From Crocinitomicaceae bacterium (lineage in GTDB: Bacteria; Bacteroidota; Bacteroidia; Flavobacteriales_D; Crocinitomicaceae), in assembly GCA_003247185.1 (NCBI GenBank), contig QKAV01000064.1, positions 6,015 through 70,014 on the forward strand: a stretch of 64,000 nt of DNA, given 5' to 3'. Below the pieces are notes generated by a model. The model was not told where the DNA came from. It saw only the letters and a program-made list of their open reading frames with translations, and ran no database searches. The position numbers and the translations under genes were made by a program. How positions within the stretch are numbered: position 1 is the stretch's first letter; every line of letters starts with the position of its first letter. Positions 1 to 64,000 of this stretch are shown piece after piece.

Positions 1-2618
1 AGAAATACCTGTTTGAAGGAGAAGATAAAAGCCGGAATGTTTCAGATATTGTCAAGTTTGGGAAAAAGACCTATATCTGCTCAAACGGAGGAGGACTTTT
101 TGTTATTGAAGGGAATGAGTTGCGTTCAATTGATTTGCTTAATCCGGATCATCTGAGAATTCGCCAGGCTTTAGTGGAAGGTGATAAGCTATTACTTGCT
201 ACCAGAGATGGGATATTGGTGAGCACAGATGGTAAAAAATTTGAATTCGATTCCCGTTTTGAGCGATTGAGCTACAGTGGGATTACTCACTATAAAGAGC
301 AAATACTTCTGACGACTTATACGGATGGTTTTTTTCGGTACAATGCTTTTAACAATGAATTAGGGCACACGCCTTATGAAAGTTTTGGAAGAAGTCTCTA
401 TGGTGCGTACGTTGATAAAACAGGTAAAGTGTGGTTTGCAACCCAACAGGGAATGATTTTTATGGAGAACGGAAAAGCTCCAATCGTAATCGACGCCAGT
501 AATGGGCTCCCTGTTGAAATGATCAGCTGCTATTTTCAGGATAAGGACGGTACGATCTGGTTCGGTTCCCAGGGTAAAGGATTCTTCCGTTTTGCCGGTA
601 AATTATTCGTTTATTATGACCGAGAGAACGGATGGCTATCTGATCTCTTTTTATGTGGTTTCCAGAAACAGAATGGAGAGATCTTGTTGGGATCTTTTGA
701 CAATGGTGTGATTAAGCGCTCTGCGGCTGGGAATATGTCCAAACTGGACATAGATGAAACGACTATTTGGTCAACTGTAAGCGGTGTTGATGAAAAAGAT
801 TGGTTTGGCGCACAATCCGGGCTGATAGGCGTTGATGCGCGCGGTAAAATAACTCAGTTTACCGATGCAGATGGTTTACCGGGGAACAAGATCGCAGCCT
901 TGTATAAAATAGATGCTTCAAATATGTTGATCGGAGGGAATGACGGAGCTGCGCTTTATTCCGGAGGAAAATTACAGAAGTACAATGTGCGGGAAGATGA
1001 TTTTATTGGTACGGTAAGAGATTTTTGCATCATTAAGGATTCGGTTTATTGTGTTTCCAACCTTGGATTATTTGTGCTTCGGGACAAAAAATTTCAACCC
1101 TTGCTGAATGATCGGGTTGTAGGCTACAATGTGGAGTCTGATCAATACAATGCTGTCTGGTTCGGAACAGAGGAAGGTTTGTACCGAATGGGTAAAGACG
1201 GAATCGACAAGATTTTACTGCTGGAAGATGTGGGATCGAATATGATCAATTTTCTGAACTACAGATCAGGAAAAATGTATGTAGGGACGAACAACGGACT
1301 TTACATATTAAGTGACTTATCGTCGAAAGCACCTACGTTTGTACGTTATGGTATCTCTGAAGGGATAGTCGATCTCGAAACAAATCTGAATTCCAGTTTT
1401 TTTGATCTCAAGGGTAATTTTTGGTTTGGAACCGCAAAGGGATTGATCAAGTTTAATGTGAATCAGGAAAAGGAAAACATTTCGTCTCCTTTTATTCGCC
1501 TTTCGAATCTTATGATCAATTACAGTGATACGAACTATCATGCTTATACGGAGTCCTTTGATTTGTTCAATTTGCCGAAACAGTTGACGCTACCTTACAA
1601 TAAAAACAATCTGATCTTTGAATTTGATGCCGTAAGTCTCGGGAACAGGAGAGGAATGAGATTTCAGTACTTTTTACAGGGACTCAGTGAAGAATGGTCG
1701 CCGTTAAGTGAGGTCTCTACAATCACATTTACCAGTGTGCCGGCAGGTGATTATGTCTTGTTGGTCAGGGCAGTTGATGTAGATGGGAACCTATCCAATA
1801 CCTTGTCCATCCCCTTAACTATAAACCCTGCCTTTTATAAAACCTGGTGGTTTATCGCGTTAATGATTGTGATCATCTTTTTGATTGTACTGCTCTTCTT
1901 CAGAATGCGCATCAGAAGACTAAGAGATATCAATGAAAAGGAAAAGCTACAATATAAAACCCGCCTGCTCGATCTCGAACAAAAATCGGTTAATGCGAGT
2001 ATGAACAGGCATTTCATTTTCAATGCGCTCAACTCAATCCAATATTTCATCAATACGCAGGATAAGCGATCTGCAAACAGGTACCTGACCAATTTCGCCC
2101 AATTGATTCGTAAAAACCTCGATTCTGCCAATGCGGATCAGAATATGATTACACTGGAAGAAGAACTCGATCGGATCAAGTTGTATTTATCTCTGGAAGA
2201 AATGAGATTTATGGGAAAATTTGTTTCGGAGATTACAGTGCACGATGTTGATGTGGAGTCAGTTATGATCCCTGCAATGATTTTGCAGCCATTTGTGGAA
2301 AATGCGATTATACATGGGATATTGCCTTTGGACAGTACAGATGGTAAAATCGCGATTGATGTTTCCAGGGTTGACGGACACGTTGAAATCAGGATAGAAG
2401 ACAATGGTATCGGGATTCAGAGATCATTGATGAGTAAGGTTGATATGGATGGCGACCACCGATCACAGGGAATGGAAATATCTGCCAAACGGGTTGAGAT
2501 TCTGAGAGCAATAACAAAGCAGGACATCAGTCTTGAGGGTCCATCTGAAATGAAAAATCCTGACGGTTCAATCAAAGGAACATACGTTTTACTCAAAATT
2601 CCGGATACAATTTTGTAA
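1..2618 (+). CDS. Sensor histidine kinase (beta-propeller repeats + Y_Y_Y domain + TM + LytS/YehU-type His_kinase + HATPase_c); 5' end runs off the window
   Basis: The frame of ORF 120..2618 stays open back to base 3, so the TTG at 120 is not the real start. There are repeated WFGT/GL..F propeller-like units and a Y_Y_Y-like segment (MRFQYFLQGLSEEWSP). One TM helix is present (WWFIALMIVIIFLIVLLFF). FIFNALNSIQYFI is a PF06580-type motif. PFVENAIIHG...IRIEDNGIGI is the ATPase. Confidence 0.85.
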   Translation, partial: KYLFEGEDKSRNVSDIVKFGKKTYICSNGGGLFVIEGNELRSIDLLNPDHLRIRQALVEGDKLLLATRDGILVSTDGKKFEFDSRFERLSYSGITHYKEQILLTTYTDGFFRYNAFNNELGHTPYESFGRSLYGAYVDKTGKVWFATQQGMIFMENGKAPIVIDASNGLPVEMISCYFQDKDGTIWFGSQGKGFFRFAGKLFVYYDRENGWLSDLFLCGFQKQNGEILLGSFDNGVIKRSAAGNMSKLDIDETTIWSTVSGVDEKDWFGAQSGLIGVDARGKITQFTDADGLPGNKIAALYKIDASNMLIGGNDGAALYSGGKLQKYNVREDDFIGTVRDFCIIKDSVYCVSNLGLFVLRDKKFQPLLNDRVVGYNVESDQYNAVWFGTEEGLYRMGKDGIDKILLLEDVGSNMINFLNYRSGKMYVGTNNGLYILSDLSSKAPTFVRYGISEGIVDLETNLNSSFFDLKGNFWFGTAKGLIKFNVNQEKENISSPFIRLSNLMINYSDTNYHAYTESFDLFNLPKQLTLPYNKNNLIFEFDAVSLGNRRGMRFQYFLQGLSEEWSPLSEVSTITFTSVPAGDYVLLVRAVDVDGNLSNTLSIPLTINPAFYKTWWFIALMIVIIFLIVLLFFRMRIRRLRDINEKEKLQYKTRLLDLEQKSVNASMNRHFIFNALNSIQYFINTQDKRSANRYLTNFAQLIRKNLDSANADQNMITLEEELDRIKLYLSLEEMRFMGKFVSEITVHDVDVESVMIPAMILQPFVENAIIHGILPLDSTDGKIAIDVSRVDGHVEIRIEDNGIGIQRSLMSKVDMDGDHRSQGMEISAKRVEILRAITKQDISLEGPSEMKNPDGSIKGTYVLLKIPDTIL

Positions 2619-2646
2619 ATATCTAGAAAACACATATATTAGTGGT

Positions 2647-2901
2647 ATGAAATTCAGAAGTGTCTATATTTTAATTGCATTTGCAGGTTTGTTCCTCTTC
2701 TCATGTCAGAAGCAGGATTTCTCACCTGTAATGGACGATACAGCTGTGCCAGTATGGCAAGACGATGCTTCCAGTTCCCGTGTTGTTGATGTTTCGGAAC
2801 CAACAATCGGGGAAGGAAATCCGGATGACCCTAACGGTGGAATAACCGATCCAAATAGTGATCCTGATGGTGATAAACCGTCAAAGACACGTAGAAATTA
2901 A
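2647..2901 (+). CDS. Small secreted lipoprotein-like protein (84 aa, Asp/Pro-rich)
   Basis: Signal peptide with a lipobox-like FLFSC. It is followed directly by a terminator hairpin. No family recognised. Confidence 0.55.
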   Translation: MKFRSVYILIAFAGLFLFSCQKQDFSPVMDDTAVPVWQDDASSSRVVDVSEPTIGEGNPDDPNGGITDPNSDPDGDKPSKTRRN

Positions 2902-4590
2902 TTGAAAGGATCCGTAAGGGTCCTTTTTTATTTTCATTCAATCAATAATCAGTACAGTTTACATTTTATTTCAGATCCGTGTTCTGATCCTCTTTATATT
3001 AGGTATCAGAACAATAAGATTTTAATCCTGGCTTCAAAAGTAAATAACGCACTGTATGATCTGATTCAGAGTTTATCCAAATCAGAGAAACGATACTTTA
3101 AAGTATTGTCGTCGCGTCATACGATTGGAGAAGAAAATACTTATGTACGCCTGTTCGATTATATTGATCAAATGTCTCATTACGATGAAGATCAATTGTT
3201 CCGGGATTTCAATGGAGAAGCATTTTTAAATCGTTTTTCGATTACCAAAAAACGACTTTATGATAATATCTTGAATGCCTTGGATGCTTATTATTCGGAT
3301 CAATCGGAAAATGCGCAATTGTTTAAGATGCTGCATGCTTCTGAGATTTTATTTAACAAGTCACTTTACGATCAGGCAAGAAGACAATTGATAAGTGCAG
3401 AAAAGCTTGCCAAGAAATCCAGCAATGAATTTTTACTGGTTCTAATCAATGAACAAAAGAAAAGACTGATAGAAACAGTTGGTTATGCAACTACGGAGCT
3501 GAGTGAAATAGAGGAGATTGTGAAAACTACGGATGAGGTACTGAGCCAGGTTGCGTTTTACAATAAACTCTGGAACGTAAAAAGTGAACTATTCAAACGT
3601 TTGTTAACGAAGGGGCTGGCCAGAAGCAAACAAGACATAGAAGCTTACGAGGCAATTTGCAGTCCTGTTTTTGACGAATTCAAGATTCAGTCACTTAATA
3701 ACAATGTTGTTTACCTGATCAATCATATCAGAAGCATATATCATTATGCACTTGGAGAGCTGGATCAATCCCTATACTATCTGAGGAAGAACATTGAGTT
3801 TTATACTTCAAATACGGAGTTTCAAAAAAGAGAGCCAGAGAAGTATATCAGTGTTTTAACAAACGCGGTTTATATTGCCGATCGTTTGGGGAAACACACG
3901 GAAGCATTGAAATTATTAGGCGCATTGAAGCGGGTGGCACTGGAGCAGGAATTGAATGAAAATTTAAGGATCAAAGTATTTAGTACGTATCAAAGTATTC
4001 AATTGAGCCTTGAATTAAGAATGGGGAATTTGATTGGTGCTGAGAAACTTATTCCGGAAATCGAGAATGGATTTTCAGAGTTCGGAGACAAGATTAATCC
4101 TACCCGAAAGGCATTTTTAGCATACAAAGTGGCTGTAATTCATCTGACGGCGGGGAAGTATTCCGAATCAATGAAATGGCTGAATAAAATATTTAATGAG
4201 TTATCACTGGACTCAAATGAGGATATAATTGCTTATGCACATCTGCTTGAACTCATAATATATATTGAACAGGGGAAGGAGGAGCTGTTAAAGTACAAGC
4301 TGAAGAACACCGAGCGCTATTTTAAAAAGCGGCAAAGGTTGTACACCACGGAAAAAATCATGATTGATTTTATTCAATCCTGGTCGAAATCAGAGGATCA
4401 TTTCGATCGCATAGATCTGATAGACAAACTGAGTAGTTCACTTAAAGAAATAGATATAAATAATCCAAGAGAATCACTTGTTATGGATTATTTTGATCTG
4501 ATCTCCTGGTGTGAATCAAAGAAAAACGGCCGATTATTATCCGACTGCATCAGAGAACGATACAATGCGCATGTCAGAAACGCATCATGA
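2902..4590 (+). CDS. Hypothetical all-helical (TPR-like) protein; true start uncertain
   Basis: Long ORF with helical-repeat character. The TTG at 2902 lies inside the upstream terminator and is unlikely to be the start. The next in-frame canonical starts are TTG 3106 and ATG 3172, yet the frame is open upstream of both. Confidence 0.6.
   Translation: MKGSVRVLFYFHSINNQYSLHFISDPCSDPLYIRYQNNKILILASKVNNALYDLIQSLSKSEKRYFKVLSSRHTIGEENTYVRLFDYIDQMSHYDEDQLFRDFNGEAFLNRFSITKKRLYDNILNALDAYYSDQSENAQLFKMLHASEILFNKSLYDQARRQLISAEKLAKKSSNEFLLVLINEQKKRLIETVGYATTELSEIEEIVKTTDEVLSQVAFYNKLWNVKSELFKRLLTKGLARSKQDIEAYEAICSPVFDEFKIQSLNNNVVYLINHIRSIYHYALGELDQSLYYLRKNIEFYTSNTEFQKREPEKYISVLTNAVYIADRLGKHTEALKLLGALKRVALEQELNENLRIKVFSTYQSIQLSLELRMGNLIGAEKLIPEIENGFSEFGDKINPTRKAFLAYKVAVIHLTAGKYSESMKWLNKIFNELSLDSNEDIIAYAHLLELIIYIEQGKEELLKYKLKNTERYFKKRQRLYTTEKIMIDFIQSWSKSEDHFDRIDLIDKLSSSLKEIDINNPRESLVMDYFDLISWCESKKNGRLLSDCIRERYNAHVRNAS
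2905..2934 (+). terminator. Rho-independent terminator after the small lipoprotein gene
   Basis: aaaggatcc-gtaa-gggtccttt stem (one G-U pair) followed by a T-run (ttttttatttt). Confidence 0.6.
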
Positions 4591-5622
4591 GTCGAAATGA
4601 TTCCAGCCCTGAGCCTGTAACTCTACAGCGGCACCATTTTTATCTACATAATAAATCCCGTCAGACTCGTGTGTAATATGTCCGATAACTGTCATGTGCG
4701 GATTCCCTTTTATCTTATCAAAATCCTTTTGGTCAATTGTAAAAAGTAATTCATAGTCCTCTCCACCATTTAGTGCACAGGTATTCGGATCAAGATTAAA
4801 GTCGATGGCAGTCATGGATGTAGCTCCGTCGATGGGAAGTTTTTCATCATAAACGTGACATCCGACCTTGCTGTTTTTGCACAGATGCATTACTTCGGAT
4901 GCCAGTCCATCGGAAATATCGATCATAGAAGTAGGAACAACCTCCAGTTCCTTTAAGTAGCCGATTACATCTACTCGTGCTTCGGGCTTTAATTGTCTTT
5001 GGATGATGTAGTCATGACCATCGAGATCAGGTTGAATGGAAGGGTTTTCTTCAAAGATTAAACGTTCTCTTTCCAGTACCTGTAAGCCCATGTATGCTCC
5101 TCCAAGATCTCCTGTAACAACCAAAAGGTCATTTTCTTTAGCTCCGGAACGTTTGACTACCTTATCTTTTGCAACTTGACCGATCGCTGTAATTGAGATG
5201 ATTAATCCGGAACTGGAAGAGGTTGTATCTCCTCCCACCAAATCCACATTATAGTGCTCGCACGCAGCTTTTATTCCTGCATAAAGTTCTTCCAGGGCCT
5301 CAACACTGAATCTGTTGGAGACAGCTATTGAAACGACGACTTGTTCTGCCTTTCCGTTCATTGCGCAAATGTCTGAAACATTTACAGCTACTGATTTGTA
5401 ACCCAGATGTTTGAGAGGCATGTACATCAGATTAAAATGAACCCCTTCAACCAACATGTCTGTGGAGATGAGTGAGTAAGTGTTTTCGTCTCGTTCAATT
5501 ATCGCTGCATCATCCCCAACACCAAGCAAACTGGATGGATTTGTAATCCGAAATTGATCTGTGAGATGTTCAATTAATTTGAATTCCCCAAATGTTCCAA
5601 GTTCAGTCCTTTTATCACTCAT
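4585..5622 (-). CDS. thiL: Thiamine-monophosphate kinase
   Basis: AIR-synthase-related fold motifs: GEFKLIEHL, GDDAAII, LVEGVHF, AVNVSDICAMNG, VGGDTTSS. Start placed at MSDKRTELGTFGEF (ATG 5620-5622), not the upstream ORF-track start. Confidence 0.85.
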   Translation of the reverse strand: MSDKRTELGTFGEFKLIEHLTDQFRITNPSSLLGVGDDAAIIERDENTYSLISTDMLVEGVHFNLMYMPLKHLGYKSVAVNVSDICAMNGKAEQVVVSIAVSNRFSVEALEELYAGIKAACEHYNVDLVGGDTTSSSSGLIISITAIGQVAKDKVVKRSGAKENDLLVVTGDLGGAYMGLQVLERERLIFEENPSIQPDLDGHDYIIQRQLKPEARVDVIGYLKELEVVPTSMIDISDGLASEVMHLCKNSKVGCHVYDEKLPIDGATSMTAIDFNLDPNTCALNGGEDYELLFTIDQKDFDKIKGNPHMTVIGHITHESDGIYYVDKNGAAVELQAQGWNHFDS

Positions 5623-5696
5623 CTTTTTTTCTGCAAATTTAGTTATAAGTTCCCTGAGAGTGAAATAACCCAAAATTCCTCTACTAAATCGAATAA

Positions 5697-7334
5697 GTGT
5701 TCCCCCCTCAATTTGTTTTAATTGTTCGTTACGGCAAGATTAAAAGTGGGATATTGGCGACGAAAACTGCTGTGAGAGAGTACTTAACATATTTTTTAGC
5801 CATTTTAAGTGGGATAATTATTGCCATAAGCATGCCTCCGTTCGGGTGGTTTCCACTTGTCTTCATAGCATTTGTTCCTTTACTGTTTTCCTTGCATCAA
5901 ATTCAGGTATTCAAACGGTTTGTCGGATTGAAAACAATGCTACTCGTGTTTCTTACATTTTTAAGCTGGCAGTTAATAGGAGCATTCTGGTTATTTGACA
6001 ATTACAAGGGGGCTTATTTTACAATTAGTATCCTCAATAGCTTCAGTTATTCCTTTTTGTTTCTTTTCTATCCAAAGGTGCATGCACGAAGAAATAGTCT
6101 GTTGACAAATTTGTTTGTTGTAGCAGTACTAATGGTTGGTGAATGGATAACTCAGGTAGGAGGTATAACGTCTCCAAATGTTAGTTTGGGTTTGATTTTG
6201 GGTCAGGCACCCGGATTTATTCAACATTACAGATGGATCGGGATCGAAGGCGGAACAATTTGGATTTTACTGACAAATGTATTTGTCTATCAGATATTAA
6301 GTAAAAAACCTGAAGTAAGGTACCATTTAAGGTATGGATTGTTGATCACAGTGTTGTTTCTGCTCCCTGTGTTTGCCCTCTTTGGACATGAAGCAAATCA
6401 AAGAAATAGTGTTCTTAAAGTAGGTGTATTGAACGCTAATATTGATCATTATTCGGATTTTGCTATTCGCAACCCTGATCTTATGGCTGATTCGCTTATG
6501 AATTTGTCGGCCGAATGTCTTGCATCGAAAACAGATATTATTGTCTGGCCGGAAGTAATCATAAATCCTGCCGGGTGGTTAAATCAACTTGACAATGAGC
6601 AGGCAATTCAGACGATTAAAGAAAAACTACCTGCGTTTTCGGATACCAAGGTTTTGCTGGGAGCGATTGCTTTTTCTATTGCGAATTCATCGGACAGGGA
6701 ATCAAAGTATACAACCCGAGATGTCCAGAATGACCTTTATTACAGGACACATAATGTTGCGTTGTGTATCAGCAAAGATGCGCACGCTAAGTTCAGATCC
6801 AAAGAGCGGTTTATTCCATTTCAGGAGAGAATTCCTTTTCTGAACAATCTTCCCTTCTTGGATGACTGGTACGGTACGCACAGTATGACTTCCAGGTTCA
6901 CTCATTATGAAGGAAATAATCAGGAAACGTTTCAAGTAAAAGATGCGAGAGTCAGCTCCATCCTGTGTTATGAGAGTTTGTTTTCCGGATTTATGATGAG
7001 CCTGCTTGATTGTGACGCAATTGTCATTCATGCAAGTGAAGGGTGGATGAAAAGTAAATCAGGTAAAGAACAATATCTATCGGAACTGTACCCGCTAGCA
7101 ATAGAAACAGGAAAGCCGATCATCCGGAGTTCAAATAATGGTATTTCATGCATTATAGATGAAAAGGGAAAGACACTGGCGATTGCTGAAGGAGAAACGA
7201 AATGTTTGATTCAGGAAATAAAAATCGGGTCAGGTAATACCTTTTATGCATCTATTGCGGGCTCTTTTCACACCATATCGATAGTATATGTTCTGGGGAT
7301 ATTAACAATAGGAACAATTTTCAAAAACAAGTAA
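5697..7334 (+). CDS. lnt: Apolipoprotein N-acyltransferase
   Basis: Multi-TM N-terminus (SMPPFGWFPLVFIAFVPLL). C-terminal CN-hydrolase motifs are IIVWPE, ERFIPFQERIPF and ILCYESLF. The exact start is uncertain. Confidence 0.8.
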   Translation: MFPPQFVLIVRYGKIKSGILATKTAVREYLTYFLAILSGIIIAISMPPFGWFPLVFIAFVPLLFSLHQIQVFKRFVGLKTMLLVFLTFLSWQLIGAFWLFDNYKGAYFTISILNSFSYSFLFLFYPKVHARRNSLLTNLFVVAVLMVGEWITQVGGITSPNVSLGLILGQAPGFIQHYRWIGIEGGTIWILLTNVFVYQILSKKPEVRYHLRYGLLITVLFLLPVFALFGHEANQRNSVLKVGVLNANIDHYSDFAIRNPDLMADSLMNLSAECLASKTDIIVWPEVIINPAGWLNQLDNEQAIQTIKEKLPAFSDTKVLLGAIAFSIANSSDRESKYTTRDVQNDLYYRTHNVALCISKDAHAKFRSKERFIPFQERIPFLNNLPFLDDWYGTHSMTSRFTHYEGNNQETFQVKDARVSSILCYESLFSGFMMSLLDCDAIVIHASEGWMKSKSGKEQYLSELYPLAIETGKPIIRSSNNGISCIIDEKGKTLAIAEGETKCLIQEIKIGSGNTFYASIAGSFHTISIVYVLGILTIGTIFKNK

Positions 7335-7336
7335 TT

Positions 7337-7744
7337 ATGATATTAAAAACAACAATTTCAATTCTATTTGCGCTCTTTTTAATGGAGGCAAATGCTCAGT
7401 CAGCAGAAGAGCTGCTGACTCCCAGAGAGATGGATTTATCACTCGTAACACTGAATGGGAGTTATTCCTTTAACATAGACGGTTTTGACAGAATCGTAAA
7501 CCTGGATTCAGAAAATGGAACATACGAGGAAATGGATCTGTCTCAGAACATTATAGGATCCGGAACGGTGGCATTTTTTGGAAATGAATACTACATTCTG
7601 ACACCAACTTCGACTGTTGCCTCAGCTCTTCTCCAGGAAGCGACCCGGGTGAAAGTGATGGAAAACTACGGCGAAGAGATTAAGATCGAGTTTCGCAATC
7701 CGAATCAAAAAGTAGGAAGGTTAATCAATATTCAAAAAATATAA
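7337..7744 (+). CDS. Hypothetical secreted protein (135 aa)
   Basis: Signal peptide ending ANAQ. Tightly packed between lnt and the next ORF. No family recognised. Confidence 0.5.
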   Translation: MILKTTISILFALFLMEANAQSAEELLTPREMDLSLVTLNGSYSFNIDGFDRIVNLDSENGTYEEMDLSQNIIGSGTVAFFGNEYYILTPTSTVASALLQEATRVKVMENYGEEIKIEFRNPNQKVGRLINIQKI

Positions 7745-7746
7745 CA

Positions 7747-9384
7747 ATGAAAAGGATACTTACAATTATTATTCTGTTGACTACATATACCTCCCTTGCA
7801 GGAGGAGGAGGATGTAGCTCATTTATGAATGTCGTCCCCGTATCTCATCCGAATGGGTGTAATGCGATTGAATTACGAAATTTAGATGCCGACGCAGGAT
7901 CAAATATGACATGGACCTTTAGTCCGGCTGCAATAAATGCGGCAACCGGGACTTCTGTAACCTCTATGGTAGTTAATTCCTCCACATTGGGAGTACCTCC
8001 GGTTTGGCCTGTTGTATACTGGCCGGCAGCATCAGTCCCGTCAAGTGGGACATTAACAATCGGATACGATGGTTGTACGCAGGATTTCAATACATGTGAT
8101 TGTAATCCCTTTGCTGCAGGAGATTTTTACGATGCTCCATTAATCTGTAATACATCACATTATTGTGGAAATACTGCAGCAGCTTACATTGAAGATTTTT
8201 TACAGAATGGAACACCCGCAGGAGGTTTAGGAGCTAATGGTGATGGTTGTACTTTTTGCGGGTCATATACGACCGACCATCAGGGGTCAATTGAAAATAA
8301 TTCCTGGCTGAAGTTCATAGCAGATGCAACAACTGTGGATTTTAATATCAATGTGTTTGGAGGATGCTACATACAGTTTGCCGTATATGCTTATAACCCT
8401 GCTGCACCATTAGGCTCAAACGGAGTTTTAACATTAATGACTCCAATAGAGTGGACCAATGTAGATACAGGATTTACAGGTGCCAACACAATAACAGCAA
8501 GTGGATTGGTTCCGGGGAATGAATATTACCTGCATTTTGATGGGCATGGCGGTGCAGACTGCGATTATGAGATCGGATTTTCCGGTGGAATCGTGACAAG
8601 TAATCTGACCGCATCGGATAATCTTGTTTGTTCGGGTGATGCAGTTACGCTGACCGCAACACCGCAAGACCCTGCGGCATCATACACGTGGACAGATAAT
8701 TTTGGAAATACCTATTCCGGTTCGGATCAAATTACAGTAAATCCATCGGTAGCAACAACCTATTCCGTTCAGATTGATCTGCCGGGTTGTCAACCAAATC
8801 CGGAACAGGTTTTAGTTGATATTGAACCTTGTCCTCTACCATCTGAGGTAGTTGGTTTTTCAGTAAGTTGTGATGAGGGGAAAAATCAATTAAAGTGGGA
8901 GACTGCAACAGAGTACAATGTCGATCGCTTTGAAATTTGGAGGTCTTCCGATCTTGAAGTATTTGAAATTGTAGGTTCGGTAACTGCGGCCGGGAATTCG
9001 TTAGACAAACAAGAGTATAGTTTTACGGATTATGCACCCGGAAGAGCGACGGAATATTACAAATTGGTGTCAGTTGATTTTGATGGAGAAACAGATGAAA
9101 CCGGGTATATTTCCACTGAAAAGTGTTATTCGGATACAGATTGGATGAGAACGTATTATGACCAAAGTAAAGGAAAGATTGTTCTTGAATCATTTGTTTC
9201 AACTCCGCAGCAATTAGCAGTAAGTCTCACTACCCTGAACGGTTCTGAGGTAAAAAGTGCAGCACCGTATGCTCAATCAGGACTAAATATTTTTGTGTAT
9301 GATGTGGATGATTATTCGGGGTTGTTACTCATTAACGTCAGTTCGGAGAGTGACTTGTACATGAACAAACATCTTGTAAAGTAA
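7747..9384 (+). CDS. Secreted Cys-rich protein with Ig/FN3-like module and probable T9SS type-A C-terminal sorting domain
   Basis: Signal peptide. The module VVGFSVSCDEGKNQLKWETATEYNVDRFEIWRS is shared with ORF 37235..38584. There is a beta-rich ~80-aa C-terminal tail ending in K. Confidence 0.6.
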   Translation: MKRILTIIILLTTYTSLAGGGGCSSFMNVVPVSHPNGCNAIELRNLDADAGSNMTWTFSPAAINAATGTSVTSMVVNSSTLGVPPVWPVVYWPAASVPSSGTLTIGYDGCTQDFNTCDCNPFAAGDFYDAPLICNTSHYCGNTAAAYIEDFLQNGTPAGGLGANGDGCTFCGSYTTDHQGSIENNSWLKFIADATTVDFNINVFGGCYIQFAVYAYNPAAPLGSNGVLTLMTPIEWTNVDTGFTGANTITASGLVPGNEYYLHFDGHGGADCDYEIGFSGGIVTSNLTASDNLVCSGDAVTLTATPQDPAASYTWTDNFGNTYSGSDQITVNPSVATTYSVQIDLPGCQPNPEQVLVDIEPCPLPSEVVGFSVSCDEGKNQLKWETATEYNVDRFEIWRSSDLEVFEIVGSVTAAGNSLDKQEYSFTDYAPGRATEYYKLVSVDFDGETDETGYISTEKCYSDTDWMRTYYDQSKGKIVLESFVSTPQQLAVSLTTLNGSEVKSAAPYAQSGLNIFVYDVDDYSGLLLINVSSESDLYMNKHLVK

Positions 9385-9405
9385 AAAAGATAAGTTAACA
9401 TAAAA

Positions 9406-9432
9406 GGAGCCGCCTTCGGGGGGCTTTTTTTT
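9406..9432 (+). terminator. Rho-independent terminator
   Basis: ggagccgcc-ttcg-gggggctt hairpin followed by T8. Confidence 0.7.
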
Positions 9433-9587
9433 ATGTTAAATACTTAGAAATCATTTTTTTTAATCGCTAATTAGATTATTCTTCTTGATTACCTTTCTCG
9501 TTGGAAAAGGAGATTGCTGTTATTCAAAAAATGAGTGGATTCAAGTAGGATAACACTTTTTTAAAATTTCTTTATCACCTTTGCAGG

Positions 9588-10442
9588 GTGATACGGTATT
9601 TGAAAAAGGCAAGCCCTTTATTGTATTCAGGAAAGGCGCGGTTGTTTATTGCAATTGCGATAGGTCTTTTTGTGTTCATTTTTCTTTTGGTGTTCCGGCC
9701 ATTCCCAATGTCATGGGATTTTGCATATTCAGATTTAATGATGTCGCTCGGGTATGGTGCGATTACAGTTTTGCTAAACATTGTCTACATGTTCGGGTGG
9801 TATAACATTCTGACAACCAAATACGGACATAAATGGACGGTAGGGAAAGAATTACTGAGCACATTGGTTCATATTACATTTATTGGAATGGCTAACGGGA
9901 TATTTTCTTTCATGGCGATGAAAGGTGATCCGGATCTTTCAATATACAATGTCATGGGATTCTATATCCTGTTTACGCTGGCTGTAGGTTTTATTCCGGT
10001 TTCATTCCTGCTGGTATTTTCTGAGCTGGAACTGAGCAATCGGCATTCTAAACAATCCAGAGATTTGTTACAAAAGAAAGCAGTTAAAAATCCATCGGTA
10101 ACAGTTGAAATTACCTGTGATAGAGGGGAGGATACATTTTTAGTAGACAGCCAGTATTTCAGGTATGCGCGGGCGGCGGGTAATTATGTCGAAATTTTTT
10201 CAATGAGCGGAAGTCTTCAGAAAAAACTGTACAGAATAACGCTGTCTAATCTGGAGGGAATCCTTATTGAAAGTGGTTTGAATGTAATGCGTACTCATCG
10301 TGGCTTTGTTGTAAATCTGGATCATGTTATTGATGTGGAAGGTAATGCTCAGGGCTATAGTTTGGTTTTGACGGATATTGATGAAAAATTACCGGTCGCA
10401 CGTAACCGAATTGCTGATTTCACCCTGGTGATGAACGGATAA
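9588..10442 (+). CDS. Membrane-fused LytTR-domain DNA-binding protein (no receiver domain)
   Basis: About 150 aa of hydrophobic helices. The C-terminal LytTR-type domain follows (FRYARAAGNYVEIF...RTHRGFVVNLDHV...LPVARNR). GTG start. Confidence 0.75.
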   Translation: MIRYLKKASPLLYSGKARLFIAIAIGLFVFIFLLVFRPFPMSWDFAYSDLMMSLGYGAITVLLNIVYMFGWYNILTTKYGHKWTVGKELLSTLVHITFIGMANGIFSFMAMKGDPDLSIYNVMGFYILFTLAVGFIPVSFLLVFSELELSNRHSKQSRDLLQKKAVKNPSVTVEITCDRGEDTFLVDSQYFRYARAAGNYVEIFSMSGSLQKKLYRITLSNLEGILIESGLNVMRTHRGFVVNLDHVIDVEGNAQGYSLVLTDIDEKLPVARNRIADFTLVMNG

Positions 10443-10563
10443 ATACCTTGTTATTTATCCCCAAACATGTTCCTGGTCACCATATAATGTTTCTGATCAC
10501 TTTTATTTATTCCGCTTATATTAAAGAAATAAGTTTGGTCTGTAAACTTAAACTTTTGACCAA

Positions 10564-12948
10564 ATGAGATGCAGCATTTTCATTACTATTTTACTGCTAA
10601 TTCCCCAACTGGGATATGGACAATTGACACAGACTGTAAGAGGTCAGGTAATAGACCACTATTCTGAAATGCCAATTCCGGGAGCGAAGGTGTATTTATT
10701 TAGCAAAACGGATACGTTAAGACAGTTAACAGACATTGATGGTTATTTCAGGTTCGAAAACGTAGCTGTTGGCAGGTATAATTTACTTGCATCATACGCA
10801 CAATATGAATCGGCAGTTCTGCAAAATCTGGAAGTGATCTCATCGAAGGAATTGATTCTGGTGGTGAAGATGACGGAGGAAGTAAAGAATCTGGACGAAG
10901 TCAAAGTAACGGCAAAAAAGGATGTGGAGACCGTTAATCAATTGTCTACCGTTAGTGCAAGAACATTCTCGATTGAGGAAAGCAGAAGATATGCAGGAAG
11001 TAATAATGATGTTGCGAGAATGGCACAAAACTTTGCCGGGGTGCAGGGAGCAGATGATTCCAGAAACGATATAATTATCCGGGGAAATTCCCCATCGGGT
11101 GTACTATATAGAATGGATGGGATAGATATTCCTAACCCGAATCATTTTGCTCGTTTTGGAACTACCGGAGGTCCGGTATCAATGCTAAATAACAATGTTC
11201 TGAGTAATTCTGATTTCTTTACCGGAGCGTTTCCTGCAGAGTATGGTAATGCACTTTCCGGAGTATTTGATCTTCGCATGCGTCACGGGAACAATGAAAG
11301 ATATGAGTTTATGGGGCAGGTAGGCTTTAATGGAGCGGAACTTATGGCTGAAGGACCACTTTCAAAGAAGAAAAAATCCTCATTTCTGGTAAATTACCGG
11401 TATTCAACATTGGAGTTTTTTAAATTGCTTGGAATGAACTTTGGGACGGTAGCGCTTCCAAAATATCAGGATGCGACGTTTAAATTGTATTTCCCGTCAG
11501 AGAAAGGTGTGACAAGTATTTTCGGAATGGGAGGGCTGAGTAATATTAATATTCTTTCTTCCGATACAGAGGAAGAGAATAGCATTTGGGGATCTACCGG
11601 AACGGATATTTATTTTAGATCGAATACCGGAGTTACAGGGATATCTCACAAACATCGGATCAATGCAAATTCATTTTTTGAGATTATTGGAGGTATTCAG
11701 GGATCAATTAACAAAGTTCAGAATGATACACTTGATGTGAACGGGGCAAATCCTTTTACAACATTTAACAGCAATTCAAATATTTCCAGGCAAACCACAA
11801 TTTTCAATTATCAGAATAAGATAAATAGCCGCAATCTGATTAAAGCCGGAATTATTAATGATGTTTATATGCTAAACTTCAATGATTCTATCTATGAAAA
11901 TGCCCTGATCGGTTTAATCCCTTTACGCGATTTTAACGGAGCTACAGATTTAGTCAGGGGACATTTTCAACATCGCTTCAGATGGACGGAAAATATTACG
12001 CTGGTCAGTGGTGTGTATGGACAATTACTTTCTTTAAGTAATCAATATTCTATAGAACCGCGAATAGGAATGAATTTCAAATTGCCTGCCAATCAACGCA
12101 TTTCAATCGGGTATGGAATGCATAGTCAAGTTGCGCCTTTGGAAGTATATTTTAGCCAAATCAGATTGTTGGATGGTTCTTTCATTACTCCTAATAAAAA
12201 CCTGAAATTTACGCGAAGTCAGCATCTTGTAGCCAGTTTCCAGAAAGGATTTAAACATGGAATCAATCTAAAGGTTGAGACTTACGGGCAGTATCTGACG
12301 AATGTTCCGGTCGATAGACAGGTCAGTACTTATTCCTTATTAAACTTTGGAGCTTCCTTTGTTACCGGAACACCGGATTCACTTGTGAATGGAGGAGAGG
12401 GATACAATTATGGAGTCGAGATGACGCTTGAGAAGTCATTAAACAATGGAATTTATTTTCTCCTGACCGGATCTTTGTTTGATTCGAAATATAAAGGAAG
12501 TGATGAGGTATGGCGAAATACTGCGTTCAATGGCAATCACACATTGAATGTACTTGGAGGCTATGAGTACAGATTTAAGTCCCGAAGTGAAAATCCCAAA
12601 TACAAATCCGCATTAACATTTGACTTGAAATTTACCTGGAATGGAGGTGGACGTTATACAGAGATCTTGCTGGATCAAAGTATCCAGAGCGGCACACAGG
12701 TTTTGGATGAGGCGAATACATTTGCCCGTTCTTACCCCGATTATATGAAAGGAAATGCACGGATAGGCTTCAAATTGATAGGCAAAAAGGCTACACAGGA
12801 ATGGGCATGTGATTTCCAAAACTTTACAAATCGGGCTAATATTTTCTACCAGGAATATAATGCCTATGCAGGGATGATCCGTACAATTTACCAGAACGGG
12901 TTTCTGGCGATTTTTCAGTACAGGATCACTTTTGGTGTAGTCAAGTAG
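10564..12948 (+). CDS. TonB-dependent outer-membrane receptor (CarboxypepD_reg-like N-domain + plug + barrel)
   Basis: Signal peptide. GQVIDHYSEMPIPGAKVYL is carboxypeptidase-regulatory-like. Plug motifs are DVARMAQNFAGV and IIIRGNSPSGVLYRMDG. The long beta-rich C-terminus ends in an aromatic-rich strand. Confidence 0.8.
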   Translation: MRCSIFITILLLIPQLGYGQLTQTVRGQVIDHYSEMPIPGAKVYLFSKTDTLRQLTDIDGYFRFENVAVGRYNLLASYAQYESAVLQNLEVISSKELILVVKMTEEVKNLDEVKVTAKKDVETVNQLSTVSARTFSIEESRRYAGSNNDVARMAQNFAGVQGADDSRNDIIIRGNSPSGVLYRMDGIDIPNPNHFARFGTTGGPVSMLNNNVLSNSDFFTGAFPAEYGNALSGVFDLRMRHGNNERYEFMGQVGFNGAELMAEGPLSKKKKSSFLVNYRYSTLEFFKLLGMNFGTVALPKYQDATFKLYFPSEKGVTSIFGMGGLSNINILSSDTEEENSIWGSTGTDIYFRSNTGVTGISHKHRINANSFFEIIGGIQGSINKVQNDTLDVNGANPFTTFNSNSNISRQTTIFNYQNKINSRNLIKAGIINDVYMLNFNDSIYENALIGLIPLRDFNGATDLVRGHFQHRFRWTENITLVSGVYGQLLSLSNQYSIEPRIGMNFKLPANQRISIGYGMHSQVAPLEVYFSQIRLLDGSFITPNKNLKFTRSQHLVASFQKGFKHGINLKVETYGQYLTNVPVDRQVSTYSLLNFGASFVTGTPDSLVNGGEGYNYGVEMTLEKSLNNGIYFLLTGSLFDSKYKGSDEVWRNTAFNGNHTLNVLGGYEYRFKSRSENPKYKSALTFDLKFTWNGGGRYTEILLDQSIQSGTQVLDEANTFARSYPDYMKGNARIGFKLIGKKATQEWACDFQNFTNRANIFYQEYNAYAGMIRTIYQNGFLAIFQYRITFGVVK

Positions 12949-13006
12949 CGAGACATTTGAAGTTGTCTCTTCCGGAATACAGGTGAGATTTTACTTTATA
13001 TCCCTA

Positions 13007-13990
13007 TTATTTAAACGCGTAAGATAATCCTAAACTAAATCTGCTCATGTTTACATAAAAATCATCGGTCGTCCAATCTACAGGCGTGTATTCTACGGGG
13101 ACCGGTCCATCCGGAGTAACCAGATACCCGCCTTTCATTTTAAGGGTATTGTCATAGCTGGCTGTAATTTTACCAGTAGATTTCAAATAGAGTTTATAGT
13201 CGAAGCTAAACTTTAAATGTCCCCCATTCTTCAATTTGTATAAGTAAGACATACCTAAAGTAGGTTGCACCATTGGAGCAATGCGATCTAAATCATACGA
13301 AAACTGGTAATCACTGAAATAAGTCTCATTGTTGAGTTCTACTTCTTCTGAAGTACTCGTATACCCTTCTTTGTTAAAAAGCCCGGCGATTACACGAAGA
13401 TTTGCCCCAAAATACGGATTGATTTCTCCTGATTTTAAAGCTATTCTATAACAGTAATAAACGGGAAAATCGATTGAAACAATGTTGCTTCTATATCCAT
13501 TTCCCATGTTCATTGTTATTGAACCGCCATTAGACATACCATCATAATCTGAATACGAGTAAACTACTGAATTGGAAAACGATGTCCAGCTAAGTGTTGA
13601 ACCCAGTATAATTCCATGATTTTTACGCAGATACCTTACATGTTCCCAGGATATTCCAGCTCCAAAATTCATTTTTCCACCAGAGACAACAGCATTGCTA
13701 ACTTGTTTATCCCGATCCAATAATAAACCACCACCGAAATTCATTGAAATTCCGAAAAAATTGAAAGTTTGACTAGCTAAGGTCTCATTATCGGGTGCCG
13801 TGATGGCAATTGCAGATGAATTAGACGTGCTCACAAAGGTGCCGGATATATCGCTCGAAAGTCCAAATCCTCTTCTAGATTTCAATGAAAGTCCGTAGGA
13901 ATCACTCTGTTTTGACAAACTACTGCTCTCAATTTGCCCGAAAAGCCAACCTAGCTGTAAGCAGCAGATCAATAAAGAAATCTTTTTCAT
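13007..13990 (-). CDS. Hypothetical outer-membrane beta-barrel-like protein
   Basis: Start moved to MKKISLLICCLQL (signal peptide). Alternating beta-strand pattern with C-terminal ...LGLSYAFK. Confidence 0.5.
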   Translation of the reverse strand: MKKISLLICCLQLGWLFGQIESSSLSKQSDSYGLSLKSRRGFGLSSDISGTFVSTSNSSAIAITAPDNETLASQTFNFFGISMNFGGGLLLDRDKQVSNAVVSGGKMNFGAGISWEHVRYLRKNHGIILGSTLSWTSFSNSVVYSYSDYDGMSNGGSITMNMGNGYRSNIVSIDFPVYYCYRIALKSGEINPYFGANLRVIAGLFNKEGYTSTSEEVELNNETYFSDYQFSYDLDRIAPMVQPTLGMSYLYKLKNGGHLKFSFDYKLYLKSTGKITASYDNTLKMKGGYLVTPDGPVPVEYTPVDWTTDDFYVNMSRFSLGLSYAFK

Positions 13991-14681
13991 AAAAGCGCTG
14001 TTATTCTGAGGCGAACTTAACATTTCTGATCGGCATAAAATCACTGTTGTTCAGGCAAATTATCCTAATGTTCCTCTCCTTGATTTAAAGGTGTTCCTCC
14101 AGATACAACAGGATTTCAATTCACAGCATATTCAAGGGTATTTCATCTACAAACATGGGCATCAATCATTTCTTCGATTTCACACGGGTAAGGAACCCAA
14201 CAACGTAATGAGAAATCATATACGAAGATCCGAATTGATGCCCAAAATTGTTTGTTTACCTAACTCAACTACTAACTACCAATAAACACATTACGTTGTC
14301 AATTCTATATTGTGGTACTATTCTTTTAAATTCCGGGTCACCTTCTATGCTGAAAAAATCAAGACTGCGATAACTTCAGTATTATTGGATGCGTGAATAG
14401 TGCTATGATCAGTGTCCTTTTTATTCTTCCGACATGCCGGAATATGAATGCAAGGAGAGACACATCACCATAATAAGTCGCTTAAATTGTTATTTAATTA
14501 AAAACCAATACTTAAGTTTCTACACCGAAGTAACCGCAGTAGCTTGATCTTGAATCGTTATAAAAAAATGTCAATCACTTGTTAGTAAAAGTACCTACCT
14601 TCTTTGGTATTGAAGGGTAGTGCAGGACAAACAGGAACGATTAAGTACGAACAGGATTTTATATGAAAAAAAATTCCTCGA

Positions 14682-15560
14682 TTAGTCTTTGATCTGTTCC
14701 TGACGCAAGTCTTGACGGAGAATATCAACTTTTGATCTGGAGACGGGAATGTGTAAATTGTATGGCAGAAGTAAGATTGCCATCCTTACATTTCCCTTTA
14801 ACAGAAGGATTTGATTTTTATTGACAATAAAGGACCTGTGACATCTGATAAATGGAGATTGTTCATAATTAAGATCCGGTTCAACTTCTTTAAGCGATTT
14901 CCGGATCGAACTTTTTTTCAACTCATTATTGTCTTCAAAATACACAGTAAGGTTATTGCGATCAGACTCAATAAACAAAATGGATTCTGCACGAATAGAG
15001 AGTGTTTCTCCACTTATGTTATTTGATGAGAGCATTATTTTTTTGTCCTTGCTAGAAGATGGAGGAAATTTTGATTGCTCTCGTGTTGCGACTAGATAAT
15101 TATAGATTTTGATAAAACCATAAACAGGGGTACCAACTATAAATGCTCGCCACAGACTGTAAAGCAGACTACCTTCTCCAACGTGAATTACCTTATTTCC
15201 TGATTGAAGAGTCGGAACAACGAAACTTAAAAGTTGGACATATATATAGAGAACAATTCCTCCAAGAATAATTCCCAAAATGGTTATCCACAGCTCCTCA
15301 ATATAAGCGAAGACAAACGGATCAGGTGCCTTTCTAAGTTTGAAATACAAATAGAGATAGAGATGAACCCAGACCGAAATGGAACCTATATAAATACTTA
15401 ATACAATTTTTCCGGAGAAAGAAAAAAGCCCCATTTCAAATGGTTGAAGAAAAAACAATAGCGCTGAGAGAAATAGCCACGTGATAAAAAGTGAATTTTT
15501 AAAGTTGTTTTTTACTAACGTGAGTTTTCTTTCTTTATAGAAAAATTTAAAGTTTTCCAT
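14682..15560 (-). CDS. Membrane-fused LytTR-domain DNA-binding protein (no receiver domain)
   Basis: Multi-TM N-terminal half. C-terminal LytTR motifs are ILFIESDRNNLTVYF...RCHRSFIVNKNQI...IPVSRSK. Confidence 0.75.
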   Translation of the reverse strand: MENFKFFYKERKLTLVKNNFKNSLFITWLFLSALLFFLQPFEMGLFSFSGKIVLSIYIGSISVWVHLYLYLYFKLRKAPDPFVFAYIEELWITILGIILGGIVLYIYVQLLSFVVPTLQSGNKVIHVGEGSLLYSLWRAFIVGTPVYGFIKIYNYLVATREQSKFPPSSSKDKKIMLSSNNISGETLSIRAESILFIESDRNNLTVYFEDNNELKKSSIRKSLKEVEPDLNYEQSPFIRCHRSFIVNKNQILLLKGNVRMAILLLPYNLHIPVSRSKVDILRQDLRQEQIKD

Positions 15561-15806
15561 GGCTTATTACGGAAGAGAAAATGGTTAGGAAGAAGAAATG
15601 TTTAAAACATAGTGGGTCTGGATTTCGGGTCTCAAAAGAATTTATTGAGAAGTAAAGATAGAGCATTTTATTGAAGATTTTTTTCTGTACACTGATTCCA
15701 AATTTCTATCAAAACTAGAGAGAAATTGAAGGTATTTGAAACAAAATCATGTATAATTTAGGGTGTCAAAATAATCTGCTGAATTTCAATTTTTTGCCGG
15801 AACAGT

Positions 15807-16208
15807 CTATACAAAAAAATGCTCGTTTCCGGTAATACCGTTCTCATTCACTTTGATGATTGTGTCAATAAGTAACTTCAGGTCCTGTGATTTACTCACA
15901 AATGAACTTGCTCCGAGTTTTTTAACTAATTCAATATGATGTCTGTCGTAGTTTAAACTAAACATGATGACTTTGATATCCGGGAAATTGTTGCGAATAA
16001 AATTCAAGGTATCGAACCCATCCAGTACAGGCATATTAATGTCCAAAATGACGATATCCGGAAATGTAGTGTCCAGGTTATTTATTAATTCCAGTCCATT
16101 ACTTGCAGCACACACAATATTAAGACGACTATTAGACTGGATATACTTTACGATCAAAGATCTCATTGTTTCGTTGTCTTCAGCTATGCCAATTTTGATC
16201 TGTCTCAT
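15807..16208 (-). CDS. Receiver-only response regulator (NarL/FixJ-like REC, output domain missing)
   Basis: IKIGIAEDN...DIVILDINMPVLDG...KVIMFS...FVSK receiver motifs. The ORF stops right after the REC domain. See the finding on a decayed HTH downstream. Confidence 0.75.
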   Translation of the reverse strand: MRQIKIGIAEDNETMRSLIVKYIQSNSRLNIVCAASNGLELINNLDTTFPDIVILDINMPVLDGFDTLNFIRNNFPDIKVIMFSLNYDRHHIELVKKLGASSFVSKSQDLKLLIDTIIKVNENGITGNEHFFV

Positions 16209-16319
16209 TATTTTCTTTTTTAGTGAAAGAACTTTAGGAAATCTAAATGAAGTCCGGAGGAAAAATTTGCATCTACTACACTACAAGATTCTCCTCCGGA
16301 TTCTTCACCAGGAAAGTGG

Positions 16320-18569
16320 TTATTTGTAATCCATTTTTACAATTATGAATTCTGTTCTCCGGTTGAGTTGGTGCAGTTTTTCTTTCTCTTCTTCAGAACC
16401 AGCTTTTTTAATTTCTGCATCAGAGATTTTCAATTTACTTTCACCATAACCTTTTCCGGTAATCCTGCTCTTATCAATACCTTTGGAAATAATGTACTGT
16501 GCAGAGGATTTCGCCCGCTTGTCAGATAATGATTTATTGTAAGAGGCACTACCTCTGCTATCGGTATGAGATCCTAATTCAACGACCATTCCAGGGTTTT
16601 CTTTCATGATTTTAACGACCTTATCCAATTCAATCGCTGCGTCAGGACGAATATCAAAGCTGTTCAAATCAAAGTAAATAGGGTTTATTTCCACTACATC
16701 ATTAAGGTCAGTAGAGCCTTCTTCTATTTTTATGAGTTCAATAGGAGTCCCGGTATTGTTGATATTTATGTTATCCCTGACAGAGAGGACATAATTCAAT
16801 TCGCGTGTAACAATTACATAACCTTCTTTATTGTATCTGACACTGTAATTTAAAGAATCGCCATAGTGAAGAGACTTCAATACTTCAGATTTCATTTCTC
16901 CTTTATTATCACTCGTTAATTCAAGAACCTGTTTACCGGTACGTTTGTCAATCAGGGTAGTTTTAACACCTTCCAATGGAGATGTTGTTCCTTTTTCTAC
17001 AATTGTCCCGTAGAGATAGTAATCAATATGCGGAGTGAGTGCTATGTCCTGATTGAATTCGTCAGCATCATTTGGAATATGGATATCTGTTTCGGATTCT
17101 TCGTAGTTATTTCCAGCTGCCGAAATAATGATATCATCAATTCCTTCAGGAACCAAAACTTCGTACTGTCCTGTTTGATCTGATCTTACTTCATCAATTA
17201 CATTTCCCTGGTTATCCATGATAATCAGTTTCACGCTGTCGAGATTATCTCCGGATGCAATATCCGTTACGTTCCCATAAACCTGAATTCCACTTCTGAT
17301 AGGAACGTCTTGTGTGAAATAATAGAAATCATCGCTTCCCGCTCCTCCTTCACGATTAGAGGTAAGGAATCCGTGTTTTTGTGCGATATCGCTTATGAAA
17401 CCAAAATCATCCATTTGACTATTGACAGGCGCACCCAAATTTTCAACTTTTTTTGGATGCAGATTCTGGTTCATTTTTGCAACAAAGATGTCCAGCCCAC
17501 CAAGTCCCGGGTGCCCGTTGGATGCAAAGAACAGAATGTTTTCTCCGGGGTGCATATACGGGAAGAACTCATCCAATGAGGTATTCACTTTATTCCCCAG
17601 ATTTTCCATTTCACCGGTAGAACCATCTTCCCTGATTTCTACTCTGTAGAGATCGGAATGCCCGAATCCACCAGGTTTGTCGGATGCAAAAAACAGGTAT
17701 TTACCATCTGCAGATAAGGATGGGTGTGCACAGGAATAATTTTCTCCGTTGAAAGGTAAAATACGCATGTCTTTCAAACGACGTCCATCCAGACGAGCTC
17801 TGTATATATTCAGATAGGAGAGGGACTCTTTTGTTGATTCTTCCGACGTGTTTTTGGTATTTGCGGCAAAATAGAGGTAGTTATTAATACTATCGTAGCA
17901 CACAGGCCCCGTGTTATGTTTAAAGATGGATTTCTTCCCTTTTATTTTTTTGAGGTCTGAAATATTCCCTGCTTCATCCATATCACCGACGTAGAGTCTG
18001 TAGAAGTAATCATTGGAACCTGCATCCAATCTCATTACAGGCATTTTACTTCTTTTGTTCCGGGATACGAATACTCTCTCTTCTGTGTAGAAATTTACCG
18101 TCATTTCAGAAGAAGGTGTATTTATAGTAGGGTCATACAGGTCAAAATTGCCATTATCCTTTTGTAATTTGCTCAGATTTTCGGTCTCACTCAATAGTTG
18201 GCGTGTAACATCTGTAGAACCATATCTTTGCTCATATTTTTGCAATAATTCAATAGAGCCCTTATAGTCACCTGATTGTCGGTGAATCAGGGCAGATCGT
18301 AATAATTGCTCTTTATGCAGGTGATCATTTTTTTCCGAAATATGATACCACTCCAGTGCTTTTTCAAGGTTTCCGGATTTGTCGTAACATTCTGCCAGAC
18401 GATTGTCAACTTTTGATGAATCAATGCCTCTTTCGAGCACATCTTCATAACCTTCGGCAGCATCGTGCCAGGCCATATCACCATATTTTTTATCTGCATA
18501 TTTTAAACGGTTTCCCTGGGCTATTCCAAGGTACGGAACTAAGGCAACCAGGATTACTAATTTTTTCAT
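16320..18569 (-). CDS. TPR + PD40 (TolB-like) + CarboxypepD_reg-like + C-terminal OmpA peptidoglycan-binding protein
   Basis: Signal peptide and TPR-like N-terminus. PD40-type repeats are present (SADGKYLFFASDKPGGFGHSDLY; ENILFFASNGHPGLGGLDIF). The OmpA_C motif is IYFDLNSFDIRPDA...ELGSHTDSRGSASYNKSLSDKRA. Confidence 0.85.
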   Translation of the reverse strand: MKKLVILVALVPYLGIAQGNRLKYADKKYGDMAWHDAAEGYEDVLERGIDSSKVDNRLAECYDKSGNLEKALEWYHISEKNDHLHKEQLLRSALIHRQSGDYKGSIELLQKYEQRYGSTDVTRQLLSETENLSKLQKDNGNFDLYDPTINTPSSEMTVNFYTEERVFVSRNKRSKMPVMRLDAGSNDYFYRLYVGDMDEAGNISDLKKIKGKKSIFKHNTGPVCYDSINNYLYFAANTKNTSEESTKESLSYLNIYRARLDGRRLKDMRILPFNGENYSCAHPSLSADGKYLFFASDKPGGFGHSDLYRVEIREDGSTGEMENLGNKVNTSLDEFFPYMHPGENILFFASNGHPGLGGLDIFVAKMNQNLHPKKVENLGAPVNSQMDDFGFISDIAQKHGFLTSNREGGAGSDDFYYFTQDVPIRSGIQVYGNVTDIASGDNLDSVKLIIMDNQGNVIDEVRSDQTGQYEVLVPEGIDDIIISAAGNNYEESETDIHIPNDADEFNQDIALTPHIDYYLYGTIVEKGTTSPLEGVKTTLIDKRTGKQVLELTSDNKGEMKSEVLKSLHYGDSLNYSVRYNKEGYVIVTRELNYVLSVRDNININNTGTPIELIKIEEGSTDLNDVVEINPIYFDLNSFDIRPDAAIELDKVVKIMKENPGMVVELGSHTDSRGSASYNKSLSDKRAKSSAQYIISKGIDKSRITGKGYGESKLKISDAEIKKAGSEEEKEKLHQLNRRTEFIIVKMDYK

Positions 18570-18610
18570 AAGTGGTCAATTTTATTACTCATTAAACGCG
18601 CTGTATTTCC

Positions 18611-19531
18611 TTAGAAGAATCGTGGAGAAATGAATTTTTTGTCTTTTCTCAACAGATCAAAACTGAGTAAAATCTCATGCGTTCCGAAATTGTATCGTAC
18701 TAATTTTGTGGTAGAAATGTCAAAGGCATATCCTAATTTGAATTGATCGGAAATTTGCCATTGAAACAGGCCTCCGGCGCTTTCCAGTACCCTGTAGTTC
18801 GCTCCGAACCAAAATTTGTCGTAAACGATTAATGCCAGGGAAGCGTCTAGCGCAAAAGGAGCATCCATAGTGAATTTCATCATTGTACTTGGTCGCAGCT
18901 TCAGCATTCTGTTAATACTGAAATATCCACCCAAAGAGAAATAGTAGTGTCTGCGATCATTGTAGAAAATTTGAGTAGGAGAGTAACTGGACTCTGTAAC
19001 CCGGGGAACGGAGACTCCACAATACCAATATTTGGAGTGATAATAGATTCCGGCGCCGATATTCGGGAGTATTTTATTTTGAATGTCCTGCCCGAACATC
19101 GGATCATTTTGATCAACGGTATACAGTGTACTAAGTTTCGCATTCAGAAGATTGATCCCCCCGGTTACCCCAAATGCTAATCTTCCTTTGTGCTTTTTAA
19201 ATCTAAGGCTGTATGCGAAATCAGCATTTATCCATGTTTGGTTTAAGGGGCCAACTCTATCATTTAAGACACTGAGTCCAACTCCGATAGATTCATATTT
19301 AAGCGGGGAGTGAATCGCAAGAGATTGGGACATCGGAGCCCCATCTATCCCAACCCATTGCTGGCGATGAATCAAGGCAATGTTGAGCATTTCCCTGCTA
19401 CCGGCATAGGCGGGGTTATAGTACAGCATATTATCATTATACTGAGTGAATTGTGCCTCTTGTTGTGAGAGTCCGTGCACACTACAAGAAAGTCCGATTA
19501 TAAGCGCGACTAGATGTTTTTTCGTTTTCAT
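18611..19531 (-). CDS. PorP/SprF-family type IX secretion membrane protein
   Basis: Hallmark N-terminus QQEAQFTQYNDNMLYYNPAYAG, about 300-aa beta-barrel-like protein, C-terminal ...ISPRFF. Confidence 0.85.
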   Translation of the reverse strand: MKTKKHLVALIIGLSCSVHGLSQQEAQFTQYNDNMLYYNPAYAGSREMLNIALIHRQQWVGIDGAPMSQSLAIHSPLKYESIGVGLSVLNDRVGPLNQTWINADFAYSLRFKKHKGRLAFGVTGGINLLNAKLSTLYTVDQNDPMFGQDIQNKILPNIGAGIYYHSKYWYCGVSVPRVTESSYSPTQIFYNDRRHYYFSLGGYFSINRMLKLRPSTMMKFTMDAPFALDASLALIVYDKFWFGANYRVLESAGGLFQWQISDQFKLGYAFDISTTKLVRYNFGTHEILLSFDLLRKDKKFISPRFF

Positions 19532-19550
19532 GATATGTTCTTTTAAACAG

Positions 19551-20261
19551 TTAAACTGATTGTGAATATTGATCGTCTTCTAAATGTTTATTGATAAGGT
19601 ATCTGTAACAAATTCCGGCAATTACGCTTCCGGCGATCGGAGCAATAATGAATAACCATAATTGATCAAGTGCCCAATCACCGACGAAAACAGCCTGACT
19701 GAAACTTCTGGCAGGATTAACGGAAGTGTTTGTTACCGGAATGCTTATTAAATGAATAAGTGTTAGTGCGAGACCTATTACTATTCCTGATACTTTTTTA
19801 AGTGCTTCACTTTTCGTAACGATCAGTATGATCAGCACGAACATGAATGTCATTAAGAATTCAGTTAAAAAAGCCGGGTACATAGAAAAATTACCTGGAG
19901 AGTATTCGCCGTATCCATTGGCGGCAAAGTTTCCTATCGAGCCATCTTTTTCTGAAACAAGTATATAAAGTATGGCGGCACCGGTAAGGGCTCCATTCAG
20001 TTGACCTGCTATGTAAAGGAGAAGTGTATGCGGTTTAACTTTTCCTGTTATCCATGCACCGATTGTAACGGCCGGATTGAAATGGCCACCTGAAATAGTA
20101 CCAAATGTGTATGCCATTGTAATTAAAGACAGACCGAAAGCGAGTGAGACGCCAAGTATGCCGATACCTGTTTCCGGAAATGTTGCAGACAGTACTGCAC
20201 TTCCGCATCCTCCCAGTATAAGCCAGAAGGTTCCGATAAACTCTGCTATAAAGATTTTCAT
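19551..20261 (-). CDS. aqpZ: Aquaporin Z
   Basis: MIP family with two NPA boxes (HFNPAVT, VNPARS). The N-terminus FIAEFIGTFWLILGGCGSAV is typical of AqpZ. Confidence 0.9.
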   Translation of the reverse strand: MKIFIAEFIGTFWLILGGCGSAVLSATFPETGIGILGVSLAFGLSLITMAYTFGTISGGHFNPAVTIGAWITGKVKPHTLLLYIAGQLNGALTGAAILYILVSEKDGSIGNFAANGYGEYSPGNFSMYPAFLTEFLMTFMFVLIILIVTKSEALKKVSGIVIGLALTLIHLISIPVTNTSVNPARSFSQAVFVGDWALDQLWLFIIAPIAGSVIAGICYRYLINKHLEDDQYSQSV

Positions 20262-20274
20262 AGTTTGGAAATTT

Positions 20275-21501
20275 TTATTGTCGTTTTAGATAGAAATACC
20301 CTTTATAGATCTTTCCGTAATTGGCAGATGATGCATCGCCTCCCAATTCAAGCAGATAGTAATACGTTCCTTCAGGAAGTTGATCTCCGCCAACGTTTAA
20401 GCTGCTTTGTGAACGGCCATCCCAATCATTTTGGTAGTTATTGCTTTCATATACAAGGACGCCCCAGCGATTGAAAATGGTCATCTTTGAGTTCGGGTAC
20501 ATTTCCAATCCATCGATCTTTAATACATCATTATACCCATCGCTGTTTGGAGTGAACCCCTGTGAAACTGCAACTTCCGGAGCAATATTATAGGTGGCCA
20601 ATGTGAAAATACCGTAAGACGACATCTTTACCGGAGTAGTTACAGTTTTATTGAATTCATCAACAACTCCGCCTTCATCAATCCACATATTCTGCGCGGG
20701 ATCCCAACGCACGATGTGAATGGTCTGATAGGTACCAGGAAGAATCTGCGATGGAGTAGTGGTATATTCATCCCAGCTAAGGGTAATTAAAACGGGACTT
20801 CCCGGGTTGGAAGGTGTAATACTCCAGTACTCCTGGTCATCAATGAATGTAATTAGAGCTGAAGCCTTGTTTGCCAAAGGGTAGAGTGGATCAGGATTCA
20901 GGTAGAAATACTTGGCAGTGAACATATCACTTGCCTGATCAGGAGCTGAAATACCGGCAAATCTGTAATATCCGCCATCACCGATGGGATACTCAAAGGC
21001 CGTATTGCCATCTTTTCGTACCGGACCATCCACGTGGCTGAGATCGCTTGTATTGATGTGATTGGCATTGTTTTGGAAGATCACCAGACCACCGAAATCA
21101 TCATCGTTTAAGATTCCCTTGTTAAAATCAGCTTCATTGTCAATACTGATCTCTCCACTTACTTCAAAGGATGCTGTGTTACTCGAAGGATTATCAAATA
21201 ATGCATCATAAAAATAGGATGGATTACTTCCGCTCAGCTGCTGTACCACATTTCCCAGAAAGCGTGTGTAGCCCTGTAACCCTGTTGTGAAATTTACACT
21301 ACCATCATTATTAAAATGGTTATAAACAAATACCTCACCATCATTTACAAATGTTCCGGAGGGTTTGTTGTCAAAAGCGCCAACAGTTGCAAATATAGTT
21401 CCGGGCTGAACCTGAACCAAACCTGTGTTCACCGTTTGTGCGCGACCTGGTGATACCTCTAAGATCGCAAGCATCACCAATAAAGTAAACTGTGTTTTCA
21501 T
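20275..21501 (-). CDS. Secreted protein with T9SS type-B (gliding-motility-associated, CHU_C-like) C-terminal sorting domain
   Basis: Signal peptide. C-terminus [38 protein letters not shown]...GTYYYLLEL...KGYFYLKRQ matches the type-B CTD pattern (TIGR04131-like). Confidence 0.8.
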
Positions 21502-21632
21502 AACTCTCTTTATTTACTGTTTTCAATTGACGGCTTCCCGCAGGACCGGGTCATCTGGGTGCACATTTGTTGAAATCATTGCTCCCGGCCCCACAGGTTG
21601 CCTATTTTTTGTTTTTAAAACCTAAAGTCATA

Positions 21633-24600
21633 TCAGAACTTCATATCTCTTTTTACATTATCCAGATAATATTTTCCGTGCCGCATAAAGTCAGTTGGCC
21701 AAATTCCGAAGGTGAAATATCTCGCCCCGTTGAAATCATATATTGTTTCATAATTACCCCCATTTTGTACCAATGGCCTGATGTGAACATTTGTTGTAAA
21801 CCCGGCATCGTCAGCTACGATTAATGACACTTTGGTAATATCACTGAACCCGGCTACTGCAGTGGCAGGGATCCGAACCAGTACTGAGTCAACTGTACCT
21901 GTTTCCTGAACAAACCAGTTACGCACCAGTTTTTCAGCAAAACCATGAGGTATTCCGGAATTGGCAATGGAAATACTCGCGTTGTCGTTACCCCAGATAA
22001 GAAAACTGTTGTCTGTAGCAAATGAATTTGAGTTTGCCAGGTTCGAGACTTCGATGCCTCCCAATCCAATGGTTATCAGCGCATCAGAATTTACCGATAT
22101 GGATTGTTTCTGATTCAGAGCGGAGAGATCATCACGACCGATTCCGGCGATGTCATTGCTATAGGTAGCGTATGTCGCTGCGTCCCATAGTACAGATGCG
22201 TCTGCGGAAAGATAATCCTGAGGAGTAGTCTGATCCAGTGTAATCCCGTATTTAATTGCTAGATACGACTCGATCCGCCGCAATTCCGTTCCGGAAGTTG
22301 TCTTATTGTTATACACAATCACTTCGTCGATCTCCCCGTTAAAGTAGGAGGTACCGATTAACTTGTGGACACCAACAGTGTTATTGTTTACCGTTTGGAT
22401 GTAATTAAAGGTAATTTGTGCGTCCGTGGCTACCTGCAAACCATCCTGTCTTATCAGTTTCCCGGTTGTATTGTTGTAAGTCGCTGTGTAAATATCCGGT
22501 TCATTTGGAGTAGGGTTACCTCCCCAAAAGCCACTATTTGACCATGAAGATTCAAATTTATCGCCTTCATCCAGTTGATGGTATATCCCGTTGTTTGTTC
22601 CATAACCTCCAAGGTACAAAACCTGTGCTGCCTTGGTCGCGGTCTGGCGTTGTACTGAAACAATGGAATAATTGGTATTCCCGTTATCCAATATGCCGAT
22701 AGGCAAATCAAAATAATTATTTGTACCGTTGAAGGTAACAGACGGGTTAAAGTTAACATCCAGGTGATTGAATGTCGGCAAGTTTACCGCAGATCCATCC
22801 CTTCCGTGTCCTGATTGATCGAGCCAGGTACCTAAGGCATTCCCATCGGCGGCCGGTATACCTGTATCCGAATAAACACCTATATCGGCCCTTAGCCATA
22901 ACGAAAGGTTAGAAACCACCCCACCCGGGGAAGCCTGGCTAAGCCCCAAGGTAAACAGGTCTCCATTATTCAGGTCGACCCCTGAGAAAACAGCTTGCCC
23001 ATCTATCAGGATACCGCCGGAAATAATCGTAGCATTGGTAAAATCACCGTCGCCATCAGTATCGATGTACAATTCCAAATCGTATGCAAGCGGTGCCATT
23101 CCGTCAAAACTTACGGTGAGGTTTGAAACACTCCCGGTTTCAGCGACTTTCCATTCCCGTCCCATGCGGTACAGCGCTGCCGCTCCTGCAGGAAGTTCAG
23201 ACGTTTGTAAGGAGGTGCTGGCATTGTCGTTACCCCATACCAGGAAGTTTTGATCAGCAGCAAAACTATTTGTGTTTGTTTGGTTTGTTGCGGCTACCTG
23301 TCCCAATGCAATGGTAACTATCGCATCGCTGTTTATTGAGCGTGATTGCTTTTGTTCCAGTGCAGAAAGATCATCGCGGCCAATTCCGGCAATATCGTTA
23401 CTGTAAATCGCATTACTTGTAGCATTCCAAATTACCGTAGCGTCGGAGGACAAGTAATTGTTTGGAGAACTCTGGTTCAGGGTAAGCCCGTATTTGAGGG
23501 CTAAGTAGGAATTAACCTGCAGACGCTCAGTTGCAGTAAGCGCCCTGTTGTATAAGATTATTTCCCCTGTTTCTCCGCGAAACACAGTACCTGAAACTGC
23601 CCCGATATGTTCATTTCCTGCGGCCAGCGAAAAATCGGTGGTGTTAGTAGCAGAAGTGGCCTTATACTGCCCGTTAAACTGGATACCCCAGTTATTGGTT
23701 GCGCTATGGGTACCATAAATGTTCCAGTCGGAAGTTTGGATTGGATCGCCAACAATAGAAGCAACTCCTGTTTTTCCGTCAGCAATCGTGTTATTGGCCG
23801 GGTTAAAAGCAAGCCTGTCGTTGGTAAACGAGCCCTGGTAAACATTCAAATCACTCCATGTATAATGAAAGCCTCTACTACTGCCTCCAAAATCATACGG
23901 ATGCCCGTAAGCACCTGCTCCTCCGTTATCTTTTACTACCGTAATGGCCTCAGCAGCCGTGTAAGCAGTAACAAAAGGACTAGCTGTAAACCTGAAATAA
24001 TCATCCCCGTCAAAATCAATTATCGGATTAAAATTTAAACTACCCTCAATAAAAGCGGGGTCACCAAAAGACATATCTGCGTGTCTGACATTGGCGGATT
24101 GGTTTTTCCAGGAGCTTATAGCAGTAGTTCCTGTAACTCCGGCATCAGCTTTTAGCCACAGCTGTAAATCGGCTGCCACTCCTCCGGGTGCTTGTTTTGA
24201 AAGTCCCAGGGTAAACAAGTCACCGTTGTTCAGGTCGATCCCGGTAAAAACAGCTTGTCCATTTATCAATGTGCCTCCGGTAACAATTGTCGCATTGCTG
24301 AAATCGCCATCCCCGTCCGTATCGACATACAACTCAAAATCATAAGCCTGAGGATAAATATTGTCAATATCGAAAGCAACTGAAAGATTGGAAACACTTC
24401 CCGTTTCTGCTACCTTCCATTCACGGATCAGTCGCTGACTGGCTACAGCTCCTGTTGGTCGTTCACTTGTCTTCAAACCAGTACTGGTATTATCATTACC
24501 CCACAACAAGAAGTTTTTGTCAGCAACAAAAGCATTGGCATTTGTCTGATTGGAAGAGGCGATACTACCCAGTGCTATGGTAACCAAATCGTCACTGTTT

Positions 24601-27600
24601 ACAGACCGCGATTGTTTTTGGCTTAATACTGAAAAATCATCGCGACCAATTCCGGCTATATCATTGCTGTAAGTGCTGTTAGCCGTAGCATTCCATACCA
24701 CGGAAGCGTCAGATGCCAAATAATTGGTTGCACTCGTTTGGTCAAGCGTTATTCCATATTTCAGAGCTAGATAACTGTTTATTTGCAGAACCTGAGTTGC
24801 TGTCATTAACGAAGCATTCTCATAAACAATTACCTCGGACAATCCGCTTCCGCCGGTTGATGCTTGTCCCGGTATGGCCCCCAGGTAATTAATGGCACCA
24901 GTCGAGTAAAAAGAAGCGTATGCTCCTGCTACAGAACCTACATTTTTTCCCTGAATGTAATTGGTAATTGCGGTTGTGCTTTTCTTTCCGGCGAATAAAT
25001 TCGACACACCTGCAACTGCACCGTCTGCTACATAATTACCTGAATTAAGACGATATCCGTAAGGTGCATCAAAATACAAATTGTCGTCATTGTACTTGAA
25101 ATACTGTATGTCGTACCCGTTGTTTGCTCTTTCTCCCCATACCGACAAAAATTGCCCGTTTATCGGTTGCCCTACTGCAAAAACATACACATTATCATAG
25201 TTTTTTGGTGTTCCAAAAATGGGATTTCCGTTGTATTGGAAATACGAGCTATTAAATGTTAAGGCGGGATTAAAGTTTGCTGCATCCGGAACAAGCGTTA
25301 CTGTGTTAACATTAGCCGTATTGTGTCCGTTACCACTAAAGTCATCCCATGCAGTAGTTGTTGCTCCAATGTCTGAACGCCACCATGCACCAATACCTGG
25401 CATAACTCCACCTGGTGCCGAGGGACTATATCCCAAAGTAAATAAATCACCATTATTCAGGTTAACCCCGGTAAAAGTAGCTTGTCCGTTTATTAATGAT
25501 CCACCGGTAATTACTATAGCATTGGTAAAATCACCGTCGCCATCGGTATCAATATACAGTTCGATATTATAGGCGGCCCTGTTGATATCAAAGGCCACGG
25601 TAAGGTTCGACACGCTGCCTGTTTCCTGAACTTTCCATTCGCGTCCGACTCTTGTTAATGCTGTTGCACCTGCAGGAAGTTCAGTTGACTGTAACGCCAT
25701 CGAAGCCCCATCATTCCCCCATACCAGGAAATTTTTATCCGCAGCAAACGTGTTTGTATTGTTCCCGTTAGTCGTAGCAATGTTTCCTTGCCCGATAGTT
25801 ACCACCGAACCTGTATTTATTGACCGTGACTGTTTTTGGTTTAAAACCGTCGCATCATCGCGCCCTATCCCGGCAATATCATTGGCGTAAGAAGCGTTTG
25901 TTGTGGCATTCCAAATAACAGTACCATCTGAAGTTGTATAATTTTGTGGCGTTGACTGGTCTAATGTAACTCCATACTTAATGGCCAGGTAACTTTCTAC
26001 CTTGTTTTTCTCAGTAAGTGTCAAATCACGGTTGTAAACAATCACTTCAGAAATGTCACCGATAAACGATTCAGTGCCATTTCCTGCCCTTACCCCAATA
26101 TGAGCCCAATCGGCACTATATTGCGTGTTATAGGCAGTAATTGTTGTTGCAATAGCAAGTCCATTACTTCTGATTCTCGTAGTATTGGTAGAACCGTCAT
26201 GTTCATAACGGGCAACAAATGGCACCCCGACCGTAAACGCTCCGGCCCCAGTAAAATCATTTCCAATACCTATGTAGCGGATTGTGCCGTTCTCGTGTCG
26301 AAACGCCTGGAGCTGGTTGGCGGCATTACTCCCGAAACTGAGAGAGCTTCTTAAACCAGCGTCTCTTGTATTGGAAACTACAAATACCGTACGGCCTGAA
26401 TTTCCAACCGGAAAGCTTACCAAACTTGCATTTTCTAATGCAAACCAATCATCACCATCCAGATCTACCGAAGGGTTAAAGTTCATCATCCCGTCAACCA
26501 ATTCAGGGTCGCTATTCACCAGCTTCTCAAAATGGTTGCCGTTACCTGAATAGTCTCGCCAACCATTGTTTGTGGTAAAATTGCCGAAAGAATGGCCTGA
26601 GATATCCGCCCTTGCCCACAAAGCAATCCCGGAATCAACGTTTGCCGGGCCTTGCAATGCTATCGGGTAGGCATTGCTGAATTCTGAGGTACTACCACTC
26701 GTATTGTTATCGGATAAAATGGCCGTCCAGAAACCGCTTACGCTGCCACCACTGTTAACGGTTACTGTATGACTACCAGCTGCCAGATTGGTAGCTGTAT
26801 AAACATAGGTACGCCCGTTATATTCGGCATCGGTTACTTGGTTGGTATAAATTTCCACATTACAATCCGTGCAAAATGCGGGTAATGTAAACGTTACACC
26901 ATAGTTTCCACCACCAACGTCTACTGATGAGGTAATAACCGGTACCTTTCCATTAGAAAGTTCATAACCGTAGTTCCCGTCGTTGGCTACGTTGTCAATT
27001 GCCGATAAATTATTGTAGAACGAGTTTTGGAAATATAAAACGCCATCGGCCTGTTCGTTATAAATACCAGCGTAGTTATTGAAAAAGTTATTATTGATAA
27101 TATCTATAGCCTTGAGACCACCTGTACTGTAAAGCCAGATAGCACGTCCCACATCTGACTGGTGGTTTGAAAAGGTATTGTTGATAATCGTAAAGCCGGT
27201 AGTTGCGTTGGCAACATTAATAATCATACCTGAACGGGTACCACTGTCAAAAACGCAATTTTGGATCATGTTACCTGAGCGGGCAACGTTATTATAAAAC
27301 TCAATACCATCGTAGCATTTGGTAAACGTACATCCATCTAAGGCGAAATTCTGTGCGCCCACCGTGTAAATACCATCCAAATCGGCTTCGTTAATACTTA
27401 CGCCGGTCAGTGTTACATTGGTGGCTGATCCTGCAAAAACAAGCCCGTAATCGGAATCATCGGTTGTTCCCGATACATCGCAATCAATTGTCACATTATT
27501 CATTGTAATGTCCGTTGCATTCGTGTTGAACCGGATTAGTTGGGCTGTACCTGCACCTCCGGCAACCGAAAAAACAGAATTGTTGACACTGAAGGTATTT

Positions 27601-28739
27601 GCAGTCCCTCCGACATACATTCCGTAAACTTCTGCATTGTAGATGTTTAATCCATCCATGGAAACGTTGCTGGCAGTGTTGTCAAAATAAATCCCGTAAT
27701 CCCCGTCATCAGTAGTTGCATCATGATCCAGCTCAATAACTGTATTGTTTATCGTTAATCCGTCAACTGCCCCGACAAAACGGATCTCTATTGTAGGTCC
27801 TTCTCCCTGGGCATTATCTACCGATAAACCATTGATATTAAAATTGGTTGAAGTACCTGCCATATGCATAGCATAGAGGTCGCAGTTGTTTATGGTTGTG
27901 TTGTTTATAGTTACGTTAGAAGCATTGGAAACAAAATGAATTCCGTAATCGGCATCGTTCGCTGTATTTGGATCATCAAGGTCAATAGTGCAGTTCTCTA
28001 TGGTTACACTATCAGCTATTCCTCCAAACCAAATTCCTTCTGCTAAACCATTCACTGTCCCTAAACCATCAGGAAGACTCAGATTGAAATTGTCAATCAA
28101 TATATTGTTAGCTGTTCCCGTAATCTGGATTGCGGCTAAGCTGGCATTGCTTTGTTGCTGGGTCATTGTGAAATTCCGGACGGTCAGTCCATTGGCATTT
28201 CCTACATAATATACTCCATGGTTTAAATAACCTCCCGCATTATGTCGTGCAACGATGTTTTCGATGGTAATCCCGGCAGGGCTCCCCGTAAAATAAAATG
28301 GTTCGTTACCAGTGTCCTGCACCACAAAATTTTTGAATGTAGCGTTCACTCCACCGGCGTCGGCCCTGAAGATGTATGTTGTATTATCTCCGGTTCCGGC
28401 ATCAATAATAATATTGGCCGAGCCATTACCACTACCGTCAATGGTTACATCGGCAACCGAAACTATTGGAAGGCTCGACGAAAGTGTAACTGTTCCTCCC
28501 GTTAAAGATGGGTGAAAAGTAATGTTATGCGGACCTGGACCGGAGGCATTGGCATCAAGTATCGCTTGACGCAAGGAACCTGTTCCTGAGTCGTTGGTGT
28601 TGGTTACAACATAAGTACTGGCAATTGCTTGTATAGAAGATACTATAAATAGTACTGCGATCAAGTATGATCTTCTTAATGTCAGTACTCCAAAACGTCT
28701 GTCAAATTGTATCCTTTTCATGTTAGGGTAGTATTTCAA
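21633..28739 (-). CDS. Giant (2368 aa) secreted protein: N-terminal parallel beta-helix, Ig-like spacer, then four ~410-420-aa LamG-containing modules; no recognisable T9SS CTD
   Basis: Signal/anchor helix LIAVLFIVSSIQAIA. About 550 aa of PbH1-like repeats (NVTINNTTINNC, GIYFDNTASNV...). Four copies of ...EVIVYN..L...E....SYLA(I/L)KYG.TL(D/N)Q, which is a Laminin_G_3-type ending. Each is followed by NDIAGIGRDD...QKQS.S.N, REWKV.ETGSVSNL, DTDGDGDF and NNGDLFTLG. The DNA-level period is about 1.21-1.27 kb. Confidence 0.8.
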   Translation of the reverse strand: MKYYPNMKRIQFDRRFGVLTLRRSYLIAVLFIVSSIQAIASTYVVTNTNDSGTGSLRQAILDANASGPGPHNITFHPSLTGGTVTLSSSLPIVSVADVTIDGSGNGSANIIIDAGTGDNTTYIFRADAGGVNATFKNFVVQDTGNEPFYFTGSPAGITIENIVARHNAGGYLNHGVYYVGNANGLTVRNFTMTQQQSNASLAAIQITGTANNILIDNFNLSLPDGLGTVNGLAEGIWFGGIADSVTIENCTIDLDDPNTANDADYGIHFVSNASNVTINNTTINNCDLYAMHMAGTSTNFNINGLSVDNAQGEGPTIEIRFVGAVDGLTINNTVIELDHDATTDDGDYGIYFDNTASNVSMDGLNIYNAEVYGMYVGGTANTFSVNNSVFSVAGGAGTAQLIRFNTNATDITMNNVTIDCDVSGTTDDSDYGLVFAGSATNVTLTGVSINEADLDGIYTVGAQNFALDGCTFTKCYDGIEFYNNVARSGNMIQNCVFDSGTRSGMIINVANATTGFTIINNTFSNHQSDVGRAIWLYSTGGLKAIDIINNNFFNNYAGIYNEQADGVLYFQNSFYNNLSAIDNVANDGNYGYELSNGKVPVITSSVDVGGGNYGVTFTLPAFCTDCNVEIYTNQVTDAEYNGRTYVYTATNLAAGSHTVTVNSGGSVSGFWTAILSDNNTSGSTSEFSNAYPIALQGPANVDSGIALWARADISGHSFGNFTTNNGWRDYSGNGNHFEKLVNSDPELVDGMMNFNPSVDLDGDDWFALENASLVSFPVGNSGRTVFVVSNTRDAGLRSSLSFGSNAANQLQAFRHENGTIRYIGIGNDFTGAGAFTVGVPFVARYEHDGSTNTTRIRSNGLAIATTITAYNTQYSADWAHIGVRAGNGTESFIGDISEVIVYNRDLTLTEKNKVESYLAIKYGVTLDQSTPQNYTTSDGTVIWNATTNASYANDIAGIGRDDATVLNQKQSRSINTGSVVTIGQGNIATTNGNNTNTFAADKNFLVWGNDGASMALQSTELPAGATALTRVGREWKVQETGSVSNLTVAFDINRAAYNIELYIDTDGDGDFTNAIVITGGSLINGQATFTGVNLNNGDLFTLGYSPSAPGGVMPGIGAWWRSDIGATTTAWDDFSGNGHNTANVNTVTLVPDAANFNPALTFNSSYFQYNGNPIFGTPKNYDNVYVFAVGQPINGQFLSVWGERANNGYDIQYFKYNDDNLYFDAPYGYRLNSGNYVADGAVAGVSNLFAGKKSTTAITNYIQGKNVGSVAGAYASFYSTGAINYLGAIPGQASTGGSGLSEVIVYENASLMTATQVLQINSYLALKYGITLDQTSATNYLASDASVVWNATANSTYSNDIAGIGRDDFSVLSQKQSRSVNSDDLVTIALGSIASSNQTNANAFVADKNFLLWGNDNTSTGLKTSERPTGAVASQRLIREWKVAETGSVSNLSVAFDIDNIYPQAYDFELYVDTDGDGDFSNATIVTGGTLINGQAVFTGIDLNNGDLFTLGLSKQAPGGVAADLQLWLKADAGVTGTTAISSWKNQSANVRHADMSFGDPAFIEGSLNFNPIIDFDGDDYFRFTASPFVTAYTAAEAITVVKDNGGAGAYGHPYDFGGSSRGFHYTWSDLNVYQGSFTNDRLAFNPANNTIADGKTGVASIVGDPIQTSDWNIYGTHSATNNWGIQFNGQYKATSATNTTDFSLAAGNEHIGAVSGTVFRGETGEIILYNRALTATERLQVNSYLALKYGLTLNQSSPNNYLSSDATVIWNATSNAIYSNDIAGIGRDDLSALEQKQSRSINSDAIVTIALGQVAATNQTNTNSFAADQNFLVWGNDNASTSLQTSELPAGAAALYRMGREWKVAETGSVSNLTVSFDGMAPLAYDLELYIDTDGDGDFTNATIISGGILIDGQAVFSGVDLNNGDLFTLGLSQASPGGVVSNLSLWLRADIGVYSDTGIPAADGNALGTWLDQSGHGRDGSAVNLPTFNHLDVNFNPSVTFNGTNNYFDLPIGILDNGNTNYSIVSVQRQTATKAAQVLYLGGYGTNNGIYHQLDEGDKFESSWSNSGFWGGNPTPNEPDIYTATYNNTTGKLIRQDGLQVATDAQITFNYIQTVNNNTVGVHKLIGTSYFNGEIDEVIVYNNKTTSGTELRRIESYLAIKYGITLDQTTPQDYLSADASVLWDAATYATYSNDIAGIGRDDLSALNQKQSISVNSDALITIGLGGIEVSNLANSNSFATDNSFLIWGNDNASISIANSGIPHGFAEKLVRNWFVQETGTVDSVLVRIPATAVAGFSDITKVSLIVADDAGFTTNVHIRPLVQNGGNYETIYDFNGARYFTFGIWPTDFMRHGKYYLDNVKRDMKF

Positions 28740-28764
28740 TGTAGTTCTGTTCCGGGCGGTTAAA

Positions 28765-28806
28765 ATTCAGGAGGCTTTTTTTGGTAGTACAGACCACCTC
28801 CTGAAT
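28765..28806. other. Intergenic stem-loop between the 1114-aa and 2368-aa genes
   Basis: attcaggagg / cctcctgaat form a 10-bp inverted repeat with a 22-nt loop. On the minus strand it is followed by tttt. It may be an attenuator, processing site or weak terminator. Confidence 0.4.
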
Positions 28807-28824
28807 TTCGCCCATGTACTGTTT

Positions 28825-31800
28825 TTATTTACTTAAATAGTTCAACGTAACATCTCCGATACGCACTACTGCATTATTGGCACTGGTCATTTTAAGTACC
28901 AACACGGCGGTTTGTCCGGCTCCCAATGTTGAGAGGGATGCGTTAGGAATGGTTACAGTAGACCACGTAGCTGAAGCTGATGCGGGAATAGTTGCAATAG
29001 GAGTCGCCCCTGATTCCAGGTACAGTTCAGCAGAAACATTCGCTCCTGTATTTGCCATGTAGTCTAAAACAATTGGACTTGTTGCATCCCAGCTCACGAA
29101 ACCTTTTGGTAATGTGAATCGAAGGATTACATCATAATCCTGATCGGTTACTTCAGAAGAATACCATTCGTAGTAATTCATCCAGCTGTTTGCACTACCC
29201 GCATTATCCGAAGTCATCATACCTAGGTTATTGGAACCATCTGCATAGAGTGCTGCACCTGCATATTCGGCACTGTACACATACTGCACAGTATCTATTA
29301 AGTTCAGATATGCACCACCATCAGTTCCTACTGTGATACTATTGAGTGCATCGGTACTAACCACATTGGCAGAGTCTGTAACTCCATTCTCGTCAGTATA
29401 CGTGATTATACCGGTAGCAACATCCTGCGTCATGATGGTTAACGTCTCCATTGAAGAGATGTCGATTGTTGTCATTACCCCATCCTCATTTGTATAGGTG
29501 AATGTGCTGTCACCATTATCGACAAGGGTAGTGGTAGTCTCATTCGCTGCAAAATCGATGAGCGTAGCCGCACCGTTTTCATCTGTATAAGTAAAGGTGC
29601 TGTCACCGTTATTCACCAGCGTAGAAAGTGTTTCTACTGCTGCGATGTCAATGATCGTTGCAATCCCGTCTTCATTCGTGTAGGTGAAGGTACTATCACC
29701 GTTATCTACCAATGTGGAAAGCGTTTCCGTAAAAGTTACCGCAACCCCATCTTCATTGGTATATGTGAAGCTTCCATCGGTATTGTCCACAAGAGTAGTG
29801 GTAGTCTCATTCGCTGCAAAATCGATAAGTGTAGCAGTGCCGTTTTCATCTGTATAGGTGAATGTGCTGTCGCCGTTATTCACCAGCGTTGAAAGCGTCT
29901 CCACTGCTGCGATGTCAATGATAGTTGAGATCCCATCTTCATTCGTGTAGGTGAAGGTACTATCACCGTTATCTACCAGTGTTGAAAGCGTTTCGGTGAA
30001 AGTTACTGCAACCCCATCTTCATTCGTATATGTAAAACTTCCATCGGCATTATCGACAAGGGTAGTAGTCGTCTCATTCGCTGCAAAATCGATGAGCGTA
30101 GCCGCACCGTTTTCATCTGTATAGGTGAATGTGCTGTCACCGTTATTCACCAGCGTAGAGAGTGTTTCTACTGCTGCGATGTCGATGATAGTTGAGATCC
30201 CATCTTCGTTTGTGTACGTAAATGTACTATCACCGTTGTTGACCAATGTGGAAAGCGTTTCCGTAAAAGTTACCGCAACACCATCTTCATTGGTATATGT
30301 GAAGCTTCCATCGGTATTGTCGACAAGGGTAGTAGTTGTCTCAAGGTTAGTAATGTTGATCACAGTTGCCACTCCATCCTCATCTGTGTATGTCATCGTA
30401 CCATCACCGTTGTCCACCAAAGAAGTCAATGTCTCCATGTTGGCGATGCTGATGATAGTTGCTACACCGTCTTCGTCAGTATAAGTCATGGTACCATCAC
30501 CATTGTCTACTAGTGAAGTCAGTGTTTCACTGCTTTGGATGATACTTGTCAAACTGTCCAGAAACTGTTGGTTCGTTACCAGTGTATCACTTAAACTGTT
30601 CACGAAAGTAGAGTTCGAAAGCAGTGTGTCGCCATAAGTGTAGATATCTGAAACCACATCAATTAGGGTTGTAGTTCCATCTTCATCGGTGTAGGTGTAA
30701 GTACCATTACCGTTATTTACCAAAGTAGATAGTGTTTCACTTGTTTGAATGATGCTGGTCAAACTATCCAGAAACTGTTGGTTCGTTACCAGTGTATCAC
30801 TTAAACTGTTTACGAAAGTAGAGTTCGAAAGCAGTGTATCTCCATAGGTGTAGATATCTGAAACCACATCAATTAGGGTTGTAGTTCCATCTTCATCGGT
30901 GTAGGTGTAAGTACCATTACCGTTGTTTACCAAAGTGGAGAGTGTTTCACTTGTTTGAATGATACTGGTCAAACTGTCCAGAAACTGTTGGTTCGTCACC
31001 AGTGTATCACTCATGCTGTTCATGAATGTTGTGTTCGAAAGCAGTGTGTCACCATAGGTGTAGATATCGGAAACCACATCAATTAGAGTTGTTGTTCCGT
31101 TTTCATCTGTGTAGGTATAGGTACCGTTACCGTTATTTACCAGCGTAGAAAGTGTTTCAAGATTTACAATGTTAATTACTGTCGCCACACCATCTTCATC
31201 CGTGTAAGTCATTGTCCCGTCACCGTTGTCTACGAGTGAAGTCAATGTCTCCATATTGGCTATGTTGATGATCGTTGCTATGCCGTCTTCATCTGTATAG
31301 GTCATTGTGCCGTTACCATTATCTACCAGTGAAGTCAAAGTTTCGTTATTGGCTATGATTGTTGATATGCTGATCACGGTAGCCACGCCATTCTCATCCA
31401 GATAAGTTATCGTTCCGTCTCCATTATCTACCAGAGTAGTTAATGTTTCGTTAGCAGCTATCATGGCCGAGATATCTATAGTCTGATTTGTTCCGTTTTC
31501 ATTTGTGTAGGTAAATGTTCCATCGCCGTTGTCCGCGATATTGGTTACAGTTTCGTTATTGGCAATAATTGTTGACATATTGATCACCGTAGCCACACCA
31601 TCCTCATCGAGATAGGTAATTGTTCCATCTCCATTATCCACGAGAGCAGTTAATGTTTCATTTGCAGTAATTGCCGTTGCATCAATAAAGGCTCCGCCAT
31701 CAGATCCTAAGGACAGGATATTACCTCCGTCTACGCTGACTACGTTAACTGTACCCGGTGTTAATCTTACCCATTGCCCATTTGTGATATCCATAGTAGC

Positions 31801-32169
31801 TCCGGGGTTATAGAAGTAATAAAATCCAGGGGTTACATTTGTTTGAATCCCTTGTCCTGCAAGAGTGGTTCCTGTTCCGCTATTATATACGATCGTTCCA
31901 TCGAATGCGGTCGGGAAACTAATTCCATCCAAACTACTGGTAATGAATGTCCAAACAGTCAGATCCGTACGTGGAAAACTCAGTCCTTTCCCTTTATTAT
32001 TAGGCAGACCAACTGTATTCTCGGAAACATCCATGAAAACGTTCTCACCAATCAAAGAGTTACTTACAGTACCATAAACTTTTACCTGTGCTTTTAACTC
32101 ATTCCCCAGAAAGGCAGTGAAAAGCAATGGCAATACTGTTTTACACGTTGTTTGTAAAATTTTTTTCAT
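28825..32169 (-). CDS. Repeat-rich secreted protein (1114 aa), paralog of 32265..36173; conserved N-terminal head, DNGDGT-type repeat stalk, distinct beta-rich C-terminal domain
   Basis: Signal peptide ...ELKAQ. The N-module ends GFYYFYNPG...GQWVRL. There are many 27-31-aa ETL(T/S)(S/T)LV(D/N)NGDGT.TYT(D/N)E(D/N)G units plus 70-aa and 89-aa higher-order repeats. Confidence 0.8.
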   Translation of the reverse strand: MKKILQTTCKTVLPLLFTAFLGNELKAQVKVYGTVSNSLIGENVFMDVSENTVGLPNNKGKGLSFPRTDLTVWTFITSSLDGISFPTAFDGTIVYNSGTGTTLAGQGIQTNVTPGFYYFYNPGATMDITNGQWVRLTPGTVNVVSVDGGNILSLGSDGGAFIDATAITANETLTALVDNGDGTITYLDEDGVATVINMSTIIANNETVTNIADNGDGTFTYTNENGTNQTIDISAMIAANETLTTLVDNGDGTITYLDENGVATVISISTIIANNETLTSLVDNGNGTMTYTDEDGIATIINIANMETLTSLVDNGDGTMTYTDEDGVATVINIVNLETLSTLVNNGNGTYTYTDENGTTTLIDVVSDIYTYGDTLLSNTTFMNSMSDTLVTNQQFLDSLTSIIQTSETLSTLVNNGNGTYTYTDEDGTTTLIDVVSDIYTYGDTLLSNSTFVNSLSDTLVTNQQFLDSLTSIIQTSETLSTLVNNGNGTYTYTDEDGTTTLIDVVSDIYTYGDTLLSNSTFVNSLSDTLVTNQQFLDSLTSIIQSSETLTSLVDNGDGTMTYTDEDGVATIISIANMETLTSLVDNGDGTMTYTDEDGVATVINITNLETTTTLVDNTDGSFTYTNEDGVAVTFTETLSTLVNNGDSTFTYTNEDGISTIIDIAAVETLSTLVNNGDSTFTYTDENGAATLIDFAANETTTTLVDNADGSFTYTNEDGVAVTFTETLSTLVDNGDSTFTYTNEDGISTIIDIAAVETLSTLVNNGDSTFTYTDENGTATLIDFAANETTTTLVDNTDGSFTYTNEDGVAVTFTETLSTLVDNGDSTFTYTNEDGIATIIDIAAVETLSTLVNNGDSTFTYTDENGAATLIDFAANETTTTLVDNGDSTFTYTNEDGVMTTIDISSMETLTIMTQDVATGIITYTDENGVTDSANVVSTDALNSITVGTDGGAYLNLIDTVQYVYSAEYAGAALYADGSNNLGMMTSDNAGSANSWMNYYEWYSSEVTDQDYDVILRFTLPKGFVSWDATSPIVLDYMANTGANVSAELYLESGATPIATIPASASATWSTVTIPNASLSTLGAGQTAVLVLKMTSANNAVVRIGDVTLNYLSK
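29542..30342 (-). repeat. 3 x 267-bp (89-aa) higher-order in-frame tandem repeat
   Basis: The same landmark string (ctcattcgctgcaaaatcgat) recurs at 29539, 29806 and 30073, which gives a 267-nt period. Each unit is 27+31+31 aa (ETTTTLVDN.DGSFTYTNEDGVAVTFT / ETLSTLV.NGDSTFTYTNEDGI.TIIDIAAV / ETLSTLVNNGDSTFTYTDENG.ATLIDFAAN). A partial fourth unit lies at about 29449-29541. Confidence 0.9.
30529..31158 (-). repeat. 3 x 210-bp (70-aa) higher-order in-frame tandem repeat
   Basis: The unit is ETLSTLVNNGNGTYTYTDE.GTTTLIDVVSDIYTYGDTLLSN.TF.NS.SDTLVTNQQFLDSLTSIIQ.S. The string agtgtttcacttgtttgaatgat recurs 210 nt apart (30731 and 30941). One related copy lies near the N-terminus of the 1302-aa paralog. 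Confidence 0.9.
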
Positions 32170-32208
32170 TTTGTTTTTTTTGAAATGTCATAGAATTTTC
32201 CCCTGAAG

Positions 32209-32242
32209 GAACTCCTCTCTTTTTATTGGAAGTGAGGAGTTC
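32209..32242. other. Intergenic stem-loop between the two paralogous repeat-protein genes
   Basis: gaactcctc / gaggagttc form a 9-bp inverted repeat with a 16-nt loop. There is no clear U-tract. Confidence 0.4.
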
Positions 32243-32264
32243 TCCGGGAATTTTCATAAAACTT

Positions 32265-35200
32265 TTACCGTCCTGTAATTCGTACCCAATCGGTTCCGGT
32301 ACTCATAAATTCTGAACCTGTTCTGGAAGCTATAGAAGGGACATTAGACGGATATGTTCCGGGTACAGTACTATTAAAGAATAGTGCAGCACCGGTATCA
32401 TTCGCTAATTTTATCACTCGACCTGGAAAAGATGCTGCCGGAGGTAATGTTAAATTACCATCTACACCCAAATTGGAAAGCACAACAACATAATCTGTAT
32501 TCAGCCATCCTACGGTAACTCCTGATTCTACTCTGTAGCTGTAATAAACTGCTCCATTGCTCTTTTCGAACGTCCCGTCGATTACAAAACGTCCGTTTGC
32601 TCCGGTCGTAAAAGTCAGGTTATTGTCGTTATGTGTTACAACACGAGGGCCGGCAAGTGTACCGTCTGCATTATAGATATTAACTGCTGCGGCTGTTACG
32701 GTAGAAATACCATTCTCGTTGGTGTAAGTATAGGTACCATCTCCGTTATCTACGAAGGTTGAAACCGTTTCATTAAGTGTTACTACAGTACCAGTACCAT
32801 CATTATGAGTAGCTATGGTATGAGCCGTGCCTCCGAGTACTTCTGCGTCTGTATTTACGGCATTTTGAGTAACTACTGATGTTCCTGCTACTGGCACATA
32901 TAATGCTCCGTCAGTTCCTGCTACAACACTATTTCCGGCGTCTGTTGAGATCAGATTTACATTGGCATTGTTTGCGTCTTCATTATTATATACCAACTGA
33001 CCTGCGGAAATACTTAAAGTGGTATTTGTTTCATTGGCAGCTATTGCGGCAGTGTTTAAATAGGCTCCACCGTCTGCTCCGGCGATTATTATATTGCCAG
33101 GAGCGGCACTGATGACATCGGCTGTTTGAGTTGTACCGTTTTCATTGGTATAAGAAATGATACCCGTAACATTACTTTGGGTAAGATTCGTTACGGTTTC
33201 ATTAATAGGAGTAGCACCCCCAACCTCATCATGATAAATACCAATCTGATGCCCTACCATAGTATTTGTAATACCGGTAGTCGTTTCCGGAACAACAATA
33301 TTCGTAAACGCGCCGTTTTCGTCTCTATAGGTTAATGTACTACCTAATATACTCAAAGCAGTTACGGTCTCTTCTATAACCTGAGGAGTACCGTTCTCAT
33401 TCGTATAAGTTGCTATCGTTTTTACACTAGCAGAGGCGTTGTTGTCAGCTACTGATGTAATTGTTTCGTCAATATCGACCGTTGTACCATCTGCTTCTGT
33501 TACTGTTGCAATAAGATGACCAGCAATAACGTTTGAAACAGACATACCATTTGTGTTAATTACGGTTGCTGTTCCCGCTGCATCGGTAAAGGTATATGTA
33601 CCATTTAGGTTATTCACCAATGTTCCTTTGGCATCAAACGTTGTTACTGTTCCGTTTTCTGAAGTATAGGTAAATGTACCATCGCCATTGTCCACAAGAG
33701 TGGTCAATGTTTCATTTCCGCTTACAAGGCTTGCTGCCGATTTTTGATGTAATTGACCTGTAGTTGCATCAGCAACAACAACAACATCAGTTGCTCCTGC
33801 CGCAGGTAAGGTCCTTACTCTAACTGTACCCGCTACGTCTAACTTATCGGTCAGCGCTGCCGATCCTGTTCCAAGACCAACCTCGCCATTCGGCTTCAAC
33901 GTCATCCATATACTGCCCGCATTCCTGAACTGCAATGAGTTATCTGCCGCCTGATTGTATATTCCCCAGTCGGACACCGAGGCTGTAGCTAGAATTTTCA
34001 ATCCGGCCAAGCCTCCTGTCGAAACAAGTTGTAAAGACGTTTGATTGATACCGGAATTAATAACAGCACCTGTATTTGTAGGTATCGTAGTTTGCCCGAT
34101 GGCAACCCGCCCCATGGTATAAATATCTTCTGAATTTAAAGTAGCGGCAGCATTATTATCCGTGCCAAACCAAGGCTCTAAAGAGGTAGTACTGATCGTA
34201 GTAACCGTACCTCCTGCATCAGTAAAGGTATAAGTTCCATTCAGATTATCTACTAAAGTCCCTTTAGCTTCAAAAATGGTTACAGTACCATTTTCTGAAA
34301 TATAGGTAAATGTCCCATTGCCGTTGTCAACCAGCGAAGTCAAAGTCTCCATATTGGCGATGTTGATGATAGTTGCAACACCGTCTTCGTCTGTGTAAGT
34401 CATTGTCCCATCACCGTTGTCCACCAAAGAAGTCAATGTCTCCATGTTCGCGATGTTGATGATCGTTGCCACACCGTCCTCGTCTATGTAAGTCATCGTA
34501 CCATCGCCGTTATCAACCAAAGAAGTCAATGTCTCAAGGTTCGCAACGTTGATGATAGTCGCTACACCATCTTCGTCGGTGTAAGTCATTGTACCATCGC
34601 CATTATCTACGAGTGAAGTCAGTGTTTCCATGTTCGCGATGCTGATTACAGTAGCAATGCCATCTTCGTCCGTGTAAGTCATTGTACCATCACCGTTATC
34701 AACCAAAGAAGTCAATGTCTCCATATTGGCGATGTTGATCACAGTAGTGATCCCGTCTTCGTCTGTGTATGTCATTGTACCGTCACCGTTATCAACCAGC
34801 GAAGTCAATGTCTCCATGTTCGCGATGTTGATGATAGTTGCTACGCCGTCCTCGTCTGTGTAAGTCATAGTACCATCACCGTTATCAACCAGGGAAGTCA
34901 GTGTTTCCATGTTTGCGATGTCGATGATTGTTGTTACACCATCTTCATCTGTATAGGTCATTGTCCCATCACCATTGTCAACCAGAGTAGTTGTTGTTTC
35001 AAGGTTCGCAACGTTGATGATAGTCGCTACGCCATCTTCATCGGTGTATGTCATTGTACCATCGCCATTATCTACGAGTGAAGTCAGTGTTTCCATGTTC
35101 GCGATGTTGATCACAGTAGCTACCCCGTCTTCGTCTGTGTAAGTCATTGTACCATCACCGTTATCAACCAGCGAAGTCAACGTCTCCATGTTCGCGATGT

Positions 35201-36173
35201 TGATCACAGTAGCTACCCCGTCTTCGTCCGTGTAAGTCATAGTACCATCACCGTTATCAACCAAAGAAGTCAATGTCTCCATGTTCGCGATGTTGATGAT
35301 CGTTGCCACACCGTCTTCATCCGTGTAAGTCATTGTACCATCGCCATTATCTACGAGCGAAGTCAGTGTCTCCATGTTGGCGATGTTGATCACAGTAGCT
35401 ACCCCGTCTTCATCGGTATAAGTCATAGTACCATCGCCGTTATCTACGAGCGAAGTCAACGTCTCCATGTTGGCGATGTTGATGATCGTTGCTACCCCGT
35501 CTTCGTCTGTGTACGTCATTGTGCCGTCACCGTTATCTACGAGCGAAGTCAACGTCTCCATGTTTGTGATGTCGATCACGATTGCCACCCCGTTTTCGTC
35601 TGTGTATGTCATTGTACCATCGCCATTGTCCACCAGTGTTGTAAGCGTTTCACTGCTTTGGATGATGTTGGTCAAATTGTTCAGAAACTGTTGATTTGTT
35701 ATCAACGTGTCACTCAGATTGTTTACGAAAGTGGAGTTGGAAAGCAATGTATCACCATAGTTGTAGATATCAGCCACGACATTAATGATCGTAATGGTAC
35801 CATCTTCACTTGTATAGGTGTATGTACCGTTACCATTATCAATCAATGTTGTAAGTGTTTCAGTGTTATTATCACTGGTCAGTAATCGCAACCATTTGGT
35901 ACCGTCCCAGTAGTAATAACCAGGAGTTACATCAGCTGCTGTAGCGGTATTAAAAACCAGCAAACTGGTTTTATCACTACCACTTGCCATGTTTGCAATT
36001 GTAGTTACATCCGTTGTACTCGTTAATGCTACTCTGGGGATCATTATCCCTTTATCGCTAGCAACTACATCCAACTGTGTTGACGGATCTGGGATTGGTG
36101 TCCCGATACCGACCTGAGCATAGGTTGTGCCCCCCAGGAGCACCATACCTAACAGAAAGTAGATTCTTTTCAT
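32265..36173 (-). CDS. Repeat-rich secreted protein (1302 aa): conserved N-terminal head, 14 x 31-aa tandem stalk, fibre-like middle region, distinct C-terminal domain
   Basis: Signal peptide ...TTYAQ. The head is VGIGTPIPDPSTQLDVVASDKGIMIPRVALTS...LLVFNT...GYYYWDGTKWLRL. It has 14 near-identical ETLTSLVDNGDGTMTYTDEDGVATIINIANM units. An internal echo of the N-terminal motif is NGEVGLGTGSAALTDKLDVAGTVRV. I recognise no T9SS CTD. Confidence 0.8.
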   Translation of the reverse strand: MKRIYFLLGMVLLGGTTYAQVGIGTPIPDPSTQLDVVASDKGIMIPRVALTSTTDVTTIANMASGSDKTSLLVFNTATAADVTPGYYYWDGTKWLRLLTSDNNTETLTTLIDNGNGTYTYTSEDGTITIINVVADIYNYGDTLLSNSTFVNNLSDTLITNQQFLNNLTNIIQSSETLTTLVDNGDGTMTYTDENGVAIVIDITNMETLTSLVDNGDGTMTYTDEDGVATIINIANMETLTSLVDNGDGTMTYTDEDGVATVINIANMETLTSLVDNGDGTMTYTDEDGVATIINIANMETLTSLVDNGDGTMTYTDEDGVATVINIANMETLTSLVDNGDGTMTYTDEDGVATVINIANMETLTSLVDNGDGTMTYTDEDGVATIINVANLETTTTLVDNGDGTMTYTDEDGVTTIIDIANMETLTSLVDNGDGTMTYTDEDGVATIINIANMETLTSLVDNGDGTMTYTDEDGITTVINIANMETLTSLVDNGDGTMTYTDEDGIATVISIANMETLTSLVDNGDGTMTYTDEDGVATIINVANLETLTSLVDNGDGTMTYIDEDGVATIINIANMETLTSLVDNGDGTMTYTDEDGVATIINIANMETLTSLVDNGNGTFTYISENGTVTIFEAKGTLVDNLNGTYTFTDAGGTVTTISTTSLEPWFGTDNNAAATLNSEDIYTMGRVAIGQTTIPTNTGAVINSGINQTSLQLVSTGGLAGLKILATASVSDWGIYNQAADNSLQFRNAGSIWMTLKPNGEVGLGTGSAALTDKLDVAGTVRVRTLPAAGATDVVVVADATTGQLHQKSAASLVSGNETLTTLVDNGDGTFTYTSENGTVTTFDAKGTLVNNLNGTYTFTDAAGTATVINTNGMSVSNVIAGHLIATVTEADGTTVDIDETITSVADNNASASVKTIATYTNENGTPQVIEETVTALSILGSTLTYRDENGAFTNIVVPETTTGITNTMVGHQIGIYHDEVGGATPINETVTNLTQSNVTGIISYTNENGTTQTADVISAAPGNIIIAGADGGAYLNTAAIAANETNTTLSISAGQLVYNNEDANNANVNLISTDAGNSVVAGTDGALYVPVAGTSVVTQNAVNTDAEVLGGTAHTIATHNDGTGTVVTLNETVSTFVDNGDGTYTYTNENGISTVTAAAVNIYNADGTLAGPRVVTHNDNNLTFTTGANGRFVIDGTFEKSNGAVYYSYRVESGVTVGWLNTDYVVVLSNLGVDGNLTLPPAASFPGRVIKLANDTGAALFFNSTVPGTYPSNVPSIASRTGSEFMSTGTDWVRITGR
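34350..35651 (-). repeat. 14 x 93-bp in-frame tandem repeat (31-aa units)
   Basis: Codon-exact boundaries were checked: E175 at 35649-35651 and M608 at 34350-34352. Protein units are nearly identical while the DNA copies differ mostly at synonymous sites. Confidence 0.95.
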
Positions 36174-36376
36174 GAGTTAGAAATATTAATATTTAGGTTA
36201 TTTGAACGACTCGGAAAACATGAGGCTTCCCATGTTTGATTCCACGCTTTTAATTCACGTTTTTTTGATCTTTTTTTTAATTCATTGGGAGGGTAACCCA
36301 ATACCCTAATACCGACTTGAGCGTAAGAACTGCTTACCAGTATTTTTGTGCCCACTAGAAAGCTGAATTGTTTCAT
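36170..36376 (-). other. Orphan paralogous 5' gene fragment / 68-codon upstream ORF whose TGA overlaps the ATG of the 1302-aa gene
   Basis: MKQFSFLVGTKILVSSSYAQVGI (36308-36376) parallels MKRIYFLLGMVLLGGTTYAQVGI of the downstream gene. This includes the DNA string TA(C/T)GCTCA(A/G)GTCGGTAT. The sequence then diverges into a basic tail. The stop at 36170-36172 overlaps the ATG at 36171-36173 as ATGA. Confidence 0.45.
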
Positions 36377-37234
36377 TTTTTGGAATTTGGTTGGTTTCAA
36401 AATTTTAACCACCACGACAATAGATGAGAAACAACTCAATGAATCATCAGATGGTTAGTTATATCAGGATGTCCCCCATTTAGGCACTTCAATTTGCACT
36501 TAATCCCATATTTATTGTTCATGGGAAACTGCGGCTAAAAAATGCCTAAAGTGGTTCGCTGTCCATGGTGTAAAGGTGTTGGAAGACATAAGGAATAACA
36601 ATAGTTACGGGACAAACAGGACCTATAAGAGACGGAATGGATTTTAGGTATGTTTAGTATTGAAAAATGTGTTTATGTGGCAATTTTGCACCTTACATGC
36701 TTTTTTTGAGGGATAGAATTCCTGACAATTGTCAGGAATTGGACTATTCTGTATCAGAATAGCATGCTTTGAAAGCAGAAAAGAGAGTGAAAGATTCAGA
36801 TTATTGCCGATTCGGGCACAATAGTTCAATTTCTGTACGGAAATGGTTAAAAAAAGAAGACTTCAATAGATTCTTGAGACAACCTATAGAGTAATCTTCG
36901 GCAACTTTATTTCAGGAAGGATCAATTATAGAGAATAACATGGAAATTACAGGAGGTATTTTGCCAGAGAGTAAAAGATCCGGTAAAGAAAGCGATGTTG
37001 TATAATGAAGTGTAAAGATAGAATCCGGGTGAATATGTATATCCGTGAAGAATATACCTTCAGGGTCGTGTATAAATACGTCCGGCTTTTTGTTTTGATT
37101 TATCAGAACAGGAATATGTAATGTATTCCATACATTTTAGGGATCAGGTTGAAATGGGGAGGAATATATATCGCAGATTGCTTATATCGGTGTAACCCCT
37201 GTTTCAGAAAACAGATGTTTTCAAGGAAATTGAA

Positions 37235-38584
37235 TTATTCTGTTATGATCATTTTTAAAACATGCTCCAATTGAGAATCGGTGATCGAAATAAAATAGGT
37301 GCCTGGTTGGATCCGGTCAGATTGAAATAAAATAACCGAATCAGGTGTCTCAGCATTGAATATCCTTTCAACCACTACTTTTCCTGTGGTGTTTTGAATT
37401 TTAATAGTCGTGTTTCCATGAAAAGCCCCGTTCAGATATAAATCAAAAAAACCATTATTGGGATTTGGAGTAATGATAGGGAATGATTCCTTTTCAGAAC
37501 AGTTAACAGCTGTCCCGCCAGATTCCGTCTCTATACCATTGATATCAACGTCAACTAATTTATAATAGATCGTACCGGTATTATTGGGGAAGTTCATATC
37601 CTTATACTTGTAGTGGAGATCATAACCATCCCCTAAAGCTTTTATAGATGCGATGTTTTCCCACGTGGAATTACCGTCAGTTGTTCTTAGTATATTATAG
37701 CCGGAGGTGTTGTGCTCACTTGCTACATGCCAATCAAGATCGATGTAATCCGATTTACATTCTGCTGAAAAGGATAGGAGTTCAACAGGAACAGGGTAGG
37801 CGCAAATAACGGTAAAATGAAATCCCTGCCCGGTGACACTGTAATCAGATGTAAAATGAACGGTTAGCGGACCGGTACCTGATGTTAATATTCCGATATT
37901 TTGAAAACCGGATCCTTGCCAAATGGGACTCCCCACTATTCCTACACCATCATAGATATAGATAAAGTCGTAATTCTGTTCAGTATTAATGTTGCCTGTT
38001 AAGGTTACGAGTGCACCAGGTGTATCAGGTTGTATGACAAGATATCCATTTGCGAAGTTGGAATAATTTGAAAGGCTGCCGCCATGATCATATACTTCAC
38101 CTGAACATACATTCATTATCTGTCCTCCGGAGTACGGAACTATGAGTGTGTTTTGGCAGGACGAGCTCCAATATAAAGGCGTGCAACTGCCACCGCCCGA
38201 ACAATAAAACCTGGAAAGCAGGATATAGACGTTTCCGGAAAATGTAGCACCCCATGAAATGGTGGATTGCAAACTGCAGTTATCATCATTGTAAGCAAGA
38301 ATTGTTCCTGCGGATGAGGGAGCGGTACTTAAGGTGAGTTGGGTATCAAATATGCTGCTGCCACAGGTTGTCCAGGAATAAGTGTAGCCGGAATCGACAT
38401 GGCAGACTGCGTAGTTTCCGCCTGACATACACCCCGAAATAAGTTGATTGTTGATGTCACACCCAATGGTTTGCAATGAACCCGGGGTCTGCGACAGAAA
38501 GTTTGTGCACTGCGCGAAACCTGAATGAGACAGGCTAACGCACAAAAAGAAGAAAAGGACAGTATCTAAATAATAGATTCTCAT
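37235..38584 (-). CDS. Secreted Cys-rich + CUB-like + Ig/FN3-like protein with T9SS type-A C-terminal sorting domain
   Basis: Signal peptide. The CUB-like segment is YDHGGSLSNYSNFANGYLVIQP...YDFIYIYDG...LTVHFTSDYSVTGQGFHF. The C-terminal tail is IITPNPNNGFFDLYL...GTYFISITDSQ...KMIITE. Confidence 0.75.
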   Translation of the reverse strand: MRIYYLDTVLFFFLCVSLSHSGFAQCTNFLSQTPGSLQTIGCDINNQLISGCMSGGNYAVCHVDSGYTYSWTTCGSSIFDTQLTLSTAPSSAGTILAYNDDNCSLQSTISWGATFSGNVYILLSRFYCSGGGSCTPLYWSSSCQNTLIVPYSGGQIMNVCSGEVYDHGGSLSNYSNFANGYLVIQPDTPGALVTLTGNINTEQNYDFIYIYDGVGIVGSPIWQGSGFQNIGILTSGTGPLTVHFTSDYSVTGQGFHFTVICAYPVPVELLSFSAECKSDYIDLDWHVASEHNTSGYNILRTTDGNSTWENIASIKALGDGYDLHYKYKDMNFPNNTGTIYYKLVDVDINGIETESGGTAVNCSEKESFPIITPNPNNGFFDLYLNGAFHGNTTIKIQNTTGKVVVERIFNAETPDSVILFQSDRIQPGTYFISITDSQLEHVLKMIITE

Positions 38585-38832
38585 ATTTTCAGTGTTAGTT
38601 GGTTACCAATAACCCCGGCCTTCTACTGAAAATTGAACTTTTCTACTTTCCCCATGTTTTTGGGATAGAAGAGTGAAATCATCATCGCAAATTTGCGACA
38701 TGAAATTTTTCTTTTCAGTGTGCGGTCATAGGTATTAACACTCAGAATATTAAGCAACTACCTCGATTTTATCAACACTTTGGGATGTGCAGGAGTGTTG
38801 AGGGATAAGAAGGAGAGAAAAAAGAAATATGG

Positions 38833-39342
38833 CTAATTTTTCACGTCTTTATTACAGACATGGCTTTTAAGTTGTTGGATTTTGGATCTGGATACAGGGA
38901 TTCTGAAACCACCATGAAGCATTACGTGAAATTTTCGGGTGCCACCTTTTGCTTCGATTATATGATTGAGGTTGATAATGAAAGAACGATGACATTTGAT
39001 AAAAAGAAGTTTCGACAGATCAAATTCGTCTTCAAAACTCTTTAATGTTTTCCGCAAAACATGTGTTGCCATTTGGTCTGAGTTGGAAATATAGTGTATA
39101 TGCAAGTAGTTGGCATTGGATTCGATGAAGACAATTTTTTGGGGATCCAGAATAACTGTTTCTTCAGTTTTGTTGTCAGAGGAGATTTTAATACAACCCT
39201 CAATATGGGGAGGTACTGTTGGCTTGTTTTTGATTTTCCTTTTTGTGCGAATTAATGGAAAATGGCTTTGTAGAAACCTGTTTAAAAGAGGTGTGCCTAG
39301 CAGTATGCTAAACATTAATGCTAATGGTTCAATTCTATCCAA
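38833..39342 (-). CDS. Short LytTR-domain protein (169 aa, no receiver, only a vestigial hydrophobic N-terminus)
   Basis: IVFIESNANYLHIHY...KCHRSFIINLNHI...IPVSRSK. It looks N-terminally truncated relative to the two membrane-fused paralogs. Confidence 0.65.
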   Translation of the reverse strand: MDRIEPLALMFSILLGTPLLNRFLQSHFPLIRTKRKIKNKPTVPPHIEGCIKISSDNKTEETVILDPQKIVFIESNANYLHIHYISNSDQMATHVLRKTLKSFEDEFDLSKLLFIKCHRSFIINLNHIIEAKGGTRKFHVMLHGGFRIPVSRSKIQQLKSHVCNKDVKN

Positions 39343-39824
39343 TTTGTTGTTTTTTTAGGAATGGAAGAGAATTCTCATGGCAGATGCTATGATTTCTCGA
39401 TTACGTTGTTGCTAATAAATTTGGATAATTATCTTTTGCAGCGGCCTTGTGCGTGATAAAATGGATTCATACGGGAAGAAATGGAAGCGGTAGTCTTTCG
39501 TAGTTTTAAGGCTGTTTGTATGAAAACAATTGGGACTGAAAAGGTAAGGCAAATATCGATACACTTTCCTTGTGTCGCTATATCCGGAATCGGGTTCGAA
39601 CAAGAATTAATAAAGCGTTTTCCTTAATGTTTTTACATAATATCCCAAAAGACGCCTATTAGTCCCAAATCAAATAATGCGTGCAATATTCAGAGAAATA
39701 GATGCGTAATATTACAAATATCTATGTGGGTTTTTTTCTATAATAGTAGTGGTTAGGTAAGTACAAAAAAAAGTGGATCACATAGATATTCTGCAGATTC
39801 TGTAGGTTTTTTTAATTATCAAGG

Positions 39825-39861
39825 ATCGGGTGGGGATTTTTCCTCACCCGATTTCTGTTTT
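39825..39861 (+). terminator. Orphan plus-strand terminator-like hairpin with no annotated gene upstream
   Basis: atcgggtgggga-tttt-tcctcacccgat is a 12-bp stem with one G-U pair. It is followed by ttctgtttt. Confidence 0.55.
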
Positions 39862-40043
39862 GAGGCATTTGAAATGAAGTGCATAAGCGAATCTCAGTCA
39901 ATCTATTGGACAGACATTCTGGAAATGTGGGGGTCTGAGCAGTGTATTCCTATATTTACACGTAAAACTTTTAGGATAAAAGTGGAACCGATATCTCTTT
40001 TGACAAGAAGATTTGGTAGATTGTGAGAAAAATAAGATATAAA

Positions 40044-40268
40044 ATGTCTAGAGCCATTTTCTTTTCTCTCGGATTTTTCATGATGGTTTCCTGTAAGCGG
40101 GATTACGTCTGCCATTGCGAGTGGTACGAATACGTTAACGGCTCCATACAGCATTTTAACTCAGAAAGCGTCGTAAAGGCGACTTCAAAAACGAAAGCGC
40201 AAAAGACCTGTTCCGAAAATGAAAAATTGTACTTTCTCGAAATGAATGTTAATTGTGAAATACAATAG
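40044..40268 (+). CDS. Small Cys-rich lipoprotein (74 aa)
   Basis: MSRAIFFSLGFFMMVSCK lipobox. Start moved to the ATG at 40044. No family recognised. Confidence 0.5.
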   Translation: MSRAIFFSLGFFMMVSCKRDYVCHCEWYEYVNGSIQHFNSESVVKATSKTKAQKTCSENEKLYFLEMNVNCEIQ

Positions 40269-40374
40269 CGGCGGATGTTATATCTGAAGTACTGTAAATA
40301 GGTTGCTGTCAGGAGTGAAAGGGTAATCGGGTGATTTCCCGGTCTGCTTTTTGGCGGTTTTTGATTTGTGTTTT

Positions 40375-41025
40375 TTATTCCGTTACTGCTGTTTTGGTTT
40401 GAACGTCCCAGATGAAGTGATCCAACCCATGGTCGACGGAAATTCCCCAGTAGGTCAAATATGGGCCAATTTCCTTAGGGCCAACCCACCACTCATTTCT
40501 GCCCGATTCTTTTTCGACTGGAATTCTGATTTCCGATATATTATCTGTTTCATAGTTTGGATATGCTTTACCAATAAGTTCGTAGCTGTTAAAGAGCTCG
40601 TTGAAGATGGCAGAGAAAATCGAAGTAAAGTTGGTAGTCAAACCATAAATTACAACCTTGGTGTCCTCAAAAAAGAAGCGATATTTTTGGATTTCTAATC
40701 CATATTGATTAGAGGATTCTAGTTGGTTGAGAGAGTTAATGAAAGGTTTGAATACCGTATGTTTTGCCAGTTCATAGGCTGCACCTCCGATAAACGCATC
40801 TTTAAGGAATTCTAGAACTCCGGAATTTATAAAGATATCTATCCACATTTCATAGTTGCCGCCCGCTGCTGGCATCCAGATTGGTCTTTCTAAAACATTG
40901 TAGTGCTCTTGGAGTGATTCCTTAAACTCTGTGGTTCCATCTAACATTCCAATTCTATATTCAAAGAGAATTTGAGTAATCATAATAGTTGGTGTTGGTT
41001 TAAGGGAAAAACAAGTATTATTCAT
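40375..41025 (-). CDS. Hypothetical cytoplasmic protein, downstream partner of the HEPN-like gene
   Basis: Lies 13 nt after the upstream stop, or 55 nt if the start is MITQILFEY at 40983. No signal peptide, TM helix or recognisable motif. Confidence 0.55.
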   Translation of the reverse strand: MNNTCFSLKPTPTIMITQILFEYRIGMLDGTTEFKESLQEHYNVLERPIWMPAAGGNYEMWIDIFINSGVLEFLKDAFIGGAAYELAKHTVFKPFINSLNQLESSNQYGLEIQKYRFFFEDTKVVIYGLTTNFTSIFSAIFNELFNSYELIGKAYPNYETDNISEIRIPVEKESGRNEWWVGPKEIGPYLTYWGISVDHGLDHFIWDVQTKTAVTE

Positions 41026-41037
41026 GAATCAAACTAA

Positions 41038-41790
41038 TCACATATTTACATTGGTTATTTGTGATCTAGCAGCTTCCTTGAGTTCTTGAATGGAGAACAT
41101 CATTAAGTTCATTATTATGTAGAATAGGTGTTCCTTATTCAGGATAATGCTATTCCCTTCATCAAAATTAATCGCCACATCTATGGTAGTAAGCACCAAA
41201 CCTTCACCCGGTTCCGTTCTCCCGGAAAATCCTTCGAATACTTTCCCTGATGTTGACCTAACGGCGATTTGTTTGTATGTAAGTGTTCGCTCAGCCTTCG
41301 CTATCCCTTTGTGATGTTCAAATCCGTTTCGTATATAGAATAGACTTTTTAGTGAGTCAAATACGATCTTTTGTTTAGGGTCGCTTTTGGTTAATAACAG
41401 TTTCAGTTTATCCTCTGTTTTCAACTTTTGATTTGTAGCGACTCCCATTAAGAATGGTTTAAAGTTGCGTTGCAGATATTGGTTGGTTTCTTCAATTTTA
41501 AGGACTCCGATGGGCGTTGATCTGAGAAGCTTAACAACCGCAATTAGTTCATCCATATAGTCTTGAAGCGCACCTATCACAGATTTAAAGCATTTAACGT
41601 TTTCTCGTAGTTCAAGAAAGTTAATTGGCGGCGTGTCAAAGGAAAAATGGAAATCCTCCAAGGAGACTGTTGTTTTAGGACTGAGAAGTTCGGGGTTCTC
41701 CTTCCATTTCGCAATTAATTCCAAAGTAGTTAGATCACTTTGAATTTTTGCTCTAAATTTTTCAGCGAACTGATTTAGGTCAATTAGCAT
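41038..41790 (-). CDS. Hypothetical protein with HEPN-like R-N-x3-H motif (candidate RNase toxin / abortive-infection-type protein)
   Basis: Helical N-terminal ~160 aa ending in SLFYIRNGFEHHKG (R154-H159, DNA 41314-41331), then a beta-rich C-terminal ~90 aa. No secretion signal. Confidence 0.45.
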   Translation of the reverse strand: MLIDLNQFAEKFRAKIQSDLTTLELIAKWKENPELLSPKTTVSLEDFHFSFDTPPINFLELRENVKCFKSVIGALQDYMDELIAVVKLLRSTPIGVLKIEETNQYLQRNFKPFLMGVATNQKLKTEDKLKLLLTKSDPKQKIVFDSLKSLFYIRNGFEHHKGIAKAERTLTYKQIAVRSTSGKVFEGFSGRTEPGEGLVLTTIDVAINFDEGNSIILNKEHLFYIIMNLMMFSIQELKEAARSQITNVNM

Positions 41791-41967
41791 ATTCTAATAA
41801 TTAATCCAATATAGTATGAAATTAACCATCAGACGGAAGTCCGGGCGCAATATCTGTATGCCGACAACAGCGTTTTCGACTTCCGTACCAAGTGTACTAT
41901 AGGTATTTCAATAAAGGAAGGAAAGTTCAATCCCAAATACAGATTGTACGGGTGGCGGTGGGATGTA

Positions 41968-44292
41968 CTACTTCTTAATTATTTTATAAGTTTCTATGCG
42001 GCCATTTTCCTTCTTTTGAAGGAAGTAAATGCCCTTTTCTCCGATTATTTCAATCGTAATATTCTTTCCGGTCGATGTGTTATACGTTGATACTATTCGG
42101 CCATACATATCGAGTAAAACCAATTCACGCCGTTCTGAATAGGAAGGGAATTCAATATACACAAATTGATCGGTAGGATTTGGATGAAGGTTTATGAAGC
42201 CATTCGGTATTGGCGAATCGAGACTAACCTGGGAGATCGTTATACAGGCGCTGGTGTCAGTGCATCCGTTTTGTTCTACTTCAACGGCGTAATTACCATT
42301 GCTGGCAGCTGTGAAAGTTTGTGAGTTTTCACCTTGAATTACGGAGAAGTTATTATCGCAATCCAACCACTGACAATTGGCATTCGACGCTACCGCCTCA
42401 ATAGTCGTTTCATTCAATTGGCTGACAGTATTGTCAGCCGAGTTAATCGTAAGGTTTAAAGTCACTGTGGAATCACATCCATTAATATTACTCAATAACC
42501 AGGTTGGAGTGTTGGTGTTTGAGGTATATGTATTTCCGTCTATCCAGGTATAGCTGTCGCATGCTGATTGGGTGTCAATTCCTGATGAGGAATTATTGAT
42601 CGTCAAGTTAAGCGACACTACTGAATCACATCCGCTACTATTTGTTAAGGTGTAAGTGGGAAGATTGGTACTGGCAACATAAGTATTTCCGTTAATCCAT
42701 GTGTAGCTGTCGCATGCATACTGTATGTCTGTTCCCGTGTTGGACTGTCCAATAGTAAGGTCCAGATAAACGATGGAATCACAACCATTTGAACTTGGAT
42801 AAACATACATGGCGGAATTATTGCTGCTTGTATAGGTGTTCCCGTCGATCCAGGAATAGGAATCACAGGCGGTTACCACATCTTGTGTTTGGATGGCAAG
42901 ACAAGTATCTAATTTTAATACAAATCCGGAAGTAAGACCTGCGTTGAAGTTTTGTGTCTGTGGGCCGGGGTCAAGATCGACCTGATGAATTATCTTCCCC
43001 ACTACGTACACATGGAAAGTGGAGTCCACCAGAATGTCCAGGCCTGCATCTTCACTGTCCCCTCCTATGGAGTCTATCCAAACATAGTTACCCGTAGGAT
43101 CTAACTTGGCGAATAAAACATCATCCAGGGTGTTGATATCATATATTCCTCCTGGTATCTGTACCCGGTAAGTTCCCGTTATATATGTATTACCATTTGT
43201 ATCAATGTCTATGGCTTCACCTTTGTCTGTTAAAGGTCCGCCTAATGAATTTGACCAGACCATGTTGCCCATCGAATCCAGTTTTCCACAAAACATGTCT
43301 TTAACTCCAAGTGAATAATAGACTGCTGATCCGGGTCCGGGATCCAGGTCAATAGAATCCTGATAATGGCCGACCAGATAAATATTGTTCGTATCATCAA
43401 TTACCACGTCTTTGGCAAAATTATAGCCTCCTTCCATCGACTTCGCCCAAATGTAATTCCCGTCATTGTCAAGTTTTTGAACAAAGCTATTGGCATAAAG
43501 AGTAGCCGTGAGGGTATTTGTGGCAGGTCCGGGATCAAAGTCAATCGTCCATTCAAATCCCCCAACAACAATGAGATTTTGACTGTTGTCAATTGCCACA
43601 TCATGTCCGTAATCGTAACCGGTAGAACCGTGCGTATTCACCCACAGGAAGTTCCCGTTTTCGTCATATTTGATGACATATATATCATTGTTGCCGGTAG
43701 ATGTTACACTTACGATTCCTGGTCCTGGGTCAAAATCAACAGTGTTCTGGAATGTTCCTGTAAGGAAGATATTGCCAGCACTGTCGGTAGTGCACCCTTC
43801 GGCAAGATCCCATGTTGAACCCCCAAAGGATTGCGCCCATAAAAAAGTACCTGTCGAGGTATATTTTGCCACAAAAACATCACCATTTCCATTTGAAGTG
43901 AGCAAAGAGGTGCCTGGTCCCGGGTCAAAGTCTGCGGTGGAAGAGAAAGTTCCGATGACAACAATGTTTCCGGCATAATCGATGGAAACGTCATGTATCT
44001 CGTCAGCCTGCGGGCCACCGAATGATGTTGCCCAGATCAAATTACCGTTGCTATCTATTCGTTGTATGAAGCAATCATCACTTCCCTGTGAAGTGAGGTT
44101 ATACGTGCCTGATCCGGGATCAAAATCGGATGTACCGGAAAAGGAGCCACCAATGCAGATTTCATTATTGGGGAATTCTGCAATGGAGAAGGATTTTTTT
44201 CCTACGATATACGCCCAGTCTAAAGTAGGGGACTGACATTTCACATTGTCTGCGATCAATATGAAAACCAATAACGAAAATAAATGCTTCAT
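41968..44292 (-). CDS. Secreted SBBP beta-propeller-repeat protein with T9SS type-A C-terminal sorting domain
   Basis: About 8 repeats of SFGG...D.....D..GN....G.F..T.DFDPGPG (PF06739-like). There are 3 repeats of CDSYTWI(D/N)GNTYT...GCDS.V.LNLTI. The tail is LHPNPTDQFVYIEF...GIYFLQKK...YKIIKK. Confidence 0.8.
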   Translation of the reverse strand: MKHLFSLLVFILIADNVKCQSPTLDWAYIVGKKSFSIAEFPNNEICIGGSFSGTSDFDPGSGTYNLTSQGSDDCFIQRIDSNGNLIWATSFGGPQADEIHDVSIDYAGNIVVIGTFSSTADFDPGPGTSLLTSNGNGDVFVAKYTSTGTFLWAQSFGGSTWDLAEGCTTDSAGNIFLTGTFQNTVDFDPGPGIVSVTSTGNNDIYVIKYDENGNFLWVNTHGSTGYDYGHDVAIDNSQNLIVVGGFEWTIDFDPGPATNTLTATLYANSFVQKLDNDGNYIWAKSMEGGYNFAKDVVIDDTNNIYLVGHYQDSIDLDPGPGSAVYYSLGVKDMFCGKLDSMGNMVWSNSLGGPLTDKGEAIDIDTNGNTYITGTYRVQIPGGIYDINTLDDVLFAKLDPTGNYVWIDSIGGDSEDAGLDILVDSTFHVYVVGKIIHQVDLDPGPQTQNFNAGLTSGFVLKLDTCLAIQTQDVVTACDSYSWIDGNTYTSSNNSAMYVYPSSNGCDSIVYLDLTIGQSNTGTDIQYACDSYTWINGNTYVASTNLPTYTLTNSSGCDSVVSLNLTINNSSSGIDTQSACDSYTWIDGNTYTSNTNTPTWLLSNINGCDSTVTLNLTINSADNTVSQLNETTIEAVASNANCQWLDCDNNFSVIQGENSQTFTAASNGNYAVEVEQNGCTDTSACITISQVSLDSPIPNGFINLHPNPTDQFVYIEFPSYSERRELVLLDMYGRIVSTYNTSTGKNITIEIIGEKGIYFLQKKENGRIETYKIIKK

Positions 44293-44632
44293 GCTCGGGT
44301 GAGAAATACGAGTCCGCCAGGGGACATTAAATTCTTGGTCAGCGAAGTTAACACATTGATTGATTAATGCTCTCTATAAAGATGAATAATGAACCCGGAG
44401 GTTCAATTATGTGATGGACTATAAATAAATTGTAACGAATCTGGTAAGTCAGTTCATCTCGATGTGGGACTGTATTTGCCAATTTGTGTATGTGGAGGCA
44501 AGGGAAGCGTATGGGATTCGGGTTGAAAACGGGTATTTATTGCGGGCTTGAGTGTTGTTTTTGAGTAGAAATACGTGTTGACAATCAGATAGATAGTGAG
44601 TAAGTCTGATTCTTACCTATAAAACAAAAATT

Positions 44633-44830
44633 ATGGCGGAAAATGCGCAACCAAAATGTCCAGAATGTAAGGTCGAAGGAGTTGAATACATCTCTTCAGA
44701 AGAGAGTACAGAACATAGTAAAGGAGGGGATCCGTGGTTCTACATTGCATATTGTAATCAATGTGGTCACGTTTATGGAGTTTTCAATAAAGTTAGTTTA
44801 TCACCTTCAATTAAGCTCTCAACTCTTTAA
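44633..44830 (+). CDS. Small zinc-ribbon protein (65 aa)
   Basis: CPEC...(33 aa)...CNQC is a four-Cys knuckle pair. A 17-bp terminator hairpin lies about 160 nt downstream. The overlapping alternative-frame ORF 44643..44840 has no such feature. Confidence 0.45.
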   Translation: MAENAQPKCPECKVEGVEYISSEESTEHSKGGDPWFYIAYCNQCGHVYGVFNKVSLSPSIKLSTL

Positions 44831-44991
44831 ATTATGGTGATTATGGGGGTTGTGGACAGATACTTCTTCTTAAACTGTCCCAAATCCCGTTCCCTGCCAC
44901 CTCACACTCACACCTCACACTCACTCTGATTTCTCACACTCAAAAAGAAAAGTCAAAACGGTAAAGAGTGAGAGTAGTACGAGTTTTGAGA

Positions 44992-45035
44992 AAAAAGAAA
45001 AGGATGAAAGTTTTCACCTTCATCCTTTTCTTTTT
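44992..45035. terminator. Bidirectional 17-bp terminator hairpin abutting the tRNA-Gln 3' end
   Basis: aaaaagaaaaggatgaa / ttcatccttttcttttt with a 10-nt loop. The arms are A/T-run rich on both strands. Confidence 0.7.
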
Positions 45036-45036
45036 G

Positions 45037-45109
45037 TTGGCCCACTAGGGCTCGAACCTAGACTCTTCTGAACCAAAATCAGACGTGTTGCCAGTTACAC
45101 CATGGGCCA
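45037..45109 (-). tRNA. tRNA-Gln (anticodon UUG)
   Basis: Hand-folded cloverleaf. Acceptor stem TGGCCCA/TGGGCCA (U1-A72) and U8. D-arm GTGT-AACTGGCA-ACAC. Anticodon arm TCTGA-TTTTGGT-TCAGA. T-arm CTAGG-TTCGAGC-CCTAG. CCA is not encoded. Confidence 0.9.
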
Positions 45110-45277
45110 ATTTGTGGCTTTCTCCGTGTTGCCTCCCGATAACTATCGGGATACACCATGGGCCAGTTTGTGGCTTTTTCCGTGTTGCCTCCCGATAACT
45201 ATCGGGATACACCATGGGGCCAGTTTGCTGCTTTTCTGTGTTACCTCCCGATCGTTACCGGGATACACCGTAGGCCA
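45110..45277 (-). repeat. Three tandem ~56-nt pseudo-copies of tRNA-Gln nt 1-26, each with an 18-nt hairpin in the D-loop position
   Basis: T1-equivalents lie at 45165, 45222 and 45277. The unit read on the minus strand is TGGCCCATGGTGTA + TCCCGAT-AGTT-ATCGGGA + GGCAACACGG + AGAAAGCCACAAA(T/C). The distal copy is diverged but keeps the hairpin. Confidence 0.9.
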
Positions 45278-45286
45278 GCGTGGGTG

Positions 45287-45294
45287 CAAATGTA
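45287..45294 (-). promoter_or_regulatory. Candidate Bacteroidota -7 promoter box (TACATTTG) upstream of the repeat array and tRNA-Gln
   Basis: Plus-strand caaatgta is minus-strand TAcaTTTG, which matches TAnnTTTG. A TTG lies about 20 nt further upstream. I saw no other TAnnTTTG between here and the tRNA. Confidence 0.35.
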
Positions 45295-45479
45295 TAAACA
45301 AAAATTTATTTGGCAAGAATGGCTGCAAAAAATATTTTCAGTTTTGTTTAGGTCTTTTCACATTACTTAGCATTTTTTCACTTTCATGAAACTCGCTGCT
45401 AGGGATATATTCTTAAATTCGCAAGACTTGAAATAAATTGTCCTAACCGACAAATGACTGATTCAACTAACACAGGATT

Positions 45480-48400
45480 ATGAATTACAGGAAAATTAAT
45501 ATTTACCTCGGGTGGTTTGTGTTTTTAATCGCAACCATAGTTTACTTCATTACGATTGAAGATACCGTGAGTCTATGGGATTGTGGTGAATACATCACAG
45601 CAGCCTATAAATTGGAAGTAGGTCACCCTCCGGGCGCACCGTTGTTTATGGTGATAGGACGATTGTTCTCGTTCTTCGCAGACCCTGAAAACGTTGCAGT
45701 TTGGATCAACAGACTATCGGCATTAAGCTCCTCGTTAACCATTTTATTCATGTTCTGGTCGATTACGATCCTTGTGAAAAAAATGATTCTTAAAGTAAGA
45801 AAGGAGTTAACCAAAGGTGATATGATCGCCGTTTTTGGTAGTGCCCTCATCGGTTCTTTAGCCTATACATTCTCAGATTCTTTTTGGTTCTCTGCTGTAG
45901 AAGGGGAAGTGTATGCAATGGCGTCATTGTTTACAGCTATCATTTTCTGGGCAATCCTTAAGTGGGATGAGGAAATGATGGAATTAGAACACGTTGATCT
46001 TCAGACCTTGAATTATTCTCCGGATCGATGGATTCTCTTGATCCTGTTCCTGCTTGGATTGGCAATAGGAGTTCACTTATTGGGGATTCTTGTCGTTCCG
46101 GCAATTACATATCTGATTTATTTCAGATCAGCCAAGACAGTGAATATTAAAGGAATTCTTTTAATCGGACTTTTGGGAGTATTCATTCTTGGATTTATCC
46201 AGGAGGCAGTTATTCCGGGAACAATTGCACTGGCATCGAGCTTTGAGGTAGGATTCGTGAATTCTTTGGGAATGCCATTTTATTCGGGAACGATCTTCTT
46301 CTTTGTACTATTGATTTCATTGTGTGTCTTCTTGCTGCGCTTTGCAAGAAAAAGAGGCAGAAAAGTGCTTTATACGGCTGCAATGGGCTTGATCGTTCTG
46401 TTGATCGGTTACGGTTCCTTTGCCGTGATTGTGATCAGATCAAATGCCAATCCGCCATTGGATGAAAATGACCCGGAAAACCTGGTTACCCTGCATTCCT
46501 ACCTGAAACGAGAACAATACGGATCATCGCCATTGTTGTTCGGCCCATATTGGAATTCAAAGGAAAATGATCCTTCTGAATTCAAAAGTCAGGGTCCTGT
46601 ATATCTGAGAAGATTCGTAGTGGTGAAAAATGATGTGGATATTAAAGCCTATAAAGATGAAGCCAGAGCGAAAGAACATGCGAAATCAGTTTCGGGCTCT
46701 ACCGTAACGGAGAAGTATTTTGAGTCGAATGCAAGCATACGTGAACACAGCGTTCCAACGTATTCACAAACGACCTTCTTCCCACGGATGTATTGGTCTC
46801 AGGAAGCGAAACGAACTCAAGGTTATAAAGAGTGGTCGGGATATGATCCTTCAGATAATAGCGGAAGTGAAATCGGTAAAGACGGAATGCGTCTGCCGAC
46901 ATTTGGTGAAAACCTGACATACTTCTTCCGATACCAGGTTGATTGGATGTACTGGCGTTATTTCATGTGGAATTTTGCCGGTCGTCAGAATGACATTCAG
47001 GGACACGGAGATGCGCTGCGAGGCAACTGGATTTCAGGAATCGAATCGATTGATGCGATGCGTCTTGGAGATCAGGCTGAACACGCACCATATTATACAA
47101 AAGACAATCCTGCACATAACAAGTTTTTCTTACTGCCTTTGGTACTGGGTGCGATTGGTTTGTTCTTCCATTTCTACAGAACACCGAAAGATGCCTTTGT
47201 AATCTTACTGGCGTTTTTGTTTACAGGAGTGGCAATTGTGGTCTATCTGAATCAAAAACCGTTCGAGCCACGTGAGCGTGATTATGCATTTGCAGGATCG
47301 TTCTACTTCTTTGCGATGTGGATAGGAATCGGTGTATATGCACTTTATGAAGCCTTCAGAAGCTGGAAGAAGGAAGAGTTCAAATGGTATGGAATTATAG
47401 CAGGTGGTGGATTTATTTTGATGATTGCGGATTCCTTTGCTGCAGGTATGACCTGGTTAGTAGTCGCGTTACTTGGAGGATTGATTCTGGGAATCATGAC
47501 AGCTTTGAGAAAAGTACTGAAAAGCGACACCGGAGGAGCTGCTTTGGCCACTATCCTTGCACTGATAGTACCTGTGATAATGGGAATGCAGGGATGGGAT
47601 GATCACGACAGAAGTGAGAAAACGTCAGCGCACGATCTGGCATTGAACTACCTGAATTCGTGCGAAAAGAATAGTATTTTATTCACAAACGGAGATAATG
47701 ATACGTTCCCGTTATGGTACATGCAGGAAGTAGAAGAAAAACGAACGGATGTAAGGGTTTGTAACCTGTCGCTCATGCAAACGGACTGGTACACGGAGCA
47801 AATGAAAATGCGCGCGTACGATTCTGATCCGCTTCCGATTAAGTTTACGGAAGATCAGACATTAATGTATTCGGGATCTACCGACCACGTTTTGTTCTCC
47901 GATCTTTTCAATTTGTATTTTGTAAACACGAAGCCGGAAATCATTAAGCGAATTATCAGTTTACGTGTGAAACATAACGGAAGTAAGGTAAATACGGCAA
48001 CAGAGAGATTTACAGCATCTGTTGATCAATTGTTACAAAATGTGTCCTCTTCGGATCCTCGTGTTTCCTCGCGATTGAATCAGATAAAAGCAGTAGTATC
48101 TGCACCGTTATCCAGCAATGTAGAGAAAGATGTTGCAGCAAAATTCCAGGCATTTATGGAATTGGTTTCAGCCGCAAGAGGAGGAATGTTGACAATTGAC
48201 GGTCAAACATACCAGGCTTTGATCCAGGCAATTCAGGCATGGGAAGTTGAATGGGATATGACCGATCTGAAAGACGCGATGGAGTTTGTTCGGGATGATG
48301 CGAATATTGTTAGGTTCCAGCAGGGACAGCGTGATCTGAGAGTATTCCCTTCAAGTGCATTCTCATTGAAAGTAAACAAGGAAAATGCGATAAAATCAGG

Positions 48401-49583
48401 GGTTGTTGACAAGTCAGACAAAGATCTGATTCTGGATGAAATTCGTTTCCGCTTCGACAATTCAGGTATTTCACGTGAGCAGGTGATGATGCTCGATATC
48501 CTTGCAAATAATGATTGGAAACGTGCGATTTACTTCTCTTCACCGGGAGGTTCTGATGTAGCGCTGTCGCTATTGAGAGGAATGACAGGAAGAGACGGAT
48601 ATATCAAGCAAAATGGTATGGCATTCGAACTCTCTCCATTAGGTTCAAGTGGAGGTGGTGTTGACCGCGATAAAATGTATGAGCATTTGATGAACACTTA
48701 CGATTACGGTAAGATGTATGATCCTGATGTGTTGACAGATTATTACGCGAGACGTCACACGGCACAATATCGTTCACATTTCTTACGTCTGGCAGAAGAT
48801 TATATGTTTGACGTATTACGTGCGGAACAAGAAAAGCAACGTATTCAGATGATGCGTGAAATGGGAGCGGACGAAGCAAACATTCCGAAATCTCAATTCA
48901 GTGAAAAGGATCTGGCGGAAGCTCGTAAGAAAGCAATTACGCTATTGAACAAATCACTAGAAGTGATGCCGGCGGAAGTAGTGATTGACTATGGAGAACC
49001 TACTCCGAATACCGATCCTCGAAGAGATTATGATTTCAACGGATCTACGCTTAAGGCATACAATGATGGTACTCTACATGAATACGTTGAGCTTTATTTC
49101 CAGGCAGGAGCTAAGAAAGAAGCCAATCAGTTGGGAATGATTGTAGCCGATCAGTTGGAGTCTATTATGGATTACTTCGAATACAGTGATGTAAAAGTAA
49201 GTGCAAGTCCTGGAAATACACAGGATCTGTACGCTGCTATCGAAGCGTATTTTACAATGCATATTGCGGCAATCGACCCTGATTTTGGAGATCCGAACGG
49301 AGAGCTGGCTAAACGCACTGCAACACGTATCGAACACTTGTACAAAGTAATGTACCCGAACATGATCAGCAATTTGAAGAAAATTGCACAGGATAACGGT
49401 GAAAGCATGCGAAGAGGAACAAATGCAGGGAAGTACGCAAGCTGGATGCATCAGTTAGAGGATTATTCGCAGGCAATGGCGATTAATTACGGATTAATTG
49501 AGGCACCGGCAGCTCCACCGGCAGCGGCTCCTGCAACACAACAGAGTATTCCTGCATTACCGATACCTGGAGGAGGTCAGTAA
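45480..49583 (+). CDS. DUF2723-family large polytopic membrane protein (putative glycosyltransferase-like)
   Basis: The N-terminus VSLWDCGEYITAAYKLEVGHPPGAPLFMVIGRLF is typical of DUF2723. There are many TM helices, a long soluble C-terminal region and a Pro/Ala-rich tail. Confidence 0.7.
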   Translation: MNYRKINIYLGWFVFLIATIVYFITIEDTVSLWDCGEYITAAYKLEVGHPPGAPLFMVIGRLFSFFADPENVAVWINRLSALSSSLTILFMFWSITILVKKMILKVRKELTKGDMIAVFGSALIGSLAYTFSDSFWFSAVEGEVYAMASLFTAIIFWAILKWDEEMMELEHVDLQTLNYSPDRWILLILFLLGLAIGVHLLGILVVPAITYLIYFRSAKTVNIKGILLIGLLGVFILGFIQEAVIPGTIALASSFEVGFVNSLGMPFYSGTIFFFVLLISLCVFLLRFARKRGRKVLYTAAMGLIVLLIGYGSFAVIVIRSNANPPLDENDPENLVTLHSYLKREQYGSSPLLFGPYWNSKENDPSEFKSQGPVYLRRFVVVKNDVDIKAYKDEARAKEHAKSVSGSTVTEKYFESNASIREHSVPTYSQTTFFPRMYWSQEAKRTQGYKEWSGYDPSDNSGSEIGKDGMRLPTFGENLTYFFRYQVDWMYWRYFMWNFAGRQNDIQGHGDALRGNWISGIESIDAMRLGDQAEHAPYYTKDNPAHNKFFLLPLVLGAIGLFFHFYRTPKDAFVILLAFLFTGVAIVVYLNQKPFEPRERDYAFAGSFYFFAMWIGIGVYALYEAFRSWKKEEFKWYGIIAGGGFILMIADSFAAGMTWLVVALLGGLILGIMTALRKVLKSDTGGAALATILALIVPVIMGMQGWDDHDRSEKTSAHDLALNYLNSCEKNSILFTNGDNDTFPLWYMQEVEEKRTDVRVCNLSLMQTDWYTEQMKMRAYDSDPLPIKFTEDQTLMYSGSTDHVLFSDLFNLYFVNTKPEIIKRIISLRVKHNGSKVNTATERFTASVDQLLQNVSSSDPRVSSRLNQIKAVVSAPLSSNVEKDVAAKFQAFMELVSAARGGMLTIDGQTYQALIQAIQAWEVEWDMTDLKDAMEFVRDDANIVRFQQGQRDLRVFPSSAFSLKVNKENAIKSGVVDKSDKDLILDEIRFRFDNSGISREQVMMLDILANNDWKRAIYFSSPGGSDVALSLLRGMTGRDGYIKQNGMAFELSPLGSSGGGVDRDKMYEHLMNTYDYGKMYDPDVLTDYYARRHTAQYRSHFLRLAEDYMFDVLRAEQEKQRIQMMREMGADEANIPKSQFSEKDLAEARKKAITLLNKSLEVMPAEVVIDYGEPTPNTDPRRDYDFNGSTLKAYNDGTLHEYVELYFQAGAKKEANQLGMIVADQLESIMDYFEYSDVKVSASPGNTQDLYAAIEAYFTMHIAAIDPDFGDPNGELAKRTATRIEHLYKVMYPNMISNLKKIAQDNGESMRRGTNAGKYASWMHQLEDYSQAMAINYGLIEAPAAPPAAAPATQQSIPALPIPGGGQ

Positions 49584-50194
49584 TGCGGATATTTCGGACT
49601 ATTGGAATTATCAGATGGATATTCTCCGATCGAATTTGGAGAATATCCACTGATGACCCCATCGTTTATCTCACGTTTGATGATGGTCCAACCCCCGAAT
49701 TGACAAACAAAATTCTAGCGATCCTGGATGCTTATAATGCAAAAGCAACTTTTTTTTGCGTGGGTGAGAATGCCGAAAAACGTCCCGAATTAATCCGGTC
49801 GATTCAAGAGCAGGGGCATGTGGTAGGAAACCATACCCAGTCACACCAAAAGTCGGGGACAATATCACGGGAAGCTTATGAAAAGGCGGTACAGCAGGCT
49901 GAAAATTCAACTTCTGCCGAACTTTTCAGACCACCTTATGGCAGATTGAATTATTTTGCTGGAAAACGACTGTCTGAAAAATATAAGATTGTAATGTGGT
50001 CCTGGCTGTCATACGACTACGACCGTTCGGTCTCATTGCAAAAAATCATCAAAAAAGCGTCACGGATTAGAAAAGGAGACGTAATCGTATTGCATGATAA
50101 TGCCAAGGTAGAGGACCGGATTTTAATCCTTCTTCCCGAAATTCTGAATATCTTGAAGAAGAAAGGTCTCAGAAGTGAGGTTATTTCCGCTTAA
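49583..50194 (+). CDS. Polysaccharide deacetylase (NodB-homology) family protein
   Basis: LTFDDGP, FFCVGENA and GHVVGNHTQSH motifs. The ATG overlaps the upstream TAA by 1 nt. Confidence 0.75.
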   Translation: MRIFRTIGIIRWIFSDRIWRISTDDPIVYLTFDDGPTPELTNKILAILDAYNAKATFFCVGENAEKRPELIRSIQEQGHVVGNHTQSHQKSGTISREAYEKAVQQAENSTSAELFRPPYGRLNYFAGKRLSEKYKIVMWSWLSYDYDRSVSLQKIIKKASRIRKGDVIVLHDNAKVEDRILILLPEILNILKKKGLRSEVISA

Positions 50195-50684
50195 AAACCG
50201 GGACAGCAGAACAGGGTTCACCATACATGATGGATTTAACCTGGGGCTGAATGACTTTCATTAACTCCGTCATGGCAAATTCAGGGTCAGGAATATCCGA
50301 ACAACCTTTGATCATTACTCTCGCATCTTTTAGTAAAGAAAGATCGGTTTGGTGAATGGCATCGAGTATCAATTGTTTAATCAGCTCATTTCTGGTCCCG
50401 ATAATAAACCGGACATTCTGCTCAACAAGGTGAGACGCTACGAGCATAAATGCCCAGGAAGGAATAATCGCATCCGCACTGCAATGAATGTATACCGCAG
50501 AATTGCGATACCCCTGCCAATCATGATTAGAAACCCAATCACGGAAATCCCTTTCCTTTAAAACAAGACCCTCCCACAATTGATTGGAAAGATCAATTTC
50601 TTTCACTTCAACTCCGGGTTTGTAGGTTGCCAGATCTATTGTAATAATCCCGCTTTCTTTAACGCGATTGCGAATTTCATCCAT
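50181..50684 (-). CDS. DUF2480-family protein
   Basis: About 167 aa with MDEIRNRVKESGIITIDLATY...LKERDFRDWVSNHDWQGYRNSAVYIHCSADAIIPSWAFMLV. The pattern is recalled from Flavobacteriia DUF2480 proteins. Confidence 0.55.
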   Translation of the reverse strand: MDEIRNRVKESGIITIDLATYKPGVEVKEIDLSNQLWEGLVLKERDFRDWVSNHDWQGYRNSAVYIHCSADAIIPSWAFMLVASHLVEQNVRFIIGTRNELIKQLILDAIHQTDLSLLKDARVMIKGCSDIPDPEFAMTELMKVIQPQVKSIMYGEPCSAVPVFKRK

Positions 50685-50764
50685 AATGTAAATGTAATTA
50701 TTTTCGGATTTCTGTCAGCTTGTCACTATTTTCACTTTGGCGTACGTTTTGACGACCATGTCCC

Positions 50765-51550
50765 GTGAAAAAACGAAATCAACAATTCGGATCAGGTTCA
50801 GAAGCTATTATTTATGCTTCCTTGATGGTAATTATCATGTGGTTGGTATTTTGGGCAGACCATCTCTTTCCGGGAGTTGATTTCTATAAATACGGGGTAA
50901 AACCGCAAACACTGGAAGGGCTGAAGGGGATTTTATTTATGCCGCTTATTCACTCCAAAACGGATTATGCGCATATCCTCAATAACTCCATGCCTATTTT
51001 TGTGTTTCTGGCAGCTCTGATTTATTACTACAGAGAAATCGCATTGAGAATTTTTATCTTTTCATGGCTGTTTACCGGACTTGGACTGTGGGCCTTTGCA
51101 GGAGATAGTTTTGCCTATCATATCGGAATGAGTGGGGTGATTTACGCGCTTGCAGGATTTTTGTTTACTTCTGGTGTGCTGCGGAAATATCGTCCGCTTC
51201 AGAGTATTTCTTTATTTGTTTCATTTGTATATGGATCGATGATCTGGGGAATCTTTCCAATGGAAACGCATGTTAGCTGGCAAGGCCACATGTCAGGATT
51301 AATAACAGGGATAATACTGGCATTCATTTACCGGAAACGAGGTCCGCAGTCGCCCAAATATCAGTATGAAATAGAAAAAGAACTGGGGATTGAGCCGCCT
51401 GACCTTGAAGGGATATGGAATGAACGTGTTCGTCAATACGAAGAACAGAAGAAAAGAGAAGAGGAAAACAGGCGCAATGCCGAACAGATCAATATTCAGT
51501 ATCACTACCGGCCTAAAGATCCACCCTCGGGCGATAGCGGTCACGAATAG
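50765..51550 (+). CDS. Rhomboid-family intramembrane serine protease
   Basis: Six TM segments. The GMSGVIYALAGF catalytic Ser motif and a later SWQGHMSGL His are present. GTG start. Confidence 0.7.
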   Translation: MKKRNQQFGSGSEAIIYASLMVIIMWLVFWADHLFPGVDFYKYGVKPQTLEGLKGILFMPLIHSKTDYAHILNNSMPIFVFLAALIYYYREIALRIFIFSWLFTGLGLWAFAGDSFAYHIGMSGVIYALAGFLFTSGVLRKYRPLQSISLFVSFVYGSMIWGIFPMETHVSWQGHMSGLITGIILAFIYRKRGPQSPKYQYEIEKELGIEPPDLEGIWNERVRQYEEQKKREEENRRNAEQINIQYHYRPKDPPSGDSGHE

Positions 51551-51986
51551 TAGCCAAACCTCTTGATGCCTCCTTCCAATTGTCGATATCGAATTCCAGA
51601 GCCAGGTATTCTCCGGTACGCAATTCAATATTGTCTTCTAAAAAATAGCTGGCAAGATCAGAGATCCCAAAATTGTGGCCAACAATCATAAGGTCATGGT
51701 TGTGCTCCTGCGAGAAAACCAATTTCAACAAATGATCACGACTGCACAAATAGAGATCTTCTACAATATTCACATGTTTTAAATCCCAGGATTTATTAGC
51801 GATCTCAAATGTCTGGATCGTACGTCTGGCAGAACTGCAATAAACCACACAATCGGCAGGAGCTTTTACATAATCACCCAGTAATTCGGATTGTTTAATT
51901 CCCTTTTCCAGTAATTCCCGGTCAAAATCCTTATCTGTAGGACTTTCCTGATTTGTCTTTCCATGTCTGATTATGTGTAAGATCAT
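51513..51986 (-). CDS. Histidine phosphatase family protein (SixA-like)
   Basis: MILHIIRHGK (RHG motif) and MIVGHN. Start moved to the ATG at 51984-51986. The longer ORF-track N-terminus is not protein-like. Confidence 0.7.
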   Translation of the reverse strand: MILHIIRHGKTNQESPTDKDFDRELLEKGIKQSELLGDYVKAPADCVVYCSSARRTIQTFEIANKSWDLKHVNIVEDLYLCSRDHLLKLVFSQEHNHDLMIVGHNFGISDLASYFLEDNIELRTGEYLALEFDIDNWKEASRGLATIRDRYRPRVDL

Positions 51987-52098
51987 AAAATTTTTATTTC
52001 TGGTACAACCAACTATTTCTAGGCTCTTTACGTTCTTATAAAAAGGATAAATAAAAATAAGCATTGAATTGTTTTTTAGCAGATAAATCCTTTTTAAA

Positions 52099-52695
52099 TT
52101 GAAAGTAGTACCAATAAAACAAAGATTGGAGATCACACTCGAGATAATCCAAGCGTGTAATCGCGAGGATCGCAAAGCGATCAATATGCTCTATGAGCAC
52201 TGCTTTCAGTTGCTTATGCCTGTTTGTTTCAGGTATAACAACAACGAAGAGGACGCCAGAGCGGCTTTAAATCAAGGATTTCTTAAAATATTGGCAGGAC
52301 TGAAACAAATGGATGGAGAATTCAATTTCGGTGCCTGGGCAAGACGGATAATGGTCAATTCATTGATTGACGAGTATCGGAAAAATAAGCGGTATACTGA
52401 TCATATCGCTAAAAGTGATAACGAAAGAGAATTGGATTATCACGCAACAGGAACAAAAAATGAAGGCGAAAGTAATCTGGGATATGATACCATCATGAAG
52501 TTACTGGAGGCCCTGCCCGAAGCTACGGCATACGTGTTTAAACTATATGTCATAGAAGGTTTTTCTCACAAAGAAATAGGAGATCAACTGGATATTTCGG
52601 AGGGAACTTCTAAGTGGCATCTGTCCACAGCGCGAAAAATGCTACGAGAGAAGCTGGAAGCCCTTGAAAACCATAAACAACGAATGGTGATATGA
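52099..52695 (+). CDS. ECF-type RNA polymerase sigma-70 family factor
   Basis: Region 2 (ARAALNQGFLKI...WARRIMVNSLIDEYRK) and region 4 (FKLYVIEGFSHKEIGDQLDISEGTSKWHLSTARKMLR). Confidence 0.8.
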   Translation: MKVVPIKQRLEITLEIIQACNREDRKAINMLYEHCFQLLMPVCFRYNNNEEDARAALNQGFLKILAGLKQMDGEFNFGAWARRIMVNSLIDEYRKNKRYTDHIAKSDNERELDYHATGTKNEGESNLGYDTIMKLLEALPEATAYVFKLYVIEGFSHKEIGDQLDISEGTSKWHLSTARKMLREKLEALENHKQRMVI

Positions 52696-53876
52696 GTTGG
52701 ACGGACAACGAAATAGATGAATTATTCCGAAGCACTGCCAAAGAAGGTCAGCCAGTTGAGTATAAAGAAGCATACTGGACTGAAATGGAAGCGTTATTAC
52801 CTGCTGAAAAATCAGGTAAGGACTTCTTGTGGATCATAACATCCCTCATCTTTGCTATCGTGTTATCTACAGCTTTCTGGCGTACACCGGATTCTGAAGC
52901 GCCTGCCGTTTCCATGACCTCCAATCAAAATAATGCAGATGCTACTCAGGCTCAGGAGAAAGAGAGTGATGAAACTTCTCAGCAAATGCCAGTAGAACCC
53001 GAAGAAGGGGAACAGATGACATCAGTCCCATTTGTGCCTTCATTTAGTGTGTATTTATCTGATATTCAGCCTTACCAAATGCCTGTTTATTATTCATCGG
53101 AACCGGATAGCCGCTTTTCACAACCATTGGATCTTAATGCAAGTGAGGAAGGATCTGAAGAATCTGGTCCGGTTGATGAATTACCTACAAATGATATTAA
53201 TTCAAACTCAGATACACAGAAAACCCTACTATCTCTCCAGGAAAAAGCGATAATGCCAAGCACTGGTCATGCATTTTATTTCCAAAGCGTGGTCGGTGCT
53301 TCGCAGTCGCTTATAACTCCATCCGGAAATATAAGTGGTTCTTATGGTATCGGAGCAGGATACGCTTTGCGAAGAGGGAATTTCGTATTTAATTCAGGAG
53401 TCAATATGATGATTTCCAATCACAGCGACCTCTATTTAACCAGAACAGCCAAGGTATATGGTTTCGGATCTTCCGTGTACACCTATAACTTTAATTATCG
53501 CCAGCTCTTTGAATTGGAAGGTTTAATAGAAGCAGGATACCAAAGTAATAGAAGTGAATTCAAAGTCGGACTGAGACCATCCTATTTAATGAGTTCCAGA
53601 GTTGTGATAAACTCTAAGGGAGATGTAGAGACTTTGGGTGACGAACCGATGCAGGACAAGCAAGTGTATTCATTTACGGGAGGATTAAAACGTTTTGGGC
53701 TAAAACCGACGTTGAGTTATGCTTATCATCTTAAACCGGACCTGGAGTTGGGTGTAAATGCAGGAGTTCAGGTGTTAAAAAGAATTGATGAAACGTACGT
53801 TCAGGGTAATTCACGTAGATTTGCAGTTGATGCGCAAATTTACCTAAGAAAAAATATTAGTTGGCAGAAGAGATGA
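52692..53876 (+). CDS. Anti-sigma-like single-pass membrane protein with acidic linker and C-terminal beta-barrel-like domain
   Basis: ATGA overlap with the sigma gene. It has a short cytoplasmic N-terminus, one TM helix (FLWIITSLIFAIVLSTAFW), an Asp/Glu/Ser/Pro-rich linker, and about 200 aa of alternating beta pattern. Confidence 0.55.
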   Translation: MSWTDNEIDELFRSTAKEGQPVEYKEAYWTEMEALLPAEKSGKDFLWIITSLIFAIVLSTAFWRTPDSEAPAVSMTSNQNNADATQAQEKESDETSQQMPVEPEEGEQMTSVPFVPSFSVYLSDIQPYQMPVYYSSEPDSRFSQPLDLNASEEGSEESGPVDELPTNDINSNSDTQKTLLSLQEKAIMPSTGHAFYFQSVVGASQSLITPSGNISGSYGIGAGYALRRGNFVFNSGVNMMISNHSDLYLTRTAKVYGFGSSVYTYNFNYRQLFELEGLIEAGYQSNRSEFKVGLRPSYLMSSRVVINSKGDVETLGDEPMQDKQVYSFTGGLKRFGLKPTLSYAYHLKPDLELGVNAGVQVLKRIDETYVQGNSRRFAVDAQIYLRKNISWQKR

Positions 53877-54943
53877 GAACGATTGGTAAAATAGGAATAA
53901 TCGTTTTAGGGTTAATTATTGTTTCCTGTAAAAAGGAAAAAATAGATATTCAGGAATCGAATGATCCGGTTTTTACATTAACCGGAAATTTTAACGGAGA
54001 GGACGTGGAGTATGTTGCAGGCGATGATGGGGCTTACATGAATACATACACTTCAATTGTTAACGGAGTGAATTTATATTCGGGAACCATCGGCACGGGA
54101 AATTCATCTGTCAGTATCGGTATCTATGATGGTAATTTGGATTACAATGAAGTCCTTCTTCAGGATGTAATGAGTTCAATTTCTCCGGTATTGGCTCAAA
54201 AGGATTTGACGCTCTTCGAGATTCACGGAACTGATTTTCTGAATCTTTCGTATGTCCAAAGTCTGGTATGGATTATTGATGGAGTGAATACGGGGTCTGA
54301 AGAATTGTTGATTACAGAACCGGGGAAATACCAGGCGTGTGCGTTGATAACATATAATGATCAAACAAAAGATACACTTTGCAATCAACTTATAATAGAT
54401 TATGCCGTACATGCAGAATCGAATGTACTGATCAATACGCAGGCGGGTAATTTGTCAGCTACGGTTACACCACTTATTGGTGATGTAAGTGAAGTGCTTT
54501 GGTACCTTGATGATAATTTTGCAGGTAATGGAACCTATTTCAATCAAAGCATCGGAACTACGGGGAATAACAGGGAGTTGCATTGTAAGATCACCTATAC
54601 AAATGGGTTTGTACAGAATAAATACATGCTTGTAAACGGCAGTTCTCCGGGTAAAAATGCGGGAGATTTTTCTGTACTGCAATCATTGCTTTCAACGAGT
54701 TATAAGCAAGATTATAAATTGGTAGTAAGTCTGATGAAAAACGGAGTGGAATATCGTTCGGATCTAGTACCTAATAATTCAGCGCAAATTGCTCTTACGG
54801 ATATCAGCTATTTCGGGAAAAATTCTACCGGACACGAAGTATATAAAGTTAATATTATCATGTCAATTGATTTAGGTACAGCCGGTTCATCAACTGCTTA
54901 CCCATTTCAATTTGAGACTTCATTTGGACTGGAAATAGATTAG
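53873..54943 (+). CDS. Hypothetical lipoprotein
   Basis: ATGA overlap with the upstream gene. MRTIGKIGIIVLGLIIVSCKK is a lipobox. Confidence 0.55.
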   Translation: MRTIGKIGIIVLGLIIVSCKKEKIDIQESNDPVFTLTGNFNGEDVEYVAGDDGAYMNTYTSIVNGVNLYSGTIGTGNSSVSIGIYDGNLDYNEVLLQDVMSSISPVLAQKDLTLFEIHGTDFLNLSYVQSLVWIIDGVNTGSEELLITEPGKYQACALITYNDQTKDTLCNQLIIDYAVHAESNVLINTQAGNLSATVTPLIGDVSEVLWYLDDNFAGNGTYFNQSIGTTGNNRELHCKITYTNGFVQNKYMLVNGSSPGKNAGDFSVLQSLLSTSYKQDYKLVVSLMKNGVEYRSDLVPNNSAQIALTDISYFGKNSTGHEVYKVNIIMSIDLGTAGSSTAYPFQFETSFGLEID

Positions 54944-54972
54944 CTTTATTAAATTTACCCAAACAAGTTATC

Positions 54973-56055
54973 ATGAATAAACTTTTACCTGCATTACTAC
55001 TACTTATTTCATCCGCTTCTTTCTCACAAATAACTGTCACTTCTTCTGATTTTGCCGTAAGCGGAGACACTGTAAGAATGAGTTCTGCAACGGATCCTAC
55101 GATAGACATAACGACAACGGGAGCCAATCAAAACTGGGATTATAGCTACCTTTCCGTGAACAGTCAGAATGTCGTTGACTACAGTGGGATGTCTGGAGCA
55201 TCTTTTCTCGTAAATGTTACCTACGGTGCATTTGCACCTGCAGATTATCACGCAAGTTACTTCTTGCCATCTACGAATCTGCCTATTAGTCAGTTGACCA
55301 GTTTCTTGCCGATTAGTATTGAGAATCCAACATCATATTATCGCTTGTCAGGCGATTCTTTGTCTATGGTTGGATACACTTTGACCATTGAAGGAAATGA
55401 GGTGCCATTTAAGGCGGATACGATTGAAAAATATTATGATTTCCCCTTAAATTTTGGTAATTCATACACCGGAAGAGGAGTAGTAAATGTTGATTTTAAT
55501 CCGATTTATAATGGTGGTTGGTTGCAAAAAAGAACGCGCTCAAGCCAAGTCGATGGATGGGGTTCAATTACAACGCCTTATGGTACGTTCAACGCGATCC
55601 GTATAAAACACACAATAGTTGAAGAAGATTCGGTATTGGTTGATTTTATGGGATTTAATTCATGGGTCGGAATACCAATGCCTACCAGTTACGTATATGA
55701 GTGGTGGACGAATGGAGAGAAGGATGCGATTTTGAGAGTAAACACACGAGATGTTGCCGGTTCGGAGGTTGTATCCGGAATAGAATTTAGAGATTATTAC
55801 AGAAGCCTTGCAGCAGTAGCATCTGTGGAAAATAATCCGGAAGTTGTTGTGTATCCTGTCCCTGCTTCAGATAACCTGTTCATTGATGGAGTCAATACGT
55901 CGACAGCGTATTTTATTTATGATAGCAATGGAAGTATCGTGAAAAGCGGTGAATATACTAATGGTATCGGGATCGCAGATCTTCCCGCTTCAAATTACCT
56001 GATTATACTAAAAACAGATAATGGCATTGAAAGCCGGACGTTTATCAAGAAGTAA
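54973..56055 (+). CDS. Secreted protein with T9SS type-A C-terminal sorting domain
   Basis: Signal peptide. The tail is VVVYPVPASDNLFIDG...YFIYDSNGSIV...SNYLIILKTDNGIESRTFIKK. Confidence 0.7.
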   Translation: MNKLLPALLLLISSASFSQITVTSSDFAVSGDTVRMSSATDPTIDITTTGANQNWDYSYLSVNSQNVVDYSGMSGASFLVNVTYGAFAPADYHASYFLPSTNLPISQLTSFLPISIENPTSYYRLSGDSLSMVGYTLTIEGNEVPFKADTIEKYYDFPLNFGNSYTGRGVVNVDFNPIYNGGWLQKRTRSSQVDGWGSITTPYGTFNAIRIKHTIVEEDSVLVDFMGFNSWVGIPMPTSYVYEWWTNGEKDAILRVNTRDVAGSEVVSGIEFRDYYRSLAAVASVENNPEVVVYPVPASDNLFIDGVNTSTAYFIYDSNGSIVKSGEYTNGIGIADLPASNYLIILKTDNGIESRTFIKK

Positions 56056-56074
56056 TTCCCTAACTTTGTATTGA

Positions 56075-56465
56075 AAGGCAAATCGGTCTATCGCTGTTCG
56101 CCATTTGACGAACGGAGGAAAGTCCGGGCAGCGCAGGGCTCCGTACTTCCTAACAGGAAGGTGCCGGTACCGATCTTCGGGAACGGTAACAGATAGTGCC
56201 ACAGAAAGGAAAACTACCCTGATGTGCGCAAGCATTTTCGGGGAAAAGGTGAAAAGGTGAGGTAAGAGCTCACCGTGCTGGTGGTGACATTAGCAGCAAG
56301 GTAAACCTTACGGGCTGAAAGACCATGTATACCCGGGATTGAGGGCGGCTCGTCCGATCCGGGAGGGTAGGTCGATTGAGGCTGATGGTGACATCAGTTC
56401 CAGATAAATGATAGACATGCTGACAGTTTTGTCAGTATACAGAACCCGGCTTATAGATTTGCCTT
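56075..56465 (+). ncRNA. rnpB: RNase P RNA, bacterial type A
   Basis: P1 pairing AAGGCAAATC / GATTTGCCTT. Conserved P4 strands are GGAGGAAAGTCCGGGC and ACAGAACCCGGCTTA. AGATAGTGCCACAGAAA is also present. Confidence 0.9.
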
Positions 56466-56942
56466 TTGTTTTTTATACAGATCTCGGGCTTTTAATAGAA
56501 ACTTATCGGTATTGAACGGGATGAAATTGTCATTGTTCACGATAATCGCTTTTCGCGTAACTCCATCTAATTGATATTTCAATCGCGTTAACTGAATGGA
56601 GCCCAAATGGAAACAACGAACAGCTTTTATGCTGCGCACGGAAGTCACATAACTTCTGTGGTTGAGATCCGTGAAGATCAATGTTCCTCCCTTAATCAGA
56701 GATGCCTGAATATTTTTTGAAAAATAACGTATGGAAAAATAGGCCAGCACAATACAGGTCAAAGCAATGAAAAGCGTTGTAATATTTGCCCCTAAAAAGG
56801 AAAGTATCATCGCGATTGATCCGACCACCAGAAGTGAGAATACCAATAAATATGTTTTTAGATTTTTGAAGTAGTGGGGACTCGTGAGACTAATTCGTTC
56901 AGACGTCAGTAAACGAGTAAACCATGTCCTTTTTTTGTGCAT
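56451..56942 (-). CDS. Hypothetical two-TM membrane protein
   Basis: Two hydrophobic helices, then a soluble C-terminal ~90 aa. Its stop codon overlaps the last ~15 nt of rnpB on the opposite strand. Confidence 0.5.
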   Translation of the reverse strand: MHKKRTWFTRLLTSERISLTSPHYFKNLKTYLLVFSLLVVGSIAMILSFLGANITTLFIALTCIVLAYFSIRYFSKNIQASLIKGGTLIFTDLNHRSYVTSVRSIKAVRCFHLGSIQLTRLKYQLDGVTRKAIIVNNDNFIPFNTDKFLLKARDLYKKQKANL

Positions 56943-57004
56943 AGCTAGAAGTTAGATAAACAAATATTATGATTATCATGTTATAAACCAAGAAAATAGC
57001 GAGC

Positions 57005-57874
57005 TTATTTTAGCTTGTTCAGCATTCGGTCGATCATGGAATAATACTGAAGAAGTTTCTCCTGATTCTCCCTGTACAGTCGGATATCTTCCGGATTAGA
57101 AAGATCAATCACATTGATTTTCTTACAGAAATAGCTGTTATTGTTGGGGGCCGAATAGTAGGAGATCAGAGAATGCGCACTGGTGTAATTGGAAGATTGT
57201 CGTACAATTCCCGCGGCAATTAAGTTGTACATGGTGCCACTAACACGTTGGCCTGGAAAAATGAATTGCTCTTTCTTTTTCAGGTCACTGTAATATTTTA
57301 AAGAGAAACTACCGGCTACCTCATCCTTGTTCTCATTGTAGGTTTTGATCCAGTTATAGGCCTTCTGACGTCCAAGTCTGGATAATAAAGCAGATAACAT
57401 GGGAACTTCATTTTTCCGGTCAAGTTCACATTTGAACTTGTTTTTTTGTAGCTCATCGTACGTTTTGGGAAGAGGAACAGAGTCGGAAGAACTTGAAAAA
57501 ATATAGGGATTAATACCTAGTGCAAAATAATTGTATTGCTTTGAATCAAACGGAGTTCCGGTTTCTGAGATATAGGGCTGCAGGACTTCTGCTTTGTTCA
57601 GGCGAAGGATATCATACAGGTTGTTACAAATGATAAGATCTAATCCTGAATTATATGCTTTTGTCTTCAGCAGATGGATTAATGAATCCGAAGACATGTA
57701 ATGTACGACAACACGAATATGATTTCGCTCCGACCAATGTCGAAAAAGCGTCGAATCCTCTTCTTGCAGAAAAGTGGAAGCAAGATGAATTTCCTTCGGA
57801 GTAGACGTGGAAACTTCCTCCGTTTTACAGGAAAATAATACGATTAAAAGACAGAATGATGCGAGAATTCTCAT
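57005..57874 (-). CDS. Lipoprotein resembling a periplasmic solute-binding protein (iron/thiamine-type SBP fold), tentative
   Basis: Lipobox LFSCK. The N-terminal pattern (IHLAS...F...IRVVVHYMSSDSLIHLLK...GLDLII...L...AEVLQPY) resembles the SBP family 1 layout. Confidence 0.4.
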   Translation of the reverse strand: MRILASFCLLIVLFSCKTEEVSTSTPKEIHLASTFLQEEDSTLFRHWSERNHIRVVVHYMSSDSLIHLLKTKAYNSGLDLIICNNLYDILRLNKAEVLQPYISETGTPFDSKQYNYFALGINPYIFSSSSDSVPLPKTYDELQKNKFKCELDRKNEVPMLSALLSRLGRQKAYNWIKTYNENKDEVAGSFSLKYYSDLKKKEQFIFPGQRVSGTMYNLIAAGIVRQSSNYTSAHSLISYYSAPNNNSYFCKKINVIDLSNPEDIRLYRENQEKLLQYYSMIDRMLNKLK

Positions 57875-57927
57875 TTCGTAGTAAATATAGAATGAATACC
57901 ACTAATTTTACAGAAGAAAATGACACA

Positions 57928-58476
57928 ATGACGAAGAAAGAGCAAGATAAAAAGTTAGATCAGATCCTGGTGGATCTAAGAGCAAGTGATGATAAATTGG
58001 TGGCGCATGCTTTGAAATCATTGGAGGCACACGGAAATGCGAAAGCTATAAAACCACTCGCTAAGAGATTGATGGAGCCTTTAAGTGATAAAAACAGAGC
58101 AGATCTGATTGAATTGATCTGCAGTCTGAAAGATTCTTCTGCACGTGTGGAGCTGATGGATGTGATCGGAGATGATTTTTTCCTGCCGATTCGGAATGAA
58201 ATGTTAACGGCTGTCTGGAATATGAAAGTGGATTTCAGCGATTATGTGGCGGAATTTGTAGAAATAGCGGTAAAGGGAGATTTCATGGAAGCACTGGAAT
58301 GCCTTACCATTATAGAAAATCTGGAAGGACCGTTTATCGAGGAAGATATTCTTGAATCACAACTTCATTTGAAAAATTACCTGGAATCGACAGAACCGAA
58401 AGATGCGCAAAAAGCCCATCTGATCAGCGAAATCGCAATCAGAATTAAGGATATTAATCAGCAATTGATGGATTAA
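57928..58476 (+). CDS. Hypothetical HEAT/armadillo-like helical protein
   Basis: LVDLRASDDKLVAHALKSLEAHGNAKAIKPLAKRL is a HEAT-like repeat. The start is uncertain, with alternatives at 57856 and 57892. Confidence 0.5.
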   Translation: MTKKEQDKKLDQILVDLRASDDKLVAHALKSLEAHGNAKAIKPLAKRLMEPLSDKNRADLIELICSLKDSSARVELMDVIGDDFFLPIRNEMLTAVWNMKVDFSDYVAEFVEIAVKGDFMEALECLTIIENLEGPFIEEDILESQLHLKNYLESTEPKDAQKAHLISEIAIRIKDINQQLMD

Positions 58477-59709
58477 TCAGAATTGCCAGTTGAATCGTTC
58501 ATGCAGTTTCTGATGAATGAACCCCTGAACATGCTCATTCTCAATTTTATCGAACGCTTCACCGACAAAAGCACTTACGAGTAACGCCATTGCTTTTGGC
58601 TTTGAAATTCCACGGGCTTCCAGGTAGAAAATAGCATCGTCATCCAGCTGACCTGTGGTAGAGCCATGTGAGCATTTTACGTCATCCGCATAGATTTCTA
58701 ATTCCGGCTTTGAATTAATTGTTGCGTCTCCGGAAAGCAGTACATTTCCATTTGACTGAAATGCGTTGATTTTTTGCGCATCAGGACGTACAAATACCTT
58801 TCCGTTAAACACAGCAGTGGAATTTTCGTCCATTACGCCTTTATACAATTCATTGGAATAGCAATTTGCGACTTTGTGATCCACAACGGTATGATTGTCC
58901 ACGTGTTGCTTTCCCTTCAGCACATAAGCGCCGTATAAATTAGTAGTGGCATTCTCACCGTTCACGTCAATTTTCAGATTATTTCTGACAAGTCCTCCGT
59001 TGAGCGTGATTGTATTGATTGTAAAATGAGAATCCTTTTCCTGTTCCACCACTTCCGTGTTGATATGGAAACAAGCTTCATCCTCATATTGAAATTTGTT
59101 GATGGTAACAGTACTGTTTATACCTGCTTTAATCTCAGTTGAAACATTCGCAAAGCAATTAACAGCTCCCTGCTCACTGAAGAATCCCTGAATAACATCA
59201 AATTCGGCAAAGTCTTCTATGTTAATGATCGTTTTGAAGTTTGAAATTGCCGTGTCTCCTGATAAAACATGGATGATTTGTAATTTTCCTCCTGTTGATT
59301 TTTTCGAAACATTGACCTCAATACCATCTGTAAGATAGGCCGTATTCAGTGCGTTAAACAATTCATCATCTATTGTAAGAGAAGATTGGTCAATTTTTAT
59401 TTTTTCCTCACTCAGAACTTTAACGGAAATAGCATTATCCAAGGTATTCAGGTCTGATTCGGAAGCGATAAAATGTCCGTTCACAAAAAACACAGTCGGA
59501 TAATCAGGATCGATTATATACTGTTCTTTATTTGCGAGAGTGCCCGTATGATCTGCAAAATTCAACTTCTGCAATTTCGCAACGCGCGTATATTTCCAAT
59601 GTTCCATTCGTGTGGTAGGCCATGGAGTGGCTTCCAGTGCAGACTTGGCTTTTTCTGCCAGCTCTGCAGAGACAAATGGACTTATCGATAAATTCTTCGT
59701 AAAACTCAT
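58477..59709 (-). CDS. sufD: Fe-S cluster assembly protein SufD
   Basis: Position after sufBC. The C-terminal beta-helix motifs are shared with SufB (NGKVFVRPDAQKINAFQSNGNVLLS...PELEIYADDVKCSHGSTTGQLDDDAIFYLEARGI). Confidence 0.85.
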   Translation of the reverse strand: MSFTKNLSISPFVSAELAEKAKSALEATPWPTTRMEHWKYTRVAKLQKLNFADHTGTLANKEQYIIDPDYPTVFFVNGHFIASESDLNTLDNAISVKVLSEEKIKIDQSSLTIDDELFNALNTAYLTDGIEVNVSKKSTGGKLQIIHVLSGDTAISNFKTIINIEDFAEFDVIQGFFSEQGAVNCFANVSTEIKAGINSTVTINKFQYEDEACFHINTEVVEQEKDSHFTINTITLNGGLVRNNLKIDVNGENATTNLYGAYVLKGKQHVDNHTVVDHKVANCYSNELYKGVMDENSTAVFNGKVFVRPDAQKINAFQSNGNVLLSGDATINSKPELEIYADDVKCSHGSTTGQLDDDAIFYLEARGISKPKAMALLVSAFVGEAFDKIENEHVQGFIHQKLHERFNWQF

Positions 59710-59718
59710 ATTTCTGCC

Positions 59719-60468
59719 TTATGCAAATTCAGCTTTGATCCAATCGTAACCTTTTTCTTCCAATTCCAACGCAAGCTCTTTTGGACCGGATTTCACAATT
59801 TTTCCATCAAACAATACATGAACAAAATCAGGAACGATATAATCCAGCAGACGCTGGTAATGCGTAATCACAATTGTAGCGTTATCTTTTGATTTCAGAG
59901 CATTTACTCCACCGGCAACAATGCGCAACGCATCAATGTCCAATCCGGAATCCGTTTCGTCAAGAATGGAAAGTTTCGGCTCAAGCATCGCCATTTGGAA
60001 GATCTCATTTCGTTTCTTTTCACCGCCCGAAAATCCTTCATTGACACTTCTGGAAGCTAATTTCGGATCAAGCTCCACCAGTTTGGACTTTTCACGAACC
60101 ATTTCCATAAATTCTTTGGCAGAAATAGGTTCCTGACCATGGTATTCGCGTTTTTCATTTAACGCAGTACGTAGAAAATTGATATTTGAAACTCCCGGAA
60201 TTTCTACAGGATACTGGAAAGCCAGGAATAATCCCTCTTTCGCGCGTTCATCTGTTTCTAATTCCAGCAGATTTTTACCCTCAAAAGTAACCGAACCTGC
60301 AGTAACCTCATAGTCTTCCTTACCGGCAAGAATGGAAGCTAAAGTTGATTTTCCTGCACCATTAGGACCCATAATCGCGTGTACTTCTCCGGCATTTACC
60401 TCAAGGTTTAATCCTTTCAGGATTTCTTTCCCGTCAATGTTTGCGTGTAAATTTTCTATTTTGATCAT
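59719..60468 (-). CDS. sufC: Fe-S cluster assembly ATPase SufC
   Basis: Walker A GPNGAGKST, signature FSGGEKKRNEI, Walker B LSILDETDSGLD. Confidence 0.92.
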   Translation of the reverse strand: MIKIENLHANIDGKEILKGLNLEVNAGEVHAIMGPNGAGKSTLASILAGKEDYEVTAGSVTFEGKNLLELETDERAKEGLFLAFQYPVEIPGVSNINFLRTALNEKREYHGQEPISAKEFMEMVREKSKLVELDPKLASRSVNEGFSGGEKKRNEIFQMAMLEPKLSILDETDSGLDIDALRIVAGGVNALKSKDNATIVITHYQRLLDYIVPDFVHVLFDGKIVKSGPKELALELEEKGYDWIKAEFA

Positions 60469-60481
60469 TGTATAATATGCT

Positions 60482-61930
60482 TTATCCTACAGACCCTTCA
60501 AGGCTGATTGTTAGTAATTTCTGAGCTTCAACTGCGAATTCCATCGGAAGCTGATTTAATACCTCTTTACAGTAACCGTTAACGATCAGGCTGATCGCTT
60601 TTTCCTCACTGATCCCTCTTTGAAGGCAGTAGAAGATCTGATCTTCACCGATTTTTGAAGTTGTGGCCTCGTGTTCGATTTTCGCAGTTGGGTTCTTACA
60701 CTCAATATAAGGGAAGGTATGTGCTCCGCATGTATCGGTCATAAGAAGAGAATCGCACTGAGAAAAATTTCGGGCATTATCTGCGTTTTTATGAATCTGA
60801 ACGAGACCTCTGTACGAGTTCTGAGATTTTCCGGCAGAAATTCCTTTCGAAATAATCGTACTTTTTGTGTTTTTTCCGAGATGGATCATTTTTGTCCCGG
60901 TATCCGCCTGTTGGAAGTTATTTGTTACGGCTACGGAATAAAATTCGCCAACCGAGTTATCTCCTTTTAAGATACAGGAAGGATATTTCCAGGTAACGGC
61001 ACTTCCTGTTTCTACCTGTGTCCAGGATATTTTTGAGTTTGTACCGCAGATACCACGTTTTGTAACAAAGTTGAATACACCTCCTTTTCCTTCTTTATCT
61101 CCTGGAAACCAGTTTTGTACCGTCGAATATTTGATCTCTGCATTGTCTTTTGCGATCAGTTCGACTACTGCTGCGTGTAATTGATTTTCATCGCGTTGCG
61201 GAGCCGTACAGCCTTCGAGGTAAGAAACATAAGCTCCCTCGTCAGCGATAACCAGTGTGCGTTCAAATTGACCAGTTCCGGCTTCGTTAATTCTGAAATA
61301 AGTCGAAAGCTCCATAGGACATTTCACCCCTTTCGGAATGTAGCAAAATGAACCGTCAGTAAAAACTGCCGAATTAAGCGCTGCATAGAAATTATCCGTT
61401 GTAGGAACTACAGTTCCCATGTGTTCGCGAACCAGATCCGGGTATTCCTGAACAGCTTCAGAGAACGAACAGAAAACAATTCCCAGTTCCTTCAGTTTCG
61501 CTTTAAATGAAGTAGCGACTGAAACGGAGTCCATTACGAAATCAACTGCCACACCGGTCAATCGTTTTTGTTCCTCCAGTGAAATTCCCAACTTAGTCAT
61601 GGTTTCTTTCATTTCCGGATCCACATCATCCCATGACTCATATTTCTTGGTCTGCTTTGGTGCGGCATAATAAGTGATATCCTGAAAATCCGGCTTTTCA
61701 TACTGAACATGTGCCCATTCCGGTTCTGTCATTTCCTTCCAGATGCGGAACGCATTTAAACGGAATTCAAGTAGCCATTCCGGTTCATTCTTCTTAGCGG
61801 AAATGAAACGAATGATATCCTCATTCAGGCCTTTGGGAGCTTTATCAGATTCAATATTGGTCGTGAAACCAAACTTATACTCCTGGTTTTCGAGGTCTTT
61901 TGCTAATTCGTTTTCTGTATAATTTGCCAT
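60482..61930 (-). CDS. sufB: Fe-S cluster assembly protein SufB
   Basis: 482 aa. Typical SufB strings are present ([60 protein letters not shown]). Confidence 0.92.
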
Positions 61931-61932
61931 GA

Positions 61933-62256
61933 TCAGATCGAAAAAGATTCACCACACCCACACGTTCTGTCTGCATTCGGATTAACGAACACAAATCCCT
62001 TTCCATTCAATCCGCCGGAGTAATCTAAAGTAGTTCCAATCAGATAGAGGAAACTCTTTTTGTCGACTACTACTTTAACTCCGTTGTCTTCGAAAGCCTT
62101 GTCTTCCTCGTGCATTTCATTGTCAAATGTCAGTTGATACATCAATCCTGAGCATCCGCCTCCCTTAACACCTACACGAATGAAATAACCTGCTTTTCCT
62201 TCCTCATCCATAAGACGGATTGCCTGGCTTTTTGCTGATTCTGTGACTGTTATCAT
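61933..62256 (-). CDS. sufA: A-type Fe-S carrier (HesB/IscA/SufA family) heading the suf operon
   Basis: 107 aa with GGCSG and C-terminal CGCGESF cluster-ligand motifs. Confidence 0.85.
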
Positions 62257-62414
62257 TGTAATACGTTTATCTTCGGTTAAACTATTTATTTAGATTAATT
62301 TTAAATAGCACGAAAATCTACCACAAAAATACCGTTTTTATGGTATTCAACAAAGAAATAAGGTATACTTCTTCTTCAAAGTAACTTCAGTACTTAAATA
62401 TCATTCAGTATTCC

Positions 62415-62422
62415 TAAATTTG
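62415..62422 (+). promoter_or_regulatory. Candidate Bacteroidota -7 promoter box (TAAATTTG) for ribF
   Basis: Exact TAnnTTTG match 16 nt upstream of the ribF ATG. Confidence 0.4.
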
Positions 62423-62438
62423 AAGAACAATACACTGC

Positions 62439-63377
62439 ATGCGCATATTTCAGGATTTTGACAGATTGGAAACGATTCCAAACCCCGTTCTGACGATCGG
62501 AACCTTTGATGGGGTCCATTTGGGACATCAAAAGATCATTAATCAGTTAAATGAGGAAGCAGAGTCTGTTGACGGAGAGTCGGTACTGTTTAGTTTTTAT
62601 CCGCATCCGAGAATGGTGCTTTATCCGGATAGTCATGGTTTGAAATTAATTCAGACCCAGGCAGAGAAAATGGATAAACTCAGAAGATGTGGCCTGCAAA
62701 ATGCAATTATTCATCCATTTACACCTGAATTTTCGCGTTTAACAGCAATTGAATTTGTACGGGATTTTTTAGTGAATAAACTCCATGTCAGAAAGCTGGT
62801 TATCGGTTATGATCATCAGTTTGGAAGAAATAGAGAAGGAGGGATCGACTTTCTGAGGGATGTTTGCGATACTTACGGCTTTGAGGTGATCGAAATTGCA
62901 GCGAAGGAAATAGATGATGTAAATGTCAGTTCCACAAAGATCAGAAATGCACTAAAAGAAGGTGATGTGGCACTTGCGAATATGTATTTGGGAGAACCGT
63001 TTCAAATGACAGGCAAAGTGATTCAGGGGAACAAAATCGGAAGAGATTTAGGGTTCCCTACGGCAAATCTGGACCTGGAAAATGACATTAAACTCGTTCC
63101 TGCGGATGGGGTATATGCTGTTCGGATCCAGATGGACGACGATTCCTATAAAACCGGAATGATGAACATCGGAACAAGACCTACGATTGAAAGCGATACG
63201 GAAAACCGTTCATTGGAGGTTCATATTCTTGATTTTGAGGGCGATCTTTATGGGAAATACTTAACGGTACAACTCTTGCATAGGGTACGGGAAGAATTAA
63301 AATTCGGCGATCTGGATGCATTACAAACCCAATTGAAAAATGATGAAACTACTGTGCGCAATCTGCTTAATGCTTAG
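62439..63377 (+). CDS. ribF: Bifunctional riboflavin kinase / FMN adenylyltransferase
   Basis: TIGTFDGVHLGHQ nucleotidyltransferase motif. The C-terminal riboflavin kinase motifs are GFPTANL and GVYAV...MNIGTRPT. Confidence 0.9.
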   Translation: MRIFQDFDRLETIPNPVLTIGTFDGVHLGHQKIINQLNEEAESVDGESVLFSFYPHPRMVLYPDSHGLKLIQTQAEKMDKLRRCGLQNAIIHPFTPEFSRLTAIEFVRDFLVNKLHVRKLVIGYDHQFGRNREGGIDFLRDVCDTYGFEVIEIAAKEIDDVNVSSTKIRNALKEGDVALANMYLGEPFQMTGKVIQGNKIGRDLGFPTANLDLENDIKLVPADGVYAVRIQMDDDSYKTGMMNIGTRPTIESDTENRSLEVHILDFEGDLYGKYLTVQLLHRVREELKFGDLDALQTQLKNDETTVRNLLNA

Positions 63378-63891
63378 CATTGGATCCTATGCTCAGGACA
63401 GCCCTGTCGTTTATGAATGGGAAGAGTTGAGAAGTCTGGTACATGATCCGGATACCATCGAGGCAATCAGTTTCAGGAAGATGAATCGGTATAAAAACCT
63501 TCGTAGTGTGGACTTTTCAAAAAACAATTTGTCCGAATTACCTGACTCGATCTCCAGTCTGAAGAAATTGGAGAAGATTGATCTTGAACGAAACAAGCTG
63601 GATATCTTTCCCATTCAATTCTGTCGGATGACTTCACTTCGTTGGATCAACTTGGGATTGAACACCATTGGTAATGTGCCGGCGTGTATAGAGGGGCTGG
63701 ACGATCTTGAACGATTGTATTTGTATGACAACCCGATAACGACGCTTCCGGAAGAACTGAGTAACCTGAAAAGCTTGAAATACATTGATCTTTCCGGGAT
63801 CCGCTTCAGTCCGGAATTTCAGAAAATCTGGACCGAACGGCTGGCTAACGTAAAAGTCGAATTCGATTCGCCGTGTGATTGCATGAAGTAA
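63340..63891 (+). CDS. Secreted leucine-rich-repeat protein
   Basis: Signal peptide MMKLLCAICLMLSIGSYAQ. There are about 5 LRR units (L..L..LDLS.N.L..LP). It overlaps the ribF 3' end by 38 nt. Confidence 0.65.
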   Translation: MMKLLCAICLMLSIGSYAQDSPVVYEWEELRSLVHDPDTIEAISFRKMNRYKNLRSVDFSKNNLSELPDSISSLKKLEKIDLERNKLDIFPIQFCRMTSLRWINLGLNTIGNVPACIEGLDDLERLYLYDNPITTLPEELSNLKSLKYIDLSGIRFSPEFQKIWTERLANVKVEFDSPCDCMK

Positions 63892-64000
63892 AATCAACCA
63901 TTTTCCTTTGCGATTCGTCTATAGGCTGAAAGACTTTTTGTAAATTGCTCTCTCTTTAATGAACTAACTTATGATCAGACTACTTGGAGTTACGGTTCTT

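Follow-up and report, generated by a model that had tools for sequence, protein, structure and literature searches.

Organisation of the locus

The window, by which we mean the whole stretch of 64,000 nucleotides that was analysed, carries eight co-oriented open reading frames (ORFs) on the minus strand between positions 16320 and 36439 (Table 1). Recomputing these ORFs reproduced the coordinates, strand and sizes given in an earlier sequence-only reading of the same DNA, as well as the three C-termini quoted there for the large proteins (hereafter giants) and their combined length (1302 + 1114 + 2368 = 4784 aa). In coordinate order, from the 749-aa ORF to the 89-aa ORF, the intergenic gaps are 41, 19, 13, 131, 85, 95 and -4 nt. 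The 408-aa gene, aqpZ, porP and the porE-like gene are packed tightly and hairpins are located 3' of each large gene. Judging by these hairpins, the giants may be transcribed apart from the 408-aqpZ-porP-porE unit.

Table 1. Features of the locus and their positions in the window
Feature	Position	Strand	Length or segment	Remark
LytTR-domain membrane protein	14682-15560	minus		possible associated regulator
Receiver-domain protein	15807-16208	minus		possible associated regulator
OmpA/PorE-like protein	16320-18569	minus	749 aa	
PorP/SprF-family outer-membrane protein	18611-19531	minus	306 aa	
Aquaporin Z	19551-20261	minus	236 aa	
Type-B-CTD protein	20275-21501	minus	408 aa	
Type-B CTD of the 408-aa protein	20278-20571		aa 311-408	
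Beta-helix/DUF8202 giant	21633-28739	minus	2368 aa	
C-terminal tail of the giant	21636-21704	minus	23 aa	
Fibre-like paralogue	28825-32169	minus	1114 aa	
Fibre-like repeat protein	32265-36173	minus	1302 aa	
Tandem repeats of the 1302-aa gene	34321-35636		14.2 copies of 93 bp	about 14 repeats of 31 aa
PTL N-domain of the 1302-aa protein	35874-36116		aa 20-100	
Vestigial 5' end of a PTL gene	36170-36439	minus	89 aa	

The 89-aa ORF had been described as an orphan 5' fragment or uORF. Its translation comprises a signal peptide followed by AQVGI and unrelated sequence, and its DNA resembles the start of the 1302-aa gene through GCTCARGTCGGTAT and diverges beyond. The ORF, which yielded no Pfam or NCBIfam match, is thus the decayed 5' end of a PTL-fibre gene; it is indeed a 5' fragment but probably not a functional gene. 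The receiver and LytTR genes next to the 749-aa ORF are possibly associated with the locus as regulators, and LytTR, receiver and histidine-kinase genes also flank six related loci (L002, L008, L009, L016, L030 and L036).

The type-B module

The 408-aa protein consists of a signal peptide, a beta-solenoid with one or more beta-sandwiches (aa 22-305) and a type-B CTD, which scores 96.9 bits with CHU_C and 63.7 bits with TIGR04131 (cutoff 35). It belongs to a conserved family of about 405-450 aa with 704 matches. In the AF2 model (pLDDT 90), the CTD part resembles chain 8gl8_D of a T9SS translocon complex, and no informative structural match was obtained for the N-domain. The mature protein of about 386 aa barely exceeds the region that type-B secretion is reported to require (PMC10202324). 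No protein segment of the locus is better conserved than the N-domain, which is 35-63% identical among loci, as compared with 30-51% for the CTD, 34-43% for PorP and 25-34% for the PorE-like protein. The upstream partner proteins are hypervariable. This is the pattern that is expected of a conserved docking surface. We propose that the 408-aa protein is a conserved surface adaptor or cap.

The domain identities assigned in the sequence-only reading to the module proteins (OmpA/TPR/PD40, PorP/SprF, AqpZ and type-B CTD) agree with the Pfam and NCBIfam scores. The 306-aa protein matches PF11751 (PorP_SprF; 263 bits) and TIGR03519 (252 bits; cutoff 90.55) and presumably serves the 408-aa protein as its cognate shuttle and anchor. 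The 749-aa protein has the four-domain architecture of PorE, with TPR, PD40 beta-propeller, carboxypeptidase-regulatory-like and peptidoglycan-binding OmpA_C domains (Pfam: OmpA, E 7e-17; PD40, 8e-8; CarboxypepD_reg, 6e-8; TPR, weak). It scores below the equivalog cutoffs of NF053607 (401 bits; cutoff 620) and of NF052230 for PorE (314 bits; cutoff 600), and its sequence has no lipobox. Of the 33 loci compared, the window's own and that of Flavobacterium sp. NRK F10 are the only ones to encode aquaporin Z (NF003838, 301.5 bits; cutoff 256) inside the module; aqpZ is a passenger gene inserted in the module.

The large upstream proteins

All three giants bear a Sec signal peptide and lack a T9SS sorting domain of type A, B or C. 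A profile search of the last 150 aa of each giant with TIGR04131, TIGR04183, NF033708, PF13585 and PF18962 gave no match even at E<=10, while the 408-aa protein and an upstream 449-aa protein, used as controls, scored as type B and type A, respectively. The absence of type-A as well as type-B CTDs that had been read from the sequence is thereby borne out. The giants are not a single class but belong to two families.

The 1302-aa and 1114-aa proteins form one family, with a PTL-type N-domain and common 31-aa repeats. In the 1302-aa protein, the signal peptide (aa 1-19) has its cleavage site before Q and is followed by a PTL N-domain (PTL HMM, E 4e-35), the tandem repeats, which match the tail fibre family phrog_35342 (E 2e-45), and a C-terminal domain ending in STGTDWVRITGR. 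PF26696 (PTL_trimer) is precomputed on all homologues of this N-domain, and Flavobacterium sp. NRK F10 has an orthologue whose N- and C-termini are the same. The 1114-aa paralogue is made up of a signal peptide (aa 1-27), a PTL N-domain that is divergent (hhalign against the PTL profile: probability 96.3%, E 1.6e-9), arrays of 31-aa, 70-aa and 89-aa repeats and a C-terminal domain of about 215 aa that ends in VRIGDVTLNYLSK and is 50-55% identical in L015, L036 and L041. The 31-aa repeats (DNGDGT-TYTDEDG) have a further match in Cellulophaga phage phi4:1, namely its tail fibre. The AF2 model of the PTL domain gave no informative structural match. The PTL-domain family is very large (45,447 clusters at 50% identity), its genes are often present in several copies and its fibres end in many unrelated C-termini. 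Moreover, at least one PTL gene belongs to a locus for pectin utilisation and is remote from all CHU_C, PorP and OmpA genes. Being abundant and occurring away from such modules, the PTL domain is therefore no dedicated docking tag for the 408 module.

The 2368-aa giant belongs to another family and consists of a signal peptide, a right-handed beta-helix (Pfam Beta_helix, E 1.6e-9) and four LamG-like and DUF8202 modules (PF26628, precomputed); the public gene call begins 25 codons downstream and yields 2343 aa. Its relatives mostly bear a type-A CTD, which is found in about half of the best 120 matches. The alignment to a CTD-bearing relative (P0163) stops at YFTFG, and a 23-aa tail, IWPTDFMRHGKYYLDNVKRDMKF (DFMRHGKYY...MKF), stands where the homologues have a linker and the type-A CTD, together about 190 aa. 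This tail is conserved in Flagellimonas (P0239) and in L039 and L041, and it also ends the proteins of an unrelated family (L010, L015 and L040); the two families have only the last 35-50 aa or so in common. The DNA pattern of the tail occurs once in the window (0 expected), and each of the six distinct occurrences at a C-terminus is immediately upstream of a gene of the 408 family. The tail is a candidate short docking or sorting motif, which fits the "new signal" option raised in the sequence-only reading. The DUF8202 passenger has been seen with a type-A CTD, with a PTL domain (P0227, P0229 and P0230) or with the MRHGKY tail beside a 408 module, and the DUF8202 region matches a phage virion structural protein family.

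Conservation of the locus in relatives

The comparison drew on about 15 genera of the Flavobacteriaceae, with 33 related loci in all. N-runs are present in loci L002, L005 and L030. In 29 of 31 genome loci a PorP gene comes directly after the 408-family gene, with a PorE-like gene downstream of PorP in 28 of the 31. Upstream, on the same strand, are one to four hypervariable large proteins with the common N-terminal domain PF26696 of about 80 aa. Around 408-family genes, the upstream 217 kb contained 40 PTL-domain ORFs of the same orientation, as opposed to 3 in 294 kb downstream and none on the opposite strand; at least one upstream PTL ORF was present in 22 of the 24 loci with 3 kb or more of upstream sequence. 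Further loci agree with this arrangement.

The full order of the window (PTL fibre, RIGDVTLNY-type fibre, tailed beta-helix/DUF8202 giant, 408 family, PorP, PorE-like) is also that of Flagellimonas taeanensis and of the metagenome contig L041, in which the 408 N-domain is only 35-36% identical to that of the window. Gene order is thus conserved in relatives, contrary to what the sequence-only reading had named as a refutation. The beta-helix giant, however, is no constant member, as it or a tail-bearing analogue is present in some loci only. The gene immediately 5' of the 408-family gene encodes a tail-bearing, a PARCEL-repeat or a PTL protein, depending on the locus, and Arenibacter loci possess the 408-family gene and tag-less partners with no adjacent PorP or PorE-like gene. 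For 71 of 72 partner C-termini in the related loci, no type A, B or C CTD model matched. The partners are clearly of extracellular type, with repeats of phage tail-fibre or collagen-like kind, coiled coils and Collar, lectin or PKD domains, in agreement with the suggested fibre- or adhesin-like nature of the giants.

Comparison with known systems

The trio of type-B cargo, PorP/SprF and OmpA-family protein is not new. Cargo, PorP(SprF)-like shuttle and PorE-like tether constitute a described operon type for which the model is a static surface complex anchored to peptidoglycan and in which the cargo requires the adjacent SprF-like shuttle (PMC9143113, PMC12618676). In Porphyromonas gingivalis, PorE, PorP and PG1035 form a complex, and F. 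johnsoniae has five or six operons of this layout, among them Fjoh_3952-3951-3950, of which Fjoh_3952 forms static foci (PMC9143113, PMC12618676). The window has the same three families in the same order and a cargo about equal in size to PG1035 (~50 kDa), and a static peptidoglycan-tethered complex would be expected here as well. Unlike the described operons, which have been treated as cargo, shuttle and tether only, the window encodes a cargo from a distinct, strongly conserved family of about 410 aa, with tag-less PTL fibres and tail-bearing giants constantly encoded ahead of that family. Moreover, its PorE-like protein misses the equivalog cutoffs for PorE and for CHU_0125 and has no lipobox, and an aquaporin gene is inserted.

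CTD-less genes upstream of a type-B cargo and its shuttle are also a feature of the F. johnsoniae gliding operon sprCDBF. In this operon, SprB and the shuttle SprF are co-transcribed with upstream SprC and SprD, which are accessory, CTD-less proteins supporting SprB function; the giant itself is the CTD-bearing, mobile cargo and no PorE-like gene is known from this operon. In the window, by contrast, the CTD protein is the smallest of the cargo-type genes, the giants are CTD-less and the PorE-like tether predicts a static complex. The LamG-like and DUF8202 modules of the 2368-aa giant are related to type-A-CTD DUF8202 cargo of the Bacteroidota T9SS (31-45% identity over the last 700 aa), but the giant, like its orthologues in Flagellimonas and the metagenome, has an additional beta-helix at the N-terminus, carries the 23-aa tail in place of the linker and CTD of about 190 aa and adjoins a type-B module. 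Finally, the fibres share their 31-aa repeat with tail fibres of Flavobacteriaceae phages (Cellulophaga phages phi4:1 and phi17:2; phrog_35342) and resemble tail-collar fibre proteins in their modularity, with conserved proximal and variable distal ends; partners in related loci bear Collar domains. In contrast to phage tail fibres, they are encoded by the cell, carry Sec signal peptides and have no phage structural genes beside them, and their conserved N-domain is absent from the matched phage records.

A proposed surface-fibre locus on a type-B anchoring module

We tentatively interpret the locus as a conserved Flavobacteriaceae surface-fibre locus built on a static type-B T9SS anchoring module to which the tag-less giants are coupled (probability about 0.45). 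By homology with the trios PG1035-PorP-PorE and Fjoh_3952-3951-3950, for which the following steps are established, the 408-aa protein would be exported by Sec, pass the T9SS translocon via its type-B CTD and remain bound through the CTD to the co-encoded PorP/SprF-like barrel, which the PorE-like protein would tie to the peptidoglycan via OmpA_C. The real passengers may be the Sec-exported tag-less proteins of the upstream variable cassette, here two PTL repeat fibres with putative lectin-like tips and one beta-helix/DUF8202 giant, all probably trimeric. They would bind the N-terminal beta-solenoid/beta-sandwich of the 408-aa protein or the TPR domain of the PorE-like protein through their only conserved elements, i.e. 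the PTL N-domain or a short tail at the C-terminus, which is MRHGKY...MKF here and of the NPx[IL] type elsewhere. We infer that coupling would occur by piggy-back export together with the adaptor or by docking onto it, resulting in exchangeable adhesive fibres on a cell-wall-tethered socket. The described trio, the strong synteny, the recurring full order, the tag-less partners of extracellular type, the DUF8202 domain swap, the portable tail and the conservation of the 408 N-domain count for such a coupling; the commonness of PTL, the varied upstream slot, the hairpins after the large genes, the Arenibacter loci lacking PorP and PorE-like genes, the AF2 models of the PTL domain and the 408 N-domain with no informative match and the failure to find a precedent for T9SS piggy-back export in the literature count against it.

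It is doubtful, though a reading to be taken seriously, that the genes are co-located yet mechanistically independent, in a hot-spot or co-regulated island of adhesin and fibre genes that are variable. In that case, the tag-less proteins would reach the surface by another route with their own anchoring, and the trio would form a small static complex of its own, e.g. a PorP cap as proposed for PG1035. Abundant PTL proteins found elsewhere too, hairpins between the big genes as opposed to the tight trio and heterogeneous upstream occupants are consistent with independence, and the LytTR-type regulators recurring near loci would fit co-regulation. The extreme bias in position and orientation of the PTL ORFs, the tail adjoining the 408-family gene in 6/6 occurrences on unrelated proteins and the whole order kept between loci in spite of a divergence of the core proteins to 35% identity argue against it. 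Moreover, we know of no alternative outer-membrane export route in Bacteroidota for such non-lipoprotein, non-barrel giants. Less probable, and in our view unlikely, are direct T9SS substrates with new signals (MRHGKY or NPx[IL] tails, or jelly-roll-like C-terminal domains of the PTL fibres) that are read by the translocon or the local PorP/SprF-like shuttle, the 408-aa protein being no adaptor. The tail does stand exactly at the place of the homologues' type-A CTD and is portable between families; signal diversity has a precedent in the late-recognised type C CTD of ChiA (PMC10202324), and one shuttle can serve several type-B CTDs (PMC12618676). However, tails of 15-25 aa are far below any known T9SS signal length, type-B signals needing >100-200 aa (PMC10202324), the unrelated ends of the PTL fibres provide no common C-terminal signal, and it would be left unexplained why a type-B protein that is almost devoid of a passenger and highly conserved in its N-domain is always present.

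The remaining readings are much weaker. Decayed or truncated cargo genes that have lost their CTDs, be it as pseudogenes or by assembly errors or frameshifts, might be suspected from the decayed gene start, the type-A CTD of most DUF8202 relatives, the proneness of repeat-rich genes to assembly errors and the N-runs mentioned above. This is very improbable, as each of the three ORFs runs unbroken from its signal peptide to its stop, the CTD-less ends (STGTDWVRITGR, VRIGD[VI]TLNY and the MRHGKY tail) are kept in other genera, intergenic gaps of 85-131 nt leave no space for a CTD remnant and an independent assembly of the same sequence yields the same genes. We give just as little credence to a prophage, tailocin or contractile-injection-system remnant: the repeat matches to phrog_35342 and phage phi4:1, the virion structural match of DUF8202 and the Collar domains are confronted with Sec signal peptides on all these proteins, the absence of sheath, tube, baseplate, capsid, terminase and integrase genes from the window, a chromosomal location syntenic across genera and tied to T9SS genes, and phage records that match the repeat module only. 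A giant right-handed beta-helix exoprotein beside an outer-membrane barrel gene also recalls a TpsA/TpsB pair, in which case the PorP/SprF-like barrel would thread the unfolded giant and fibres through the outer membrane. We rate this lowest, with no TPS, POTRA or Omp85-type match in Pfam or NCBIfam and with PorP/SprF proteins documented as type-B CTD shuttles and anchors rather than translocators (PMC12618676, PMC9143113).

Altogether, the observation made in the sequence-only reading is confirmed and its interpretation is partly supported. The conserved partnership of a type-B module with tag-less giants appears to be undescribed. Thus, the locus suggests that there is an undescribed way of getting giant fibres to the cell surface or of holding them there.

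Gene cluster and sorting-domain analysis

The sequence-only reading had described the cluster as eight minus-strand ORFs separated by short gaps, and both the coordinates and the spacing turned out to be right. Three of the ORFs encode giant proteins, namely two repeat proteins and a protein consisting of a right-handed beta-helix and repeated LamG-like modules (see the table). It was also noticed earlier that the giants start with Sec signal peptides and lack a recognisable C-terminal sorting domain (CTD) for the T9SS (type IX secretion system). Signal peptides are present in all three proteins, and a search of the C-terminal 150 aa of every giant with the models for type-A (TIGR04183, PF18962), type-B and type-C (NF033708) CTDs yielded no match at E<=10. 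The full-length giants did not match TIGR04131 or PF13585 at E<=0.01 either. Both controls were matched: the 408-aa protein exceeds the cutoffs of the two type-B models and the neighbouring 449-aa protein was recognised as type A (TIGR04183, 35.3 bits). The large variable proteins that are encoded beside 408-family genes, here called partners, end in the same manner without any known T9SS sorting domain (71 of 72 C-termini across the related loci), the only CTD-bearing partner being a 439-aa type-A protein from F. arsenatis. Two type-A cargo genes, of which the one coding for the 774-aa protein contains SBBP beta-propeller repeats, are located just upstream on the same strand. Thus, the organism uses canonical T9SS signals beside the tag-less giants.

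Features of the window and of related loci (L-numbers, from genomes or metagenomes)
Feature	Locus	Position (nt)	Strand	Properties
TPR/PD40 propeller/carboxypeptidase-regulatory-like/OmpA_C protein (PorE-like)	window	16320-18569	minus	749 aa; TPR E 4e-4 (weak), PD40 8e-8, CarboxypepD_reg 6e-8, OmpA 7e-17
PorP/SprF	window	18611-19531	minus	306 aa; PF11751 263 bits over 3-273 of 273 positions; TIGR03519 252.1 (cutoff 90.55)
Aquaporin Z (aqpZ between type-B cargo gene and porP)	window	19551-20261	minus	236 aa; 301 bits (cutoff 256)
aqpZ between type-B cargo gene and porP	L002	11259-11936		
aqpZ between type-B cargo gene and porP	L003	2088-2765		
Type-B sorting domain protein	window	20275-21501	minus	408 aa; PF13585 96.9 bits (cutoff 27), TIGR04131 63.7 bits (cutoff 35)
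Right-handed beta-helix and LamG-like giant	window	21633-28739	minus	2368 aa; Beta_helix E 1.6e-9
Repeat protein	window	28825-32169	minus	1114 aa
Repeat protein	window	32265-36173	minus	1302 aa
GC-rich hairpin, 3' of 1302-aa gene	window	32170-32264		
GC-rich hairpin, 3' of 1114-aa gene	window	28740-28824		
GC-rich hairpin, 3' of PorE-like gene	window	16209-16319		
Decayed duplicate of a PTL gene start	window	36170-36439		89-aa ORF; signal peptide and AQVGI
Regulators	window	120-2618; 9588-10442; 14682-15560; 15807-16208; 38833-39342		
Type-A CTD cargo	window	37235-38584	minus	449 aa
Type-A CTD cargo	window	41968-44292	minus	774 aa
TMEM260-like homologue, then polysaccharide deacetylase	window	45480-50194		1367 aa (homologue)
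1114-type C-domain	window	28828-29472		
1114-type C-domain	L015	5398-5787		
1114-type C-domain	L036	9568-9957		
1114-type C-domain	L041	1761-2150		
Arenibacter 408-family locus	L027	9935-17713		
Arenibacter 408-family locus	L028	5659-12550		
Second tail	L021	9532-9921		
Second tail	L026	3128-3517		
Second tail	L027	11441-14830; 15272-17713		
Second tail	L028	7135-9645; 10031-12550		
Second tail	L032	9534-9923		
Second tail	L033	3083-3472		
Second tail	L046	4798-9060		
Second tail	L047	3379-8496		

GC-rich hairpins such as AATTCAGGAGG...CCTCCTGAATT follow the two repeat-protein genes and the PorE-like gene, and they could act within the cluster as partial terminators or mRNA-stabilising elements. 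A scan for sigma-70 promoters and terminators gave no better signal than shuffled sequences, and a search for the Bacteroidetes-type pattern TTG-N17-21-TAnnTTTG detected no intergenic site. At the head of the locus, a decayed duplicate of the start of a PTL gene (PTL is the N-terminal domain described below) shares 4 nt with the 1302-aa gene at its ATG, which suggests past recombination or cassette exchange. The surroundings are unusually dense in LytTR-domain proteins, a receiver protein and a Reg_prop/Y_Y_Y/His_kinase sensor, and similar regulators flank six of the related loci (L002, L008, L009, L016, L030 and L036). A TMEM260-like protein O-mannosyltransferase homologue is encoded elsewhere in the window, followed by a polysaccharide deacetylase; it could be relevant to surface-protein glycosylation.

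The putative anchoring trio and its conserved neighbourhood

In F. johnsoniae, five or six operons comprise genes for a type-B cargo protein, a SprF-like and a PorE-like protein. Type-B cargo requires its cognate PorP/SprF-like protein, which is encoded immediately downstream, and Fjoh_3952, one such cargo, forms static surface foci (PMC9143113, PMC12618676). The genes for the 408-aa protein, PorP and the PorE-like protein of the window correspond to this described anchoring module (hereafter, the trio). They are spaced by 13-41 nt with aqpZ intercalated, in agreement with the published operon pattern, and the porP-like gene lies 743 nt downstream of the 408-aa gene with aqpZ alone in between. 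The aqpZ insertion was observed in the window and in Flavobacterium sp. NRK F10 (AqpZ 57% identical), and it is absent from the other approximately 31 loci. The 749-aa protein shows the four-domain order that has been described for PorE (PMC12773672, PMC9143113). As it remains below the equivalog cutoffs of NF052230 T9SS_PorE (314.3 vs 600 bits) and CHU_0125_OmpA (401.4 vs 620 bits), and as its N-terminus MKKLVILVALVPYLGIAQGN contains no lipobox cysteine, it has to be regarded as a PorE-like paralogue and not as PorE itself.

Searching for the 408-aa family retrieved 704 relatives, of which the best 120 all range from 403 to 449 aa in length, carry CHU_C as the only domain and are spread over many Flavobacteriaceae genera. 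By scanning genomes with a profile of the 408 N-domain, 31 loci from about 15 genera were identified. ORF and BLAST analyses revealed that PorP is encoded directly downstream of the 408-family gene in 29 of the 31 loci and a PorE-like protein in 28 of them, the exceptions being two Arenibacter loci and one contig end. In Arenibacter, the 408-family gene has no adjacent PorP or PorE-like gene, and it is preceded by genes for PTL proteins and followed by two genes whose products end in an ITNPHIY-type tail. This is an orphan type-B arrangement that retains tag-less partners.

Upstream of the 408-family gene, one to four large co-oriented genes are present, and nearly all products begin with a signal peptide followed by a domain of about 80 aa with the consensus Q[VT]G[VI]GT..P....L.V....[KR]G.L[IL]PR..LT...LLV[FY]NT...PGYYYW. 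In public annotations, this domain is designated PTL_trimer (PF26696). The neighbourhood is both conserved and oriented: an HMM-based count around the 408-family loci gave 40 PTL ORFs on the same strand in 217 kb of upstream sequence, three in 294 kb downstream, all from one locus, and none on the opposite strand. At least one upstream PTL ORF exists in 22 of the 24 loci for which at least 3 kb of upstream sequence is available. Beyond the N-domain the partners are hypervariable and contain 31-aa repeats, collagen-like GXY runs, coiled-coil ends, Collar domains or one of several small C-terminal domains.

The N-domain of the 408-aa protein is the most conserved part of the locus (35-63% identity, compared with 30-51% for its CTD, 34-43% for PorP and 25-34% for the PorE-like protein). 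This is unusual because in type-B cargo normally the CTD alone is conserved (PMC9143113). AF2 modelled the 408-aa protein with high confidence (pLDDT 90) as a beta-solenoid, one or more beta-sandwiches and the CTD. Structural matches covered the CTD only (PDB 8gl8_D and viral models), and neither the structure comparisons nor a PDB sequence search with the profile yielded a significant match for the N-domain. Among the BFVD matches, several phage or viral-metagenome proteins (e.g. A0A6J5L8Z9, A0A7S9STS8) have an annotated or modelled gliding-motility (type-B) C-terminal domain. The 408-aa gene might have been a C-terminal part split off from the giant; this was rejected, because the protein carries a signal peptide of its own and its family is stand-alone and constant in length.

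PTL fibres

The N-domain of the 1302-aa protein matches PTL (E 4e-35), and orthologous genes are annotated with PF26696. A profile led by the PTL domain of the window retrieved 759 proteins; all 120 proteins listed carry PF26696 and are 40-64% identical. Here, the PF26696 and PF26628 assignments were taken from precomputed annotations. The 1114-aa protein carries a divergent PTL copy that is missed by plain hmmsearch at E<=1e-3 and recognised by hhalign against the PTL profile (probability 96.3%, E 1.6e-9). The PTL family comprises 45,447 clusters at 50% identity, many proteins contain 2-10 copies, and one PTL gene belongs to an unrelated pectin locus. Furthermore, in the DUF8202 proteins P0227, P0229 and P0230 the PTL-type domain is located C-terminally (...KGFVINRLTAAQIAAIP...EGMMVYDTT...) instead of N-terminally. 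The C-terminal placement and the multiple copies indicate that PTL is a mobile module that is not confined to N-termini. Given the size of the family and the PTL gene in the unrelated locus, the possibility that PTL is a tag dedicated to the trio module was dismissed.

The repeats of both PTL proteins of the window match the tail fibre family phrog_35342 (E 2e-45 and 2e-35) as well as the tail fibre of the Cellulophaga phages phi4:1 and phi17:2. The weak Pfam matches of the repeat proteins to DUF903, OmcA-like_N and Cadherin_5 were discarded as repeat-driven artefacts (0-1 significant stretches). When the PTL N-domain as modelled by AF2 (pLDDT 77) was compared with the PDB, Foldseek gave no match; sequence searches of the PDB with the 1302-aa protein and the 1114-aa C-domain yielded nothing significant, and an exact-sequence look-up of the 1114-aa protein returned no record.

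Short C-terminal tails of the giants

The public gene identical to that of the 2368-aa giant is annotated with Beta_helix and PF26628 (DUF8202). When the last 700 aa served as query, the homologues were DUF8202 proteins of about 1000-1200 aa; all 120 best homologues of the giant carry PF26628 and about half of them end in a type-A CTD. The alignment with one homologue, P0163, extends to ...YFT[FL]G, after which P0163 continues with a linker and the CTD, together about 190 aa, whereas the giant of the window ends with IWPTDFMRHGKYYLDNVKRDMKF, a 23-aa sequence termed here the MRHGKY tail. The same tail (DFMRHGKYFQGGVEKPMKF) terminates P0239 from Flagellimonas taeanensis, a CTD-less Beta_helix and DUF8202 protein of 950 aa, whose gene is embedded in a context that reproduces the window: PTL proteins are encoded there, then a protein carrying the 1114-type C-domain, the giant itself, a CHU_C protein of 411 aa, PorP and a PorE-like protein of 738 aa. 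An unrelated protein family of Lacinutrix and Psychroserpens-like loci ends in the tail as well; it shares with the DUF8202 giants just the last 35-50 aa or so.

A degenerate DNA pattern that encodes D[FYH]MRHGKY[FY] matched one site in the window (none expected) and further ones in four related loci and five metagenome contigs. On three of the five contigs the tail is C-terminal and encoded directly upstream of a 408-family gene, and one contig carries the whole gene order of the window; on the other two the motif is internal in an unrelated enzyme. Altogether, six of six distinct C-terminal occurrences adjoin a 408-family gene. The type-A CTD has been swapped for a tail that is short and portable and goes together with the 408-family gene. 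That the giants are truncation artefacts is unlikely.

The 1114-type C-domain (VRIGD[VI]TLN[YF]) scores strongly only in loci with a MRHGKY-tail protein, and in every case it is encoded immediately upstream of this protein; the two may be a partner pair. A second recurrent tail, with the forms ...[LI][LIM]ITNP[MNH][IL]Y..K.. and ...NCSR.NP.LR.R..K, ends adjacent and otherwise unrelated large CTD-less proteins in eight further 408-family loci, among them both downstream neighbours of the Arenibacter 408-family genes.

Possible coupling of tag-less proteins to the trio

We infer, with a probability of roughly 45%, that the tag-less fibres and giants are passengers of a static, wall-tethered socket formed by the trio. 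Their recruitment would rely on the PTL N-domain or on the tails and would take place either ahead of translocation (piggy-back) or after it (docking). It is conceivable, albeit rather doubtful, that the type-B-CTD protein of about 410 aa acts as a dedicated adaptor by which sorting-domain-less proteins are exported through the PorP/PorE-tethered T9SS module or mounted on it. It would serve trimeric PTL fibres as well as giants that terminate in short tails of the MRHGKY...MKF or NPx[IL] type. These tails might then represent a novel kind of C-terminal signal for docking or sorting, which the beta-solenoid of the adaptor or the TPR domain of the PorE-like protein could read.

According to the main rival explanation, to which we attribute a rather low probability, the locus is no more than a co-regulated or recombination-prone island. 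The sheer size of the PTL family, the PTL gene in the pectin locus, the heterogeneous occupants of the slot upstream of the 408-family gene and the hairpins between the big genes all speak for such an island. Still more improbable is a new T9SS signal that acts directly and does not need any adaptor. The DUF8202 region of the giant matches a phage virion structural protein family, as the PTL repeats match phage tail fibres. However, a prophage origin is unlikely because the window contains no phage structural or integration genes, every fibre protein has a signal peptide, and the remaining genes code for regulators, a TonB-dependent receptor, type-A cargo, SufBD and the like. Hence, the fibre-like proteins are cellular and exported, and they have modules in common with phage receptor-binding proteins. 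A mechanism resembling the TpsA/TpsB system is unlikely, too, since Pfam and NCBIfam searches with all eight proteins uncovered neither a TPS secretion domain nor a POTRA-Omp85 transporter.

The trio was known already, and the domains PF26696 and PF26628 are catalogued in Pfam. The searchable literature contained nothing relevant on PTL_trimer/PF26696 or on piggy-back or CTD-less export by the T9SS, and no description of the constant partnership with PTL fibres, the replacement of a CTD by a tail or the two tail motifs.

Significance

The prediction of T9SS cargo depends wholly on spotting a type-A, type-B or type-C CTD. Our findings suggest that a large and diverse set of surface proteins of the Flavobacteriaceae is invisible to this approach. 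The PTL family alone has over 45,000 clusters at 50% identity, and giant adhesin-like and phage-tail-fibre-like proteins are among its members. How CTD-less giant surface proteins of the Bacteroidota reach the surface or stay there is a question that can be tested at this locus, a compact genetic system of putative adaptor, shuttle, tether and exchangeable fibres. If the coupling is false, a well-defined conserved neighbourhood and two recurrent C-terminal motifs still need an explanation. If it is true, adaptor-mediated recruitment would join the T9SS repertoire, and under the adaptor reading type IX secretion would have its first example of cargo that is recruited piggy-back or by an adaptor. 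The coupling would also explain the purpose of passenger-poor type-B proteins such as PG1035 and provide short portable tags for surface display. Moreover, a hypervariable surface structure built from modules that are common to phage receptor-binding proteins would have been identified, with relevance to adhesion, the colonisation of particles and phage-host interactions.

What the first reader, a model, noticed from the sequence alone, without database searches (positions are those of the whole stretch)
45110..45294. Tandem array of truncated tRNA-Gln 5' copies (nt 1-26 with an inserted hairpin) sitting between the likely promoter and the real tRNA
Immediately upstream of tRNA-Gln on the minus strand, three ~56-nt units repeat the tRNA's own first 14 nt (TGGCCCATGGTGTA: acceptor 5' strand, U8, D-stem). 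Next comes an 18-nt hairpin (TCCCGAT-AGTT-ATCGGGA) where the D-loop would be. Then follow the 3' half of the D-arm (GGCAACACG) and a 15-nt linker (GAGAAAGCCACAAAT). The GCCA in the linker can pair with the TGGC of the next unit. The most distal copy has diverged in sequence but keeps the hairpin (TCCCGG-TAACGA-TCGGGA), which hints at selection on structure. The only TAnnTTTG-type promoter box I can find (TACATTTG, 45287-45294) lies upstream of the whole array. The three pseudo-5'-halves would then be transcribed as a ~170-nt leader of the pre-tRNA. Integrative elements normally duplicate tRNA 3' ends, not 5' halves, and CRISPR-like arrays have spacers. I know of no described function for a 5'-half tRNA minisatellite. 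Possibilities include a processing or RNase P decoy leader, a source of tRNA-fragment-like small RNAs, a protein-binding platform, or scars of repeated recombination at the tRNA 5' end. The three ORF-track entries over this region are artefacts of the repeat.
Basis: seen in the sequence. Interest (0 to 1): 0.65.

Follow-up and report, generated by a model that had tools for sequence, protein, structure and literature searches.

The report
Palindrome-capped partial tRNA-Gln copy array
Three tandem dead copies of the first third of a tRNA-Gln gene, each with three D-loop bases swapped for an 18-base palindrome, are gene-less units of a Bacteroidota-wide system of tiny GIY-YIG nucleases that sit beside tRNA genes; I found no paper on it, but this scan has met it before on other genomes.

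Summary
Three units of 55-57 nt (45110-45277, minus strand) lie between the only TAnnTTTG promoter box and tRNA-Gln(UUG). Each unit is tRNA nt 1-14, then TCCCGAT-N4-ATCGGGA, then tRNA nt 18-26, then a 14-15-nt linker.

The array is not a local oddity. At many different tRNAs it replaces the 3 nt before G18 in a partial copy of that same tRNA. tRNA-Gln carries such units in at least five further lineages.

In this genus the palindrome overlaps the stop codon of 99-aa single-domain GIY-YIG nuclease genes that sit beside tRNA genes. In another genome (L263) a tandem array of the same layout holds such a gene where this array has its 15-nt linker.

I read the array as a gene-less, tandemly amplified unit of this nuclease/palindrome system. 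It is probably co-transcribed as a leader and has no host function (confidence about 0.7). How the units are made is inferred, not shown.

The closest published system is Ssn/SRM (Chenal 2025), but its motif definition is not met. This scan noted the same system earlier on other DNA.

The parts
45287..45294 (-). Bacteroidota-type -7 promoter box TACATTTG of the tRNA-Gln transcription unit
   Evidence: It is the only TAnnTTTG on the minus strand between 45330 and 45036. Congeners carry the same box in the same syntenic position, 40-60 nt upstream of their tRNA-Gln.
45223..45277 (-). Unit 3, the distal and oldest unit. Pseudo tRNA nt 1-14 at 45264-45277, palindrome TCCCGGTAACGATCGGGA at 45246-45263, pseudo nt 18-26 at 45237-45245, linker at 45223-45236.
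   Evidence: It is 71% identical to unit 1, and the hairpin is kept with one G.U pair.
45166..45222 (-). Unit 2. Pseudo nt 1-14 with one extra C at 45208-45222, palindrome TCCCGATAGTTATCGGGA at 45190-45207, GGCAACACG at 45181-45189, linker at 45166-45180.
   Evidence: It is 96% identical to unit 1.
45110..45165 (-). Unit 1, the proximal unit. Pseudo nt 1-14 at 45152-45165, palindrome at 45134-45151, GGCAACACG at 45125-45133, linker GAGAAAGCCACAAAT at 45110-45124.
45036..45109 (-). Functional tRNA-Gln(UUG), whose nt 1-14 and 18-26 are the source of the pseudo-copies
   Evidence: ARAGORN. Rfam RF00005 at 62.9 bits.
44985..45035 (-). Intrinsic-terminator-like hairpin plus T-run that ends the tRNA-Gln unit
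   Evidence: Inverted repeat I2 has 20-nt arms, 95% complementary. The sequence ends in TTTTTT.

Best explanation
The array is three gene-less, tandemly amplified units of a Bacteroidota-wide selfish system.

The system consists of a small (78-99 aa) single-domain GIY-YIG nuclease gene that lives right beside a tRNA gene, together with an 18-bp palindrome (consensus TCCCGATAGCTATCGGGA). Where the system sits, part of the tRNA gene is duplicated. The real tRNA stays intact, and the displaced copy has about 3 loop nucleotides replaced by the palindrome. In this window those are D-loop nt 15-17.

Here the duplicated segment runs from about 15 nt of leader through tRNA nt 26. No nuclease gene is present. 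One founding unit was already present in the common ancestor shared with a congener. More units were then added next to the tRNA, so the distal one is the oldest and is decaying.

The units lie downstream of the conserved tRNA promoter. They are most likely transcribed as a roughly 177-nt leader and removed when RNase P cuts at the true 5' end. They have no function for the host.

Shown: the anatomy, the recurrence at other tRNAs, the physical link to the nuclease ORFs, and a nuclease-bearing array of the same layout.

Inferred: that the nuclease acts on the palindrome or on the tRNA loop; that nuclease-induced breaks repaired by copying from the neighbouring repeat add units; that the array is transcribed; and that it is neutral.
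For: 1. The palindrome is dispersed and far above chance.
- TCCCGAT-N4-ATCGGGA has 140 sites in 28 of 56 congeners, 0-29 per genome, against 1 for the reversed control.

2. The same architecture recurs at other tRNAs, and each pseudo-copy matches its own tRNA.
- Own-genome tRNA-Asn.
- Leu-GAG and Leu-UAA.
- Arg, Asn, Asp and others.
- 9 of 122 exact copies lie within 150 nt of a tRNA gene.

3. tRNA-Gln carries the identical A14|palindrome|G18 junction in other lineages.
- G020 has 1 unit.
- G414 has 2 units, G434 has 1, and G086, from another family, has 1.
- A metagenome lineage has 1 unit.
- The acceptor variants are lineage-specific (TGGCCCA, TGTCCCA, TGACCCA).
- Most congeners have none.

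4. There is a physical link to the nuclease.
- 25 of 30 small GIY-YIG loci in the genus have a tRNA gene in the ~3-kb locus, usually within ~50-150 nt of the ORF.
- The palindrome overlaps the ORF's stop codon (TCC CGA TAG) and replaces T-loop bases of a displaced tRNA-Leu 3' part in L212, L214, L216 and L217.
- The ORFs are PF01541 GIY-YIG.
- All 8 congeners with a close homologue of the 99-aa nuclease have the palindrome, against 20 of the other 48.

5. L263 (tRNA-Met) is the nuclease-bearing counterpart.
- Its layout is promoter-leader-nt1-14 | TCCCGATAGCTATCGGGA | nt18-36 | 95-aa GIY-YIG ORF | promoter-leader-real tRNA.
- The ORF is 37% identical to the L212 nuclease.
- A decayed second ORF copy lies distally.
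- L167 and L170 show the same layout with another palindrome.

6. Linker lengths range widely, from 8-22 nt through 36, about 64 and about 190 nt up to about 390 nt with an ORF.

7. In G414 and the metagenome lineage, the end of the linker duplicates the native leader. The unit is therefore a local tandem duplication.

8. There is a published precedent for a GIY-YIG nuclease driving tandem segmental amplification at a tRNA locus: SegB (PMC13096335).
Against: - No nuclease ORF lies in the window or at any of the seven Gln-type loci seen.
- The 76%-complete own genome encodes only one small GIY-YIG gene. It sits at tRNA-Phe with a different palindrome.
- One 99%-complete congener (G056) has 15 palindromes and no close nuclease homologue.
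- No nuclease of this group has been assayed, so binding or cutting of the palindrome or of the tRNA loop is untested.
- The exact 3-nt replacement is not explained by any step I can demonstrate.
- Imperfect hairpins in tRNA-linked units tend to show G.U on the tRNA-sense strand (unit 3 here, G020, G024). This would also fit selection on an RNA hairpin. The sample is tiny, and counter-examples exist in L214 and L217.
- Copy number rests on a short-read metagenome assembly.
Confidence: 0.7

Rival explanations
1. The palindrome-capped pseudo-5' halves are a functional RNA leader. They would act as a structured 5' extension that modulates pre-tRNA-Gln processing (an RNase P or chaperone decoy) or yields small RNAs.
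For: The array lies between the only promoter box and the tRNA, so it should be transcribed. The leader plus tRNA folds better than shuffles (-92.8 kcal/mol, z = -3.8). The diverged distal unit and the G020 and G024 units keep the hairpin through G.U pairs on the sense strand. In L263 the capped pseudo-half forms the 5' UTR of the nuclease mRNA, so an RNA role in the full element is conceivable.
Against: Most congeners and 396 of 401 genomes sampled from the order lack the unit at tRNA-Gln. Copy number runs from 0 to 3. Linkers are unrelated between lineages. No Rfam family matches. The same palindrome occurs irrespective of transcription context: coding sequence, terminator tips, RNase P RNA and Flavo-1 RNA. 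The low folding energy comes from palindromes pairing with one another. Perfect palindromes can also be kept perfect by hairpin-templated repair, without selection.
Confidence: 0.1
2. The 18-mer is a self-propagating mini-palindrome that needs no dedicated nuclease. It would spread by replication template switching or a host enzyme, land in hairpin loops and provoke local duplications. Its link to GIY-YIG genes would be secondary.
For: Most of the 122 exact copies in 120 loci have no recurrent neighbouring ORF. The palindrome sits at hairpin tips in RNase P RNA, Flavo-1 RNA and terminators. Immediate flanking direct repeats of 8 nt or more occur at 5.8% of copies against 0.14% of control positions. 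An 11-nt flank recurs on the other side within 400 nt at 19% against 2.9%. G056 has 15 copies and no close nuclease homologue.
Against: The palindrome overlaps the stop codon of the nuclease ORF in several independent loci. All 8 genomes with the close nuclease homologue carry it. A sequence conserved across a whole phylum argues for a sequence-specific protein partner, as with REP/RAYT and SRM/Ssn (PMC11893778).
Confidence: 0.12
3. The palindromes are operator sites for a dimeric transcription factor, and three phased sites regulate tRNA-Gln or the divergent TMEM260-like gene.
For: The consensus is a perfect 18-bp palindrome. The three copies are spaced 56-57 bp apart and lie next to a divergent promoter region.
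Against: Copies occur inside coding sequence, structured RNA genes, terminator loops and pseudo-tRNA loops. Congeners hold 0-29 copies each. Each copy here is embedded in a duplicate of the tRNA. The sites lie downstream of the promoter, inside the transcribed leader.
Confidence: 0.03
4. The units are att-site scars of a tRNA-targeting integrative element, or the copy number is an assembly artefact.
For: G020 has a duplicated tRNA-Gln 3' end downstream, so integrative events do occur at this tRNA. The genome is a 265-contig assembly, and units 1 and 2 differ at only 3 positions (one extra C, two substitutions).
Against: No integrase was noted near the tRNA in this window. That is another first-stage note (e1-3904753), which I did not verify. 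The duplicated part is the 5' third, and the copies are separated by only 15 nt. The same junction recurs in independent assemblies, including 2-unit and at-least-3-unit arrays. The units differ from one another, so the array is not a simple collapse or expansion.
Confidence: 0.05

Closest known systems
Ssn nucleases with NTS/SRM hairpin repeats (Chenal et al. 2025, PMC11893778)
   Same: Both have a single-domain GIY-YIG protein of about 80-100 aa. In both, the gene is physically associated with a short GC-rich palindrome that is also dispersed through the genome. The core is similar in outline (TCCCG...CGGGA). The gene-plus-hairpin layout looks like an insertion sequence.
   Different: The palindrome here does not fit the published SRM search pattern (0 of 122; the NTS control matches). 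It is a symmetric 18-mer without the oriented flank that SsnA needs. Copy numbers are low, 0-29 per genome. The nuclease genes sit beside tRNA genes with partial tRNA duplications, which the paper never mentions ('tRNA' 0 hits, 'Bacteroid' 0 hits). Membership of cd10448 and single-strand specificity could not be tested.
REP/BIME elements with RAYT (TnpA-REP) transposases; REPtrons
   Same: Both involve a short dispersed palindrome that is far more numerous than its single protein-coding partner. Many copies are orphans, and copies occur at terminator-like positions.
   Different: The partner here is a GIY-YIG nuclease, not a Y1 (HUH) transposase. There is no GTAG or CGTC tag. Here the palindrome replaces loop bases of duplicated tRNA segments.
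Free-standing GIY-YIG homing endonuclease SegB of phages T4/T6 (PMC13096335)
   Same: Both are GIY-YIG nucleases resident among tRNA genes. SegB cuts tRNA-gene DNA, and its breaks drive tandem segmental amplification by recombination. That is a tested precedent for arrays like this one.
   Different: SegB is a larger, multi-domain phage enzyme. It is not associated with a conserved palindrome or with capped partial tRNA copies, and its repeats are about 718 bp including the gene.
Very small mobile palindromic repeats that enter structured-RNA genes (cyanobacterial small dispersed repeats; Rickettsia palindromic elements). This comparison is from my own knowledge and was not re-read here.
   Same: Tiny hairpin-forming repeats are found inside RNA genes, at hairpin tips and in frame within coding sequence.
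   Different: The sequence, phylum and presumed enzyme all differ, and no tRNA partial duplications are described for those repeats.
tRNA-targeting integrative elements (attL/attR duplications)
   Same: An insertion in a tRNA gene is tolerated because the element brings a replacement copy of the displaced tRNA segment.
   Different: Those elements use a tyrosine or serine integrase and kilobase-scale cargo, and they usually duplicate the 3' end. Here the unit is 56 nt, lies on the 5' side, has no integrase and has a palindrome at the junction.

Membership tests
Ssn/SRM system (PMC11893778) | Small single-domain GIY-YIG nuclease (about 94 aa, CDD cd10448) | tested here: inconclusive
   The palindrome-linked ORFs are 78-99 aa with only PF01541. 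CDD assignment is not available here, and there is no PDB sequence relative. No such gene lies in this window.
Ssn/SRM system (PMC11893778) | The repeat fits the SRM degenerate motif HGTCWY-N(0-2)-YYVSBRH-N(0-5)-WNVSBRG-N(0-2)-RNCYNB | tested here: not met
   0 of 122 palindromes with 15 nt of flank on each side match, none matches in the array, and none of the 4 nuclease-linked copies matches. The NTS positive control matches.
Ssn/SRM system (PMC11893778) | Nuclease gene flanked by its hairpin repeat | tested here: met
   The palindrome overlaps the ORF's stop codon in L212, L214, L216 and L217 and lies just 5' of the ORF in L263. It is usually on one side only.
Ssn/SRM system (PMC11893778) | Sequence-specific cleavage of single-stranded DNA next to the hairpin | not testable with these tools
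   This needs purified protein and oligonucleotide assays.
REP/RAYT | Y1 (HUH) RAYT transposase partner and a GTAG/CGTC-tagged palindrome | tested here: not met
   The palindrome starts TCCCGAT and has no GTAG or CGTC tag. The recurrent partner ORF is GIY-YIG. No search for RAYT was run.
Free-standing GIY-YIG homing endonuclease (Seg-like) | GIY-YIG domain plus a separate DNA-binding domain (about 200 aa or more), with cleavage of a cognate allele that lacks the gene | tested here: not met
   The ORFs are 78-99 aa and single-domain. NCBIfam TIGR01453 scores 19-21 bits against a cut-off of 56. Cleavage was not testable.
tRNA-integrating element att duplication | Integrase-bearing element between direct repeats of the tRNA 3' part | tested here: not met
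   The repeats come from the 5' third and are 15 nt apart, and there is no ORF between them.
CRISPR array | Repeats of 23 nt or more separated by unique spacers | tested here: not met
   The repeat is 18 nt, and the three 37-38-nt 'spacers' are copies of one another and of the tRNA.
Curated RNA family (Rfam 15) | Covariance-model match over the units | tested here: not met
   At E up to 1, only the tRNA itself and weak chance hits downstream of it match.

The most novel reading that the evidence does not exclude
The 18-bp palindrome and its tiny GIY-YIG partner form a new kind of mobile system. It would enter the single-stranded loops of hairpin-forming DNA (tRNA D- and T-loops, RNase P RNA, terminator tips), swap about 3 loop bases for the palindrome and copy the flanks. 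That would build tandem arrays such as this one and capture tRNA promoters to express the nuclease. This would be a transposition or homing mechanism not described for GIY-YIG enzymes. The pseudo-half plus hairpin could in addition act at the RNA level, as the nuclease mRNA leader.
Probability: 0.3. Interest if true: 0.8.

Novelty: new variant of a known kind. Interest (0 to 1): 0.55.

Why it matters
If this reading is right, Bacteroidota tRNA genes are the home of an unpublished selfish system that does four things:
- It remodels tRNA loci by creating partial copies and tandem arrays.
- It seeds an 18-bp palindrome into structured RNA genes, terminators and even coding sequence.
- It borrows strong tRNA promoters.
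- It explains a class of 'odd tRNA fragments' that annotators and tRNA finders will keep meeting.

The nucleases are very small and appear to be sequence- or structure-specific. Like the Ssn enzymes, they could be useful reagents. This array adds two things to that picture: a clean example of the gene-less end state, and evidence that the distal units are the oldest.

Tried and rejected
- **Rfam.** A scan of the region at E up to 1 gave nothing but the tRNA.
- **Folding.** The good energy of the leader plus tRNA comes from palindromes pairing with each other, so it says nothing about function.
- **Sigma-70 and terminator scan.** Uninformative for a Bacteroidota promoter.
- **Literature.** Searches for the literal sequence and by keywords found no description.
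- **Neighbouring ORFs.** No recurrent ORF lies next to the palindromes in the 120 loci sampled across the phylum. Most copies are therefore orphans.
- **Empty-site comparison.** I tried to find the orthologous empty site for the palindrome at the own-genome terminator tip (C23). Congeners are only about 68-70% identical there, so it failed.
- **Target-site duplication.** Exact flanking repeats are enriched but present in under 10% of copies. The palindrome is therefore not a conventional transposon with a fixed target-site duplication.
- **Palindrome orientation.** I first read AGTT versus AACT loops as orientation. The consensus centre is AGCT, a perfect palindrome, so these are single transitions.
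- **Viral contigs.** Only 6 hold the exact 18-mer, and none has a nuclease nearby.
- **SRM motif test.** Negative.
- **PDB sequence search.** Negative.

Full report
**1. Observation**

tRNA-Gln(UUG) lies at 45036-45109 on the minus strand. Directly upstream, Tandem Repeats Finder reports a 56-nt period with 3.3 copies. Read base by base, the region holds three units at 45110-45165, 45166-45222 and 45223-45277. Each unit has four parts:
- the tRNA's own nt 1-14;
- an 18-nt palindrome (TCCCGATAGTTATCGGGA twice, TCCCGGTAACGATCGGGA in the distal unit);
- the tRNA's nt 18-26 (GGCAACACG);
- a 14-15-nt purine-rich linker.

The palindrome therefore replaces exactly D-loop nt 15-17 (ACT). The middle unit is 96% and the distal unit 71% identical to the proximal unit. 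The only TAnnTTTG box on this strand lies at 45287-45294. Congeners carry the same box in the same syntenic place, 40-60 nt upstream of their tRNA-Gln.

**2. The hairpin is not local**

In the own genome, an exact copy of the 18-mer sits 20 nt upstream of tRNA-Asn (C118:7646) in the same arrangement: CTTCTTTAGCAC | palindrome | TGGTTAGAGTA | 9-nt linker | real tRNA-Asn. Near-identical copies sit at the tips of two terminator hairpins (C23:18579, C53:39569).

Almost every record is Bacteroidota, from Flavobacteriales, Chitinophagales, Cytophagales, Bacteroidales and Sphingobacteriales.

Within the genus, TCCCGAT-N4-ATCGGGA has 140 sites in 28 of 56 genomes, 0-29 per genome. The reversed control has 1. 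The commonest centre is AGCT, so the consensus is a perfect 18-bp palindrome.

The contexts of the copies in the 120 loci are:
- within 150 nt of, or inside, a tRNA gene: 9 of 122, seven of them upstream;
- hairpin tips of terminators;
- inside RNase P RNA (L088) and a Flavo-1 RNA (L115, 89 nt against 76 nt for its uninterrupted neighbour);
- low-complexity intergenic DNA;
- a few apparently in-frame sites in coding sequence.

Immediate flanking direct repeats of 8 nt or more occur at 5.8% of copies against 0.14% of control positions. An 11-nt flank re-occurs on the other side within 400 nt at 19% against 2.9%.

**3. The same capped partial copy at other tRNAs, and at tRNA-Gln in other lineages**

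| tRNA | Source |
|---|---|
| Leu-GAG | G016 |
| Leu-UAA | G024 |
| Arg-TCG | L057, G015 |
| Asn | L058/L260, L261 |
| Asp | L130 |
| Arg-TCT | L262 |
| Leu-TAG | G217, at least 3 units of 82 nt |

Where real and pseudo copies align cleanly, the palindrome takes the place of the 3 nt (4 in L130) just before G18 (ACT, GTT, ATT or GCT), following A14. The pseudo-copy always matches the tRNA next to it.

L078 shows the mirror image. There a pseudo-3' part with the palindrome in its T-loop lies downstream of tRNA-Leu.

For tRNA-Gln, the identical junction GGTGTA | palindrome | GGCAACAC is present in:
- G020, 1 unit, with a linker homologous to the one here;
- G414, 2 units;
- G434, 1 unit;
- G086, 1 unit, from another family;
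- a metagenome lineage, 1 unit.

Acceptor variants are lineage-specific (TGGCCCA, TGTCCCA, TGACCCA). The unit is missing from most congeners and from 396 of the 401 genomes sampled from the order.

In G414 and the metagenome lineage, the last 8-13 nt of the linker repeat the native leader. The unit is therefore a local tandem duplication running from about -14 to +26, with the upstream copy capped.

**4. Link to a nuclease**

I tested this claim.

*Own genome.* A 78-aa GIY-YIG gene (PF01541) lies directly after tRNA-Phe. It is followed by a second copy of the tRNA's T-arm-to-terminator segment, whose T-loop is replaced by a different palindrome.

*Genus.* Small GIY-YIG genes occur in roughly 40% of genomes. 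In 25 of 30 loci a tRNA gene lies in the ~3-kb locus, usually within ~50-150 nt of the ORF. In the tRNA-Leu(CAA) group (L212, L214, L216, L217), a 99-aa ORF (PF01541, 37.7 bits) reads through the duplicated T-stem. It stops inside the palindrome (TCC CGA TAG), and the palindrome replaces T-loop bases of the displaced tRNA 3' part. All 8 genomes with a close homologue of that nuclease carry the palindrome, against 20 of the remaining 48. The genomes are related, so this is weak support.

*The decisive parallel, L263 (tRNA-Met, another class-level lineage).* Its layout is promoter-leader-nt1-14 | TCCCGATAGCTATCGGGA | nt18-36 | 95-aa GIY-YIG ORF | promoter-leader-real tRNA. The ORF is 37% identical to the L212 protein and scores 29.8 bits on PF01541. 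A second ORF copy, broken by a stop codon, lies further upstream. This is the architecture of the present array, with a nuclease gene and a duplicated promoter where the array has its 15-nt linker. The distal copy is again the decayed one.

L167 and L170 (tRNA-Arg) have the same layout with another palindrome family.

Linker lengths range widely across cases: 8-22 nt, 36 nt, about 64 nt, about 190 nt with a duplicated promoter, and about 390 nt with an ORF.

**5. What it is and how it probably arose**

*Shown.* The array consists of capped partial copies of the adjacent tRNA. The cap is a phylum-wide palindrome. That palindrome is physically joined to small GIY-YIG genes at tRNA loci. ORF-bearing and ORF-less versions share one layout and both form tandem arrays with older distal members.

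*Inferred.*
- The units here are a gene-less version of the cassette. They arose either by loss of the ORF or by action of a nuclease encoded elsewhere.
- Unit addition follows nuclease-induced breaks at the tRNA loop or at the palindrome. The break would be repaired by copying from the neighbouring repeat. This is the process shown experimentally for the GIY-YIG nuclease SegB at a phage tRNA locus (PMC13096335).
- The founding unit predates the split from G020, because the two linkers are homologous.

I cannot explain the precise 3-nt replacement. I also cannot say whether the enzyme recognises the palindrome, as SsnA recognises its hairpin, or recognises the tRNA loop.

**6. RNA-level reading**

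The fold is better than shuffles (z = -3.8), but only because neighbouring palindromes pair with each other. G.U pairs on the sense strand in three imperfect hairpins hint at RNA selection. The sample is small, counter-examples exist (L214, L217), and C-to-T bias on the non-template strand would produce the same pattern. The patchy distribution, variable copy number and unrelated linkers argue against a conserved leader function.

**7. Comparison with known systems**

*Ssn/SRM (PMC11893778).* This is the closest published system. It has ~94-aa single-domain GIY-YIG nucleases whose genes are flanked by a dispersed hairpin repeat, and its authors note a resemblance to insertion sequences. The present palindrome fails their SRM pattern (0 of 122, with a positive control). 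It is symmetric, occurs at low copy number, and is tied to tRNA partial duplications. That paper mentions neither tRNA nor Bacteroidota. I therefore file this as 'works like', not as a member.

*REP/RAYT, Seg homing endonucleases, integrative-element att duplications and CRISPR.* Each shares one trait with this system and fails a defining one. The membership table gives the details.

**8. Novelty and caveats**

I found no paper describing palindrome-capped partial tRNA copies or tRNA-resident mini GIY-YIG cassettes in Bacteroidota. This scan has reported the same system several times on other genomes. The present finding is therefore a further, gene-less example and not a first sighting.

The genome is a 76%-complete, 265-contig assembly. 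The absence of a cognate nuclease and the exact unit number are both provisional.

Noticed in passing
own genome C118:7634-7682 (locus L002, about 1489-1537), outside the window: A single palindrome-capped pseudo-5' part of tRNA-Asn (CTTCTTTAGCAC | TCCCGATAGTTATCGGGA | TGGTTAGAGTA | 9-nt linker) lies directly upstream of the real tRNA-Asn(GTT). It has the same design as the Gln units.
   Followed up: partly
own genome C197:2935-3400 (locus L162, 1389-1870), outside the window: The order is tRNA-Phe, terminator, a 78-aa GIY-YIG gene, then a second copy of the tRNA T-arm-to-terminator segment plus the first ~45 nt of the ORF. In the second copy the T-loop is replaced by a different palindrome (CCCTGCCTGTCGTAACGACAGTGCAGACAGGG).
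   Followed up: partly
own genome C23:18579-18596 and C53:39569-39586: The palindrome sits at the tip of terminator hairpins whose outer stem is GCCCTGAC/GTCAGGGC. The whole composite hairpin recurs at non-orthologous sites in congeners (G043:C37, G018:C61, 92-93% identity). A longer nested palindrome unit may exist.
   Followed up: no
L088 419-436 (Sinomicrobium pectinilyticum) and L115 1380-1397 (Flavobacterium silvaticum): The 18-mer lies inside an RNase P RNA gene, close to the RNA's 5' end, and inside one of two Flavo-1 RNA copies (89 nt against 76 nt). It therefore enters loops of presumably functional structured-RNA genes without any duplication.
   Followed up: partly
L009 1-300 (G020:C50): Downstream of the congener's tRNA-Gln, the tRNA 3' end plus terminator is duplicated about 130 nt away. 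This is a separate event on the 3' side of the same tRNA. G414 has a similar 3'-side duplicate headed by TTTCCGATAGTGATCGGAA.
   Followed up: no
window 44898-44938, and flanks of many palindrome copies (for example L044, L090, L126, L152): Short low-complexity tandem repeats, such as CACCTCACACTCA x2 just beyond the tRNA-Gln terminator, are common next to the palindrome in other genomes. They may be footprints of repeated short duplications.
   Followed up: no
L208 2640-2720 (IMG/VR contig): Palindrome-like arms are nested around the 18-mer (CCCCCCGATAGTCC TCCCGATAG [18-mer] GGACTATCGGGGGG). This suggests palindrome-into-palindrome insertion. The exact 18-mer is otherwise rare in viral contigs (6 hits).
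   Followed up: no
own genome C187:15504-16883 (locus L163 937-2316): A 459-aa protein joins a DnaQ-like exonuclease N-terminal part to a GIY-YIG domain. It looks like an ordinary repair-type fusion and is unrelated to the palindrome system.
   Followed up: no
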